A stretch of 64,000 nucleotides of DNA, taken from contig CAJINV010000007.1 of assembly GCA_905178155.1 (NCBI GenBank), positions 3,428,265-3,492,264 of the forward strand, read 5' to 3'. The notes under the pieces are model-generated. The model did no database searches, had not been told where the DNA came from, and worked only from the letters and a program-made list of their open reading frames with translations. The number at the start of each line of letters is the position of its first letter. Positions within the stretch are counted from its first letter, which is position 1. The DNA comes from Amoebophrya sp. A120. Taxonomy: Eukaryota; Protista; Dinoflagellata. This document shows positions 1 through 64,000 of the stretch, in pieces. Position numbers and translations under genes: made by a program.

Positions 1-3000
1 GACTACAATAATTCCGACAAGGAAGACGATCCCTACAGTAACTGGAAGCCGGACGCGCTGGACAATTCCAACTCCTACGATACGGCACTCACCAACTGGA
101 AAAACGAACAATCTTCCGGTAGTTACTTGAACAACGATTCCTCCAATTCAGGAACAGCTACCACGTCGGACTCCTGGAATAACCAGCAAGCGACCGGCGC
201 AGGAGCTGTGACCGCGACGAGTACAACTTCTCGCCGCCAGCAGAAGGAGAAGGAGCGGGAGGAGGATGAGCGACGGGAGGTGGAAGCGGCGAAGCGACTG
301 GCGCAGGAGTTGGAGCAGACGAAGCAGAAACTGGAACAGGAGCGGCTGAAGCGGTTGGAGCTGGAAGAGAAGAAGAAGCAGGAATCGGCGCTGGAAGAGG
401 TGAAACAGCGGAAAATCCGGGAGCAAATTCGAGAGGAAACGGAACGGCTGGAAAAGAAAAAGAAGCAAATCGAGACGGAGTCCAAAGCCATGGAAGTACA
501 GAGACAGAAGGAAGCGGCGGAGTTTAGAAGGTAGTACCGTTTTGATGTTGTCTTCAAGAGCTTTTTAGGTCGTTGTTCACTTGCTTCTACAGAGGGACCA
601 CATGGTTTTTTGATGCAACACAAGATTTCGTGCCATGTGCGCTCCTGTGCAACGTTACTAGCGTGTCAGCACTTATAGTTGTTCTGGTGTGCTCGGCGCT
701 TTTTCTGTTTGTAGTTACGCTCTCGCGAGTTGTTGTTTTTTTCTCCATGCCACAATCACAATGTTCGATCATGAACCAAAAATAAAGAATCCTCCTCGCA
801 GATTGATGAATCACAATGATGAAAAATCGTATATGACCCACGACCTCGCAGGTTGCAACTGAAGCAGCGCGAAGAGTCTCAGCGGAAGGCCCGGGAGGAC
901 CGGGAACGGGAGGAGCGCGAGCTACAGCAGAAGCGACTGGAGCTAGAACAGTGGGAAACCAAGTTGAAGCAGCAGGAGGAGCAGGCAAGGCGAGCTGAGC
1001 GAGAACAGCAGGAGCATCTGCAGCGGCAACACAGTAGTACTGCTGCACCATCTCACAAACAGCTGAAAGTTCCGCTCCCGCCGCCGCCGATACTGCCGTC
1101 CTCCCCACCTCATGCCGATTTGGAGATGGCTTCGCCGCCGTCCGGGGGAGGCTACTCGAGTTATCAAAGTTCGCTCGCGGGCTCACCAGGAGCTTCGATT
1201 GATGTGGAACAGGGTCAGCAACAGCATGCTAGGGCCAGCACGCCAGGTCAGCATCATCCACCCGGAACGAAAGGACAATCCTCCTCGCAGATGGCGGGAA
1301 AAAATAACGCGATGTTAAACAAGGCTGTTGTGACCGCCCCGCCAATGATCTCGCCACCGACAATCGCCCCGCCGAGCATTCCAACGCCACAGATCCCGAC
1401 GCCGCAGAAACATTCTACTTTGGCGGGAGCGCAAAAGGACCAAACTTCTGACAAGAAGGCACCATCTTCTCGCAGTTCTCCCGTCGGGCCTGCTTCAAAT
1501 AAGATGAGCGACTCCGTTGCCTCCACTCCCGCTGCAGCGAAGACCTACGGTGACGAGGACGACGCTGATTACAATAAGAACAGTGGCTCGTGGAAGGATT
1601 ACGGGAACAACAACAAGTGGGAAGATGATGTGGACCGACGGAACTACAAAAACTCGTGGGAAAATAACTACAAGAACGACTATGGATCTTCTGGCTGGAA
1701 AGACTACGATAAGAATGAGGACAGTGGGTACAACAACAGTAGATACAAGCATTACGACGACGATGAAGTAGCCAAGAATTATGCTTGGAACAAGAAGAAG
1801 TACGAAACAAACTACGACAAATACGACGATTTTGACATCAATGAAGTGGAAAGCGACGAAGAGAGAAATGAAAAGCCAGTCCAGAAGAATTATGATTACC
1901 GCGCCGGCAAAACCAAACACCAAGAAGAACCGCCGAAGCCCGAACCTGTGCTCGATTACACCAAGCCTGTGGAGCATTTCACCGGTCCGAAGGCGAAGAA
2001 GAAGGTGAACAACCACTTCGGCGCTCTGATGGCGAGTCAGGATGATAGCATCAGCGACGACGAGGAGGGTGGATCTCTGAACAAGTCGACGAGTAGCAAG
2101 GTTTCCGTCCCGCCACCGACCGCACCGCCGCCCCCAGAATCTTCAAATCTGATGTTGAATCTCACCAATGTAGCAGTTGCTGCTGAGCCAGGTCAAGCAC
2201 AGCCGCGGTTTGCGAAGGTCCGGAACCTGAACGCGCTGGGGGATCAGGACCATGGGGACGAAAGTCCGGATGCGAAGGACTTGCAGGCCCAGCGGATGCA
2301 GCAAAACGTGTCCGCCGCGGCGTTAGCCGCCCGGGAGGCCGAGAAGAAGAAGCAGAAGAAGCTGGCGAAAAAAGAGCTGAAAGACCCTCTGGCGAAGCCG
2401 ACGGCGTTGAAAAAAGGCACCGCTGGATTAGACAACGCGCCGGCGAACTTTGGCGCCACCGGAGCGGACAGAAGGCGGTACGCCCACATTGTGGAAAGCG
2501 CCAAATACGTGCCGCCTGGTACAACAGTCAGACTCATGCTTCCTTTTCTTTTACATTTACGGCGGTAGAAGTCGCGGAGAGTGTTAGTTTCATCGTTGGA
2601 GAAATTTTAATTTTTCTTGTTCATGATATGAGTAGATTGGCGCCTCCCCTTTTGGCCTTATAGGCACATGCAAAGTCCGATAAGCACCCGCCTTTCTTTG
2701 TAGAAGTGGACTGTTTCAACTCTAAATTGAATTATTTCGTAGTACTGCAATTCCAGCAATTTTGTCTTTTTCTTTCCAGGTGCTGAGGAGTACTACGAAC
2801 AATACGAGGAGGACGCGCGGCTTCCGCCGTCTTCTCACCCGCCACCGCCGCCGGCGACCGTTGCTGGAGAGAGCAAGCCGGCGAATTTTTCATCCACCCT
2901 GAGCAACAAAGCAAAGCCAGCCCCTGTCGTCACCGCAAAGTCGTCGAAGGTAGAAGAAGTGTTTTTTCTATGAGCGGGAAATAACAACTTGCGTTGGTTT

Positions 3001-4121
3001 GATACCATAAAAATCCACCTGTTCTCTTGTGTTTCGCCACCTGTTCGATTTGTTGATTGAACGAATTTTTATACATAGTACAAAACGCACCGCGACTTTG
3101 TCCGAACATCAAGCATGCGACGTTGACAGCACGATCCACCACCTCCTGATATTCGCTACATAACACCAAACAGGTCGCCAACCCTGCCGTGTCCGCCTCG
3201 AAGACCGGCACCGCGTCCGCTTGGGGCAGCAGCCAGCAAAACCAAGCTAGGGCATCAACCGTCGGAGGCTCGGGCTCTGCCTGGGATAGCAGCATCGGAA
3301 ACAACCGCGGTCGCGCCGGCTCTACAGGAGACCTTTCGTTTGATGCGCAATTGGAGCTGGCAATGCAGCTCTCTCTGCAGGAACAGAAGCAAAGCACAAC
3401 ATCAACTTCTATGTCGCGCGGGTCGCCGGCGAAAGCGGTTCCCCCGCCCGCCATGCCGCCGGTCATGGGCGCTGCAGCTGGTAATATTAATGCCTTCCCG
3501 GCGGTGCCCTCCAAAGCCGGAGTTCCGCCGCCCGCCAAGCCGGTTCCGTCCACGAAGGCCGGAGGAGGTGCTTCTAGTGCCGGTCAGTCTACGTCAGCGG
3601 GTAGTAAAAGGAAAGCGAATGGAGCCAATGGAACAACGACGAGTGGTCCACCACCACCTCGTGCAGCTGTCAATCCTTCCTCCAAGGAACCTCCGCCGCC
3701 GCCTGCTGCCGCTCCGGCACACCAGCAGGAGCCTTCTCCAAATGCGGCAGAACAAGACGCGGAACAGCTCTTGAAGGAGTTCCTGAGAAACGACCCCTGG
3801 TATGCGGATATGGAGAAAAACCGGAAGAAATTAGACAAGAAGCTCCGGGAGATCACCAAATTAGAGGAACAAGACCTCGCGGGCGCGCACCTGCAGACGA
3901 ACCAGATGCAAAAAATCATGGAGAAGCCAGAAATTGAGCAGCAGTTGAAGAAGTGCGAGGACGAACTGCTTTCGATGGAGGCGGACATGCGGGAACAGCA
4001 GAACATCGCAAAACACTCGGAGGAGCGGGCGGAAAACCGAAACGTGCTGACCACAGCCGACAAGTCGGAAATGACCGCCAGGCAGAAAGCCCGGGCAAGG
4101 CTGAAGGCGAATCGGAAGTGA
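1..4121 (+). CDS. Large low-complexity coiled-coil/Pro-rich protein, 5' end outside the window; UIM-like motif and a C-terminal PYM/eIF2A-like helical segment
   Basis: Frame open from base 1. GT-AG introns 531-851, 2519-2779 and 2950-3173 join ORFs 127-534, 853-2568 and 3189-4121 in frame. Motifs FDAQLELAMQLSLQE (UIM-like) and KNRKKLDKKLREITKLEE...LQTNQMQKI. Confidence 0.75.
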
Positions 4122-4468
4122 TTGGATTCATCACATTCTGGTCGTGATAAATGATTTCTTGTCGTGGGCCGCCAAAGAGTTTTTGCGTAATTATACTGTA
4201 GAATAATTTAGTACAACATCTTCGACAGCGCAAGACCAAGACAAGATCTAGCTGCACCAGCCTTGCGAAGAACACTCGAAAACATCAGCAGGTTCTTTCG
4301 AGTTTGTATAAAATCGATATAATTTCATATCAATAAATCGATGTCACTACATCAATCAGAATCGCTGTCGCCGACATTATTTGGGCGGAAACTTACCTAC
4401 GGAGAACGTTGCCGCTGCACGCGCAGAGATACTTTGGATGACCGGAAACACGAGGCCGCTACTTCTCT

Positions 4469-5640
4469 TATCCCAAAGAAAAAAGCCGACAGGTCAGAAA
4501 AAAAGTAATTAAATAATAACTGTCATTGTCAACAATAAAAGCAAAACAAAACAACAAAAAAAATTGCCGCCATACCATGCGGATTAGCTTCAGGACAGAT
4601 CAGCAATCCGCGCGAATCACGGTGGGACTGTTATTGTCAACAATAAAAGCAAAACAAAACAACAAGAATAAACTGCCGCCATACCATTCGGATTAGCTTC
4701 AGGACAGATCAGCAACCCGCGCGAATCAGGGCGGGACGGCGATCGCCTGCTTTTTTTATTTTTGCGACGAATTTCGCCCATTCGCGCCATACCGTGCGGG
4801 CTGGGTTTCGTAGGGGGTTGCCGGGCTGGGTTTCGTAGGGGGTTGCCGGTTTCGCCAATCCGCACGGCACGGCGCCCGCAGTCGGTTTTGCGGCTTTTGC
4901 GGATTTCCTATGTTCGCGCCATAGCGTGCGGGCTGGCTTTCTGGCGAAGCTGCCGGCTTCGCGAATCCGCACGGCACGGCGGTCGCGGTTAGTTTTTTAA
5001 ATTTTGGCGAGTTTTTTTGTTTCGCGCCATACCGTGCGGGCTGGGCTTCGTACGGGGTTGCCGGTTTCGCCAATCCGCACGGCACGGCGTCCGCCGTCGG
5101 TTTTGCGACTTTTTGCAAATTTTTGCTGTTCGCGCCATAGCGTGCGGGCTGGCTTTCTGGCGAAGCTGCCGGCTTCGCAAATCCGCATGGCGCGGCGGCC
5201 GCGGTTAGTTTTGTGAATTTTGGCGATTTTTTTTCTTTCGCGCCCTACCGCGCGGGCTGGGCTTCGTAAGAGGTTGCCGGCTTCGCCAATCCGCACGGCA
5301 CGGCGCCCGCAGTCGGTTTTGGGACTTTTGGCGAATTTCCTTTGTTCGCGCCATACCGTGCGGGCTGGCTTTCTGGCGAAGCTGCCGGCTTCGCGAATCC
5401 GCACGGCACGGCGGCCGCAATTAATTTTGTAAATTTTGTCGGGTTTTTTCCTTTCGCGCCATACCGTGCGGGCTGGCCTTCGGGCGAAGTTGCCGGCTTC
5501 GCGCATCCGCATGGAACGGCGGCCGCAATTAGTTTTGCGAATTTTGGCGAGTTTTTTGCCTTCACGCCATACCGTGCGGGCTGGCGGTCGCAAGAGGGTG
5601 CCGGCGTCGCGAATCCGCACGGCACGGCGATCGCAATTAT
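4469..5640. repeat. Left arm: tandem ~108-bp units alternating A/B (216-bp higher-order repeat)
   Basis: Landmark CGCGCCAT or a close variant recurs near 4915, 5023, 5131, 5239, 5347, 5455 and 5563. The outermost ~108-bp unit (4521-4628) is duplicated at 4629-4737. Confidence 0.88.
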
Positions 5641-8600
5641 CGCTCCAAAATAGGAAGGCAGGAGCTTGGAAACCGTCGAAGATTTTGCCAGCTTTGCGAA
5701 TGTTCCCGAATGTCCGGAGTCGCCGGATTCAGAGGCGGCGAGGCGTCAAACCCTCGCCAAGCTTTTCAACTTTTGGGAATGCCAAAAATGCGACCCCCTC
5801 CTCTATCTGCGGAAGCTGGCATACTTCAAGCAAATTGCTCCCGCTTCTGGTAATTTTTGCCGAGTTCGTCCGCGGATACTTTCGAATATTCGGAATCGCT
5901 TCAAAATAGGCAGGCAGGAGTTTGGAAACTGTCGAAGGTTTTGCCAGCTTTTCGAATATTCCCGAATATTCGGAATCGCCGGAATCAGAGGCGGCGAGAC
6001 TTCAAATCCTTGCCAAGTTTTTCAACAATTGGGAATGCCAAAAATGCGACCCCCGCCTCTATCTGCGGAAACTGACATACTCAAAATAAATTACTTCCTC
6101 TTCTGGAAATTTTTGCCGAGTTCGTCCGCGGATACTTTCGAATATTCGGAATCGCTTCAAAATAGGCAGGCAGGAGTTTGGAAACTGTCGAAGGTTTTGC
6201 CAGCTTTTCGAATATTCCCGAATATTCGGAATCGCCGGAATCAGAGGCGGCGAGACTTCAAATCCTTGCCAAGTTTTTCAACAATTGGGAATGCCAAAAA
6301 TGCGACCCCCGCCTCTATCTGCGGAAACTGACATACTCAAAATAAATTACTTCCTCTTCTGGAAATTTTTGCCGAGTTCGTCCGCGGATACTTTCGAATA
6401 TTCGGAATCGCTTCAAAATAGGCAGGCAGGAGTTTGGAAACTGTCGAAGGTTTTGCCAGCTTTTCGAATATTCCCGAATATTCGGAATCGCCGGAATCAG
6501 AGGCGGCGAGACTTCAAATCCTTGCCAAGTTTTTCAACAATTGGGAACGCCAAAAATGCGACCCCCGCCTCTATCTGCGGAAACTGACATACTCAAAATA
6601 AATTACTTCCTCTTCTGGAAATTTTTGCCGAGTTCGTCCGCGGATACTTTCGAATATTCGGAATCGCTTCAAAATAGGCAGGCAGGAGTTTGGAAACTGT
6701 CGAAGGTTTTGCCAGCTTTTCGAATATTCCCGAATATTCGGAATCGCCGGAATCAGAGGCGGCGAGACTTCAAATCCTTGCCAAGTTTTTCAACAATTGG
6801 GAATGCCAAAAATGCGACCCCCGCCTCTATCTGCGGAAACTGACATACTCAAAATAAATTACTTCCTCTTCTGGAAATTTTTGCCGAGTTCGTCCGCGGA
6901 TACTTTCGAATATTCGGAATCGCTTCAAAATAGGCAGGCAGGAGTTTGGAAACTGTCGAAGGTTTTGCCAGCTTTTCGAATATTCCCGAATATTCGGAAT
7001 CGCCGGAATCAGAGGCGGCGAGACTTCAAATCCTTGCCAAGTTTTTCAACAATTGGGAACGCCAAAAATGCGACCCCCGCCTCTATCTGCGGAAACTGAC
7101 ATACTCAAAATAAATTACTTCCTCTTCTGGAAATTTTTGCCGAGTTCGTCCGCGGATACTTTCGAATATTCGGAATCGCTTCAAAATAGGCAGGCAGGAG
7201 TTTGGAAACTGTCGAAGGTTTTGCCAGCTTTTCGAATATTCCCGAATATTCGGAATCGCCGGAATCAGAGGCGGCGAGACTTCAAATCCTTGCCAAGTTT
7301 TTCAACAATTGGGAACGCCAAAAATGCGACCCCCGCCTCTATCTGCGGAAACTGACATACTCAAAATAAATTACTTCCTCTTCTGGAAATTTTTGCCGAG
7401 TTCGTCCGCGGATACTTTCGAATATTCGGAATCGCTTCAAAATAGGCAGGCAGGAGTTTGGAAACTGTCGAAGGTTTTGCCAGCTTTTCGAATATTCCCG
7501 AATATTCGGAATCGCCGGAATCAGAGGCGGCGAGACTTCAAATCCTTGCCAAGTTTTTCAACAATTGGGAACGCCAAAAATGCGACCCCCGCCTCTATCT
7601 GCGGAAACTGACATACTCAAAATAAATTACTTCCTCTTCTGGAAATTTTTGCCGAGTTCGTCCGCGGATACTTTCGAATATTCGGAATCGCTTCAAAATA
7701 GGCAGGCAGGAGTTTGGAAACTGTCGAAGGTTTTGCCAGCTTTTCGAATATTCCCGAATATTCGGAATCGCCGGAATCAGAGGCGGCGAGACTTCAAATC
7801 CTTGCCAAGTTTTTCAACAATTGGGAACGCCAAAAATGCGACCCCCGCCTCTATCTGCGGAAACTGACATACTCAAAATAAATTACTTCCTCTTCTGGAA
7901 ATTTTTGCCGAGTTCGTCCGCGGATACTTTCGAATATTCGGAATCGCTTCAAAATAGGCAGGCAGGAGTTTGGAAACTGTCGAAGGTTTTGCCAGCTTTT
8001 CGAATATTCCCGAATATTCGGAATCGCCGGAATCAGAGGCGGCGAGACTTCAAATCCTTGCCAAGTTTTTCAACAATTGGGAGCGCCAAAAATGCGACCC
8101 CCGCCTCTATCTGCGGAAACTGACATACTCAAAGTAAATTACTTCCTCTTCTGGAAATTTTTGCCGAGTTCGTCCGCGGATGCTTTCGAATATTCGGAAT
8201 CGCTTCAAAATAGGCAGGCAGGAGTTTGGAAACTGTCGAAGGTTTTGCCAGCTTTTCGAATATTCCCGAATATTCGGAATCGCCGGAATCAGAGGCGGCG
8301 AGACTTCAAATCCTTGCCAAGTTTTTCAACAATTGGGAGCGCCAAAAATGCGACCCCCGCCTCTATCTGCGGAAACTGACATACTCAAAGTAAATTACTT
8401 CCTCTTCTGGAAATTTTTGCCGAGTTCGTCCGCGGATGCTTTCGAATATTCGGAATCGCTTCAAAATAGGCAGGCAGGAGTTTGGAAACTGTCGAAGGTT
8501 TTGCCAGCTTTTCGAATGTTCTCGAATATTCGGAATCGCCGGAATCAGAGGCGGCGAGGCTTCAAATCCTTGCCAAGTTTTTCAACAATTGGGAGTGCCA

Positions 8601-9045
8601 AAAATGCGACCCCCGCCTCTATCTGCGGAAACTGACATACTTAAAATAAATTACTTCCTCTTCTGGAAATTTTTGCCGAGTTCGTCCGCGGATACTTTCG
8701 AGTATTCGGAATCGCATCAAAATAGGCAGGCAGGAGTTTGGGAAGTGCCGAAGGTTTTGCCAGCTTTTCGAATATTCCGAATATTCTCGAATATTCGGAA
8801 TCGCCGGAATCAGAGGCGGCGAGAATAGAAATCCTTGCCAGGTTTTTCAACGCTTGGGAATGCCAAAAGTGCGGCCCCCATCTCTATCTGCGGAAGCTGA
8901 CATACTTAAAATTAATATATTGCTTCGCCCTCTGGAAGTTTTGCCGAGTTCGTCCGCGGATACTTCCGAATATTCGGAATCGCCCGAATCAGAGGCGGCG
9001 AGGCTTCAAATCCTTGCCAAGTTTTTCAACGCTTGGGAATGCCAG
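5641..9045. repeat. 256-bp tandem satellite, 13 units plus a partial unit
   Basis: CAAAATAGG landmark at 5646, 5902, 6158 ... 8462, 8718 (exact 256 spacing). Central units are nearly identical; terminal units are diverged. Confidence 0.97.
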
Positions 9046-9047
9046 AG

Positions 9048-10109
9048 ATGGTATGGCGCGAAAAAAAAAACCCGCCAAAATTTACAAAACTAATTTCGGC
9101 CGCCGTGCCGCGCGGATTCGCGAAGCCGGCAGCTTCACCAGAAAGCCAGCCCACACGCTATGGCGCGAACAAAGAAAATCCGCCAAAAGTCGCAAAACCG
9201 ACTGCGGGCGCCGTGCCGTGCGGATTGACGAAGCCGGCAACCTCTTACGAAGCCCATGGCGCGAAAGGAAAAAACCCGCCAAAATTTACAAAACTAATTG
9301 CGGCCGCCGCGCCGTGCGGATTTGCGAAGCCGGCAGCTTCGCCAGAAAGCCAGCCCGCGCGGTATGGCGCGAGCAAAGGAAATTCGCCAAAAGTCGCAAA
9401 ACCGACTGCGGGCGCCGTGCCGTGCGGATTGGCGAGGCCGGCAACCTCTTACGAACCTGCACGGTAAAGCGCAAATGGGAAAACTCGCGGAAATTTACAA
9501 AAATAATTGCGGCCGCCGTGCCGTGCGGATTCGCGAAGCCGGCAGCGTCGCCAGAAAGCCAGCCCGCACGGTATGGCGCGAACATAGAAAATTCGCCAAA
9601 AGTCGCGAAACCACTTGCGGGCGCCTTGCCATGCGGTTTGGCGAATTCGGCAAACTCTTACGAAGCCCAGCCCGCACGGTATGACGCGGAACAAAAAAGC
9701 TCGCCAAAATTTGCAAAACTAATTGCGACAGCCGTGCCGTGCGGATTCGCGAAGCCGGCAGCTTCACCAGAAAGCCAGCCCGCACGCCATGGCGCGAACG
9801 TAAAAAATTTGCAAAAAATGGCGAGACCGACTGCGGGCGCCGTGCCGTGCGGATTGGCGAAACCGGCAACCCCTTACGAACCCCAGCCCGCACGGCATGG
9901 CGCGAATAAGCGAAATTCGCCACAGAAATGATTTAGGCGGGCGATCACCGTCCCACCGTGATTCGCGCGGATTGCTGATCTATCCTGAAGCTAATCCGCA
10001 TGGTATGGCGGCAATTTTTTTTGTGGTTTTTTTTTGCTTTTATTGTTGACAATAACAGTTATTATTTAATTATTTTTTTTCTGACCTGTCGGCTTTTTTC
10101 TTTGGGATA
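9048..10109. repeat. Right arm: ~108-bp units in inverted orientation relative to the left arm
   Basis: ATGGCGCG-type landmark near 9053, 9160, 9256, 9364, 9573, 9682, 9789 and 9897; these units are reverse complements of the left-arm units. Confidence 0.88.
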
Positions 10110-11521
10110 TCTCTTAGTTTGTACAAGAGCCACAACGTCGAAAGTCGACTTCGCCATGAGCGTCGTCACTTAAACACATCGACATCCACATGCATTCCTA
10201 TTCGTAGTCCCTGCTGCTTGCGGCACAAACGTAATATTCTTTCACCGCAGGATGAGGGGAAGACGAAACATTACCAATCGGTTTTCATTTTCAAAAAACG
10301 AGGACCTGCTCGAGAGGAACTCCTTGCTGGTACTCTTTATTGAGTAGCGCACCGAGTTTGTTTCGTATACTACAATCTTTCACACGGTACAATCCAATAT
10401 GCATTTTTCAAATCTTCAATTAAAGTTTGCAAGCTGGCGAGTTGTAGACAGCATATTTACTGTTAGCAACATTATAGCAATGTACAACAACTTGGACGGT
10501 ACCAGAGTTGATGGTGGAGACGTAAAAACGGACGAGACAGCCCCGAACACATGAAATGTGTGGTTTTGGCGAGACCGAGAGCTTGATGTTGAGGCAGTAG
10601 TAGAGCAAATTTTGACCATTACTCAGCGTCAGCGTACATCACGACTACAAAGTACAACAGCAAGTACACTACGTTTTCTTTTGTTGCATGTTTTGCATGT
10701 GCAGCTTTCGCCATTGTGGCTTTCGAAGATCATGAGCTTGCTGCAGGACGACACGATGAAGATTTTGCCGTGTGCTTGATTCCACACAGTTAGCTAAATG
10801 ACATAACCCAGAGCTGCAGGCATTTTGCTATTGGATTTGAGCAGGAGCACCCGCATTGTTTTCGAACAATTTTCACGTATTCGAAATGAGATTGACCTCG
10901 AGGATTGATGGCCTACGCCTATCGTAAAGGGAAACAATACGTAAGTTGTACTAGATTTCATGGTTGTATATCACACGCATATGAATATCATCACGAAGCA
11001 TTCAAGAAAAAAGGCAAGCATGGGAAGCGAAAGGCAGAAGCCGCAAGAAATTGTTCGTTGTATCAGTGGCGGCAAGAAAACGAATCTGTCACTGAAGACA
11101 CCGCCAGCGCCGCTATTTTGCTTTGCTAGTTTCGAAAATTGAGGATCTCTTCGTGGTTTTTCTCTATGGCGCTAATGCGAAGGCGAAGCGGCAAAAATCT
11201 TCAAAGGGGGTGTATGACCATTGCAAAACGATCATCATTTTTACTGCAGGCTTTGATGGTGCTCCTGTCTTTTATTCACTCGTTTTGGGTTTAGAATGAG
11301 ATGGAGATGGACGTTTTAATGCAGTGGCATCAAATTCAAAAAGCGTGTGCTGTCCTTCTTCTTGTCTACGTAGTGGTAGTTCAACGAGAGCAAGTTCCAT
11401 TTCGTCCCCTCCACTTCGTGCCTGCGTACTAGGTAGTTGTGAATTACCATTTTTGGAAGCGAGTTGTGTGCTAGCAGTAGCACCGCCATATTAATCGACC
11501 ATCTCCACCACGACCAAAAGG

Positions 11522-13599
11522 ATGTCCGGTGCAGGTCTGAATTTCCACAATGGAACCTCTCTCTCGTCCAGCTCGCACCTAGACATCGCGAGACGGTCGC
11601 TGGAAGAATTCGAGCGCGCCAATTTGATTTCTCTGGCGGGCCAGGAACTTTTAGACCACTTGCGGTCGCAAACCAAGCACGCGAAACAGGTGCCGAAGCA
11701 CCTCCGGCAGATGTACTTCCCCTCCTACGAGGTGTTCACGGAAAGATCCAGCATTACGGAGTTCTCCAAAAACCGGGTGCTGCGGTTGAAACAGGTGAAA
11801 GCGGACGTCACCGAGGAGGACCTGTATTGCGGGATCTGCAAGGTTCTGGTGGCGGAGATTCGGGACCAGCAGAAGAAGTTCGACCTGCAGCAGCAGTGCC
11901 CCTACATGGCGGAGAGACTGACTAACATGGGCGGGGGGAAAAAGAAGAAAAAGAATCACGCGTTCTCCTCCTCCGGCTCGGAGGATAACGAATCGGGCGG
12001 TGAAGGAGGGTATGCATTGCAAAAATAGCATCGTACCAATCGCAATTTTTTCCAATAGGAAAAACAAAGGCGACATTATTTGGAACGCTTAGTAGCTGAT
12101 TACAAAACGGATTCATCGTGATGCAGAAGTATTTCAGTTAGAAGTTTTACGAACTTTTACTTTAGTACGACTGCTATTTTGCAGTGGATCAGAGAAGAAA
12201 TCTAACCGAAGAAGAGAGGGAGGCGCGGAATGAGAGGAAAAAGGCGGATAACTGGTTTCAGGTACTAGGACTGGAACCGAAACGTTGCAGGTTGCATCTA
12301 TGAGTATGTTGACAAGCGACAGCTCACTTTTCGACTGTATCTTCGTTTCGAAATAAAAATCCAGGTTCGCGTCGGTAAGATGACCAAGGAAGAGTGCCAG
12401 TTTGCCGTGGAGGGAGGTAACAGCAACAAGCCCCAGTTGAAGGAAGTTGTCACCGTGCACATCTCTATCCGGGAGGAGAAAATCGACGAGCTGCTTCCCC
12501 TTCTGAACCACGGCTTCGAGCGTTGGGACCGGTCTTACGACAAGATTCTCTCCCCCGCGAAATCCTGGAAGCTAAAAGCCGACTGGGGCAGCTACATCGT
12601 CGTGGACGAGATGCACGCGGCGAAATTGGCCTCCGCCGCGGAAACGCTGAAGCAGTTCCAGGCGAAAAAAGCGACGAAGCGGTTACTGGCCGGGCTGGCA
12701 GACTCTCCGGGGGACGCGACCACCGCAGTACCGACCCCGGAAGACCACAATTTGCGCACCAGCAACACGAGCAGTGGGGGTCTATTGAGAGGAAACATTC
12801 CCCCCTCATTTTGAAAAGGTGTGTTTCCAAAAATTTGTGTTGCGGATTTGAGGTCACAGATCACGTCTGTCTTGCAAGAAGACAATGGCAGAAGCTTCCG
12901 GACCATTATGGAAGCGATTTGTCATGATGTTGGGCCTAAAGGGGGGCCGTTTGCCATGCTGAACTACTAGACCCATAGCCATACGCCGCTACCTAGCCTG
13001 GGGATCTGGCCGCAGTGCCTCTCTGCAATACAAAGCTGATTTGTGGTCACAAATTAGCATCACAGGCTCACAAATCAGATATCAGGTGGATCACAGGCTC
13101 ACAAATCAGCATCACAAATTTCCGTTTTGATATGGGGAGGGGGGATTTTTCATTTTGATAGGGTCCGACGAGTGACCACGACCGTAGAGGCGGTCGCAGA
13201 AGGCGCACGAGCGACGAACTGATCGACAACGAAGAAGGGCGGAGGGACAGCATCGGCGCCTTAACTGCGCACAGCAACGAGCACAGCCTGGCCGGGCGAG
13301 GCAGTCGTAGTGCATCAATGAATATCGGAGTCCACGGAGGTATGATGGGTAACGCGATATTAAACGTCGAAGGGCAACACAGACACCAAAATCCGAGCTC
13401 AGCATCGAATTCGCCCGATCTGGAAGATGAGGACAACGGGAGCTTCCACAGCTCACTCGACGATGATGGCCAGGAAGGCGCGGGGTGTAGTGATGAAAAC
13501 GACGAGAACTCTGACCAAGATTCAAACGCAGAGCGCGGCTCGGACAGTGAATCGGAATCGTCTTCCGATGTTGACTCGTCTTCGGACGAAGAAGAGTGA
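11522..13599 (+). CDS. Hypothetical protein (possible degenerate RRM-like segment, acidic C-terminus)
   Basis: GT-AG introns 12000-12184 and 12262-12364. Removing the 12783-13160 element plus one GGGTC copy joins ORF 12380 in frame to ORF 13318-13599 (...SSGGPTSDHDRRG...). Confidence 0.7.
12783..13160. mobile_element. Introner-like element / non-canonical intron, TSD GGGTC
   Basis: TAT...ATA ends; GGGTC at 12778-12782 and 13161-13165; imperfect TIR (TATTGAGAGGAAACATTCCCCCC vs reverse complement TATCAAAATGAAAAATCCCCCC); short CACAAATCAG-type repeats at 13048-13120; frame restored on excision. Confidence 0.8.
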
Positions 13600-15014
13600 T
13601 GAAAAGATTGACTGGGACCTGCTCCGAACATGGAACCTCGAAAAAAAATCGGAGCGCCAGAGGACATTGCATCCCGAATAACCAGTATCTATACCTTTAG
13701 GAGGACTGATCCGTGCGACTTAGCAACGGCGTCCTCAAAATGGACAAGATACTTACTACAAGAACCGGAAATGCGATGAAGGTCACATTCTTGATCTACC
13801 ACTTTTAGTCATGGCGTCATAATTTTGCAACATCAAGACTACACATAGCAGGATGATGATGGAAGTGCTGTTGTAAAAATTTGTGTTTCATAGCACGTGC
13901 ACGTCAGGTTACAGCAAGCACACCTTTCGATAGAAGGAGAAAGCAAATACAGACTGAATGGACGGGTGCCGTGACACAGACTGCAAAATGAAAAATCAAT
14001 ACATCGGCGGTTTCCACGTTCGTTCTGCCCTAGGCTAGCTGCTTTCTCAAATCGATTCTGGTATTCGATTGCCTTACGGCTAGGTTTTGCAGCACAGCTC
14101 CACTCTGTACAACTCTTGGAGGCTCACCTTTGTTACCCTGGATGAAATGTCGGGTTACAACTTCTTGACCGAGTGAACACGACATGAAGAAAAGCATTAC
14201 TGAGGAAAAAACATCAAATCGTCAAGTCGTGCCTGCCGCTCTGTCCTTGTATTCTTGAAACTTGCCACAAATGCCCTCGGTCAAATGTCGGTCAACATCA
14301 TGATCATGCTGTGGTTTTTTCGAATCAAAGTCAGTGCCTTTCATCTCCTACTGCTTCAGGGCCTCGGTACACGCTGATGTGCTCCTGAGAATGATGAAGT
14401 AGAAATACGTGAAAGTTTAGTCAACAAGTATACAAAGTCACACAACGCAGAACGATCTCGATCAGATGGCGGATGTGATTGCGAAAGCAGGTTGGTGATT
14501 ATAATTCTCAATGGACTTAAGCCCTCACGATCCTGCTCAGGCCGCACGCAATATATGTACATTCTCATACAACTACCCATGATAAGATACATAGATGATC
14601 TACCCTCTGATTCTCGAAATGATTATTCATAGTCCTCCCATGAGAACGCGTAGGCGTACCCATAGATACCACGCAAAGTGGATGCAGTAGTTGTAGCATC
14701 ATTCACCATCACCCTCGCATTGTCCATAAAGAAAAGCTATTGATTGTAATTCACTAAAGAAGTTCGTTGGAGATGTTGGTGTGCAAGTACCATTGTCATG
14801 GTGCTGTGACGAGGGAATTACTCTTCGGATCTCGGGGCGGACATGTCAAAGTAGCTCGTCGCGCACGAATTGCTTTGGTGATGATGTCGCCAAGCAGTAC
14901 CAATGGACACCAAGACCAACTACAGTCGTCTCACTAGGGTGTTGTAGCTCGCCCCAGCGACAGCACGGACCTAGTACGTCTGTATGATTTGAAAAAATAA
15001 TCCATGAACACAAG

Positions 15015-17738
15015 ATGCCTTCCCAACCCGATCCTCAGATGAGTAAACAAGCGAAGTCCGCCTCTCCCTGGTGGATTCAGGGCGGCAAAGGCGGCGTGCT
15101 GGACATTCAAATGGAGAAACGGGCTCGGGGGAACAAGGTGACAATTTTGAAGAATTGCTACGGGGACGTGAAACAGCTCTCGTTGCTGCTCCGCCACCAG
15201 TTTCCCCCTTTGACCGACAATCCTGACGTGTTGATCTGCGACTCCGATGGTGCACCAACGGGGAGTCCGGATAAGGACTCGCCCCACTCGCTGGTTCTAC
15301 CCGGCGACTGCCGCGTTTCCCTGGAGCACTGGCTGTTTGAAAACTACGACTCATCCAAGGTGTTGGAAGAGAAAACGGCGCTGCGCGGCATACGCAAAAT
15401 GAGCAACTTGGCGGCGCAGGCGTTGGCAGGAATGACGGGAAAGAACGAACAGCAGGGTGGAACAAATAGTGCAGGAGCTAGTAAATCGCAAGCCGGCGGC
15501 TCCTCCTCTTCTACCTCGGGAACGACCGCGAATACTAACCAAATGAAGACTACCGTCGGTGCCGACGGGGTTCCTTTGTTAGTCCAGACTACCACAGCGC
15601 CGGGCACAAATAGGGACTTTCTCGACGCGCTGAAGGGGATCCGGAAGCAGGTTCCCTACGACCACCCCATGGAGACCGCGCCCTGCTGGGTCTGGCACGG
15701 GTGGTGGCCTTACTGCACCGGGAACTGTCAGCAGACGGAAGACAAGGACCTGTTTTTTTGCTTGGAAGCGGACCCGGGGTACAATGGGAAGGGCGGTGAA
15801 GATGTGGAGCTGCGAGGACCACCTGGTGCTAGAAGTAGAAGTACTGGAGGACAAGAGGATGCGGTCGGCGTGGAAATAGATTCAGCGAGGAGTCGTGGTA
15901 CAAGCACGTCCGGTACAGTTTCGCCAGCAGGACGACAAATCACGACGGCGCGTCGCTTCGACACGGCAGAAGCGGGCGCTATTTTCCGCGAGCTTGGCTT
16001 GGTGTCCGAGCTGAATCAGAAGGCGATTGAGGAATACCGGGAAGAGATGAAAGCCTTCCGCGCAGGAAAAAGGGGCGGGAATACAAGCAACAAAGCAGCG
16101 AGTAGCGCGTCGCCACGAGGTGGCCACGGCCAGCAGCTGCCACCGCAAAGCGAGGCCGAGAAGAGAGATCGGGAAAGAAGAGAGCAGTATTTGCAAAAAC
16201 TGCTCCTTGATAGGCAAAAGCGCTTACAGAAAGTAGAGGAAAAACACGTGTGCGACATTTGCGGCCACGTGTTCGGGTTACGGAAGACTCTCCGGGTGCA
16301 CCGGGCGCGAGCGCACGAATGGGCGCCGGAGCTGGTGGATGAGAAATCGAAAAGAGCGAAAAGGAACGGGGCACAAGCGGCAGCTCCATTGGTTCCCCAG
16401 CATCGACTGCTCCAGCAGGGATTAGCGAAAGGCTTTCAACCCTTGCAGGTTCCATCACTGTCGCCTAATGGTGGATTTTCGACCAATAATAAGGGCGGAG
16501 ATACCAGTAGTGCAAACTCAACTTCCAGCACACTGATGAACTGGGCTAACGGCTTGAGTTTTGGCGGAGGTTTTGGTGCAGCATCCTCGTCCTCTAGCGC
16601 CAGCGCCACCCCCGCGGGTGGAGCAGCAACTGGAACGACGATGCTTGGAGGCGGGGTTCCCATGTCAGACGTGCGATCGCGAAAATTGCAGCAGCAGGCC
16701 ATGCTCAACGAGCCACAGGCGATCGACGTGGACGACTGGCCGACCAGTGAAGATGATGCAGGAGGAACGGGGAATAACAAAGCAGCACGGCCGGGACCAC
16801 ACACGATTGGGCTTCACCACATAATTCAGAAAAAAACGAAAGCTACGAAGGCGAGCCGGGCAAAGCAAAAGGTCCTTGCGACAAAAAGCGTCCGTGCCGA
16901 TAAAACGCTGTTTAGGCCAGAAGATCGTGGTCGCACGGGTGCTGGTAAGAGAGGCGCTTTCGTCTCTGATCCTCAAACTACAGAGAATAAATTCAATGCT
17001 TCAATACACAGCAGCGCAGCAGTCTTCCGTATTCAACTCGACGGCATTGAGGACCTCTACGTGGATCACACTGGAAACCCACTGCCGCAGGATTCTGTCG
17101 CGGTGCAAGAGGCTCTTCACGAAGTGGCGCTGAGTAGGAAGCAAATACCGATTTTTGGGTCGACGGGGGTGCATTGTCCGAATGAGAAGACGAACCTTGT
17201 CGAGGAGGACTACGAGCAGCTGCCGGAGCACTCAACGACAGAAAGCGACACGGACGGTTCCGACGCGGAATTTCGCAAGGTTTTAGAACTTTCGATGAAA
17301 GAAGACGCGGAGCGGCGGAGGATGGAGGAGCAACGGCGGGAAGAGGAGGATCTGCAGCTTGCGATCGCTTTGTCAAAAAACGTCAATCATGGTGAAATTA
17401 CGGAAGTAGAAACTAGTAACACGCAAGGTCCTAGCGGTGTCAAGAGCAAGTCGGCACCTCTTGCATCCGGGAGCTCAAGAGCCAGGACGGACCATGACAG
17501 GCACAAAAGCGCTGGCGGTGGTCTTCACGAACCTCAGAGCGACCTTGCACTAGATCCAGAGGAAGAGATCCCTTTGGAGGTCATCCTGGCCTCTCTGGAG
17601 GACGAAGCCGCAGCGAAGAGAAATCAGGACCAGTTTCTCAATTTGGCCGAAATGCTGCACGGAGCGTCCGACGAAACGGTGGACCTCGTGATAAGATTGC
17701 TAGAAGAGGAGGAGGACGGGGAGGACAGCGACGGGTGA
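15015..17738 (+). CDS. 907-aa protein: N-terminal SUI1/eIF1-like segment, C2H2 zinc finger, C-terminal UIM-like motifs
   Basis: Intact ATG ORF. LDIQMEKRARGNKVTILKN...DVKQLSLLLR (SUI1-like); CDICGHVFGLRKTLRVHRARAH (C2H2); DAEFRKVLELSMKE and EEEDLQLAIALSK (UIM-like). Confidence 0.75.
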   Translation: MPSQPDPQMSKQAKSASPWWIQGGKGGVLDIQMEKRARGNKVTILKNCYGDVKQLSLLLRHQFPPLTDNPDVLICDSDGAPTGSPDKDSPHSLVLPGDCRVSLEHWLFENYDSSKVLEEKTALRGIRKMSNLAAQALAGMTGKNEQQGGTNSAGASKSQAGGSSSSTSGTTANTNQMKTTVGADGVPLLVQTTTAPGTNRDFLDALKGIRKQVPYDHPMETAPCWVWHGWWPYCTGNCQQTEDKDLFFCLEADPGYNGKGGEDVELRGPPGARSRSTGGQEDAVGVEIDSARSRGTSTSGTVSPAGRQITTARRFDTAEAGAIFRELGLVSELNQKAIEEYREEMKAFRAGKRGGNTSNKAASSASPRGGHGQQLPPQSEAEKRDRERREQYLQKLLLDRQKRLQKVEEKHVCDICGHVFGLRKTLRVHRARAHEWAPELVDEKSKRAKRNGAQAAAPLVPQHRLLQQGLAKGFQPLQVPSLSPNGGFSTNNKGGDTSSANSTSSTLMNWANGLSFGGGFGAASSSSSASATPAGGAATGTTMLGGGVPMSDVRSRKLQQQAMLNEPQAIDVDDWPTSEDDAGGTGNNKAARPGPHTIGLHHIIQKKTKATKASRAKQKVLATKSVRADKTLFRPEDRGRTGAGKRGAFVSDPQTTENKFNASIHSSAAVFRIQLDGIEDLYVDHTGNPLPQDSVAVQEALHEVALSRKQIPIFGSTGVHCPNEKTNLVEEDYEQLPEHSTTESDTDGSDAEFRKVLELSMKEDAERRRMEEQRREEEDLQLAIALSKNVNHGEITEVETSNTQGPSGVKSKSAPLASGSSRARTDHDRHKSAGGGLHEPQSDLALDPEEEIPLEVILASLEDEAAAKRNQDQFLNLAEMLHGASDETVDLVIRLLEEEEDGEDSDG

Positions 17739-18282
17739 AGATTTCTGTCGACCTCCGGTAGTAGAAGCCGCGGGCCCGCCTCAATAGTAGGCAATCCACA
17801 TGATTCTCTGTGAAAAATGCACCATTATGAAGGTGAGGACCTCCTGAAATGAACGACTTTTATTAACTTTGACGCGAATGTCGTGCGGGTGCGACTTAAC
17901 TTCCACGAGCACTTACACGATGAAGTCATGCGACGCGACGGTTGCGTCGTTGCCTTCGTTCCACAGCTCAGGTGTTCAAACCAGAGTTGGCTGTGATTGT
18001 AGTTTATCCATGCTCCTGTGTAGTCCCATGAAATTGAAGATTTCACCGCCCGTGATGTTGTTTCATCTTCAGGCGCAGTTCTTCTTTTCTTCGGCACTGG
18101 ATAAAGCAGCAGGACGACGTAGTCGTGCAAACACTGGCGGTGCCACACCTGTGTAGTCTCCGCTGGAGGTTTTCTTCTTCTTGTGACATACGCCTAGCCT
18201 TCCCCCTGAGCAGCCCGAGCGACAGTAACATTCGAGCTGCACCCTCGTCTTTGAGCTTATCCCCTGTGCGAGTAAGGTAAAA

Positions 18283-19785
18283 ATGGCTTCAGCGGCGGTA
18301 ATTCTCCCCCCGTCCGACGAGGAGGACCGCCTGGGGCACGTGCCCAACCCGAATTCCGTTGCGATTGCGGGTTGGGCGGAAGACAAGGGCATGCGACAAG
18401 AGATGGAGGACGGATTTGTGTTTGTCGACGATTTTATGCAAGACAAATGGGGCTTCTTCGCGATCTACGACGGACACGGGGGCCAGGACGCGATGCAATA
18501 CTGCGTGGACTACCTGCACCAAAATCTCTTCCTCGAGTTGAACAAATTGGAATTTTGCAGTTCTGCGGCATCACAAGGCTTTGATGCAGCTGGCTTGATA
18601 CTCAGCAACAATTCCGCCGAGGAAGCGGCCGGCCACGCCGGCGGCTCATCTTCCTCCGCGTGTTCCGGCAGCAACAGCTCGTGCGAGGAGAAAGACGATT
18701 TATTTTGCGACCCAAATAGCCGAGGGTTTTTGTGTTGCAGCCAGCGGGAGGTGGCGAACGCGTTGATCTTCGCGTTTAAGACGACAGACATCAACCTGAT
18801 CGAGCTGGGCGTGCAAGCGGGCGCCACGGCTTGTGCCTGTTTGCTACTGGACCAAATTGTCCCAGATGAAGAGGATATTGGCAACGGAAATATGAATCGA
18901 ACAACTGCACAGGCGATACGAGAAGCGAGATTGAGTCAGAAGCCAACGCGACACTTGTACACAGCGCACTTAGGGGATGCAAGGGCCGTGTTGTGCCGAG
19001 CGGGCTTGGCGGCAAGGCTGACGAACATGTCGGATCATAAGGTAGTACAATTTTATGCATACAGCTGTGAGTTTGCTTGAGCTTGTTTATGTTTTGTCTT
19101 TGTGCATGAATAAGAATATGAACTTGCCCAGTTCATCGGTTACATGTCGTATCGTGATGTGTTAGATTAGAAGTTGTGTGCACTTTTACTTTTTCTTCTT
19201 CAATTGAAACTATCAGGCCAGCGACGAGGGCGAACGCGAGCGCGTGCACAAAAACGGTGGCACCATCATTTTCGACCGGGTGAACGGCATGCTAGCGATC
19301 GCGCGAGCGTTTGGTGATTACCAGTTGAAAACGCCTTCGTTGCCCAGAGACGTGGTCAGCAACGAACCCGACGTCACCGCCACGGAACTGACAGAGGAAG
19401 ACATGTTTGTCATACTCGCTTGCGACGGACTCTGGGACGTTTGCACGTAATTCCTTGTGATGTAATCGATATCGCAATAGTTCGTGTTGCAGCATGCATT
19501 GCATGCTACTTTTCTCATCTTGTGAATACACTGTACCATTGAGCAGGCCCCCTAGTTGATGTTGGGAAGTTGTAGGAGAAGCATGTTGACACAAAAAAAT
19601 AAAACTCGAATTCCAGCGACCAAGAGGCAGTTAATACCGTTCTGGAAACGCTGACCGAGCTGCATTTTCTCGGCGTCACAAGTAATCACCCAAGGAAAGC
19701 CGAAATTTGCAGCCGAGTCCTGGTCGAAGCAGCGTTGGCGAGGAACAGCACGGACAATATCACCGTACAGGTGGTGTTTTTCTGA
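18283..19785 (+). CDS. Protein phosphatase 2C (PPM family)
   Basis: Motifs GMRQEMED, FAIYDGHGG, AHLGDARAVL, DHK, GMLAIARAFGD, ILACDGLWDV, STDNITV. GT-AG introns 19042-19216 and 19447-19616. Confidence 0.93.
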
Positions 19786-20380
19786 TAGACTAAGTACGAG
19801 TTTGTACCTCGCTGCTGGCGGGTTCTTGTGTGTTTGTGGCAATAGGGATCCCGCCCACTCGTACGTAAAAATCGCTGTAGCCGCGTTGAAGCCGGTGCCG
19901 GCTTCGCAAAGAAATGTTGCATGGTCACTTTGTAGATGAACATAATTGGCGCACACTTGCTGTCGTGATAATCATACATAATCCTGTAAAGTGCGATGCC
20001 GTCAAATAAGAAGGCGGACTAATGTTCAACTACGTGTACGTCAGGGTTAGCAAATAAAAATTTTCAAGAGTTGTGAGTGGAAACGCGTGTTTTGATGAGG
20101 ATACATGCAAGAGAGGTGAAGATCGAGATCGTTTTTACTTCTTGGAGAGGCACGTGATCATACAAAGATCTGACTTATCTGCTTTTGACAACTGAGTTCG
20201 CAGGTCCTCACCCCCGCACTGCTACCTGTGCGATTGTGCATGTGTACTTCATGCTATTTTCATTTGTCCCGTAGCCTTGAGCTACTTACTTATTCAAGTT
20301 TTCGGCAAACAGGACATGAAAGGTTTGTTACATCTACACTCATTTCACCCGTACTTTGACCACTTTTTCGCATCCTCGCG

Positions 20381-22552
20381 ATGAACACCCCGACTTTTAC
20401 TACTACTCTGCACCAAAACATGGAGCTGACCACCGAAACCGGTGCTTTGATTGCTTTCGTTTGCATTGCCATAACTTGGCTGGTTTTTCCCTTTCTGCAG
20501 GAGCAGAAAAGCCAGGAGGTGCGAGAAGTCGGCCACCGAACCGCGTTGCACGATTTGAGACATGGTACTTCTGCAAATCCAGCCGCAAATAACCGCTCAC
20601 CTTTGGACCGAGGGAAGCAAGACCCGGTGGATCATGCAGATCATGGCGAAGAAGTTGTCGGCGGCAGCGTGTTTAAGCAGAATCAGGACGGTGTGAGGGG
20701 AAATTCGGGATCTTCTACACAGTCGACGCTTAGTACCTCGTCCTCGGCGTCCACGCGAAGAAAGAAGCCGTCCAGTAGTCGCAACAGGACGGCGAGTCAC
20801 GGCACCGATCATTATAGCCATCTCGACCAGCACGAAGAAGATCCCTTCCTCAACCTCGGCCCGTATTTCCAATCCCTTGACTACTTTGGCTGGTGCTGCG
20901 TTTTGTCCTTCCTCGACGCCAAGTCGCTGTGCAACCTGGAGCTGACTGCGAAGGCGGTGAAAAACCTGCCTGGGCTATTTCACGAGGCGGTGTTTGAAAC
21001 GGCCTGGCGGGTCTGCTACATTCAACCGTACCAAAGCCGCAACATCACGCTTGCAGCCCTGCCTAAAAGCGTGCGGGACGTGGCGCAGAATGGACTATAC
21101 ACGAACGGACAGGATGTAATACTTGCTGAAGAAGCGGAGTCCAGTATTGTACCCGTACCCGCACGACAGAGTGGACCACTACTAAAGCAGGGATCTGAGG
21201 ATACCTACTATATTGTTGAGCAACAGGAGGATGTCGAGCCCGCCGCGGTGAAGCTGTCTCCTTTAGGGCAGCTTCCGGACGAGGCCACTTCCGCAGACGA
21301 TGACTTTGTCGGAACTTCCTCGGAGCCAGCTATTGCTAAAAGAAACACCGGACGTCGAGATGAATCAATACCCCCTGGTGCTCCGAACATGATACATGTA
21401 GTAGAGCAGCAAGACCTTCGAGCCCGGCGTTCCCGGCAGTTGGTTTTCAAAAAATCCTTCGAGCGGCGGACCACCTGGAAGAAGCGCGCCTGCCAGCGGG
21501 TGGCGGCGCTGGAGCATACCAAGTTCGATATCCATGCCCGCTTGGCCCACTTCCACGATTGGGTGACGAAAATTGACATTCCGAAGGTCACCGATATTCC
21601 AGTACAGCAACTTCTACAGCAGCACAAAGTTGTTCCCTACCTCTCGGATGCCACCAACCTGTCCTTCCACATTGCGGCGCGAATTCGCGAAATCCAGTCC
21701 GTCGAACGGCTGCAGACGCTGATGCGCAAAGGGTCGCAGAGCTTCGGCGTTGACTACCAGGTGCCGGTGCAAGACAACGAGGGTTTTCTGATCGGCATGA
21801 CGTTAGTGCTAGTCTCCGCCGCGGTCGTGTTTGGATTGTCCGGAAACAGCCAGCCGTTTGTGGTCTGCGGGAGGCGCACGAAGCGTATGACTGTGGCGGA
21901 GATCCACGACGCGCAAGTGCAAAGGAACAATCAGCAGTTCTTCGCCAGAAACAACAACCCGAATCTGAATCAGGAAGACGAGGTGTTTGGCCACACGACC
22001 TTCCAGGCCTGGCACATCCCCATCGTGCCGGCGAACTGGCACGTGCTAGTGGAGCAGGTGCTGAAGTGCACGGACGCCGTCGAAAGCCAGTCGTTATCCC
22101 AACTACTTTTCTCGCCCGGGTTGCTCTATCATGTGGAACACGGGCTGCGTGCGGGCGGCGAGCTGCAGCCGAATGGTGTTGGTGCTCCACGACCCGGGTT
22201 GATGAATCCAGAGGAGGGTCGGGACAGGGTTGACAAATATTGGGTCCGCGAGTGCTTCCCGCAGCGGCTCAACAGCTGCCTGCAAGCGACAGGGTTGAAG
22301 TTTGACGATATTGTTCGTGGTAGTTCTATGGCGGAACAAACGGCCGGGGGCGTGGTGGGGGATGCGTCGGCGGGGTTGGTGAGTGAAGAACTTGGTCACA
22401 GCCACCAGTTGAAAGACGGAACAAAAGCACTTGGGAATAAAGAAAATCAATCGGTCTGTGACAAGACACTTGCATTGAAATTCTTCATGCACTTTGTACA
22501 CCATGACCTAGAGGAACACAATCTAGGACAGAAAATAACATTTGAACGCTGA
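20381..22552 (+). CDS. F-box-like membrane-associated hypothetical protein
   Basis: 723-aa ORF; FQSLDYFGWCCVLSFLDAKSLCNLELTAK resembles an F-box; hydrophobic segments ALIAFVCIAITWLVFPFL and FLIGMTLVLVSAAVVFGL. Confidence 0.65.
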   Translation: MNTPTFTTTLHQNMELTTETGALIAFVCIAITWLVFPFLQEQKSQEVREVGHRTALHDLRHGTSANPAANNRSPLDRGKQDPVDHADHGEEVVGGSVFKQNQDGVRGNSGSSTQSTLSTSSSASTRRKKPSSSRNRTASHGTDHYSHLDQHEEDPFLNLGPYFQSLDYFGWCCVLSFLDAKSLCNLELTAKAVKNLPGLFHEAVFETAWRVCYIQPYQSRNITLAALPKSVRDVAQNGLYTNGQDVILAEEAESSIVPVPARQSGPLLKQGSEDTYYIVEQQEDVEPAAVKLSPLGQLPDEATSADDDFVGTSSEPAIAKRNTGRRDESIPPGAPNMIHVVEQQDLRARRSRQLVFKKSFERRTTWKKRACQRVAALEHTKFDIHARLAHFHDWVTKIDIPKVTDIPVQQLLQQHKVVPYLSDATNLSFHIAARIREIQSVERLQTLMRKGSQSFGVDYQVPVQDNEGFLIGMTLVLVSAAVVFGLSGNSQPFVVCGRRTKRMTVAEIHDAQVQRNNQQFFARNNNPNLNQEDEVFGHTTFQAWHIPIVPANWHVLVEQVLKCTDAVESQSLSQLLFSPGLLYHVEHGLRAGGELQPNGVGAPRPGLMNPEEGRDRVDKYWVRECFPQRLNSCLQATGLKFDDIVRGSSMAEQTAGGVVGDASAGLVSEELGHSHQLKDGTKALGNKENQSVCDKTLALKFFMHFVHHDLEEHNLGQKITFER

Positions 22553-23793
22553 AGATGTTGCCACTCACGAGTGGACGCGAGACCTGGTCGTTGCCCCGCC
22601 GCACTGTAGGTGGTTGACGAGAGGGACTGTAACAATTACGTATCGAAGCAAAAGCAGAGTACCAGAGTGCGTTCTTAAATGCCTATACGCGTAATATGGG
22701 GAACGAATTCTGTGACCCCGCCTAGCGCGCTTCGGTTTATCTCTATCTGGTAACCTCAACAGCCAGAGCGTGTGCGCGAGTCGGTACTACTGGGTTCGCT
22801 TGTCTGCTGCAGCTGGCAGATACTTTTTCGCATCTTGTTTACCTTGTTTTCGGTCTTGATTTATCTTCAACTATTGTGCGGTCGCTTGCATTTTGCATGC
22901 TTTTCCTTCTGCCAGGCGGTCTGACATTACGAGAGAGCGTTCTACTTCTGTTAGGCATGCGATTCTTCTCTGTTCGTACATTGTATGGTTCAGATGCAGA
23001 ACACGAATTTCTTTGTAGAAGAAGTCCCGTCCGTCGGTTCCTTGTGAGTGCGGTGCCCCTTATTTTCGGTGCGTGACTTTTCAAATCCAAAATTCTTTTA
23101 CGTACTCGGTTCGTCTACCTTGCCACTTCGCAGCCGAGAAGTAGTGTGAGAAGCCTTAGCTTCGTCCTCGTGTGCGGTTTTTCTGTTGTGAGGTGCACTG
23201 ATAAGTCTCATCTGTTTCTTTCGGTCTGAGTGTTTTGGTTCCAACCTCGGTTTTTTGCCTGCTTGTTTATCTTTCTCGGTCATCAAAATGTATGTGTCCT
23301 GATTGTCGTTGCTGCTCTTGTTTCTTGTGAATATGCATCTGCGCCGTCTGCTGCGTGCTGTGAAGGTAGTGTTGTTGATAGTAGCTTGATATCGCTCCTT
23401 CCTGAGGACAACGCCACAGCAGCTCACCCTATTCCACATGTTCATGACTACATCAACATATTAAAAACTGTCAAAATTGTTTTTATATCATCAAAACTTT
23501 CGTCTGCAGTACGATTCTTGAAACCTCTCCCTCACCTCTGTTTCTAACCCCCTTGTTGAACTTGAAGTGAGTCCTTTTTGTTTTTTACGATTAAATTAAG
23601 CGACGAGGCGAATTCATAAGCCAGGATGATCGGTTTTTGCTATACAGTTATCCAATTAGCGAGAAATTGCTCGTGCACAAATTTTGATTCGAAAACCAAA
23701 GGAGTCAACGCGAGATCCGACTCAAAAGGACCACCTCACGAAGACACGACTACGCGCACACGCGAACTGCCCACGAAGAGAGCCTGAAACATC

Positions 23794-26700
23794 ATGATGC
23801 AGGATCAACGGAATTTGTCACAACCAAGAAGTCGATCACGAGCAGGAGCTCGAAACCGAACGAAGGACCAGCATGTTCCACCACTTAGCGGAGATGTACC
23901 ACGTCAAGAGCATCACACGGCGGGACGACCACCACGAGAGAACCATCCACTGGACGATCCCAAGACGCGGTTCGAAATGGCTCGCTCCACACTTAATCCT
24001 TCCCCATCGACGTCCATGAAATTTCGCGGTCGCGCTCCCAGCCGGTCCCCGGGCGGCCTGATTGCAACCGGGGCGCGTTGCGGCGTGTACTTGCTGTCAG
24101 GTAGCGCTGTTCTCGTGAAAGCGCAGGGCGCGATCGATTCCGACGCAGCGCTGAGAGGAGGTGGCGAGACTGCGGATGATAGGACTGGCGGTCGCGATGT
24201 TCGCTCCTGGAGAAGTGACGAGATCGGCACGACGAGCACAACGAGGGCGGCTATGCCCACTTCATCTTTCACCGAAGATGGCGCAGCTCTCTCCCAAAAT
24301 GAACAGCTTGGAGGTGGATTGGACCGTCGTCGTGGGCAGGTTACTCGGCGGAAAAAGAAAAACCTTCGGGGCGCTGCTAAGCGAGTCGAGGAACACGACG
24401 AAAAATCAAACACCGCGGCGACGGTTCCTGCCGGATTGCTGCAGATTGGCACGAAGAAGGGGGCGGCTGTGAGAGAAAGTCAAATTTCGGACCAGTCGAG
24501 TGCACAAAATGATTTGGTGGAGGAAGCGGAAGGGGTGCCGGCGGATGGTGGCACGGCCGCAAACTCTGACGCATCTTCGAGCTCTTTCGCAGTGCGTCAT
24601 ATGGTACCTGCTCCTCGTCCTGAATCTCTTCCCCCTGTACTAGTACCAGCACGGCATGATCTCCAGCATATGGTACCTGCCCGTCAGGCATCAGAACCAG
24701 CACTAGTACCGTATTTTCGACCTCCAAGCCAACCCTTCAATTATTTGCAGAGTTCCAACAGTGGGTTAGTCGCCGCAGGACCACCAGCTCTACCACAACC
24801 AGCTCGTCCAGCTCCAGACCGTGTAATGCTTCCTGCTCCATTTCTACTTCCTACCGACGCAGCCCCGGGCGCTGCACTTGGTGCACCTCCTGCTGCGGTC
24901 GTGGTTCCACAACAGCCGCAGCAGGTTGTACAACTACAACCACTTCCTGCGGGCGCTCTTCTCGCACCTAATGGATTCGCGCCAGCGATTGCAGCAGCAC
25001 CTCCGTTTACTTTCACCGTCGATCCCGTAGACCAGTTGAAGCGGCTGATACAGGAACACTTTGAAAAGGAGATTATGCGGAAGTGGACACAGAACATCGA
25101 GAAGGAGGAACAGCAGAGGGTGCAGGAAGGAACGGACGACGAGCACGAAGATTTTACGGAGAGGCGGAGGTTCTACGAGAATAAAGTGAAACCCCATCTG
25201 TTGACTGATTTTTTTAGAAACAGTATCGTGCTTGCACAGGAAGAGCGCGATATTACCAACGGCAGGCCGTTGTATGTGACCGAGATCGGGTACGACGCCA
25301 CTAAAGATGACCAGCAACAGCAACCACGGGAACGTTTTACAATAGTGAAGGAATTGGGGCAAGGAGGTTATGGGGCTGTGTACGCCGTTCTGGGAACAAA
25401 GGCCACGGTAAGACATGACGGGACACAGACTACAGAAGCTCTGAAAGACATGGGCATTGAAAGCGGCGCCAAGGAAATCGTAAATCATCTTGTGGCAGAT
25501 TTTCTCACATCTGGCGTTTCAGAAGAAAATCAAGAAAGGGATTGTCTGCCAAAGCTCTGGAAAGTTCTCTGCTACAGCAACAAGCCAGGCAGAATCGCCT
25601 TTATGCATTACAATTATGTCTGCGTCTGGGATGATGCAAGTTGGTGATGCAGTCTTTCTGGTGTCGTCCTCGCACAACATCAATAAAAATCTGTCCTGCA
25701 CAACAAGCAGCACGATTTGCTGTCTCAATGTCACGCTAAAAGTTGTGATGTGAAGCATCATGATAGGCAACATTAAGGAGCCTCTTCAAAACCTGATATT
25801 TTGCATTGGCATGCATGGCAGACCATTTGCGTGATCAACAAAATGCATGGAGGATGACGGTAATTTTCGTACTGAGATTACACGTTGTATTTACTCCGAA
25901 AAATGCATGAATATGAAAAACACGCCCACTCGTCCAGACCCAGACATGTTGCTGGGTTATAGTCTTGGTGATGGAGCAATTTGCCGGAACAGTTGATGGC
26001 TTACTGACACAGGCTCTAGGCCAGCCGAAATGGGATGACTCTGTTGTGACAAAAATGAGCAACCGTCTCGGAAATGGGGGAGGACTCCCGATGAAGGGGT
26101 TGGCTCACATCGCGAGGTGCTTTGCGCAGTGGCACAAGCACGATTTTTTTCATGGAGACTTCCACGCTGATAATGTTGGGATGAAGCACAATGGGCAACT
26201 CATCATGCTGGACTTCGGCTACGCCCAGTAAACCACGTCAAACTTCTCGCAGAGTCTGGCATTCAATTTCTTTGTTTTGTGCCTCAGTTGCGTGATCTAC
26301 TCGTACTCGCCCACCTAGATTTTATTCTGAGCCCGCACACACCTATTGATTCTGTACTTTAAGTTCAAGTTTAACATTTTTCCTCATCTTTCCACGTCTT
26401 CACAACTTAGCATCCGGAGTAGGATGATCTGGAAGGGTTCATCTTTATTTATGTGTGTCCAAAGCGTGGCGGGCGCGGAAATTGAAGCAGAGAATCCTTG
26501 CTCCGGACTCGATGCCGCAAAAAAGGCAAAACAGAAACTAGCTGGGTAATAGAGTAAAACTAAAAGCTGCAACTGGGTCACTTGCTACTTTCCGGCTCTG
26601 CGTGCAGGACGACGAATTTTGCTGCCACAGATTCCTTTCGGGTATTGCAGACTTTCCGGACTATACGCAGATGTTTGCTATGCACATGAAGACTCTGGAG

Positions 26701-27353
26701 GTAGCCGTGCTGCCGCAGTTCCCACGCACTTCCAAGTCTTCTTCATGGATATAATCGTGATTTTTTTCTTTTTGAAGCATGATCAGGTTTCCAGTGACCA
26801 CCATTCTTGCATTTGAGTCACGCTCTCTTTGTATTATTTTTGATGACATTTTTGTCGAGCTCGAGATGAACAAGAAGAAGTAGGACGATGATACTCAGTG
26901 ACCGACACGGATGATATTGATGGTGGCGTGCGGTAGTTGTTCCGGGGCTGTGGCTTCGCGACTTAATTTTTCGTGGGCAGATTCTACGTAAGGCCATTCA
27001 ATGACCACATCATGGCGGGCTGGGCTTGGCCTCCCGAAGAAGCAAGTATTTTCGAAAATAACGGTAATCCGGCGGATGCTTACGAATCGCCGCGCAGGTG
27101 GAGTAAGCAGTTTGCAGGAAGGGTAATGGAGCGGGATGCCTTTGGCTTTGCGCTAATTGCGTACGGCTCGTATACATTTCGTCGTCCGGGTCCTCAAGGT
27201 GGTGGAAATGGTGCGCTCATCAATCCCGTTAAATTACCGCTAATACAATCCTGGCACACAAGCTTCCATGCTGGTCCGGGTGTTGCTCCTGCACAGATCC
27301 CCCCCCAGTCTCCATCATTTTCCTTTGACATGAGGCTGTTACCGACCAGATAG
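23794..27353 (+). CDS. Divergent Ser/Thr protein kinase with long low-complexity N-terminus (3' exons uncertain)
   Basis: ELGQGGYGAVY; after excising 25602-25961, RI[A/V]LVMEQF; HGDFHADNV and MLDFG in 25965-26227; probable activation-segment end GTTNFAATDS after GT-AG intron 26546-26607. The 3' end is not resolved. Confidence 0.7.
25602..25961. mobile_element. Introner-like element / non-canonical intron, TSD GCCTT/GTCTT
   Basis: TAT...ATA ends; subterminal ATGTCTGCGTCTGG pairs with CCAGACCCAGACAT (same core as the two MAPK elements); excision restores the kinase hinge motif. Confidence 0.85.
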
Positions 27354-29446
27354 GAAATTGAAACGCTTTGGTCGGCGGGTGTCCTGTGGATCTACTCGTG
27401 CTGCAATCATGTTCATGATATTTTTTTGGAACCCAAATATATTTATTTGGACTGCAAGGAGAAGCCTACTAGTACGGAGAGATTTAAGTAAATGTTATGT
27501 ACTTATACATCCACATACTATTACTAGTTTGCGCTTTGCGCTCCCGTCCCCGTGCGTGTTGCCGCCCTTCTGAGGTTCTCGCTAGATGCATACGGACGAG
27601 GGATAGTCATTGTGACTACACTTAGCTTGCACAAAAGGGGCCTAAAAAGGTACATACGAATGCCCGGCAGCACGAGCATGACCCAGTGTAGTCGAGACGC
27701 CTATTATGATTTTTTCTCACGCATATTGAAAGCCAGCATGCGGTCCGCAGCTCCACAGCGCGAGCGCTTATCGATAAAATACTCAGAGAAGAGAGCACGG
27801 AGGAATGGACAAAGTCTTGGAGTCTTGGCGCCAATCACGCAGATGCAGAAGATTTTCAGTATCGGATGAGAGTTCACATAATGAGAAACAGGGGTAGCTT
27901 TCCCGATTTTTTTTTGTTTTTAGACGAAAGGTAGAGGTAAAGTACACAAGGAGGAAAGCTGAAGCAGGTGTATCACCAGAGGTCTTGAAGAAGATGAAGA
28001 TGCTCTTCTGCAATTTGCATTCTCATTCTCGCAAAGTAAAAGCCTTTCATGCTCGTCATGGTCCCATATAATGGGATGAGATGATGCAAAACAGGCGAAG
28101 TAGGCATCATGATGCTAGGAATGTTCATGATGATTCATGTGGAATATGAGTGCTTGAGGCCGCACTTTGCGAAAGGAGACGTGCTCCTTTCGGGGGTGCG
28201 GCCGCGGCTCACGAATTTCATGTGACAATTACTGCAACCACTCTTTTCCTTCCGCACGTTTCTCCGGGAGGATGAAAGGCAACCCCACAGCATTTTGCAC
28301 TCCCATACGCCAAAGAGTCCGTGGTTTGACAAGAGCAGACTCTGTATCTGTGAAAGGGTTGCGACATCGCTGGGTGGCGACCGGTTGGCGGCGACCGTGG
28401 TCACGCGGCACCTCCTGGATGCTTTGGGTGACGAGCAGAACCGGCCACAGCTGCCCGATCTGGCAGGGGCGCTTGGGGCCGCAGCCGCCATCGAGAATCG
28501 TCCCGGAGTATCGTTGGCGCAACCCGCCTGTCTCTGAGTCTGATACTTGCGCGTAAAACTAAAAAGAAAAACAGTTCCGCAGCATGTTAACATAAGGCAT
28601 GTTAAAAAAGCTCCGATTCTTGAATTAGCAGGATTAGGATTAGCGCAGAAAGATCAACATAGGCTTTACCTACTTATGATGGAAGTAAACGCACCACACC
28701 GCAACATGATCACATGTCGTATGCAACCGTGTTAAGCACGACATGTGACCTCTTGCGCTGTTGCGAAACGGGTCACCCCTTGCAGCACAAGTAAAGGATC
28801 CAAATCGCAAAGAAGAGGTGTAAGCCCTGTGTTGCTGGGGTTGAAGAGAAAGAGACAGGAGGTTTGCTTTTTGATAATGAGGGGCAAATGGAGAGCCGGA
28901 GCCCTGCGAGTGCCGCTTCCAACGGTTTCTTGACGAGGATGACGAACAGAACCAGAAGCGCGAGGCCTGGTTGAAAAAACTTCTGGTACTTTAGTATCTT
29001 TACAGCTACAGGGACTTTTTTCTACAGAAAAGTAAAAGATACACAATTGTGGAGTCGCTTCTCATCTAGCATCTACTCCGTCAGCTGCAACGACTATGAC
29101 TTGATATCTATATACCACCTGAATGTCTATCGTGGTTCGGCTGCTGGTTTCAAAAATGAACCACTGCAAAAGCATTAACATTGTATGGCGTTTTTGTTTC
29201 GTCTAGCTCAGCGGCCGTTGAATGCGAGGCGAAGCTTGCTGCGCAGAATCCATCTTCATTTTGCATATGTGGGCTTTTCTGAGTCAGCATTGCGAAGATT
29301 GGTGTGACTCTCATCATGTATTCGTTCGCAATATTTGAAAAGAACTGCCTGGACAGAGACGCATGGATGGATCTCCTTCAAGCTCTGTTTGTTGATCTAC
29401 TAGACATAAGGAATCGGAATCTCTATGTTCACTATCACGAATACAG

Positions 29447-32400
29447 AAACGCGAACTCGATCGGGGCGGCTTGACCGATGCGCAGCAGAACATGCTTGAG
29501 GCAATGTTAGACCGTGTTGAACTCGACGACGGGAACGAGGAGTCCGACCAGCTGCAGTTCGATCCGCACGACCAGGACGACTCGATGGGACCAGTATCGG
29601 GAACAAAACCACAGCTAGATGGCAGAGAAGGCCCGAAGATGGCGCCAATGCCACTACAACCACCATCGAATCAGGCTACGCTACCTGGCGGGGGCGACCC
29701 AATGTTGGCGTCCACGACGCTACCGCAAGCGCCTCCGGCTCCGCTAGATGGCGGGGGCGACCAGATGTTTCCGTCAACGACGTTACCGCAAGCGCCTCCG
29801 GCTCCGCTAGATGGCGGGGGCGACCAGATGTTTCCGTCAACGACGTTACCGCAAGCGCCTCCGGCTCCGCTAGATGGCGGGGGCGACCAGATGTTTCCGT
29901 CAACGACGTTACCGCAAGCGCCTCCGGCTCCGCTAGATGGCGGGGGCGACCAGATGTTTCCGTCAACGACGCTTCCAGAAGCGCCTCCGGCTCCGCCACT
30001 TCGTGTGGGCGACCCGATGGGGTCAATGCCGCCACAAGCATCGCCGGGCCAGGCTGAACAAGATAAACGCCCGCTGCCGCCTCCACCGCCTTCGTCCTCT
30101 AGTGGGGTCGGCACGGCGACAGGGTCAGTGCTGCGACCATCAGCACCTCTGCCAAAGGATAGCGGAGGCGGCCCGATGCCGATGACGTCAATCTCCAGCG
30201 CGCCGCTACCAGTACCACCACCGCCGCCGGCTCCTCCACAGTCTGTTAGAAACGACATGGAAAACCCAATGGAGTCAATTCCACCGCAGCAACCACCTCC
30301 GCCGCCGCGAAGTATGAGTGGTGGAGGCGGGGGCCAACAACCAGCGCCAGATATTGGCGCAAACTCCCTTGAGCCGGCGGCCTTGAAAGACCCGTCGCTC
30401 TCACCACAACGCCCAAACAAGCCAAGTGGAGGCGGAGGGAGCAGCTCGATAGAACCACAAGCGCCGGTACCGCCACCGCCTCAAGCTCCTCCTGCTCCGT
30501 CCGTGACGCCACTGCCGGACCGGGGGCAACCTAGCGGGACCGGCTCGCCAGGGGCCCAGCCGTCGTTGATAAAGCCGCCGCTTCCACGACGTCGACCACC
30601 GGACGAGATGAAAGGTACAGAGGGCGGCGGCTCGTCCAGTATGCGGCCGCCCGCAACAAAGCCGTCACTTGCACCGCAGCCCCCGTTGGAGAAACTTCTC
30701 GCTATCGGGGAGCGCTCCTCCAGTACGGGGCCGCCCCCTGGCAAGGCGCCTGTTCCACGACAGGGCCAGGTAGAGCGTGTCGCGGACGGTGGGCCGCCCG
30801 GGCCACGACGTGGTGGGGTTGGTTCTACCGAAGATGCCAGTCCGGCAAGGCAGAGGGCAAGTTCACAACCGTCGCAGCCTAGTAGCCGCAACGGCCCGGC
30901 GACCAGTGCGCAGCAAAGCCTGGCTGAACCAAAAACAGTGTCGCGAGACACGCTCACGCGACAGCGTAGCGAGGACAGATCGAGGACCGATGCCCCGACA
31001 AGATTGCCCTCATCAAGTTCACCACCGCCGCGACATGATGGCGGACACGCCTCGGGCAGTGCGCTACGCTCATTACCACCTCGCGGACGTGGCGCCGGCG
31101 GCCTGACCGGTGCGTCGCTGCGCGCAGGGCAACGTGAACCACCACCGCGTGGAGAGCGTGGATTTGACGCCAGCGACACGATCGATGCGCCGCCGCGCTC
31201 GCGGCCAAGTTCGGTAAAACCAACACATCAAGATGAGGTTGGGCATGGCCATGGCAGTGGCGACCCTGCCGGTGCGCAGAAAGGCTTGATGGGGTCGCCG
31301 TCCCAAAAACCGCAACTACGTAGCGGGGGCGGCTTGATCGGTCCAAAGCCAAATATGATGGAGACGCCTCTTTCACGACCATCGGCCCAGCAAAAAAGTG
31401 TGGACGGCCCTCCAACCATTGCGAAGCCACGCTCGATGGGATCAGTGTCGCCGAACGCACCGTCGATACGTGACAGGGCTCGATCGACCGGCGCCCCAGC
31501 AAGCCGGAGGACAACTTCACAATCTTCACAACGATCGCAAGCTAATAGTAGCCGGAACGGCCCAGGAACGCGGGTGCAGCAAGACATGGCGGGGCCGAAA
31601 CACTTGTTGCCACGAGAGACGCCGCAACTTGACAGAGTCGGATCGACCGGCGTACCGGCAAGGTCGCCGCCAAGTTCACAACCACCGCAATTTGGACAGC
31701 GTGGGCGTAGTCCTCCTCCTCCCGCCCGCCCGAACGGAGCGGCGTCGCGCTCGGAGCAGAGCACATCACAACCACGTGAGCGTGGCTATGGCGATTCACC
31801 AAAAACAATACGGTCGGACTCGACACCACCACCGGACTGGCTTGGCCGTCGGGGTGGCGGCCCGTCCGCTGCGCGTGGCGGATTGGTGGGATCAAAAATG
31901 ACGCAGGTTGGAAAGCCGCCACAAGAAGAACGTATCCGGGATGGATCATCGCCCCCTCCGCGCCCGGCCTTGCGGATGTCGTCTCCATCACAACTGAACG
32001 AGCGTGGCCAGGTCGGCTCCCCCAGTGCTCGGCCGCGCTCCATGGCAGCGTCGCCGTCACGGCTGGCGCAGCAACAGAATGTTGGCGCCGGCCCGGCCGC
32101 TGCGCGGCAAGACCGGCCGAGGCCAAACGCGGCACGACCACCGTCGTTGCCGAGCCCGGCCAGTGTGCCGAAAGCCTTCTTGGCGGCGCCCGTGCCGCAA
32201 AAGCTGCCGCCCGGGAGCAGGGGTGGCTCGGAAATCGGCGCGAAGCAAGAACCGACGAGGCCAGCGTTGCCAAAACCGGCTTCACGTACTAGCAGCAGGA
32301 CCAGGGGCGGCTCGATCGGTGCGAAGGAAGGCTTGAACATGGGATCAAGACCAGCGTCACGGGAACCGCCACCACCTTCGAACCGGGGCGATGCGCAGCG

Positions 32401-33685
32401 ACCAGGCTTCATTGGCGCGTCAACTATTTCGCGAGCACCGTCGCAACCGGCCGGGCCGACAGGAGCGCCGGACCGATTGAGGACACGTTCACAACCACCG
32501 CACCGGAGCGGGGCCGGCTCCGTGGCCGGCGACGCGCCGAGACGCCTCGGGGCGAGTTCCCAAGCACCGCCCCGTAGCGGGGCCGGTTCCGGCGCTGGGA
32601 TCGGCGTGCCGCCGCGCTCACGCGCGAGTTCGCAAGAATCACGGAACCCTAGCGGGGCCGGCCCGACCGTAGCTGATGCGCAGCCGCGCTCAAGTGCAGC
32701 AAGTTCAGAAGCAACACGCCGTAGCACCAGTTCGAACGGCCCAATCCGTGCAGCGCCGGGCCCGGCGGGCCCCCCACCGTCTAGACGGGGCGGCCCAAAA
32801 ATGGGTGCACCGCCTCGCCCCGGGCCGCAGCGTTATGGAAATGGGAGCGGCCAGACAGATGCAGTGCCGGGCGCTGGGCCGCCCTCTCGACCGGCGACTG
32901 GTGCCGCGCCGCGCCCGGGGCCGCGGCGTAACGGCGACGGGGGCGGGGGCGGCTCAACCGGTGTGGCGCCGCAGTTGGGGAAGCCGTCATCTAGACCCGG
33001 CGGACCGGCGGCTGGTGCATCGCCTCGCCCCGTGTCGCAGCTTAACGGCAACGGCGGGGGCGACCAACGAGCCGTTGTAACGGCACGTTCGGGGTCCTCA
33101 CCTAGAAGACGTACAGCTACAGCAAAATCTCCAGCCCAATCCTTCACTGCCTTAAAAGCGACCCCAACAAAGCAGAATCCCAAACGGGCTGGCCGTGGCA
33201 GCTCGGCCCAGGCGGCTCGGCCGGGGCAGCGCAACCGGCTTCAGCGGTCGGCGCCTGGTGCGCAGCGCAGTGCAAGTCTAAGTTCTCGAGGGCGGCCACA
33301 AGAAGTAAGACCACATCCACGACTCCAACAACCCGCGTCCTTTGCTGAGCGCGAGGTCGACGATGCCGTCTCCCGGGCCCGACATATTGATGATCACCCC
33401 GATAGTGACACTTCCACAGCAGCTGCTAGTACAACTGATGACGCTCCTTCTTCTGCAGAGCAAGAGAACCGTTCTGGACTGGAGGGAGCGCAAGCAAAAC
33501 ACAATCTTGTGGACCGACTGATGGGTGCGCATGCGCAAGTTGCACAACATGACCGCGATGAAGCTACTACTACTAGTCTGCGAGAGCAGCACCGCACCAG
33601 CCCCAGCGCACCACAGGACGACTTGCGAAAGCGAGGATCAGGCGGATGGAAAAGCCGAGGCAGCAGAGGGCTTCTTGCAGTCTAA
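29447..33685 (+). CDS. Very large Pro/Gly/Ser/Arg-rich low-complexity exon (upstream exons unresolved)
   Basis: ORF of more than 1400 codons; a plausible acceptor ATACAG ending 29446 precedes KRELDRGGLTDAQQ; no recognisable domain. Confidence 0.7.
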   Translation, partial: KRELDRGGLTDAQQNMLEAMLDRVELDDGNEESDQLQFDPHDQDDSMGPVSGTKPQLDGREGPKMAPMPLQPPSNQATLPGGGDPMLASTTLPQAPPAPLDGGGDQMFPSTTLPQAPPAPLDGGGDQMFPSTTLPQAPPAPLDGGGDQMFPSTTLPQAPPAPLDGGGDQMFPSTTLPEAPPAPPLRVGDPMGSMPPQASPGQAEQDKRPLPPPPPSSSSGVGTATGSVLRPSAPLPKDSGGGPMPMTSISSAPLPVPPPPPAPPQSVRNDMENPMESIPPQQPPPPPRSMSGGGGGQQPAPDIGANSLEPAALKDPSLSPQRPNKPSGGGGSSSIEPQAPVPPPPQAPPAPSVTPLPDRGQPSGTGSPGAQPSLIKPPLPRRRPPDEMKGTEGGGSSSMRPPATKPSLAPQPPLEKLLAIGERSSSTGPPPGKAPVPRQGQVERVADGGPPGPRRGGVGSTEDASPARQRASSQPSQPSSRNGPATSAQQSLAEPKTVSRDTLTRQRSEDRSRTDAPTRLPSSSSPPPRHDGGHASGSALRSLPPRGRGAGGLTGASLRAGQREPPPRGERGFDASDTIDAPPRSRPSSVKPTHQDEVGHGHGSGDPAGAQKGLMGSPSQKPQLRSGGGLIGPKPNMMETPLSRPSAQQKSVDGPPTIAKPRSMGSVSPNAPSIRDRARSTGAPASRRTTSQSSQRSQANSSRNGPGTRVQQDMAGPKHLLPRETPQLDRVGSTGVPARSPPSSQPPQFGQRGRSPPPPARPNGAASRSEQSTSQPRERGYGDSPKTIRSDSTPPPDWLGRRGGGPSAARGGLVGSKMTQVGKPPQEERIRDGSSPPPRPALRMSSPSQLNERGQVGSPSARPRSMAASPSRLAQQQNVGAGPAAARQDRPRPNAARPPSLPSPASVPKAFLAAPVPQKLPPGSRGGSEIGAKQEPTRPALPKPASRTSSRTRGGSIGAKEGLNMGSRPASREPPPPSNRGDAQRPGFIGASTISRAPSQPAGPTGAPDRLRTRSQPPHRSGAGSVAGDAPRRLGASSQAPPRSGAGSGAGIGVPPRSRASSQESRNPSGAGPTVADAQPRSSAASSEATRRSTSSNGPIRAAPGPAGPPPSRRGGPKMGAPPRPGPQRYGNGSGQTDAVPGAGPPSRPATGAAPRPGPRRNGDGGGGGSTGVAPQLGKPSSRPGGPAAGASPRPVSQLNGNGGGDQRAVVTARSGSSPRRRTATAKSPAQSFTALKATPTKQNPKRAGRGSSAQAARPGQRNRLQRSAPGAQRSASLSSRGRPQEVRPHPRLQQPASFAEREVDDAVSRARHIDDHPDSDTSTAAASTTDDAPSSAEQENRSGLEGAQAKHNLVDRLMGAHAQVAQHDRDEATTTSLREQHRTSPSAPQDDLRKRGSGGWKSRGSRGLLAV
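29687..29997 (+). repeat. 63-bp coding tandem repeat, about 5 copies (GGGDQMFPSTTLPQAPPAPLD)
   Basis: Near-identical 63-bp units visible in both DNA and translation. Confidence 0.95.
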
Positions 33686-35199
33686 TGGCTGCGCCCAAGT
33701 TTTTGTTCTGTAAGGAATCATGTTTATGCCATGGCCTCTGTTGCTTCTTTGGAATGCAGCTGTCTATTTTGATATTTTCTGTGAACAAGAGGCGTAGGCG
33801 GCCTCAGAAAGTTCGCAATTTTGTTCTATTTTCTTTCTTGCTATTCCAAGTATTGATTTGATTTTTACGAATACAAACAGCGCGTGATGCAGTACAGACT
33901 GATTTTTACCAGGCACATAATTCGTGTATTTTATTTGTTTGAAGATTGTTTTGCATAGTCGAATCGTGCACTACTTTATTTTGTTCGCCAAAGAAAGGAA
34001 AATATGAATCATGTACAAAAAAGATGCTTTTCGTTGTCACATACACATACATCATACTTTCTCTCTTCGTAATTTTTCCAGAGCATTGAACGACATTGAC
34101 GCGAGGATTCAATCGATAACAAGGTGCTCTAAATCTAATGTCAGGGATGCGTTTAGTTTGAGTTTCGTTTCTGATTCTGCCATTTCGTTTCTTGCAACGG
34201 GTTCATTCCCGCACTCTCACATGGATGCATCAGTGTGAATCTACTAAACTTGTCCTCGTGGAGCGCCAATGTCATGTGGAGTGTTCGAGCGAAAAACCAA
34301 ACAGAAAAAGAAAAACCCAAATAAAGAGAAAGACCGCGCCCGGCTCGAAACCGAAAGAAGGACTAGCAAGCCTCTCGCTCGAAGGATCAAAATCCATTGA
34401 CGTTGAAAGTATTCCAATACAATGCACCACGAGCGAGTGCTTTTTCGACTAGCTACGTACAGTTGTGCAATTCGTGTGAAAACAAAAAGGAGGAGTCAAG
34501 GGAACCGCTCGTCACCCGAACAAGAATGTTTCCTGTGATGTAGAAGTCGTACAAAATAAGAAGCTTGCACGTACAGCAATCACCTGGGTGGCAGGTGGTA
34601 CAGGTTTGCGTTTCGGTCGTTGTACGGGACCATGTCCGCGTTGAAAGAGCTCTACCACGATGTCTCGTAGATGAAACCCTCGTTGTACCACGTCCACCGT
34701 TTTACTCCCCGTATCGATCCGTGCCCGATTATCGTTTTCGTACAAATTGTTGTGCAGCACTTCAGCTGTTGTACAACTCGTGGCCTCGTCCTGTCGATGT
34801 TGTGCTAGCCCCAGTTTTCTAACCCACCAAGAAGTCAACAACCACGTCAACAACGTCCATCAACAATAACACTGCTCCTTATCGACTACATCAACAAATT
34901 CTAACTCTCCAGCATCAAAAACCCTCTGTCGAGATTCTATCATTGATAGACTCGCTTCAAACTTACCTTTTCCAACTCCGTCTTTGCTTTTTAGCAACAG
35001 AAACAACCTTTTTTTTCCATCGCAGAAAATAAATCGAAAAACTCACCAAAAAATCTAGGCTTTTTAAGGAACAAACCAAACAACGAGTAGTTGAAGAGTT
35101 GTGAAATAACGGAACAACACAAGAGAGAATCAATTGTAAGAAGCTTTTGCTAACTCAAGGAAGTAGAAACCGAACTCGCACAAAACCAAACCCGAAAAG

Positions 35200-37091
35200 A
35201 TGAACCACTACGGACACTCTGCCAGCATGTACGGCTCCGCCGACTCCCAGCACCACTACCCGGCCAGCCACCAGATGGACCACTCCCACCTGGCCAACTT
35301 CGCGGCCGCCGCGGGCTCCGCCCCGCCGGGGTTTGCCGCTCCCGCCGTGCACGACCCCTACGCGATGGCCGCTGCGCAGCACTACGCCCAGGCTCAGATG
35401 TACAACCGCGCGTTGGCCGCTCAGCAGATGTACGGTCGCCACTCCTACCCCGGTGCCGCCGCCGCGGCTGGACACCCGCACATGCCGCTGGACCCGGCTC
35501 TGGAATCCCTGTTCGGCCTGAACGCCGGTGCAGCCGCCGCGTTCCCCGCTGGCATGCCCGCTGCCTACAACTACCCGGGTGCCGCCGCCGTGGCCCACGC
35601 CGCCGCCGGAGCTGCTGCCGCGACTTCCTCCTCCGACCCCGCCTCGCCGCCGGCCGTCCCGGCCTACGGAGCCGCCGCGAGTGCTGCCGCCGCCCGCGCG
35701 ATGGAGCTCCCGCGCCGGGAACGCTTCTTCGTGCGCCGCAACGGAGGCACCACTGAGGAGGAAGTCATCACCTCGCAGAAGTTCTTGGCCACCTTCCGCG
35801 TCGGCATCCCGCACGCCCACGAGTTCGGCGCCGCCAAGCGCATCATCGGGCCGGCCGGACGCAACATGAAACTCATCGCCAGCATGATCATGGGCGGCAA
35901 GGTGCGCCTGCGTGGCGAAGGATTCCAGGTACTAAAAAGAACAGACGTAGATCAATTGAAATTCTTGCCGTGATGCTGCGCGATTAGTAAAGTGGTAGGT
36001 CATTAATGTGACAATTGAAAATGGAGGAAGAACTGGCTCGGTGCCTCTACCTGTACGTCAAAAAGTAGAATTTATTACTTGCGTTGTCGCATCACGACAT
36101 GATTTTTCCAACGTGATTCGATGTCGAAAGTTGTGATTTTCATTTTTGCTACTGAAAACAGGACAAGGACCAGAACCACCCGCTGCAGCTGAACATCTCG
36201 TGCCCGACCAAGGAGGGATACGTGATCGCCAAGACTCTGGTTTCCAAGCTGTTGAAGCAGCTGCTGGTCGACTTCCACGAGTTCACGCAGGGAAAAGTGG
36301 TGGCCCAGATGCGCGGCAACGATCACCCGATGAACCCGGAGATCCCGCCGGGCTGGGACCGGGAGTTCATGCGCGGCTACTACTCCAACTTGGTTGACCA
36401 GGTACAATGCCATAACTACAATTCCTTGTTCTATGAGTGACAGTTGACCACATCTCGTTCAGTATCAGTGTTAAAAACATACGGTGAAAAATACGTGGTC
36501 TATTCCTCTTGACCTTCAAGCATTTTTTTTCGACTATTGGGACTCGTGGTAAAAAATCAAAATGCCAATGTTAATGAGTGCTACCTTCTTCTATCACAGG
36601 TTATCTTCGTGACCACGATTCCGCGGTCCGGGTCGGCTTCCAACCAATCTTCCAAGAAGACCAGTTCCTCCAAGGTTTCCAAGAACGGTACGTCCTCGCA
36701 ATCGGAAAAGGGCGCGTCCGACTCCACCCCCTCCACGGCTGCCGAGGCGACCCCGGCCGGGGCCAGCAACAAGCCGAAGGTGGACTACCAGAAGATCTCC
36801 ATGGTTTCTTCCGATTCGATATCCACAGAAAAAAACCCATCCCCATCCATTTTTTGCATGACAAACACATGACTTGCTACGTGTTTTGCATGACAAATTA
36901 GATGTGGATGGGTTTTTTTCTGTGCATATTCCACCCGCGCGGAAATTTCCACCTCCGCCGACGAGGAAGCGGAAACCTCCTCCACCAACACGCCCGCCGA
37001 AAAGAAGCCCTTCGCCGTCGACACCAGCTCCGGCTTCGACGACGCTGCCGCCAAAATCGAGGAGGCCGTCGCCGGACTCGTGTGCCAGTAA
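35200..37091 (+). CDS. KH-domain RNA-binding protein (STAR/SF1-like KH)
   Basis: FGAAKRIIGPAGRNMK...KVRLRGEG...PLQLNISC. GT-AG introns 35929-36161 and 36402-36599. Last exon in frame after removing 36820-36928 plus one repeat copy. Strongly C/G-ending codons. Confidence 0.88.
36820..36928. mobile_element. 109-bp introner-like element / non-canonical intron, TSD TTCGA/TTCCA
   Basis: TATCCACAGAAAAAAACCCATCC pairs with GGATGGGTTTTTTTCTGTGCATA; excision gives SDSTRAEIS...VCQ*. Confidence 0.88.
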
Positions 37092-40000
37092 GGTACTTGG
37101 TAAGAGAAAGGGAGGATCATGTTGTGCTTTTGATCAAAAATCTTGAGATTCAAAAGTAAGACAACATCAAAAGAGGTGGTCTAAAATTTGTATGAAGAAG
37201 ATTTTTTCAAACAACAATTTTTTGGTGGACAGGAGTGCCGTGGTGGCTGCTTAAGCGGATATCATCACGCACTGCAAATTTTGTATTTCGTTTTGATTCG
37301 TAAGAAAGTTAAGTTATGCTTATGTCAGAATGGTCCGAGACGAGTTTCGAGTTCTTATTTTGAAAGTTTGGTTTTCTTGTTGCGAGTGTTTCAGTTTCTA
37401 CGTATTTACAACTTCCTTTAGCAATCAGCATTCTAAATTTCTTCGACCTAAAAATCGCGGTAATCCGATACCGAGAATCGTAGATGTTGTCCGGATAAGA
37501 ATATTCTAGACAGACAAAATGGTGTGTGGGAACTGTGCGCGGAAAATACAACTAGAACTACTATTTTTAATAGTACTCCGCTAGCTATTCTGCACACGAA
37601 GCGCCTCCAAAAGGAAACTCTAGGTATCGGGCTACGTAGTGTGGGAAAGATTGAATATCGTTGCTTGGTTGAGACTCTCGTGGGATGTCCTACAGGCGGT
37701 GGAATACATGGCTATTCCCGACATACCCCCACAGATCTCACGGTCATCGATTTTTCTTCTATAGCATTATGGGTAGCTCGAAGTAGAGAAAGGGTCTAGA
37801 AAGATGGTAGAAAGACACGCCGTATTTTCACACCAGTAGAAAGATAAGTCCCCTCGTCTACCGATTCGGCATTTTTGAGAATACAGCTACGATTACAACC
37901 TTTACAAAGTCAAAGAAACATTAATTAAGAACATCTACCCCCAATCTGAAAATCAAAATATGCAAATGCATATTAGCATGTCAGTGCCACCATCGGTTGT
38001 CCGTGGATTCGAAGGTGTTTGTGCCGTCACAACGACTGGCGCACGCATCGTCGATTTTGCAGCATGAGCAAGCGCATGACATGGATTCTCACATAGCAAA
38101 AAAATTATCCCCAAAGTAAACATCCTTTACTTTCAAAATCTGTCGTGCCTGCCCCAATTTCGTCCCCGTAGCTCTGTAGACAGATTCAGAAATTTTGGGT
38201 TCTCTGCTGCAGGTTCCTCATCTTCGCCAGGTCTCAGGTTTTTGCGAATTCATTTTTTTCGTATAGAACTTGCGCTTGGAGGTTATCTTGTGGTTACCGC
38301 ATAGTAGAGACGCAAAAAATCAACGCGGACCCCTTTCACTATACCAAACCTTGGAGTCAAGCAAGAAGGTTTTTGTACTAGTCAAATAAGTTGGTCGTAG
38401 AGCACATAACTTTACAACTTCTACAAGCTATTCTGGAAAAGGAAGAAGCCACGCATTGCTCCACCGGCGGCGCGCTCTTTCCAAAACAACGCAAAAAACC
38501 AATCGAGAACTAGCTTTTTACGGTTGTAAATCAACTCTGTCCAGACTGACTCTGACGAACGTGCAATTACCTTGTTTTGCTTTTTTGACTTTTATGGAAA
38601 CCAAAAAAAAGTCCCATAGAATACGCCGTGGTGTCAGTTGTGATGAAAAAAATTTCAAAAAACACAAAAAAACTATGAACGTTTTATTCAGTACAAGAAA
38701 TTATATGTATACCATTCGTTGTGAGGAGATGAAAGTTTCTATCAGCACTACAAACAAGAGACTACGTGTGGCGATTATTACTGTAAAAAACCTTTGAGGA
38801 CCAAACCTATTCGAAGAATCAGAGAATTATGAGGCGGAAAAAACTACACATCAAACAATTTACAACAACACTTATCGGGGGAAAAGCAACACCTGTTGGA
38901 CTGTGAATATATCGGAGTAGACCTACAACACAAATATCAGCAAAATTTACAGTTTCATCGAGCTGCTCTGGAGCACAAAGTCAAAGCATCAAGTTCTATT
39001 AGTAAAAAGAGCACAGTCTTCACTGGCTCTACGTGTATGATTATGATGAGTAAAAGCGCAGGCATTTCTCGCATATCCTATGAAGAACAAGTTGCGAAGA
39101 TTGCTAGAATCGCGATTATTCAGGGCAGACCTCCGCATAAGGCAAACAACATAAGAGCATCGGCAGCACATTTCACTGTGCGGGCAGAAGCTCATGCAAA
39201 GCTAAAAGTAAAGCATTTATTCAGAAAAGAGGAGCAGAATGAAGTAGAATGCAGACTAGAATAGACATCATTCTTGGGAAACAGGGAACATTACGAAGGT
39301 TGCGCGACGCATAGTGGTCAGTTTATTCACTTTGCGTCGTGTCTCCCAAATCGAAATTTCTTTTGTGGAAATAAGTTATGGAAATCAGGCGAAATGTAGA
39401 CGAGGATTGAAAGAGGAGGTAAAGAGCCTAATTTTAGGCCAAGAAACTACTTTACGAAACGTCGAACCGTCGATTCCAATGTCGAGCCGAAGAAAGTAGT
39501 CCTGCATAAAACGAATTTCAAAATGAAACCACTATCATATGGAAAGCGTGATATTACAGCAGAAGAAGTCTTCATCGCACTACTATAACCTGTGGACGAG
39601 GAGCGAGTCAACAACGCAACTACCAACATGGAGCAAAAAATGTGATTTCACGACTAACCGAGCACTACTATGAAATAAACTCTTAACTATTTTTTGACAC
39701 TTTTTACACAACTTTAACAGCTTTTATCAATTTCTTTTCGCAGAATAACGTATTTAGCTCTCCGGAAATTTCTACTCTGTGAGCATTTGATGCCACACCA
39801 AAACTATCTTTTATCGTATTTTCTATTTCACACAACGGCCACGAATTATCTGTTGCTTCTCGGACTTGAGAAAATAACCTGCAGCATCCAGAGGAAGGGA
39901 CATTTGATTATTGCGTATTGGGACAAAAAACACTAAAAAAAGAAGCCGCGCTCATTTGCGCGTCGTACTGCTCCAGCTCGAATGCGAACTGCGGCCTGAG

Positions 40001-40939
40001 CATGAAGCATCTCGCCTCCGAATTGTTCATCAACACCACTCTCGTCGTCACTTGTTATCCCGTCGCCCTCGTGTACTTCACAGAACGATGCTGTCCTCCA
40101 GTATCGATGAAGAAACCTTTCGCATCTTCGTCTTTCTGACTGAGATTTCGTAATTGTCGTTTTGATGTCTCTGGAGAGAGAGGGAAAGACGTGTTAGAGT
40201 CATACTCGTTTCCGTCAGCAAAGAAGATGCTATAGCTTACTTTTTGGCTTCGTGATACGGCAGGAGAGAAACTTCCGAGTGGTTGTTTTTGTTGCGCATC
40301 TCGTGCACCAGCTGGTTCTTTGATTAAGGCGTTGAGGAGCAGGATTGCGAGCGTTGTCGGGACCTCATCAGGGTGAACTACAGGGGCAGTGGAAAAGCAA
40401 AATCAATTGAAATGGAAATCAAATCAAAACAAAAAATAGTTTTGTCGACGAAGTGTCTTCTAGATTTGGTAGATCAAGATCTACGAAACTTCTAGTACTC
40501 TCTGCAATTATTTTACAAATTTTGATTTTCAAGGCCAAAGTCGCCAACTACCTGTTTCTCGTGCTAAAAATCAATGAACTCAAATTTTTGTTGAACTAGA
40601 ACTTGCACTTGCTGTTGCTCCTGCGGACAAAGTTTTCTTGCGTATCAAGAAGAGGAGGTTTTGGTTTATTTTACAGTATACATTTTCCGCCTTACCTTCT
40701 TCGACCGCTGGCTACAAACAAGCTCCTCTGCCGCACACATTTTCCGATTTTTACCAGTTGATCTTGCATCGTCATCTGCTTGGACACGGCCGTAACGACA
40801 AGCAGTGACTACAGGATCCAGCACTACTTTCATCTTCAGCACCTCTGGACGGTTCCTGTCCTGTCCGCAGCCGCGAGGGCATCAAGACAAGTTGCGCAGT
40901 ACTGCGGCTCCAGCACGGCAAGTAGAATCCGCCAGCACC

Positions 40940-43900
40940 ATGCCAGCGGCATCCTCGTCTTCTTCCTCCGCGCTGGTGCCACCAGCAGGAGCAGGTGGGT
41001 TTGTGCCCAGATCAGTGAAAGTCAAAAGAATTGCCGCGGAGGACGATCATGAAAGTTACCTCAAAGTCGGGGACGAGATACGCTGCAAAAACCACAACGG
41101 GAAAATTTCCAAGGCCGTGGTGATCTCCGTGAACCCTCTGACAGTCGAAGTGAAAACGAACGAATCTTCGTACAATATCCTGAGTAAAAACGTACCCACA
41201 CCAGAGTCAGGATGGGGAATCTGCTAGACAAATCAGCCAGCTTTGGTTGTTTGGCATGAGAACTTTGTCCGCGTAGTGTAGTGCTGTTTGAGCTAGTTTA
41301 GCAGCATTACAGATCTAGTATCTCGTGCTGATTGGAGCATGACAAATTTCAAAACCGCACTAGAAAATGCTTCTCATGGGGCTCCGCATGAGAAACATTT
41401 GAAGCATGCAGAGTTGCATGACAACTATGGTGTGGGTACGTTTTTACTCAGGATATACAAGAAAATGTTGTTGGACGAAGATGAGGACGAGGAAGGGGAT
41501 ATCCTGAGCAAAAATGTCCCCACCCCATAGTCAAGTTGGTAAATCTGCAACACAAATCCACAAGTTTTGGGAGTTGTGCATGACAAGCTTCCATCTGCAG
41601 TGTAGTGGTGGTTAGCAAGGGAAGCCGCATGACAAAGCAACTTTCTCATCCTGTCTACAGCATGACATATGCCAAAACACGACTGGAAATGCAAATGCCT
41701 CTCATGGAGATGCGCATTACAAATGTTCCGGTCATTGTTTGCGCATTTGCTTTTGCATGACAACTCCTGGGTGTAGGGGACGTTTTTACTCAGGATAGGG
41801 AAATTTTTGAAGATGGACTTACTGGACGACGTGGGAAAAGATTCCAACTCCGACAACGACCTCCCGGGGGACGAAGGATTTTTGGAAGCGTACGGGAAAC
41901 GGAAACAGAACAACATCTTCCAACCAATCCGCGGCTCGAAGATCCTCCGCGACGTCAGTAAGCAAATGACCAAGGAGAAGTTTTTAAAGCACGCGGCGCC
42001 ACTTCAGATATCAATAAACGGGGAGGATTTTCTTGCGGACGCCAGGGAATTTAATTCCCACGAAGAAGGGAGGACGGTCGGAAATGCGGGGTGGCACGGA
42101 GACATTCCGAACAACGAGTGTAGGAAATGAGGAAAGCGGGACGACGATCGTTGGGGCAGGGTGTGGGTAAGTCAAAAGGCCTATAACGAGCACGCATTTT
42201 TGCACGGTGTCCAAAACTGCATCTAATGTAATGAGCAAACATGCAAAGTGCATTCCACAGCTTATGCCTGCTAGGCGCAAGCTCCTCAAAATAAATGCTA
42301 CGCCCTGCCTCCATGTCGTCCGCCCTTGCGCCCGTTTTCCCATCGATAACACTCGAAGTGGAAGTCGCAGGCGTGAAGATGAATGCGGCAGTAAATGTCA
42401 ACATCGTGGTGTACAAGTCGTACGAGTGGAAGATCACCCAGGTAATTACTTGACTGGCCCAGCTGGAGCGGGGCTCTAATATTACTTGATTAGTCTGCAA
42501 CTGCACCTTGTCACTCTCGCTTCCATTTCTATGCCGCCAATAATTTCGCCTCTTTGAGTGTGTCATCAAGCTGGGAGCTGCAGCCTCGATTGTTAGGTGA
42601 GGGGACGCAATTGCACCTATGCGTAGTTAGTAGTAGATGAAAATTAAAACGAACTCATACTGCAAATCCACCACAGGAATCCTGGGTCGAGTTGTTTTTG
42701 CGATCCATCCCGCGATTGAAATTCGAAAGCGGAAGCCAGGAGGGGAAGGGGCTCGTGTGGTTGGAGCCCGACTACTCGATTGTCGCCGAGGACCACAAGA
42801 AATTGGTGGAGTTGATGCGGATTCACAACGGCGGGAAAAAGTTCTGGACGGCGACGATGGTGGCAAACTTTCTCCAGGACGACGCGGTGGCAAGGATCGC
42901 GAAAGCAAACGGGAAACCCATGCCGGTACATAAAAGCTTTTTTAGTGCAAGCAAGCACTTTGTGTTTGTCACTTCCTTTTTTGTCTTTTTGATCTTCGCA
43001 TGGAATCATGCTTCCTCGGATTATTGCCGAGATTTATGAATTAGTAAGAGTGGTGAGCACAAACAGGATCATCACAACACCCATGTTATACAACTACAGC
43101 AACGGTCCCACGTCACGTCGCTGATGACGAAATGCGGAGGGGAGAAAGATGCAAAAGGCAATTGGAAGGGCGTGCGCAACACTATGCAAAGAAAAGGATA
43201 ATAGACTGCCCACGCGTGGTGCGTGCGTGGCCGAGCAGCACTGTTTTCTTGTAATTGTTGAAGCGAGTAGTTGGCGCCGCTGGCACATTCTTGTGCTTGT
43301 TCTGCAGACAATATCTTGTTCTCCTGTGTTCTTGTAAATCAATCTCAATTATGTACGCTCGGGGCGCTCCCCGGAGGTGTAGGAAATTCATCTCCTCCAG
43401 ACGAAGTCCACTCACAACCACATCACGCGTGGGCAGTTATTTTTCGCATCCATACCCGATAATGCTCCGGGAAGTTCCGGGATGCAGAAGTCCTTGTGCG
43501 AGATGCTGCTCCAGCCGCGTTTGACCGAAGCCGAGCTGCGCCGTCGCAACGAATACTGGGAATCCCTGAAGAAGGAGTTGGACGACGAGGGGCACGAGCG
43601 ATTCGGGGGCAAGTCCGTCAAGAAGACGAAGAAGTTTTACTGGTGCGCGAAAAAGCAGGAGCTGGTGGATGATCCGGAAGAGGCTGAGGAAGAAGAAGAG
43701 GAAGAGGAGGAGGTATGCTTATTGACTACGGTTTATTTTCTTCACTCAGGATTTTTCATCGGCATAACCGCCGTTAAAGTGTATGAATGTCTGTAGTGTA
43801 AGAAAGTACTTCAAATTATGCTTTTGCGTGAGCAAGTGCAAGTGCGGACTTTCGTGCTGCGTTGCAAATCTTCGATCGAAAATTACGACTAGGACGACGA

Positions 43901-44273
43901 GAAGTTGATGCTGGAGGACGAAGAAGACTCCCTGGCGGGGTTATCCCCGGGGGCGCGGTTTGATCGTCTGCAGATGCGTTCTTTGAAAGACGAGGGCTTG
44001 GACGACAAGGACGCGGCGGGAGTATTGAAGGAGTTGGAGAAGGTCAAAGCCATCCCGTCGAAGAAGGTGGAGGACAAGAAGAACAGCAAGCGACCGGCGG
44101 GGAGTAGTACGGAGGAAGAAGGAGAGGAGGAGGAAGATGCGACGGCGGCAAGCAAACCGAAAAAAATTATCAAGAACAACAGCAAAAAGGCCGCGGGCGA
44201 CAGCATACCCGAACAAAAGGTGGGCGAAAGCGATGCAGCCTACTTTGAGCGGCTGCAGAAAGCGATGATGTGA
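40940..44273 (+). CDS. Multi-exon hypothetical protein with acidic/basic C-terminus
   Basis: ATG 40940. Frame continuous after removing elements 41176-41455 and 41500-41797, a probable non-canonical intron ~42111-42346, and GT-AG introns ~42442-42677, 42926-43383 and 43713-43893. Confidence 0.7.
41176..41455. mobile_element. Introner-like element, perfect 28-bp TIR, TSD TACAA
   Basis: TATCCTGAGTAAAAACGTACCCACACCA and its exact reverse complement ending at 41455; TACAA at 41171-41175 and 41456-41460. Confidence 0.95.
41500..41797. mobile_element. Introner-like element, sister of 41176-41455, TSD GGGGA/GGGAA
   Basis: TATCCTGAGCAAAAATGTCCCC pairs with GGGGACGTTTTTACTCAGGATA; excision joins EEG to FLKMDLL in frame. 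Confidence 0.92.
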
Positions 44274-45995
44274 CTGCGAGGTGAACAACTGGAAAGGTGT
44301 GTTGTTGGATCTACGTTGTTTCTTCTGAATTTATACAATTCGTCCCTCTTATCGATGCCCGTGTTTTACCCAAGGATAAAAAATCGAAAAGTCTTGTAAT
44401 CAAATATCAAGAACAAAAGCCATTATTTCTCCCTTGGGAACAGCCTGATGCTTTTGCTTCTGCTTCACGCGGATGAACAACCAAAGTTTAGAAAAACACT
44501 GAGAACTACTGCTATTTTGATTGTCGCCAAATGGGGATGGAATCGAGGCAAAGAGCGGCACAAGCCCCCTAAACCAAACTCCCAACAGCCACATGCTGGT
44601 GAAAAGATCTCGTCACTCCAGATCTGTCCCGTTTTCATCTGAACTAAAAATTTTACGATATTCGACCAACTTGTTACACTATACAATACGACGCACGGTT
44701 ATGGTAGCAAAACTTCGTGGAAGTGTCAAACTAGAACTGAACTACTCAAGAAAGATGAGAACTTTCAATGCGAACAATTACGATTTAGATTTACTCTTGT
44801 TTCGGTCTCTAACCACAGAACTTACGTTTCAACTTCAAGTAAATTTCGTTTCCAATCAAATACAGCAGTTGCAGCTTCGAAAGGTGATGAACTTTAAAGT
44901 TAATGATTTATGTTGTGATCATGACAACCTGGAACTAGATTCGTTCCCAATTATCCCAGGCCAAAATCAAAAAGCAGTGCTGTCGACGACATGACTGACT
45001 TGTTGGTGATGTCCTCTCTCTGCTTCAAAAACCAATATTCCGATCTAGACGTGGCCGCGAGCTAAAAGAACAAGTCTGAGTCGCAAGACGCGCGAAGTAG
45101 AAAAAGCAACACATGCTTTTACAACGTGGCGCTGTCGAGCGTGGCTCTCTTGCAGTTCTCGCACTTGATGCATTTTCTACGAAGTGGAGTAAACAGCTTC
45201 ATCGGGTTTCGTTTTTTTATCGCTCCTTTGTTTACTCGCCTAGGTCTTTTTCTTTCCGTGCACAAGGATCGCCTGCATTTATCGCCAGTATTTCCACCAC
45301 CACCTTCGTTGTTTTTGTCCTCGAGTAGAATCATTCGAAATCGAAGCTAATCCTGATCGGCACGCTCTTTTTTCTTGGTCGCTATCGTCGTGTTTCGTCA
45401 TCGAATTCAAGTGGTCATTCTGAGAAAGACCACGCTCGCTCAGAAGAATTTTCTTGATAAAAACTGATCCTGCGAAAATTGATTCTTTGCAGGCACGCAT
45501 GATATGTATGTACTCTGAAAAAAGAAACCAGCATCAAAAAACAGCGGGACTGGGCACCCATTCTATCGCATGCGTTTGTAAAGCGTCCCATTCTTGGTGC
45601 GGTGGAAAATACAAACTCCGTCTCGCACAACCGGCCAACGCCAAACTAACATGTCGTCAAGCCCTCGCGGCCCTGCGCAGCCGGTGTTTAGCCGCCGTGG
45701 GGCGAGTCACCAGGTCAGCGATCCGGGTTTGCTACGAAGGGGGTTGAAAAACGTGATACAGGTCCAGCCGGAGCAATCACCAAAGTTTGGAAGCAGTGGT
45801 GCGGAGCAACAGGTCTCATCTGCTCTTTGATGGTTGTTCTGTATAATTTATCCGACGACCACTGTGCGTGCGCAGCACTCTTTAGAATTTCAAGTATGCA
45901 AGTACAAGTTAGCTGCGCATAGATCAATTTACCATTGACACCATCACCAGCAGGCAGGGGCACGCATCATAAAAAAATCAAATCAAAAACTACAG

Positions 45996-48987
45996 GATTC
46001 AGCAGGAGAACAGCTCGACCCACAGGTCAATGGCGACCCGGACGCCACCAATCCTGACGTCAACGAAGAAGACGTCCTCACACTAGACCCCGAATTGGCG
46101 AAAAAGCAGATCAAAGCGGGTTTCTCCCAACCTCCCCCGGACACGAGTTCCGTGCCACCACCGACCTCTACCGGCGCAACCCCGAGCGCGTCTTCCACCG
46201 CGGGCAAGAAAAAATCACAACCAAAGGACCCAAATGCAAGTTTCGAGCCGTCGGACAGTTTTTTGCAAGACCAGCAAGAGGAGGAAAACCGGGACAGCTA
46301 TTTGGACCGAGAATTCCTGGAATCGGCCATAAGCACCTACAATAGGCTAGCCGAGCACGCACGGAACAAGCAGCACTACAAGCTCGGGATATCGCACTTG
46401 AGGCGGGCATTGTCGCTGGAGAAATCTGGAGTAGTACCGCCAGACGACTGGCCGTTGAAGGTGCTACTGGCGAAGACACAGGTAGGGAGATGGGGAGTTG
46501 ATGATGTGTTTCTGTTTCACGACGAAGGTACTGAATGCATGAAATGTAGTCACAGGTAGTGAGTACGAAGTTTCTCAAGCATGAAACATGTGCCAGATCA
46601 CGAAGCTTGATGTTTCAGAACGAAAAATAGAAAATACGATCACCATGATGTGCAAAAGAAACCCATGTACACGTTCAGGTAAATGTCGCCACCCTACAGT
46701 ACCTTCTGAATCAGCCCCATGAGAGCTTGCTGGAAGCAGCCTTAGCACGGGACCGCAGTCTAGAATGTTTGAATTACTTGGACAGCGAAGTTTACAGTGC
46801 GAGGAAAGGCCAAGAGGTATAAAGAAATTGGTTTCTATTTCTCTTGGCTTTGCAACTGCCACTTCCTTCGGAGAGGCGCACTGGAGCTGCAGCCCTGGTT
46901 TTGGTTCATGTCCAAAATGATTTTTGGAAGTAGATGTTGTTTAAATGGTGCAAAACGAATTGGAATTCCACAGGACCCCGACCTCCTTTTTCTCCTAGAA
47001 GAAAGCGCGGTGACGTTTTGCCTCGCTCTCCACAGCGCAGCCCTGGCGATGAAGCAGCTCCCGGGCGCAGACACCGCGGGAATAACGGAAGTCGACCGGC
47101 TCGCGTGGAAGATCGGCACCAAGTACCTCGACCGCGGACATCCGTGCCTGAGCTTCATGCGCAAAGCATTCGAGACGCGAAACACGCTGCCGCCAGAGGA
47201 GACCGCGGCGTTTGTTTCGCCACAAGGGAGTAACAAAGACGGCGCGGGACCAGGGGATGGTGGAGATGAAAGTCAGAAGGACATTACGCAAGATAAGCAG
47301 GCAGCCCAGCAAGACAAGGAAAAAGTAGACCCAGACGCAGCGGCCAAACAGGACCAAGCGGACGAGAATCAGCAGGAGCAGAAAAGAAAAATGCTGATCA
47401 GCGAGCTGGAGGATTTGCAGCAGTATTTACGCGACACGGTGCTGTCGGACGAGAAGGAACTGAACAGCATCTGGGACGACATCCAGGTAGTAAAGCAGAA
47501 GGCCGTGAACTTCGAACTCAACCTCCCCGAAATCGCGACGCTCGAAGCGGAGGTGCTCCGCAGTAAGCGCCGCATGGCGCTCAGCACCGGGTCGGGCAGC
47601 ATGCTGGGGCACATCGGAAAGTCCGCCTCCTCAGCGGACCTGCAGAAGGGCAGTTCTTCGAGTTCCTTGGAAGCGAATAAAGGCGCATCCTCAGGCGGCG
47701 AGGGCGGTGCGGGGCCGGCGGTTGGAAAGAAAACAGCGGGGCAGAAAAAAAAAAGATCAAAGTCAGCAGACAGAAGTAGTGGGGGTGGCAGACTAGGCGC
47801 GTATTGTTTTTGTGTAATTGATTTGGAATAAACACAAAACTGCACGATCGTTTGGTGCATTGTGAACTGAGTCTGTTGCAGAACATCGTGCTGCAGCTCT
47901 TTATCGTGATGATGCAGTCCTCGAATTTTTTGGTTCCTCCACATTCATTAAAGAATAAAACTGAAACAGCACCACCCGCATGGATCTTCCTGAAATGCGT
48001 CGTCAGCGCGAGAACCTGAAGCACGAGAAGACAATATCGCGCCTTATCACCCGCACGGCGGACGAGCAGTATCTCTACGAGGTCCGCATGAGTTACTCCA
48101 AGGCAAAAGCGACGCCCAGCAAATCCCGCCCCCAATTGGCCGCCAGTGCACCCGGTGGGGCTGGGCCGCACGGGGGTAAGGGGGGAGCTCAGGACGCGGC
48201 GGGGAAGAAATACGATCTGAAGAAAGACGTGATAAGTCTGACCGGGATTCTAAAGCACGAACACGAGACCCTGCTGACCTGGCATCCGCAAGGGAAGGAG
48301 ATCGCTGCTAGGTATAGTAGTGCTTCGGCATTTTTTTCTCAAGTGTCGTTCTGCTGGATTGTGCTTGTGGTTTGCGTGTGAAGTGGACGAGCAGCTGTTT
48401 TCTAATGTGGAACGAGATAGAGCTCCTAAATTTTATCGAAAAAGAAAATGTGTCAAATGTCTCTCTGATCGCGACCACTACAGTCTCGATCCGAGTTACG
48501 CGGAGCGCCAAACACTGAACCGGGCATATGCGGATTATGCAAAGAAAAAAGTGTTGCAGTTACACGCATAGGTCGTTATGCAGGCCATGCATAAGCAAGA
48601 CAGAAAATAGCCTTGGTCATGCCAAAAATGCTTGTCACCCTCAATTCATACATACGTGTTTTCCCTTACATTCTCTACAGCATTTCCATTTTGAATTTTC
48701 GCTGGCATGCAGGGAAAATCTGTGTTGCTGAAGTTGCAACTACAAATGTGCAACTGTAACACTGTTTCATCGGGATACCGATAGCCTGGGTTCCCTTGCG
48801 CACAAGGGACGCACGGAGGCCATCGTGCGTGTGTCCAAGATGAAGGGTAAGGCCCACGTGCTCGCCAAACATGTAGCCGGAAGTCCGCTCCGGCGTAGAA
48901 GCGGGGCCAGTAACGCGTCCTCACCGGGCGGGGGGAAGTGATGGAATTATGGTGGCTAGTGCGAGCAATGTTCTTGTTCGAACGTAG
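45996..48987 (+). CDS. Multi-exon helical (TPR-like) hypothetical protein; 5' end and some internal exons unresolved
   Basis: Exons include 45996-46481 (TYNRLAEH...ISHLRRALSLEK), ~46974-47800, 47970-48311, 48484-48535 and 48783-48987; the last junction needs removal of 48536-48777. Confidence 0.6.
48536..48777. mobile_element. Introner-like element / non-canonical intron, TSD CGGAT/CCGAT
   Basis: TATGCAAAGAAAAAAGTGTTGCAGTTACAC vs reverse complement of the right end TATCCCGATGAAACAGTGTTACAGTTGCAC; excision gives RAYADSLGSLAHK. Confidence 0.85.
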
Positions 48988-50030
48988 GAGCAAAGCAAAA
49001 TGCAAACGACGATGTGGTCAGGGTTACGACCTCGTCTGAAAAATAAATGAAAATTAACCTCGAATTCGAAAATGTAAAATCTATACCTCATCCGTCATAC
49101 CTTTACCTTTTCAAAACAACGTAGAGAGCCTCTGAATTCTTCAGCCAAGGCAACGTTTTCACCTTATTTCATTTCAAGACAAAAGCAAAAACAGACCAGA
49201 CAACAGCAAGCAGACGTGTCTTATGTCTGGAAATCATTGACAAATCTTCCTTTTTGAAACATCCTTATAAGCAAAAGCACAAACAAGCACAAGCTCATGT
49301 AGCTGTGGATAGAAGCAAATAAGATTGAATTAGCACCAGCACTAATTGAAATTTCCTGTACACACCAGTCTCAACTTGCGAACACTTTTTGTACAATCAT
49401 CCTACTTTTCCTTCGGTATTTCATCTGCATCGCGAATTGCTGTTGCCAGTGCAACATCCAACAAGGACAGAGGTCATGCAACAACCTGCAAGGAGAAGGA
49501 CACCAGAATCGTAAGCAGAAGTACCTGACGAGAACGGAAGAGAAGTTTGGAAAGAAAGCACATCGCAATTATACGGGCGAGGCTGTCGGAAGACCGTGCC
49601 ACCGCTACAACTACTTCCACGCACCTAAGAGTCCTCCGCGTTTCTTTCTACTCGGATATTGTCACAGACGCAACTTGCAGATGAAGTCTGTAGATGTAGT
49701 GCTGCGCCAGATGAAGTTGATAGAAACAGCACCACGTCTAATATAATTTTGAGCGCTAGACCTAGAGCACTTGAGTGAAAAAAAGGAGGGACACGGAGAG
49801 ATGCGTACTATGGTTGCCGCTGATTTGCAGAGACGGCGTACTATTAAAGACAAAGACGAGGATTCACTTCGGAGGTCGACGGCGAGGTCAACAAGAGCAA
49901 GAGGCACAACTACTCCTGCTGTAGTAGGCATGATTCTCTACTGCAAGCGCGAAAGCAAAACAGCCATAATTCGAGAAAATCAAGATAAGTTGAAGTTCAA
50001 ACTATAGGACAACATCATTTAAAAATCAAA

Positions 50031-52126
50031 ATGACGGACCCCGAGCACATCTCTCCCAATGTGCTGAAAAACTACGATGTGCTTGGGAAAGTGTCCCGCG
50101 GCAATTACGGGCTCGTGTGGCGGGCGAAAGCGTTTGCGACGGGGGAAAAAAAGTACGCGATTAAGCGGGTCATTAATGCTTTCAAGAACGCCGTGGACGC
50201 GCAGAGGACGTATCGGGAGATCACACTGCTGTTGGAGCTGAACGGCCACGCGAACATCGTGGAGATTTTTGATGTCGTCAAGGTACAGAATGAATGTTAG
50301 TACAGTTTTATTGTCACTTTATGCGGCAGTCCAGTATGCCATGATGCAGGATTTTTGAAGAAGTTTTTTCCGCACATCAGCGCGATTATGATTACCAACT
50401 ACACATACTACAGGATTACTACGACTTGGACATCTACGTTGTCCTCGAATACATGCCCGCGACGCTGGCAAACATTCTGAAAAACACGCGACTGTCCGAC
50501 GTCCAGCTTTCCTTCATGATCTACCAAACCCTGCGCGCGTTGCTCTACATCCACACGGGGGGCATCGTCCATCGCGATTTGAAGCCCCAGAACATTCTGA
50601 TTAACGCGGACTGTCGCTTGAAAATCTGCGATTTTGGGTTAGCGCGAACGCTGTACGAGTCCCCGGAAGACGAGGTCACGCTGCGGCGCCAGCGGCAGGC
50701 CGCGGCGCTGAAGTCCACGCATGCGCGCCTGTCCGACGATGACAACGAAAACCAGAAGGAGCGGATGGAGCCGCAGTACCAGATTGAGGAAGAGGGGTTT
50801 TTGTCCAACTACATCGCGAGCCGGTGGTACCGGGCGCCGGAGGTGATGCTCGGGTCAACCACGTACGACTTCTCCTTCGACATGTGGGCGGCGGGGTGCG
50901 TGTTCGCGGAAATGTATCTGCCGAATCCGTTGTTCAAAGGTATTAACAGCTGATTCTCAGCCTGTTATGCGAAAATGTAAATGTTGTGACTAAGTTATGC
51001 GAGTTGATGAGAAATGATCTTAATCTATGACATTCTTCACACCCGCAGGTACCTGCATGTTCACGCAGTTGGAGGCGATTTACCTGCATCTGGGAAAACC
51101 CGACCGGTTTGACATTATGACGATGGACGCGCCGTACGCCGAGCAGATGTTCGAAGCGACCTTGGTGAACAAGAAGGAGCCCCTGTCCTCGCTGTTCCTA
51201 CCCCGCCAAGTCCCGGTTTCCAACGTGCCCAACTGCCCCACGGTGACGGAGAACCCAACCGTGGCGGAGAATCCGGAGGAGTTGTTGGATTTTCTGGAAC
51301 TGCTCCTCCTTTGGTCCCCCCCGAAGCGTTATCAAATGCAAATATGTCTGGGTCTGGAAGATTCCGAGTTTTCTCATGCAGTTTCTCCAAGCTCCACTAA
51401 GTCTGGAATGCAGGACCTAGCATCACAGGATCTGCAGCCCCTCTGTGATGCCTGTTCTGCATGAGAAATGCCCCCTCAGCATGGCCAGAAGTGGGCACCT
51501 TTTGCAAGTCACGCAACACAGATTTTTGTATGATGCGCAACATGCATCACAAGTCCCAACCTTCCAGACCCAGACATTTTTACAATCCATAAGCGTATGA
51601 CGGCGGAGGAGGCCATACGACACCCTTTCGTCTCCGCCTACCACAATCCGGATGACGAGCCGCGGTTCCGGGAGCCCCTGGAGCTGCTATCCACTGCAAA
51701 TATGTAGTCTGGGTTTGGAACCTTGTGACGCTAAAATGTGACTGGTGGGCGCACTACAATACGCAGCCAATCATGACAAATTTTTGAGCTGCTATTCTGT
51801 TTCGGTTTCGGCATGGCAAACTGCGTGTTTGCACGACAGGCAAGAGGCCCTTGTCCTGCTTATGCATCACAGATTTGCGAGTCATTCCAGACAAGCATGA
51901 CAAAGTTGCATCCACCGTATCCAGACCCAGACATATTTGCAATGCATAGCTGCCCCTCGCGGACGACTGTCTCTTCACGGTGAATGATTACCGAGACCGG
52001 ATTTACGCGGACGTGCTGCAGATTCCGCGGGCGGTGACCCGGGTTGCGGATAAGGAGGTGGAGTTGCACCAACAACGGGTGGCGGACAAGTTGTTGCAGG
52101 AGGAAGAGGAGGCGGATGAGGATTAG
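50031..52126 (+). CDS. MAP kinase, ERK7/MAPK15-like
   Basis: [52 protein letters not shown] introns 50283-50413 and 50940-51048. Two non-canonical introns whose removal gives [14 protein letters not shown]...HNPDDEP...ELPLADD...DYRDRIY. Confidence 0.92.
51330..51591. mobile_element. Introner-like element / non-canonical intron, TSD AGCGT
   Basis: TAT...ATA ends; AGCGT at 51325-51329 and 51592-51596; core ATGTCTGGGTCTGGAAG pairs perfectly with CTTCCAGACCCAGACAT. Confidence 0.93.
51688..51948. mobile_element. Introner-like element / non-canonical intron, TSD GCTGC
   Basis: TATCCACTGCAAATATGTAGTCTGGGTTTGGA pairs with TCCAGACCCAGACATATTTGCAATGCATA; GCTGC at 51683-51687 and 51949-51953. Confidence 0.93.
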
Positions 52127-53234
52127 ACACGGAGCATCAACATCTTGTGCTGCTGCCAAGTTGTGTTGACTATCTCGATTTATTTCCGTCTCGACGTTGA
52201 GAGCAGAAATAAGCCGGAGCACTATTCCTGCTAGACGAAGCTGGTCCTGGTGTTGCTGCGCAATGGTGGTCGTGAGGCAGCAGGTGGTCGCGAAGCCGGC
52301 GGTGAGGGATTGATATTAACCAAAACGAACGGCAACCGAACCGAGAACGAATCCGGAGCGAGAGCACGCTTGCGGCGCAGCCTGGACCGATCCCAGCAAC
52401 CACGACGACAAGACCCCGGGTGAGATCCGATTGTATCGGGTCGGCAGTTGCACCAGCGGAGGAGGAAGAGCAGAGCTAGTGGATCGTGTTGTGTGTTTAC
52501 AACCGGAACAACTTCTCCAACTCACGTGCGAGACAGAGCAGGGCAACATAATTTCCTGGAAAGGTGCTGAAATTCCATGAATTCCGCCCGAAAATCGTAA
52601 TCAATCCTGGATGAACTCAAACAGCGAAAATTGCAGGTCTGCAAGACCACGTGCTGGCTGTGTGCGTGTCAGAGGCTGGCCGTCGCAGCTCGGAATCAGA
52701 AAAAAGGAAATGCATCGAAGGCAGTGCCGGTTGGGTTTGGAAAGCCTTCGCGCTTCACCTGTCGAATGTTGCAGTCGTGGCCTGCTCGAAGATACTAAGT
52801 TACTTTCTTAGTGTCTTCGAGGGTATTAGACCAATATAGTAGAAGATGCACTGATTGTTAGTATCAGTCTGGTGTTCATCGTGATGATGATCCTCCCCAA
52901 AGATGCTGAAGCTCGTGGTGATCTTGAAAGCCGATGCAGAGGCAGAGCCGTAGCGGCAGAGTTAGCTGGACAGCCCCGGGTCCTCGGCGATTTCCTGCAG
53001 AGCTGATGACTACACAGATGATAGATGAGGAAGACGAGCGGCTAGCACTTACAAACAAGTTCTTCTCGTAGCATGGAGGAAATGAAAGATGTACTATCTA
53101 TCAAGACAAAGCTTGTTACCTAGCTTGTTATTGTTTTAGAAAATGAAAATCGAGACTACAGTAGTTGATTAGTAAGTACCTTGGAACGAAGTGTTAAGCT
53201 AAACCTTAATCCAAGAAGTTTGAAAAAAAAAATC

Positions 53235-55109
53235 ATGCCGCGGTTAATGGAGGATTTGATCCGCAAGCGCGCGGAGCACAACGACGGTATTCTCCCGGAT
53301 CTGGAAGAAATCGCGCTGCACCAGGAGGAAATCGAGAAAATTGAGTCCTTGGAACAATGCTGCCGGCACTTGAAGATTTTGCTGTTACAGCACAACGCGA
53401 TCTCGAAGATGGAGAACTTGGGCAAGCTGAAGGAGCTGGAATACCTGAATTTGTCGCTGAACAATGTCTCCAAGATCGAAAACATCGAGGGCTGCGAGTC
53501 GCTGAAAAAGTTGGACATGACCTTGAATTTCGTCGATTTCGACGAGCTACAGGAGTCGCTGGAGTGTATGGAGGGCTTGGAATTCTTGGAAGACCTGTAC
53601 CTGTTGGGTAACCCGTGCACCGATTTCCCGGGGTATCGGAGCTACGTGGCGGCCAAACTGCCGCAACTGCAGCAGCTGGATGGTATAAGTGGTTTTAGTA
53701 TAATCGCACAGTAATTCGTTGCTACAAGTACAACATGATATTGCATCGCAACAACATTTTCCTCTGGTGCATGAATGCATGACAAACCTAATGCAACCGC
53801 GATTGCGCCGCGATCGAAGCCATCGTTATTCAGGTAAGCCTATCGCCCCGCAGGACAAGATCCAGGCCGCGCAAGAGCTGCCAGTGTGGGAACAGCTGGT
53901 GCTGAAAAAAGCCGCAGATGTTGCGGAGGACAAACGGCAGAAGAAAGAATCCGGCTACGTCCCACCGGAAACGGCCCATGCACCGGAGACCAGGTTGCAG
54001 ATGGCTCGGGATCTGGCGGCCCAGAAGGCAGAGAAGGAGAAAAACGAGAAGCGCCGAACCGGGACGGAAAAAAAGGAGGCGAGAGAGATACCGGGCGCGT
54101 ACACGGCCAGAGGGGACATCAGGCAGTGCAACGAAGGTACAGCATTTTTTGAAATCAGCATTGAGACCAGCAAGATTAACATGCTGCCAAACTACGCAAG
54201 TAAGTGCCTACACCTCGACGTCGAGGTCGACTCGCGTCTACAGCATGACAAGCTGCGCAGCGGTCCAAAAAGTATAACACGGATCTTTTCTATCGCATCC
54301 TTCCACATCCACACTACAGGCAAATACCGATTTCGGATGGACGAGGAAAAAACCGAAGTGGTGTTTGAGCTGGAGACGCCAAAGCATCTCGAAACCGGTC
54401 TGATAGACGTGGACGTGAACCCATGGTACAAAGAAGAAGTAATGTTGAGTCGTTATCGTTTCGCAATTTGGATGACAAGTTATGTGGATTTTGGGTGTTT
54501 TTGGCAACTTGGTCCGCAAGATCAAGATGAGCATTAGCAGAAATCTCGACCAAACACTAAAAAAGGTACATCCGCGTGATTTGCAAGGAAAAACTGACTC
54601 AGTTGAAGCTCCCCGAGGAGGTCAACGTCTCTGAAACGACCGTGCAGCGGAGTAAGACGACCGGATTTCTGAAGATTAAAATGCCCAAGGCAAATTCCCA
54701 ACTCTCCAAAGCGGGCGAGGAAGGAACAAGCGGATGGGGAACTTCGTCTTCCTCATCAAGCAAGAACAAGTCAACCGAGCCGGAGCTGCAGCCGTTGCAG
54801 CCAGAGGGTAACGAGGAAGAGAATGCGCCAGGTGCGAAAGGCGCGAGTACCGCTGCGGGCACCGGGTTGTCGAGTGACGAAAACTCGAAGCGACGCGTCG
54901 ACACAACGTCTTTGGTGGACAAACCGAAGGGCGGTGAGCAGGGTGAGAAGAAGAAAAAGAAGGCCTACAATTTCAACCTGTTTGAACTACACAGGGATCC
55001 GATTCAGAGAAGCGACCACGATAGGACGAAAGGGGGAGGTAGTACGACCACGGGAAAGAAGTCGTCCGCGGAGGTGAGTGATGTAGCGCTGGTGGAGGAG
55101 GTGAGATGA
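53235..55109 (+). CDS. LRRC6: Dynein axonemal assembly factor 11 (LRRC6/TilB homolog); last exon uncertain
   Basis: [31 protein letters not shown]22-type LRRs, LYLLGNPC, and IRQCNEGKYRF...[40 protein letters not shown] introns 53683-53833, 54137-54319 and 54426-54565. Confidence 0.9.
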
Positions 55110-55960
55110 TAATACGACTTTCGGTCAGATGGGCGAAAATCAAAGTGACATCGACAATTCGTCAGTGACTCTTTGATACTCACACAAGAAAATAAGTAAC
55201 AGACGAAATCGTAATCGACACAACAAATTGCGAAGCCTGCAATGCCAAAACCTGTGTTCATCTAGCTTTGGAGAGATAGCGACGGAATCATGAAAAATGA
55301 AGAAGAAATTGCGCGAAGATGAACATTACAGAGCTATGGTGCGGAAATCTTTCGCAAGCGAACGCAATGCATTTCTTTGCAGCCCCCTCCTGCAGATGCG
55401 TTCTGTGAAGTCGTTTTATCCACCCCGGAATGCCGCGCCAGTCGAACTCGTGCGCCCTTATTCCGTTTGTCTTGTAGCTCTTTCGGTTTCGCTCTTGTTT
55501 CCTTCGTGCGCGAAGCGAGGGGCAGCGGCTCCCTAGGATCGCTAATCCGTCGAGCGGATTACTCTATACGATTATCGTTTACTTGATGTTGATGATCTTT
55601 GCATTGCGTTCAGGATAGCCCGACGTGACATCGAAAAGTATTTATCGGGACCCAGGAAAGCGAAAGGTTCAGGCTGTGTTTGTGTACTCTAGCTGCTTTT
55701 ATTTTTACTTTCTGTGTTTTTCCTCTACTTGTACTTTTTGTTTTTCGCACTCATTACCACCTCGTCGCGACATTCATTGAGCTTGTTCTCGACTCCTCAC
55801 ATGCTAGTGCCTTGTAGTCCCCACCGTTGTTTTTTGTTTATTAACTTCCCATCTTACGTTGAATATTTCACCTGCACCTTTTCCCGGTGCTCTGTGGTCG
55901 TCCCAAGGAGGCCGCGCATTGCCAAAAGACAAACGCTTCGGAGCAGTAGCTGCAAAAAAA

Positions 55961-57037
55961 ATGTCCATCCTCAAACACATCGACATTCTAAAGCAGGAGT
56001 GGCGCATCGTGCTTGCCTCCAGCTCGCCGCGACGCAAGGAAATCTTGGGCGAGCTGCAGCTCCCCTTCGAAGTGATCACTTCCGCGGTTGAGAACAACAT
56101 GTCCGAGGAGGAGCGAAAAACCCTCCGCAACCTCGGTGCGGAGAAATACACGGTGGAGCTGGCAAGGCGGAAGTGCCTTGCCGTCACGGGGAAGGTTCTC
56201 ACAACGCCCTTGAGGAGTGAGGACGACAGGAGAAAGCACGTGCTCGTGATCGCTTCAGACACCTGCATCGAACAGGATATAATAGAAGAGGACACAGGCG
56301 ATGGTTCCTGTGTACCCGAAGATTATGATGAAGCTGCACTTCCACATGACAAGGGAAAAGCAAAACAACGAAAAGCAGGACAAGATGAAGATGGTGCAGA
56401 TGTTCTTGAACCTCCAGTCGACCCCGATGCGCACGACAGCACAAGGACAACTGAAAGACAAACAGACCAGAAAACGTCGAAAGCTGTAGAAGACGCAGCT
56501 GCTCCTGGAGCTGGAGCAACAGGGAACACATTAAAAATTCCGCCAAGCCTATCTCAGAACAGGACACCAACAAGAATCCTGGACAAGCCAGCAAATCCCG
56601 ACGACGCGGTTCGAACTTTGAAGACATTACGTGGAAAATCCCATCGGGTCGTCACGGGGGTGGCGCTGTGCTGGATTTTCGCGAATAACCCCCACAACCC
56701 GGATTCGAAGGACGTCACTGTGCGAGACCTCTTTGCGGAGACTACGATTGTGAAATTCAGAAACCTCAGTGATCTTGCAATAGAGCGGTACGTTGCCACC
56801 GGGGAACCCTTGGACAAAGCCGGGTCGTATGGTATTCAGGGACTTGGTGGCTTGCTCGTGGAAGGCATACAAGGTTGCCATCGGAACGTGATTGGCTTCC
56901 CACTGAGTGCAATTTCGGAAAAAATTGCGGGGAGATTGGATGAATATACGGAGGGGAGGCTCAAAATGCAGTTCAACGTGGACGTGAGACAGCCTGCTGG
57001 AGCTTCTTCGTTCTCCGACGCCGCCGCAGCCTACTAG
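55961..57037 (+). CDS. Maf-family nucleoside triphosphate pyrophosphatase (YhdE/ASMTL-N type)
   Basis: IVLASSSPRRKEIL, IASDT, ILDKP, LRGKSHRVVTGV, GEPLDKAGSYGIQG, NVIGFP. Confidence 0.92.
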   Translation: MSILKHIDILKQEWRIVLASSSPRRKEILGELQLPFEVITSAVENNMSEEERKTLRNLGAEKYTVELARRKCLAVTGKVLTTPLRSEDDRRKHVLVIASDTCIEQDIIEEDTGDGSCVPEDYDEAALPHDKGKAKQRKAGQDEDGADVLEPPVDPDAHDSTRTTERQTDQKTSKAVEDAAAPGAGATGNTLKIPPSLSQNRTPTRILDKPANPDDAVRTLKTLRGKSHRVVTGVALCWIFANNPHNPDSKDVTVRDLFAETTIVKFRNLSDLAIERYVATGEPLDKAGSYGIQGLGGLLVEGIQGCHRNVIGFPLSAISEKIAGRLDEYTEGRLKMQFNVDVRQPAGASSFSDAAAAY

Positions 57038-58147
57038 TTCTTCGACAATCAACTAAAACTATGCTTATCTTCCCCGATGTGTGATCATGCAAGCGACGTC
57101 AGCCTGGTTCAATGTTTGATATATGATTTTGATCGCTGCCTACACCCAGTGTAAGTGAAGCAAGCGCGAGCAATAAAACGTCACCGAGGAGGGGGTGAAA
57201 TGTTGCCACCGATACGGCGGTAGATAACATGATGAAACCCCGTAGCTGCAGCTGCGTGTTCTGTGCTCGTCCTCAGAGTGCTACGTTTGGACCGAGAGAA
57301 ATACGAGAGAGTTTTCAGCTTCAGGAGTGCTAGCGCGAGACCTGCAGCAAGTTTTGTTGAGCGGAGTAGAGATCATGATTCAGCATGAACAACCAACAAT
57401 TAGCTTTTGCGCAAGCAGGAAAAAATGTAGTTTGTATGGCTCCGTTTCGCAACGCGACCTCAGGCTGCGACCGATCCAAGAACCGGTCTCTCAGATTCCT
57501 TTTTTTGTGTCTCTTTCATCTTTGCGCTGTCGTGAAAGTGCGAATCTGTTCTCCTTCTTGCTACAGGACTTCCTTGTTTTACATTCCAATACTCCCATGC
57601 ACAACGTCTCTCTGTATGTAAAAAAGCAAACAATTGTTGCCTGTGCACCACATTCATGGAGTTTTTTGCCTGCATCGGTCGTTCCTAGAACTAGATGTGT
57701 CAGAGTGCTGCTGTCGAGTCCACCATCAATCATTTTTGTCGCCTCCATCATCAAGAAAACATGCACCTCCCCTGGATTACCACTTGTTAGCTCGTTTGTT
57801 TTGCACATCGTCGTGGTCCAACAGAGTTCCCACAATGTTTCTTGCTTTCCTTGAAAACCCACCTGGAGAAGTCGACGCAGAGGCAGCTACTGAAGCGGAA
57901 AGCGAAAGAGGACCAAATCGAAACCACTGCTGGGACACTTGTTACAACTACTGTCGCGGACCGCAGAGGGGAGACCACGGGAGGACAAAAATTTGTAAGG
58001 AAGGGAGTACTTGTACTAGAGAACCGCGGCACCAGGGCAGCAGGAGCAACATCGGCAGCACTTCTGTTGCATCTTCTCGAAACCACTGCGTCGTGAAAGA
58101 TCACGGACGAGCATCGTATCCTTGCAACTTCCTCCGCGAAGAGCATC

Positions 58148-61100
58148 ATGGGAGCTGCGTGCTCGACCGCCAACTTCAAGGCGCTCGCGTTTTCCAGCTT
58201 TTTCGTCGTCGTCTGGCAGCTGAGTCTTTCTTCCATTTTCGTGCAGATCCGGAAAATCGCGAGTCTGCCGGTGGAATGGACGCAGCCGTATATGTTTACG
58301 GAGTGGTCGCACTTACCACACCGGAATTACTACAACAGCAACTACGCGGCGGCAGTGGTCTATTCAGACGGAAAAGAAGAAAAGGGACAAAATCTTCATC
58401 AAATGTCCACATCAGGCACCAGCGGAAGCGGAGGCACCTCTACCAGAATAGATGGAAAAGTAAAAGAACAAAGCCAATCCAGCAAAACTTCTTCGGTCGA
58501 GAACAAGTGGCAGCAGCGGTTGCGGGGCCGTTGGGTGCGACCCTCGCTGTTAGACGTGTTCCTTTTTCACGACCCAGAGAGCTACAACCGTCCGTACTTG
58601 ATGCGGTTACAGGAAGGCCACACGATGCACAGCTGGAGAGATTTGAAGACGCAGGAGGATCAGGAGAAAGAAGAAAAAGCGGCTTTGATAGCGGCCGCCG
58701 GTGCTGGTACAACCAAGATGAAGAGCTCGCCCGCAGCGCATAACAACGACGCTATGACGACAGAAAGTCAAAGTGAAAGTCACAGCTTAATGTCTCGTCC
58801 TCCGCCGTCCAATCCGAATGAGTCCGCGATCGCGTTCCTATTTCTCCTGATGCGGGAAGTGGACACGGCGAAGATGTGGGATTTTTTCTTCGACAAAAAG
58901 TTCAGCCAAATGTTCACCATCTACGTCCACCAAGCCGCCGAAAAGTCCGGCTCGGTGCTGGGCTGGGAGCAGGTGTGGGAGGAAAACAGCAATGAGCCGG
59001 TGTTGAAACTGCCGCCCGTTGGGATGCGTAGGGTCGAAAACCGACCTAGGCCGGTGGTGAATTCGACATCGAAAGGAGGACCACATCTTCAAAGGTCTTC
59101 CTCGCGCACCTCGGCCCGTCTTTTCGCGAAGCACGTTTCCTACACTGTCATCGAGCGCCAGTATTCCAATTGGTGTGCTTTACTCGCCGCACAGGTCGGG
59201 CTTTTTCACCGGGCGCTGTTCGAAACGAAAAACAAATTTTTCGTGCTTTTATCGCAGAACCACTCCCCTCTGGTGCCCTTTCCCCAGTTTTTCCAGAACT
59301 TATTCTTCTCCACATCCTCTTCCGCTGGTGCTGCTTTCACCTCGACATCGGCAGGAGTTGCTTTATCTTCAACACACTCTCCGATGAACAAAAACAAGCC
59401 CTCCGCGCACGATGAAAAAGACCACCAATCGCGGTTTTGTTTCGCGGGCACCGCCTCCTACGACACCCCGTCTGGCTGCAGCTACGCGGCCTGGGCGCCG
59501 TGGGGCGGCCGGTATTTGCTGAAGCACCACCAGTGGATCATTCTGAACCGGCGCCACACGGAGCAGCTAGCGACTTCCGCCTTCACGAGAGAGCTCTTCA
59601 AAAGTTACAGACGCTTGTACACCTTCGCGCCCCTCTGTTCCGACGAGGTGGTGCCGGCGCTGGCGCTTTTGACGAAAGTTCCGAAGTTCGCGACTTCGGA
59701 GCAAACCTTCGCGGCCAACAACATCAAGCAGGAATGCACGACATTCGCGTATTGGAAGGGGTGTCTGTACCAGGAGACGAGGGTCTTGAAGGACTTTGTC
59801 ATCGGCGAGGAAGTCGTGGTCACAGACGACAGCAGCAGCGCCGATGGTCGCGGCCCAGGTGGACACCAGCACCAGACCGTGTTGGTGGAATCCTTGCTAG
59901 ACGAGAGGGAACAGGCGACCGAAAAGCAGATGCTTCGTGATCAGCAGAACATCAAGGAAGTGGGGAAAGTAGTGAAAACGCAGCTGAAACAGGGACAGAA
60001 GCTACTCACCGCATACCGATCCGAGTCGTCGAAAATCGCGACGCAGATTGATTCGAAACTGAAGGAGTTCGACTCTGCGGCGGATAAAGTTTTGATGAAG
60101 GGAATCGAAAAAGTCTCGGAAGGCGGGAAAAAATTGCTGGATGCGGCGACAAGGAGAAGGGTGGGAGAAAGTAGTGAAATTATGGGAGATGATGATAAAG
60201 GAATGCACCAGATCATGTTGAGCAGAAACCTTGCTGATACGGAGAACAAAGAGCCAGTACCCAGCGCGCCCTCCACAACATCATTCCCTGCTGCGGCTCC
60301 CAGTGTAGTAACAACAAGTAGTGTATCAACTACTTTATCTCCAGCACCACCAGCGACAACGCAATTGATCAACAGCAACGGCAAAGTCGGTTTGAAAACA
60401 AGGAAAATCCACGTGAACGACGGCATGGTGCATTTTGACGAGAAAAAGAACATCCTCTACTGCAACATCTCTCACCCGTTTTTCGAACTTTTACAGCAGA
60501 AGGATTTTCATCTAGACCCGAGGTGGATTCATCTAGTCGAGGAGGATAGTACTTCTTCGTCGCAACTGTTTGACCGTGCTGGAGGCAACAACAGCATGAC
60601 GGCTGGAGCAAAACCTGGTAACAGCACGACGGTGACTAGTCCGTTCTTTTCCGACTTCACGACCGGGTTTTCTTCCTGGAACGAGACTCTGGCGTATTAC
60701 AGTACCTGGTGGCTGAACACATTCAAAAACATCTCGCTGTTCAACGCTCTCGCGCTGACAAACACCACCACTGCAATAAATACAACATCAAGTAGGTCGT
60801 CTGCATCCTCGACAGTGCAACACCCGAAGCAGCACCCCTTTGAGCTCATGTCGGACTACGGAACGCACATCCACTCGTTGTTCACGAATTCTCTGAAAAA
60901 GCCATCCCTTCTCCTCTCCAGCGGGGCCTCCGACGCGATGAAAACGGACGATGCGATGAAAAAGGACACACACCCCGGGACTTTGTTGATCAAGAACCGG
61001 GGCGCGTTTGCGGAAAGGCTAGTCCGGTCCGGATATCTACTCGCTCGGAAAATGGGGCCGTTTCCGTTGATTTCGTTTTGGACGCGAGAGGAGCAGGAGT

Positions 61101-61522
61101 CCGTAAACTTTGAAAATTTCTACGACAAAGTGCAACTGAAACAGTCAGGCGGGAAAAATGGTGTTCAGCAGAACAGAGAGGTGAAGACGAATACGAAACG
61201 CTTGAGCACTGCGAAGATTCGAAGGAGGAAACTTTTGCGTCGCCGGGCGGTAAGTCGTACGAGAATTTCTGGCTCGAACGTCGACGAGCAGATGAAAAGC
61301 ACATCTGAAAATGAAAATGCTCTTCTTGCTCGTACTGCTGCATCACCAGCAAAAAATCATGGAAAACGAATCCTAGCCGCCTCGCCTCCAAGTACTCCCG
61401 ACGAAGCAGAGTACTTCTTGCCCCGGCTTCCGAAAGTGCCACCATGGATGAACAGGAGGATCGCGATCGTGTTTGGCTACCCGCGCGTGGACGACCTCTT
61501 CGAGGACGGGAATTTCATGTAA
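58148..61522 (+). CDS. Core-2/I-branching (Branch/DUF266, GT14-like) glycosyltransferase with long insertions
   Basis: N-terminal hydrophobic anchor; IAFLFL, FTIYVH, NKFFVLLSQ..SPL, KHHQWIILNRRH, CSDE, TTFAYW, LLARKM. Confidence 0.8.
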   Translation: MGAACSTANFKALAFSSFFVVVWQLSLSSIFVQIRKIASLPVEWTQPYMFTEWSHLPHRNYYNSNYAAAVVYSDGKEEKGQNLHQMSTSGTSGSGGTSTRIDGKVKEQSQSSKTSSVENKWQQRLRGRWVRPSLLDVFLFHDPESYNRPYLMRLQEGHTMHSWRDLKTQEDQEKEEKAALIAAAGAGTTKMKSSPAAHNNDAMTTESQSESHSLMSRPPPSNPNESAIAFLFLLMREVDTAKMWDFFFDKKFSQMFTIYVHQAAEKSGSVLGWEQVWEENSNEPVLKLPPVGMRRVENRPRPVVNSTSKGGPHLQRSSSRTSARLFAKHVSYTVIERQYSNWCALLAAQVGLFHRALFETKNKFFVLLSQNHSPLVPFPQFFQNLFFSTSSSAGAAFTSTSAGVALSSTHSPMNKNKPSAHDEKDHQSRFCFAGTASYDTPSGCSYAAWAPWGGRYLLKHHQWIILNRRHTEQLATSAFTRELFKSYRRLYTFAPLCSDEVVPALALLTKVPKFATSEQTFAANNIKQECTTFAYWKGCLYQETRVLKDFVIGEEVVVTDDSSSADGRGPGGHQHQTVLVESLLDEREQATEKQMLRDQQNIKEVGKVVKTQLKQGQKLLTAYRSESSKIATQIDSKLKEFDSAADKVLMKGIEKVSEGGKKLLDAATRRRVGESSEIMGDDDKGMHQIMLSRNLADTENKEPVPSAPSTTSFPAAAPSVVTTSSVSTTLSPAPPATTQLINSNGKVGLKTRKIHVNDGMVHFDEKKNILYCNISHPFFELLQQKDFHLDPRWIHLVEEDSTSSSQLFDRAGGNNSMTAGAKPGNSTTVTSPFFSDFTTGFSSWNETLAYYSTWWLNTFKNISLFNALALTNTTTAINTTSSRSSASSTVQHPKQHPFELMSDYGTHIHSLFTNSLKKPSLLLSSGASDAMKTDDAMKKDTHPGTLLIKNRGAFAERLVRSGYLLARKMGPFPLISFWTREEQESVNFENFYDKVQLKQSGGKNGVQQNREVKTNTKRLSTAKIRRRKLLRRRAVSRTRISGSNVDEQMKSTSENENALLARTAASPAKNHGKRILAASPPSTPDEAEYFLPRLPKVPPWMNRRIAIVFGYPRVDDLFEDGNFM

Positions 61523-62639
61523 GGGACGTGTTTCGTGTTGGTTTTGATGCGCCATGGTATGCTGTTCATTTAAAAGCCCTGCTGCTTGTGTGTGTTGCAA
61601 GTGCATTAGCCCAGCTTTTCAGCATAGTAACAATTACCAAACATATACGACAGTTACCACACCTCCAAGCTCTGGCTCCTGGTTTGGGACTGGATCGAGC
61701 CCTTTTACGCGACCTGCTTGCTCTGGAGCTTCACCGGTTTTCTCTTCTACAAGGTCGTGATCAAACAGAAGTATTGGCGGTTACTTTTCCTGTCCCTCGT
61801 GCTGTTCTACGGCGAGCTCTGCCGGGTGTTGCACTCGTTGCTAAAGCTGGAGGGACGGGACTGGTTCTTGACCCGACTGGAAATGGACGACTTGTAGGAG
61901 CAAGTAGAGAAGTGGCGAACGGCAGGACGACCTGAACTGAACCACACGCACACGCGTAGTACCTGCTGTAGACTAAAACCCAAAGCGTCCGCTCTCTTCT
62001 CAAATAATTAGCATATTTTCTCGCCGTTTGCGCCACAAGCGGCAAGGGGCACGCTCAAGTGTGTGTACAAAAATGCCTCCGCCGGGACCGGAACGAAGAG
62101 TTTTTGAAGAATGAACCGCATAGGAAAGATCGCCATGTCTGTATACTTGTAGTGCAAAACGTCCTGATCGTCATCTGTATTGCCGCATATTCCATGACCA
62201 AACAACATCAATGAACTCACTGACGATGTACCAGAGTCGAGCCGCCCAGTAACCCTTCAAAAGAACACTTACACTTCCTGAATAAAAGATGGATCTGCTG
62301 TGCGTTCGACCTTTCGTGAGTCAGAGTGAGTGATCATTTGAGTTGTTATTGTTTCCTCGAGCGGATGCGTAGTGAGCATGAGCTGTGAAGACACCAGTGC
62401 GCGTGATGATCTTTTTCGGCTTAAGAATCGTGTCGCTATCGGCATTGTGTCGTAGAACCTGGTCGGCAAGATGCAATTCGTGGCGCACTTGCTGCTTTTA
62501 ATTTCGTTCTTAGACCGATCGCACCATAGAGATAGACACATGAACTTCCGGAAGAAAAAGAATCAAGAAACAAGTGAAAAAGGAAAGCGGCGTTGTAAAA
62601 GTAGAAGCCTATCAAATTCAAGATTATGAAAAAGCAAAT

Positions 62640-64000
62640 ATGACTGCTAGCAGCATCTCTTCCAAGTTCATCATGCGGATGAGCTTCGTGATGTTTTACC
62701 GGTTTCTCTTCGACGAGAGTATCGGAGTCCTCACCCTGTTCCACCTACTTTTCTTTCTCACCCTGAATCCGCAGCCCATGTTGACCAACGGCCTGCAAAT
62801 CCTGGAGCAGCAACCCTTACCTGGCCAGCCACACACCAAAACTACCAGTGGGGCATCCGCTGTGGAACAAGAGCTACTGTCTTCGTCACGACCGCATGAA
62901 TCTTCACACGGTTCTTTGCGCACGGTTCCGAACGGGGCTGCGTCAATGACAATGTCCAGGAGAAATGGCAACCTGCGGGGCAGCAAAACGCACTACGTCG
63001 CGAGCCACGACGGCCATTGCGCAGACGGAGAGTATTTTGACCGAAACTCTCCAACCGGGTGTGTGCGAGCGCATGAGGCGGGGGGTTCTTCTGCCAATGC
63101 AGATGCCGACAGCATGGTGAGCAATTACGTCGATGACATTGCAACTGCAGCGGCAGAGTCGTTTCTCGAGCTTCCCAGGGCAGCAACGAGTAAATATGCT
63201 TTGATCTTGACGTTGAGCTGATCATTCTTGTGCCTTCTTAGTATCGGTTCTATTTCTTCGCTAATGCTAGCTAGCTTGTTGTCGTATGCTAGCTTTTAGA
63301 TGACCACACATTATTTTTCGAGATCGACGCATGAAGATGTTTTTCTTTGCACACTTAACAGCTCTCGACGACGATTCTGTTTCCGAGCTATCTGCATCCT
63401 CTTCGCCGCCGACGACTGCGGAAGACTTCAAAAAGGACAAGGACCTTTTTTCAAGGTCCGGGGGCTCGGGAAAAAAGCCGAAGAAGTTCGTGGACATTGT
63501 GAAGAACCTCGCACAGAAGGCCAGTAGCAAGAAGGAGAAGAAAGAGAAACATCACAAGCACGATGAAGATCAAGATGTTGAGCGAGGGGATGTTGAAAAC
63601 CAGTCCAAAGCAAAGAAGACTGCAAAGGCTAAGGGGAAAGCTAAATCAAAATCACGCGCGCTTGACCCCACGCAGGACACGGAGGTGCGCGTGCGGGTGA
63701 AATCCAAGCCCGCCGGAGAGATCTTCTTCAAGTTCGGCAAACCGCCACCCACCCCGGGCCGCGGCGTCACGTACGCCGCGCACCGGGCGCCGCCCATGAC
63801 AGCGGACGGCCAGCCGGGACCTGTGACCGACGTGCGGATGCAGGCCTTCAAAGTCGGCGACACCAAGCCGGATCCGCCACGCCCGAAAGCGATTCTGTTC
63901 GGACCCTTGCCAGGCAGTTCTCCATCTTCGCTGTCGAGTCGAGGACCGGTAACAAGTACTGGCGGTGCAATGCCAATGCCAATGTCTACAGCAGGAGGTG
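62640..64000 (+). CDS. Hypothetical protein with N-terminal hydrophobic segment, runs off the window
   Basis: ORF 62574-63221 joins via a probable GT-AG intron (~63190-63361) to a frame open to base 64000; start codon uncertain. Confidence 0.6.

What the first reader, a model, noticed from the sequence alone, without database searches (positions are those of the whole stretch)
4469..10109. Giant 5.6-kb foldback element shares termini and TSD length with the small intronic elements
Seen: ends TATCCCAAAGAAAAAAG...CTTTTTTCTTTGGGATA with TCTCT duplicated. The terminus resembles the small elements (TATGCAAAGAAAAAAG at 48536, TATCCACAGAAAAAAA at 36820, TATCCTGAGTAAAAA at 41176). The architecture is ~1.1-kb inverted arms of 108-bp units around a 3.4-kb satellite, with no coding capacity. 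Inference: this is a Foldback-like member of the same superfamily and links the introners to a cut-and-paste DNA transposon spanning a 50-fold size range. Long-armed relatives are the best place to look for the autonomous transposase.
Basis: partly seen in the sequence, partly recalled or inferred. Interest (0 to 1): 0.85.

Follow-up and report, generated by a model that had tools for sequence, protein, structure and literature searches.

The report
Giant foldback transposon missing from mRNA
A 5.6-kb non-coding transposon with kilobase mirror-image arms around a satellite core sits just after a gene's stop codon in a likely Amoebophrya marine parasite and is missing to the base from spliced-transcript contigs, so it is likely cut out as an intron by the same unexplained route as the organism's much smaller transposon introns.

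Summary
Observation confirmed. Window 4469-10109 has a perfect TCTCT duplication, a 166-bp 96% terminal inverted repeat, 1.17/1.06-kb arms of 108-bp units and a 13.3 x 256-bp core; none of 16 interior ORFs scanned hits Pfam. Both ends fit TAT-N7-AAA, the published signature of Amoebophrya A120 introners, shared by 7 of 8 small neighbours. New here: contigs from three spliced-transcript-like runs (two samples, one study) join the two flanks, dropping the element plus one duplication (5,646 nt) from a 3' UTR with no GT-AG in any register, while DNA contigs run from both flanks into the element. It is most likely a giant non-autonomous introner that is spliced. An empty allele in the RNA samples, or a reverse-transcriptase skip, is not excluded. 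No transposase was found, and the giant lacks the small elements' internal motif, so 'same superfamily' rests on end grammar only. The introner class is published, and a 2025 supplement lists an unclassified 5,627-bp palindromic satellite-bearing A120 model that may be this family. This scan noted the small-element system and a spliced 3.1-kb element elsewhere in this genome, not this family. New variant of a known kind; interest 0.5.

The parts
4464..4468 (+). left target-site duplication TCTCT
4469..4634 (+). left terminal inverted repeat; starts TAT-N7-AAA; 50-bp tip plus first 109-bp unit
   Evidence: I11, 166 nt, 96%
4519..4737 (+). two tandem 109-bp subterminal units (the right arm has one)
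4787..5638 (+). left array of 108-bp units in A/B alternation (216-bp period)
5639..9050 (+). satellite core, 13.3 head-to-tail copies of a 256-bp unit, one orientation, unrelated to the arm units
9051..9943 (-). right array of 108-bp units, inverted, with short deletions (204-216-bp period)
9944..10109 (-). right terminal inverted repeat ending GGGATA
10110..10114 (+). right target-site duplication TCTCT
3174..4121 (+). last coding exon and TGA stop of the host gene (no Pfam hit); the insertion lies 342 nt after the stop
4122..4463 (+). 3' UTR, part before the element; continuous in X3 and X5 contigs
10115..11001 (+). 3' UTR, part after the element; the same X3 record and an X4 record continue here and stop at 10993 and 11001
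12783..13160 (.). small TAT..ATA element, TSD GGGTC, very high-copy family; skipped with 5 nt in X3 and X4
25602..25961 (.). small TAT..ATA element, TSD 4/5; skipped with 5 nt in X3
51330..51591 (.). small element in a protein kinase gene, TSD 5/5; removal with 5 nt keeps the frame open
51688..51948 (.). small element in the same kinase gene, TSD 5/5; removal with 5 nt keeps the frame open

Best explanation
This is a non-coding foldback-shaped DNA transposon with the same ends and 5-bp duplication as the organism's small transposon introns; it lies in a gene's 3' untranslated region and is missing, with one duplication copy, from transcript contigs, so it is likely spliced out as a 5,646-nt non-GT-AG intron. 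Shown: the anatomy, the end grammar, both filled junctions in DNA contigs, other ends of the family at other sites, and the precise join in transcript contigs. Inferred: (1) it was inserted by a DDE transposase supplied in trans that makes a 5-bp staggered cut. An integrase-like enzyme of the Ginger/IS3EU neighbourhood is my first guess (about 0.45), a hAT5-type enzyme second (0.3). (2) The arms and core grew by tandem amplification inside the element, which did not matter because only the tips are read. (3) After transcription the arms pair and bring the two junctions together, and the machinery that removes the small elements cuts at the ends whatever lies between (109 to 5,641 bp in this window). 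I favour a relaxed spliceosome cutting 1 base before TAT and 4 after ATA (about 0.5 given splicing); this junction cannot show the register.
For: Join: X4 record 15 starts on the window at 10110 and its loose letters equal window 4434-4463. X3 record 9 and X5 record 10 run 3172-4470 with no differences and their loose letters equal window 10117-10146. Record positions of X3 record 9 (7,608 nt, depth 33.6 in both lays) give exactly 5,646 nt removed. These runs are transcript-like: they skip GT-AG introns at 2947-3172, 12008-12194 and 12258-12362, X4 shows a poly-A end at 13996, and they skip the small elements at 12783 (383 nt) and 25602 (365 nt) by the same length + 5 rule. DNA: X1 contigs run from each unique flank into the element without a difference (2700-4498; 10081-12840) and keep both small elements. 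In one search, whose loose-end table was not cut, neither X1 nor X8 shows a flank-to-flank end. Other copies: the exact terminal 31-mer has depth 280 against 24.5 for the flank, three other flanks appear, and a variant at 10058 is in neither arm (depth is only a rough guide, perhaps 5-10 elements). None of the 8 equivalent cut registers gives GT-AG, GC-AG or AT-AC. Predicted end duplex -277.6 kcal/mol over about 175 nt. A decayed TAT-type element at 12011-12190 is now a spliced GT-AG intron with the 1+4 geometry. Published A120 introner ends are TAT + 7 nt + at least 3 A with 3-5-nt direct repeats (PMC7789003 section 11); fam38 has a 5-bp TSD, TA/TA ends and integrase-like ORFs (PMC12130899).
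Against: DNA (sample S1) and transcript-like runs (S2, S3; one study) are different samples, and I saw no contig in X3, X4 or X5 that carries a filled junction, so it is not shown that the cells giving the RNA had the insertion. X3-X5 are RNA by guess and by their spliced joints, not by record; the one recorded raw RNA run laid (X9) did not map (1 read). X1 reaches only 30 and 29 letters into the element, just under the tool's 31-letter bar for bridging, and may be the source of the assembly. A strong hairpin with a 7-nt direct repeat is the classic setting for reverse-transcriptase template switching (PMC4176328 passages). The giant has 0 exact and 1 one-mismatch GCATGACAA against 8 and 24 in the small elements. 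One other end in X1 matches only from the second base. No transposase domain in the window. Both cut sites would lie at the base of a near-perfect duplex, which is awkward for a spliceosome; U1 was not detected in these genomes (PMC7789003 section 10).
Confidence: 0.72

Rival explanations
1. Insertion polymorphism: the element is a real transposon, but the cells that gave the transcript contigs carry the empty site, so nothing is spliced.
For: DNA and transcript-like runs come from different samples. The join is exactly the pre-insertion sequence. The duplication is perfect and central core units are nearly identical, as for a young insertion. No filled junction was seen in X3, X4 or X5.
Against: The listed long transcript records carry no difference from the window over several kb, as for one clone. 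Two small elements present in the same DNA are skipped the same way in the same runs. No empty-site end in X1 or X8, although contigs drop rare variants.
Confidence: 0.15
2. Reverse-transcriptase artefact: the mRNA keeps the element, and the enzyme jumps across the stem at the 7-nt direct repeat during library making.
For: Very stable predicted stem plus direct repeat; this combination gives false introns in human data (PMC4176328 passages). In a UTR nothing forces real removal.
Against: The join sits in single unbranched contigs of 4.8-7.6 kb at depth 26-34 in three runs; a partial skip should break them at the junction (inference from how such assemblies work). Small elements of the same grammar interrupt a kinase frame that is open only after removal, so real removal exists in this organism.
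Confidence: 0.07
3. It is spliced, but by a structure-reading endonuclease and ligase that cut at the base of the stem, not by the spliceosome (a variant of the best explanation; the figure is given splicing).
For: No conserved dinucleotides in any register; the sites lie at the base of a long duplex; U1 not detected in Amoebrophrya genomes; loop size seems irrelevant. Euglena nonconventional introns are a base-pairing precedent with unknown machinery (PMC12501133 abstract).
Against: A decayed element with weak pairing is removed as a GT-AG intron at the same offsets. End pairing of the small elements varies from -31 to -57 kcal/mol per 50 nt. Most spliceosome proteins and U2, U4, U6 are kept.
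Confidence: 0.3
4. The giant belongs to a different transposon lineage from the small introners, and the ends look alike because only elements with spliceable TAT..ATA ends persist in transcribed DNA.
For: No homology past the tip; internal motif absent; TA..TA ends occur in IS3EU/GingerRoot, 5-bp TSDs in hAT5, and A120 introners were assigned to diverse TE types.
Against: The same TSD length and the A-rich positions 11-13 and 15 are shared, and 1 of 1,066 background TAT sites scores higher.
Confidence: 0.15
5. Assembly artefact or chimera (fold-back read) that created the inverted structure.
Against: The arms differ by 12% with unit gains and losses, unlike a read folded on itself; both outer junctions are in DNA contigs; the flanks join precisely in transcript contigs.
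Confidence: 0.03

Closest known systems
Introner elements (IEs) of Amoebophrya sp. A120 (Farhat et al. 2021, PMC7789003; read abstract, sections 5, 10, 11, 12, passages of discussion and methods, supplement passages)
   Same: TAT + 7 nt + AAA ends, short direct repeat, non-canonical boundaries, no transposase inside, repeated in the genome, absent from transcripts.
   Different: That study analysed introns of 40-1000 bp with 8-20-nt inverted repeats. This one is 5,641 bp with kilobase modular arms and a satellite core, and lies in a 3' UTR. It lacks the internal motif of the small elements here.
A120 introner families fam25 and fam38 (Gozashti et al. 2025, PMC12130899; read section 6, passages, and 56 of the 58 A120 rows of supplementary file 8; figures and sequences not seen)
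   Same: The fam25 row (4 intron copies, class Unknown) lists models of 1,474, 4,033 and 5,627 bp, the last with 'termTIR 5623' and satellites: the size and shape of this element. fam38 is annotated '5-bp TSD, TA/TA termini'.
   Different: No sequence was visible, so identity with fam25 is untested; the text read does not describe a foldback or UTR splicing. fam38 is about 810 bp and has integrase-like ORFs, which the giant lacks.
Foldback elements such as Tetris (Dias et al. 2014, PMC4079207; passages)
   Same: Long modular inverted arms with internal tandem repeats, non-coding middle, non-autonomous, linked to satellite arrays and to a MITE sharing the tips.
   Different: Tetris has 8-10-bp TSDs and is placed in Mutator; its satellite comes from the arm repeat, whereas here the core unit is unrelated to the arm unit. 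Foldback is a shape that arises in several superfamilies. No splicing in the passages read.
IS3EU/GingerRoot (PMC10045372, PMC12730594; passages) and hAT5 (PMC12730594; passage)
   Same: IS3EU/GingerRoot end TA..TA; hAT5 makes 5-bp TSDs.
   Different: IS3EU/GingerRoot TSDs are usually 6 bp, not 5. No transposase is available here to place the element in either.
Euglena nonconventional introns (Nomura et al. 2025, PMC12501133; abstract and opening paragraphs only)
   Same: Non-GT-AG introns with base-paired ends and unknown machinery.
   Different: Different lineage and different end code (CAG/CTG pairing a few bases inside the ends).

Membership tests
Amoebophrya A120 introner elements | ends TAT + 7 nt + at least 3 A | tested here: met
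   both ends match; 14 of 16 small-element ends; 3.6% of 1,066 background TAT sites (definition)
Amoebophrya A120 introner elements | 3-5-nt direct repeat at the boundary | tested here: met
   TCTCT 5/5
Amoebophrya A120 introner elements | absent from transcripts without canonical splice sites | tested here: met
   join in X3, X4, X5; 0 of 8 registers canonical; splicing versus empty allele not separated
Amoebophrya A120 introner elements | repeated in the genome | tested here: met
   other flanks and variants at the tip in X1 and X8; whole copies not seen
Amoebophrya A120 introner elements | 40-1000 bp (the length window of the published analysis, not a biological limit) | tested here: not met
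   5,641 bp; window stated in methods passage
Amoebophrya A120 introner elements | host organism is Amoebophrya A120 | tested here: inconclusive
   end motif, mostly + strand genes and GC near 51% fit; no marker gene was searched
Gozashti 2025 A120 fam25 | sequence identity to the family consensus | not testable with these tools
   only size and structure notes visible
Foldback architecture | long inverted arms built of tandem subrepeats around a non-coding middle | tested here: met
   16 of 24 interior ORFs scanned, 0 Pfam hits, the other 8 are copies of a scanned one
Mutator-type foldbacks (Tetris) | 8-10-bp TSD | tested here: not met
   3/8, 3/9, 4/10 matches (definition)
IS3EU/GingerRoot | TA..TA termini | tested here: met
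IS3EU/GingerRoot | usually 6-bp TSD | tested here: not met
   2/6 for the giant, 1-4/6 for the small elements
IS3EU/GingerRoot or fam38-like | integrase-like DDE transposase in the element or a cognate partner | not testable with these tools
   none inside; no whole genome held
hAT5 | 5-bp TSD | tested here: met
hAT5 | hAT transposase with cognate ends | not testable with these tools
   none in the window; a different A120 family (fam135) hit hAT5/hAT6 terminus models

The most novel reading that the evidence does not exclude
Amoebophrya removes any RNA segment bounded by a short TAT-N7-AAA end pair and a 5-nt repeat, whatever its size or position: a 5.6-kb kilobase-armed foldback is excised as cleanly from a UTR, where no reading frame selects for it, as a 109-nt insert from an exon. 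That would be a length-independent, end-programmed splicing route that makes a whole transposon superfamily harmless and lets it carry satellite arrays into genes.
Probability: 0.4. Interest if true: 0.78.

Novelty: new variant of a known kind. Interest (0 to 1): 0.5.

Why it matters
How Amoebophrya removes tens of thousands of non-GT-AG introns is an open question in the papers read. This locus is a natural extreme case: 52 times the length of the smallest element in the window, a near-perfect 166-bp end stem, none of the internal motif, and no coding constraint. If it is truly spliced, the signal must be in the tips and flanking repeat. The excised product would be large and unique enough to catch as lariat, circle or linear RNA, which separates spliceosome from endonuclease-ligase. 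It also shows a route by which satellite arrays can sit inside transcription units at no cost. It does not identify the transposase.

Tried and rejected
Exact-pattern scans found nothing: tip in metagenome contigs and viral contigs, arm unit in metagenome contigs. Rfam at gathering thresholds: 0 hits in the window, so the core is not a known RNA gene array. Pfam on 169 ORF references (24, 145; stop-to-stop ORFs of about 110 aa or more outside the element, shorter ones not scanned): no transposase, integrase or recombinase. No run is listed as an RNA holder on record; recorded RNA run X9 did not map. X3, X4 and X5 show no cover on the element tips (4530-4625 was skipped by the tool); a hole in contigs proves nothing by itself. 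A TAT..ATA candidate at 10235-10939 with a perfect 5-bp repeat was dropped: it fails the end motif, has single-copy depth and is kept in X3 and X4. 33765-34056 was dropped as weak (16/30, no motif). A degenerate RYATGRCR pattern is about 18-fold denser in both the arms and the small elements than in the rest of the window, but I wrote it after seeing both sets and the arm hits are tandem copies, so I do not count it. The frame test is blurred by neighbouring introns and was clear only for some elements. TSDs of other copies could not be read because contigs show single ends. Literature: 'Amoebophrya' + 'foldback' gave 0 papers; 'Amoebophrya' + 'introner' 14; with 'non-canonical introns' and 'splicing' since 2021, 5; only open-licence papers are searched. 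Supplementary file 3 of PMC12130899 was the wrong table; 2 of 58 A120 rows, all figures and any consensus sequences were not seen and may bear on novelty.


Full report
1. Observation. The element runs from 4469 to 10109 (5,641 bp) between two copies of TCTCT, and its first 30 bases are exactly complementary to its last 30. The terminal inverted repeat is 166 nt at 96%. The arms (4469-5638 and 9051-10109) match at 894 of 1,015 aligned bases. Each is built of a 50-bp tip, a 109-bp unit (two copies on the left, one on the right), a linker and 108-bp units alternating in 216-bp pairs. The core is 13.3 copies of a 256-bp unit in one orientation, unrelated to the arm units, with near-identical central copies and diverged outer ones. 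Of 24 stop-to-stop ORFs of 100 aa or more inside, 16 were scanned with no Pfam hit; the other 8 are repeats of a scanned one. Rfam finds nothing in the window.

2. The small elements. A scan for TAT..ATA with a 5-bp duplication found 9 short candidates against 0-2 in each of 20 simulated sequences. I kept 8 and dropped 33765-34056 as weak; a further 705-bp candidate at 10235 was dropped on read evidence. For the giant and all 8, 5 bp is the duplication length that fits (5/5 in five, 4/5 in four). The giant's two ends and 14 of 16 small-element ends match TAT-N7-AAA, against 3.6% of other TAT sites, and only 1 of 1,066 background TAT sites outscores the giant on a matrix built from the small elements alone. 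That motif is the published signature of Amoebophrya A120 introner elements (PMC7789003 section 11). The organism is therefore likely Amoebophrya of that type; I ran no marker-gene test. The kinship stops at the tip: BLASTN gives only a 12-bp match to a small element, and GCATGACAA, present 8 times exactly and 24 times with one mismatch in the small elements, occurs 0 and 1 times in the giant.

3. Reads. Eleven runs were listed and six laid. DNA contigs of X1 run from the left flank 30 bases into the element (2700-4498, depth 24.5) and from 29 bases inside it through the right flank (10081-12840, depth 31.5) with no differences. This is just under the tool's 31-letter bar, and X1 may be the assembly's own source. 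The exact terminal 31-mer has depth 280, three other flanks appear in X1 and X8, and one variant is in neither arm, so the family has other members, perhaps 5-10 by a rough reading of depth. One other end matches only from the second base. Their duplications could not be read.

4. The main result. X3, X4 and X5 behave as spliced transcripts: they skip three GT-AG introns, X4 has a poly-A end, and they skip the small elements at 12783 and 25602 by length + 5. In X4 a 4,817-nt record starts at 10110 and its preceding letters are window 4434-4463. In X3 and X5, records of 7,608 and 7,555 nt run to 4470 and continue with window 10117 onward. The X3 record appears in both lays, and its coordinates give exactly 5,646 nt removed: the element plus one duplication. 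The site is 342 nt after the stop codon at 4119-4121, all three frames of the joined sequence are interrupted by stops, and the records end near 11000, so it is read as a 3' UTR. The junction can slide over 8 positions; none gives GT-AG, GC-AG or AT-AC. The join also shows that the two flanks belong together, which rules out a chimera of two loci. The three runs represent two samples of one study, and the DNA is a third sample.

5. Mechanism. Shown: anatomy, end grammar, filled DNA junctions, extra copies, precise absence from transcript contigs. Inferred from established transposon biology: insertion by a DDE transposase in trans with a 5-bp staggered cut, then growth of arms and core by tandem amplification. 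Inferred: removal from pre-mRNA by the machinery that removes the small elements, reading only the ends, which the arms bring together (predicted duplex -277.6 kcal/mol). In favour of a relaxed spliceosome, the spliced GT-AG intron 12010-12194 is a decayed TAT-type element cut one base before and four after it (19/30 end identity), and the 25602 junction keeps the left copy's second base, which is compatible with that register. Earlier scan notes give the same register and reading; they are unreviewed and I tested them only this far. Against it, the sites lie at the base of a long duplex and U1 was not detected. Rivals are an empty allele in the RNA samples (0.15), an RT skip across a hairpin with a 7-nt repeat (0.07; PMC4176328 passages) and mis-assembly (0.03). 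I saw no filled junction in the transcript-like runs, so the first cannot be excluded.

6. Comparison. It works like, and by ends, repeat and removal qualifies as, an Amoebophrya introner, outside the 40-1000-bp window of the 2021 analysis. It has foldback shape like Tetris but fails the 8-10-bp TSD of Mutator-type foldbacks. TA..TA ends fit IS3EU/GingerRoot but their 6-bp TSD does not; 5 bp fits hAT5. The 2025 introner survey notes an A120 family with a 5-bp TSD, TA/TA ends and integrase-like ORFs (fam38), which is my first candidate for the enzyme class. Its supplement also lists under fam25 an unclassified 5,627-bp model that is inverted along its whole length and holds satellites. That may be this family; no sequence was visible, and my reading of that table's columns is partly a guess because the headings were incomplete. 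No paper in the library holds both 'Amoebophrya' and 'foldback'.

7. Earlier scan notes. Many windows of this genome carry notes on the small-element system, one on a spliced 3.1-kb element and one on a 13-kb hAT element. No look-alike of this element's end was indexed and nothing near this place.

8. Verdict. Real feature; first reading partly supported; new variant of a known kind. The added value is the evidence that a 5.6-kb foldback is dropped precisely from a UTR, which would make the removal independent of length and of coding constraint. The transposase remains unidentified. Interest 0.5; 0.78 if the end-programmed, length-independent route is confirmed (probability 0.4).

Noticed in passing
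window 12010-12194: A spliced GT-AG intron whose ends look like a decayed TAT..ATA element (19/30 end identity, motif kept on the left), cut 1 base before and 4 after it: a likely introner turned canonical intron.
   Followed up: partly
window 12783-13160: Small element of a very high-copy family: summed contig depth up to about 100,000 against 25-31 for single-copy DNA, with over 200 different right-hand flanks; this copy differs from the majority at many positions.
   Followed up: partly
window 10235-10939: TAT..ATA with a perfect 5-bp repeat (CGTAA) next to the giant, but without the A-rich motif, single-copy and kept in transcript contigs: chance or a dead relic, and a useful negative control.
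   Followed up: yes
window 51330-51948: Two small elements interrupt the 3' end of a protein kinase gene (Pfam Pkinase upstream; MAPK-like by recall); removing each with 5 nt gives one open frame.
   Followed up: partly
window 43749-43766 (minus strand): An end-like motif that outscores the giant's end, inside a probable canonical intron, with no partner end found.
   Followed up: no
X1 record 2: Another end of the giant's family is flanked by sequence carrying the small elements' GCATGACAA motif, suggesting insertion into a small element.
   Followed up: no
window 29396-33685: A 1,429-aa GC-rich, proline-rich ORF with five 63-bp tandem repeats (29674-29996) and no Pfam hit.
   Followed up: no
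window 37100-40700: About 3.5 kb of AT-rich sequence with only short ORFs and no Pfam hit; possibly decayed mobile DNA.
   Followed up: no
window 53169-55109: LRR plus CS domain gene matching DNAAF11 (dynein assembly factor) profiles; neighbours include Maf (55808-57037), PP2C (18229-19080) and a KH-domain gene (35167-35973).
   Followed up: no

Follow-up and report, generated by a model that had tools for sequence, protein, structure and literature searches.

The window (the whole stretch of DNA analysed, 64,000 nucleotides) belongs to an Amoebophrya-lineage genome. Its G+C content is 51% and its kinase exon is closest to strain A25, the second exon of a MAP-kinase-like gene being 79% identical to the Amoebophrya A25 protein, the best named relative. 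Six genes, all on the + strand, are interrupted by elements that begin with TAT and end with ATA. If each element is deleted together with five further bases, corresponding to one copy of the flanking direct repeat, open reading frames are obtained in all six genes, as claimed in a preliminary description. In the MAP-kinase-like gene, both junctions formed in this way align without gaps to the A25 orthologue and to two other relatives. GT-AG introns are also present and, among the 11 supported by transcripts in the window, ten start with GTA. The coding spans of four of the host genes are as follows.

35701..37091, + strand, host gene D, with two GT-AG introns and the element at 36820
40940..44273, + strand, host gene A, with four elements and three GT-AG introns
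45651..48941, + strand, host gene B, with five GT-AG introns and the element at 48536
50031..52126, + strand, MAP-kinase-like host gene, with two GT-AG introns and two elements (51330 and 51688)

The elements are designated by their first position. In the list below, '-1/+4' indicates an intron that starts one base before the element and ends four bases after it.

4469..10109, no strand assigned, 5641-base intergenic member with a 36-bp perfect terminal inverted repeat and a perfect 5-bp repeat
12011..12190, + strand, decayed element (TAT...ATC), repeat 1/5; the predicted -1/+4 ends, 12010-12194, read GT..AG
12783..13160, + strand, TAT...ATA element with a perfect 5-bp repeat; predicted intron 12782-13164
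25602..25961, + strand, TAT...ATA element in a kinase-like gene, repeat 4/5; predicted intron 25601-25965
36820..36928, + strand, element of 109 bases, repeat 4/5; a transcript joint gives intron 36819-36932, or one position further right
41176..41455, + strand, element with a perfect repeat; 285 bases skipped in 4/4 runs, all registers allowed
41500..41797, + strand, element, repeat 4/5; in 4/4 runs the joint gives intron 41499-41801, or one position further right
42121..42348, + strand, decayed element (TAG...ATA), repeat 0/5; intron exactly 42120-42352, GT..AC, in 4/4 runs
43183..43454, + strand, decayed element (TAT...ATA), repeat 1/5; intron exactly 43182-43458, CT..CG, in 4/4 runs
48536..48777, + strand, element, repeat 4/5; 247 bases skipped in 4/4 runs
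51330..51591, + strand, element located in the MAP-kinase-like gene and flanked by a perfect repeat; 267 bases skipped
51688..51948, + strand, element located in the MAP-kinase-like gene and flanked by a perfect repeat; skipping probable

Eight of these (12783, 25602, 36820, 41176, 41500, 48536, 51330 and 51688) had been listed in the preliminary description. All eight start with TAT, end with ATA and carry terminal inverted repeats, at exactly the coordinates originally given. The 5-bp direct repeats attributed to all eight are perfect at four (12783, 41176, 51330 and 51688) but match at only four of five positions at the others (25602, 36820, 41500 and 48536). As stated previously, neither GT-AG nor GC-AG is read along the gene strand in any of the six registers of any of the eight. 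Additional members are the three decayed elements (12011, 42121 and 43183) and the 5641-base element (4469-10109). The elements had been presented as a single family. This is true of the ends, which are the sole shared part, but the interiors fall into several clusters. Similarly, positions 4-13 of the inverted repeats had been described as decayed: positions 4-10 are variable but positions 11-13 (AAA) are conserved.

A scan of the window for enrichment (inverted repeats of at least 18/30 and direct repeats of at least 4/5, leaving out a satellite at 5900-8900) gave eight matches for TAT compared with at most three for any of the 63 other triplets. The eight matches comprise seven of the listed elements, 51688 having been missed because of an indel, and one likely chance pair at 10235. 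Although the repeat of this pair (10235-10939) is perfect, its ends are unlike those of any family (14-15 mismatches in 26) and it was treated as chance.

The long member, 4469-10109, is intergenic, yet it has the same ends as the elements in genes. The TAT/ATA and 5-bp rule, proposed to be common to the different inverted-repeat subfamilies, is indeed common to them and extends to this copy. It is composed of inverted arms of approximately 1 kb, made of 108-base units, and a core of 13 x 256 bases. A single transposase chemistry had also been suggested, and the shared ends and 5-bp rule fit this; no transposase-like ORF was found when the ORFs of this element, and of six elements of more than 380 bases in the loci described below, were read by eye. 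The end of 4469-10109 has no match in viral contigs and the element as a whole has none in the loci.

For the wider set, 170 partly overlapping loci (426,630 bases) were obtained with a pattern scan covering 11/64 parts of the collection. None overlaps the window, and the 80 listed loci are all on contigs of record set JACKZZ01. Seven of the eight listed elements have matches in the loci at 67-89%, while the interior of 25602 has none among the fetched loci at E 1e-8. Of 223 related elements, picked regardless of their repeats, 162 have an exact 5-bp duplication and 31 a duplication of 4/5, compared with 0/84 for nine other triplets used as a control. The loci were chosen by the end of one family, which is over-represented as a result and for which the presence of TAT at one end is in part a product of the selection. 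An exact duplication of 6-10 bp was found in 0/223. The ends of these elements have A at positions 11, 12 and 13 in 79, 85 and 89% of cases, respectively. Both orientations relative to the genes occur: among the seven largest clusters, the ratios are 28:26, 12:16, 7:7, 8:6, 5:5, 4:4 and, in one case, 9:2. Copies in the genome are also indicated by the summed contig depth in run X5, which is far higher on the elements than on their flanks.

Transcript contigs support removal of the elements without GT-AG. Contig joints (from two samples of one study, the RNA nature of runs X1-X4 being a guess made by a tool, as none of the listed sources is recorded as RNA) omit the element and five bases at seven elements. 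Five are listed elements (36820, 41176, 41500, 48536 and 51330), which are skipped with exactly five extra bases in spliced contigs, and not retained, as the preliminary description required; the others are the decayed elements 42121 and 43183. The joint at 36820 (36818|36933) is found in run X2 and in one raw read of run X8; the raw RNA runs gave three matching reads on the window for X8 and none for X9. At 41500 (joint 41498|41802), an AG formed directly after ATA is not used. At 48536 (joint 48532|48780), the left repeat copy is retained at the mismatch. Skipping of 51688 is suggested by a 91-base side piece and by bin depth.

The register of the cut is unambiguous in two of the seven joints, 42121 and 43183, both in host gene A. 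At these two sites the cut is made one base before the element and four bases after it, and exactly the element and five bases are removed despite the lack of a repeat to enforce this. Of the other five joints, two (36820 and 41500) fit only -1/+4 or 0/+5, four leftward registers, one of them AG-ending, being ruled out; one fits four registers and two fit all. The probability of such agreement is about 0.012 if registers are uniform. At 12011, the -1/+4 ends keep the reading frame, which is lost with a nearer CAG. A cut at this fixed offset, instead of at GT-AG, is likely.

With a -1 register, the first T of the element becomes intron position +2. This T is intact in 226/226 donor ends compared with 220/226 mirror ends (six events, p about 0.03, the elements having been oriented with a self-trained coding model). 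The oriented elements show no enrichment of GT or AG: G occurs at +1 in 74/226, a terminal AG in 22/226 and both in seven. In the published A120 annotation, donors of the N-T type make up 6681/9716 in family 2 (TA in 392), 892/1322 in family 1 and 383/540 in family 18 according to our own sums, in which approximately 30% of donors are not N-T, the aligner introduces a bias (AG ends 27% against 10% in our oriented set) and the three families are counted whatever their end type, their TAT-type membership being assumed. T is second in all nine A120-specific motifs of Table S4 of Farhat et al. (2021; PMC7789003). For A25, the TT-NN of this table would predict introns starting T-T-A, again with U at +2 and A at +3. 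Counts of which repeat copy mutates were 17 versus 11 and 4 versus 3.

End-to-end helices are predicted in 11/11 window elements (14-29 expected pairs) and are still predicted for elements whose flanking repeats now match no better than chance. For TAT and ATA themselves, pairing is predicted at 0.9 or above in five of the 11 and at 0.1 or below in three, including 42121 and 43183. A ruler measured solely from a closed stem end was rejected because these two elements lack such predicted pairing. The preliminary description had raised the possibility of a structure-guided signal independent of GT-AG. The independence from GT-AG stands, but the signal does not look purely structural, since the +2 T is protected at the donor end and the terminal pairing fails in the predictions for these two sites.

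The elements are best explained as A120-type introners. We consider it probable that they spread as non-autonomous DNA transposons and that a host spliceosome with relaxed requirements cuts them at -1/+4. The 5-bp duplication would be made by an integrase-like transposase that is encoded elsewhere and requires TA..TA ends. The first bases of the element would give the intron an N-U-A-U start, similar to the G-U-A of host donors except that any first base would do. Both ends would be brought together by the inverted repeats, and the 3' cut would be set by position, not by AG. Since one and four bases add up to the 5-bp duplication, splicing would restore the original message exactly; since each end is the mirror image of the other, insertions would work in both directions. 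Together, these properties would explain how elements can fill exons. The generalisation that most A120 non-canonical introns combine one transposon chemistry (TAT...ATA, 5-bp duplication) with a -1/+4 ruler, in either orientation, requiring only the +2 U and no 3' AG, has in our opinion slightly better than an even chance of being correct. The chaos of splice motifs would then reflect random targets at a fixed register, and the second step of the spliceosome would be blind to sequence.

The same elements and the same -1/+4 cut could also be explained if removal did not involve the U2 spliceosome and the terminal hairpin were instead read by a separate nuclease and ligase, or by a separate splicing complex, a mechanism that has been proposed for the nonconventional introns of euglenids. 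Such a system would suit helices predicted in every window element and outlasting decayed repeats, the use of both orientations with no requirement for GT or AG, and the report that U1 snRNA was not found in A120 (Farhat et al., PMC7789003). We regard it as unlikely given the protected +2 U, the resemblance of N-U-A to host donors, the fact that 12011 obeys the offset and GT-AG alike, and the detection in the same study of all but six of 89 spliceosomal proteins (PMC7789003).

Alternatively, there may be no fixed offset. Farhat et al. (2021) describe splice sites that vary relative to the hairpin (Fig. 3 legend and section 11; PMC7789003), so that the cut would slide within or near the repeats and the sites studied here would agree by chance or age. 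The A120 rows tabulated by Gozashti et al. (2025; PMC12130899), in which the mechanism calls are mixed and the TSDs are 2-6 long (one has a length of 11), are in keeping with this, and the exact junctions available here number only two. Both, however, agree at +5 where there is no repeat to impose it, the leftward registers are excluded at 36820 and 41500, and N-T donors dominate the published annotation, all of which makes a sliding cut quite improbable. Finally, an explanation by pseudogenes or polymorphism, with the joined contigs derived from DNA without inserts, is hardly credible and already largely refuted: although the RNA status of X1-X4 is only guessed, GT-AG introns are likewise missing from these contigs, which otherwise agree letter for letter and show little or no intergenic cover, inserts are retained in DNA-like contigs (a long contig of run X5 retains 42121, 43183 and 48536) and an in-frame read-through was possible for only 7/160 elements.

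The removal of non-GT-AG introns, present in Amoebophrya by the tens of thousands, has been a question since 2021, in part because their borders were thought to be variable. If the preferred reading is true, with a constant -1/+4 offset and protection of the +2 U, specific tests of the ruler bases, the helix and the lariat become possible. Gene models in these genomes could also be corrected, and the length of a transposon duplication would be seen to match the geometry of splicing, with exon insertions costing nothing.

Assignment of the elements to the A120-type introners, made by description (ends, repeats, removal and copies), is supported, and agrees with the preliminary description; the class is already published. 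Farhat et al. (2021; PMC7789003) described A120 introner ends as TAT, seven loose bases and AAA, with direct repeats of 3-5 nt (5 bp in the Fig. S19 legend). The genus, the TAT-7-AAA inverted repeats, the short direct repeats, removal without GT-AG, the many families and the length of about 240-260 nt are common to both. The differences are that their borders are unknown or variable and their repeat lengths varied, whereas the present elements have a uniform 5-bp duplication and, where the cut can be resolved, an offset of -1/+4. They also argue against general mobilisation of introners by a transposase (PMC7789003). In Gozashti et al. (2025; PMC12130899, supplement file 8), A120 family 38 is noted as '5-bp TSD, TA/TA termini', one of 58 A120 rows to be so annotated, the other rows having mixed TSD and splice-site calls; these tabulated rows state no shared rule, offset or orientation test. 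Neither the elements, the TAT ends, the 3-5-nt repeats nor the 5-bp TSD with TA/TA termini are therefore new. What is added here is the count of 5-bp duplications (162/223), the -1/+4 cut, and the comparisons of orientation and of the +2 T.

Several other systems share some of these properties. IS3EU/GingerRoot elements have TA..TA ends, as here, but usually a 6-bp duplication, which is not found in exact form in our set. Ginger2/TDD elements have duplications of 4-5 bp, but Ginger termini are TGTNR and not TAT (PMC10045372, PMC2836005). Ginger and IS3EU are integrase-like superfamilies, whereas the present elements have no known transposase. The euglenid nonconventional introns and the non-canonical introns of Fritillaria borealis are transposon-derived, as these probably are, and likewise have inverted repeats, duplications and non-GT-AG ends (PMC11282704, PMC13326754). 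Euglenid introns have an end-to-end helix, also predicted here, but carry CAG/CTG at +4..6 and -8..-6, which is absent here, and leave as circles. Fritillaria introns favour AG-AC or AG-AT and use the U2 spliceosome with a duplicated U2AF (PMC11282704, PMC13326754); in the present elements the +2 U alone seems fixed, with no constraint on the last two bases. With U2 spliceosomal introns, the elements do not share the GT(GC)-AG ends, but they do share, in the -1 register, a near-invariant +2 U.

Each of the eight insertions listed in the preliminary description (starting at 12783, 25602, 36820, 41176, 41500, 48536, 51330 and 51688) was recovered in place, with a TAT start, an ATA end and terminal inverted repeats (TIRs). 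The 5-bp direct repeats ascribed to them are present at all eight sites but are perfect in just four; the others match at four of five positions. On the gene strand, none of the eight has GT-AG or GC-AG ends in any register, and removal of the element plus five bases leaves open frames in six genes, all on the plus strand. When all 64 end triplets were scanned in the window, TAT gave eight hits and any other triplet three at most. A further TAT...ATA pair, at 10235-10939, is flanked by a perfect 5-bp repeat, but its inverted repeat is weak and unlike those of the families; it was treated as a chance pair.

The elements are real and, at the sites covered by transcript contigs, spliced. Contigs from four sequencing runs (X1-X4; two samples from one study, RNA by the tool's guess) join across 41176, 41500, 48536 and 51330 in all four runs. 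The element and five bases are skipped each time. These contigs also lack nine GT-AG introns and show zero letter differences (among the 15 of 16 joints listed). An X2 contig joins across 36820 and two further GT-AG introns, and its length equals the computed spliced length, 3823. Skipping of 51688 fits a 91-base side piece and an X1 bin depth of 16.7 versus 68.5. In the gene with a MAP-kinase-like exon (50414-50938; 79% identity to an Amoebophrya A25 protein, the best of 26 matches), the alignment of the spliced protein with the A25 orthologue is gap-free over both element sites; the orthologue therefore lacks exactly the element and five bases.

Perfect repeats make the register unreadable, and 41176 and 51330 allow all registers. 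Decayed members, absent from the preliminary description, are more informative:

12011-12190: decayed element; predicted ends 12010-12194 at register -1/+4, GT..AG
42120-42352: intron of the decayed element starting at 42121, GT..AC
43182-43458: intron of the decayed element starting at 43183, CT..CG

The joints of the last two are unambiguous, and both are at -1/+4, that is, the intron starts one base before TAT and ends four bases after ATA. A 9656-base contig from the DNA-like run X5 is continuous through 42121, 43183 and 48536. Only -1/+4 or one base rightward is possible at 36820 and 41500, while 48536 allows four registers; at 41500 an AG directly after the element is unused. If registers were uniform, the chance of such agreement would be about 0.012. 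At 12011-12190 the frame is kept at -1/+4 and lost at a nearer CAG; this is possibly an introner becoming an ordinary intron. The flanking repeats of 42121 and 43183 are at chance level (0/5 and 1/5), yet an inner helix persists, which may reflect selection on the helix. Their interiors have no match in the fetched loci.

Published donor counts agree, but because of aligner bias their support is weak. In the parts of PMC12130899 consulted, A120 family 2 has 6681 N-T donors of 9716 against 392 TA, with 892/1322 N-T in family 1 and 383/540 in family 18. AG ends make up 27% of published A120 counts versus 10% in our set. Table S4 of PMC7789003, a source likewise consulted in part, gives nine A120-specific motifs, all with T in second position.

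The preliminary proposal that one end rule is common to different TIR subfamilies holds beyond the window. A pattern scan provided 170 loci (426,630 bases). Anchoring on an inner TIR motif gave 158 pairs, with TAT and ATA in 144 and an exact 5-bp repeat in 123 of these. A second search, blind to repeats and using loci of at least 1000 bases, yielded 223 elements of many TIR types: the 5-bp repeat is exact in 162, 4/5 in 31 and 3/5 or less in 30, and none of the 223 has a repeat of 6-10 bp. Nine control triplets gave 0/84 in the first 40 loci. TIR positions 4-10 are variable and 11-13 A-rich (223 elements). In-frame read-through is possible in only 7/160 elements.

Elements were oriented relative to genes with a coding model (182/221 confident). 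With the gene left out, the sign was correct in 10/10 window elements, one marginally, and neighbouring elements agreed in 111/112 cases. Orientations in the seven largest clusters were 28:26, 12:16, 7:7, 8:6, 9:2, 5:5 and 4:4; both orientations occur. A second pass over all loci oriented 226/282. Among these, +1 G (74/226), terminal AG (22/226) and both together (7/226) are near background. The first T of the element (+2 at the -1 register) is intact at the 5' end in all 226, whereas six have a changed base at the mirror position of the 3' end (two-sided binomial p ~0.03); for the second and third bases no protection relative to the mirror was seen in the same 226. It is well established that no base of the donor is more constant than the U at +2. 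In A25, nine strain-specific motifs all start TT and repeats start TTA (PMC7789003, in part), which would yield the A120 bases at these donor positions, U at +2 and A at +3. Of the window GT-AG introns with transcript support, 10/11 start GTA. GTA is the usual start of the host's GT-AG introns within 35929-51048; their 3' ends are A/C-rich, often with ACAG, and lack a clear pyrimidine tract.

Several other features were observed in the window. The gene at 23980-26230 is kinase-like, with an ABC1/APH-type match in its final part and a long low-complexity N-terminus; its element presumably adjoins the kinase hinge. In gene D (35574-39941) the frame is 281 residues long and includes a GxxG motif that may be KH-like; ~2.85 kb of transcript follow the stop codon. 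A 63-base unit is present in five copies (95% alike) within a G+C-rich stretch, at 29674-29996; these are probably coding.

The same ends also occur outside genes:

4469-10109: intergenic foldback-like element, 5641 bases, same TAT/ATA ends as the exonic elements

This makes the ends a feature of the DNA itself, independent of exons. This element looks young. Both its 36-bp TIR and its 5-bp repeat are perfect, and ~1-kb inverted arms of 108-base units surround a core of 13 x 256 bases. No transposase-like ORF was seen, on inspection by eye, in it or in the longer fetched elements. Two of the latter (L009 3001-4255 and L070 3862-4492) have the commonest end type and interiors, similar by eye, that seem to include captured sequence; L033 632-1465 and L037 3314-3770 contain different inserts, which end in short CAT/ATG runs.

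A mechanism must account for the observed ends, duplication and removal, and for the offset observed at two sites. An end-to-end helix is predicted in 11/11 window elements (z-scores from 20 shuffles), with TAT:ATA pairing predicted at ≥0.9 in five and ≤0.1 in three, including both register-defining ones. The main rival explanation is removal by a hairpin-reading nuclease and a ligase. We favour a relaxed spliceosome, which would take N-U-A-U as donor, the 3' cut being placed by position relative to the paired end. Insertion would rely on a transposase acting in trans.

The elements belong to an already known class; what is added is a sharp, testable splice rule resting on few junctions. No statement of the fixed -1/+4 offset, orientation independence or protected +2 U was found in the literature consulted, in part, including PMC7789003, PMC12130899, PMC11282704, PMC13326754, PMC12005148, PMC11453091, PMC9860276, PMC2836005 and PMC10045372 (mostly open-access papers; Figures 3 and S19-S25 of PMC7789003 may show more on the offset). 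The consulted parts of PMC7789003 report that U1 was not found in A120, call introner borders variable or unknown, and locate the commonest A120 repeats relative to the inverted repeats: four bases upstream of them and, on the downstream side, within two bases. In those of PMC12130899, '5-bp TSD, TA/TA Termini' is noted for family 38 alone among 58 A120 rows. Our element ends fit the A120 introners of PMC7789003 (TAT, seven loose bases, AAA; 3-5-nt repeats, 5 bp in the Figure S19 example). A trans-acting transposase would probably be integrase-like, since TA..TA ends typify IS3EU/GingerRoot and 4-5-bp duplications Ginger2/TDD. Neither fits fully: as far as the consulted parts of these sources go, IS3EU/GingerRoot usually makes 6-bp duplications (PMC10045372), as against 5 bp here, and Ginger2/TDD has TGTNR ends (PMC2836005) instead of TAT.
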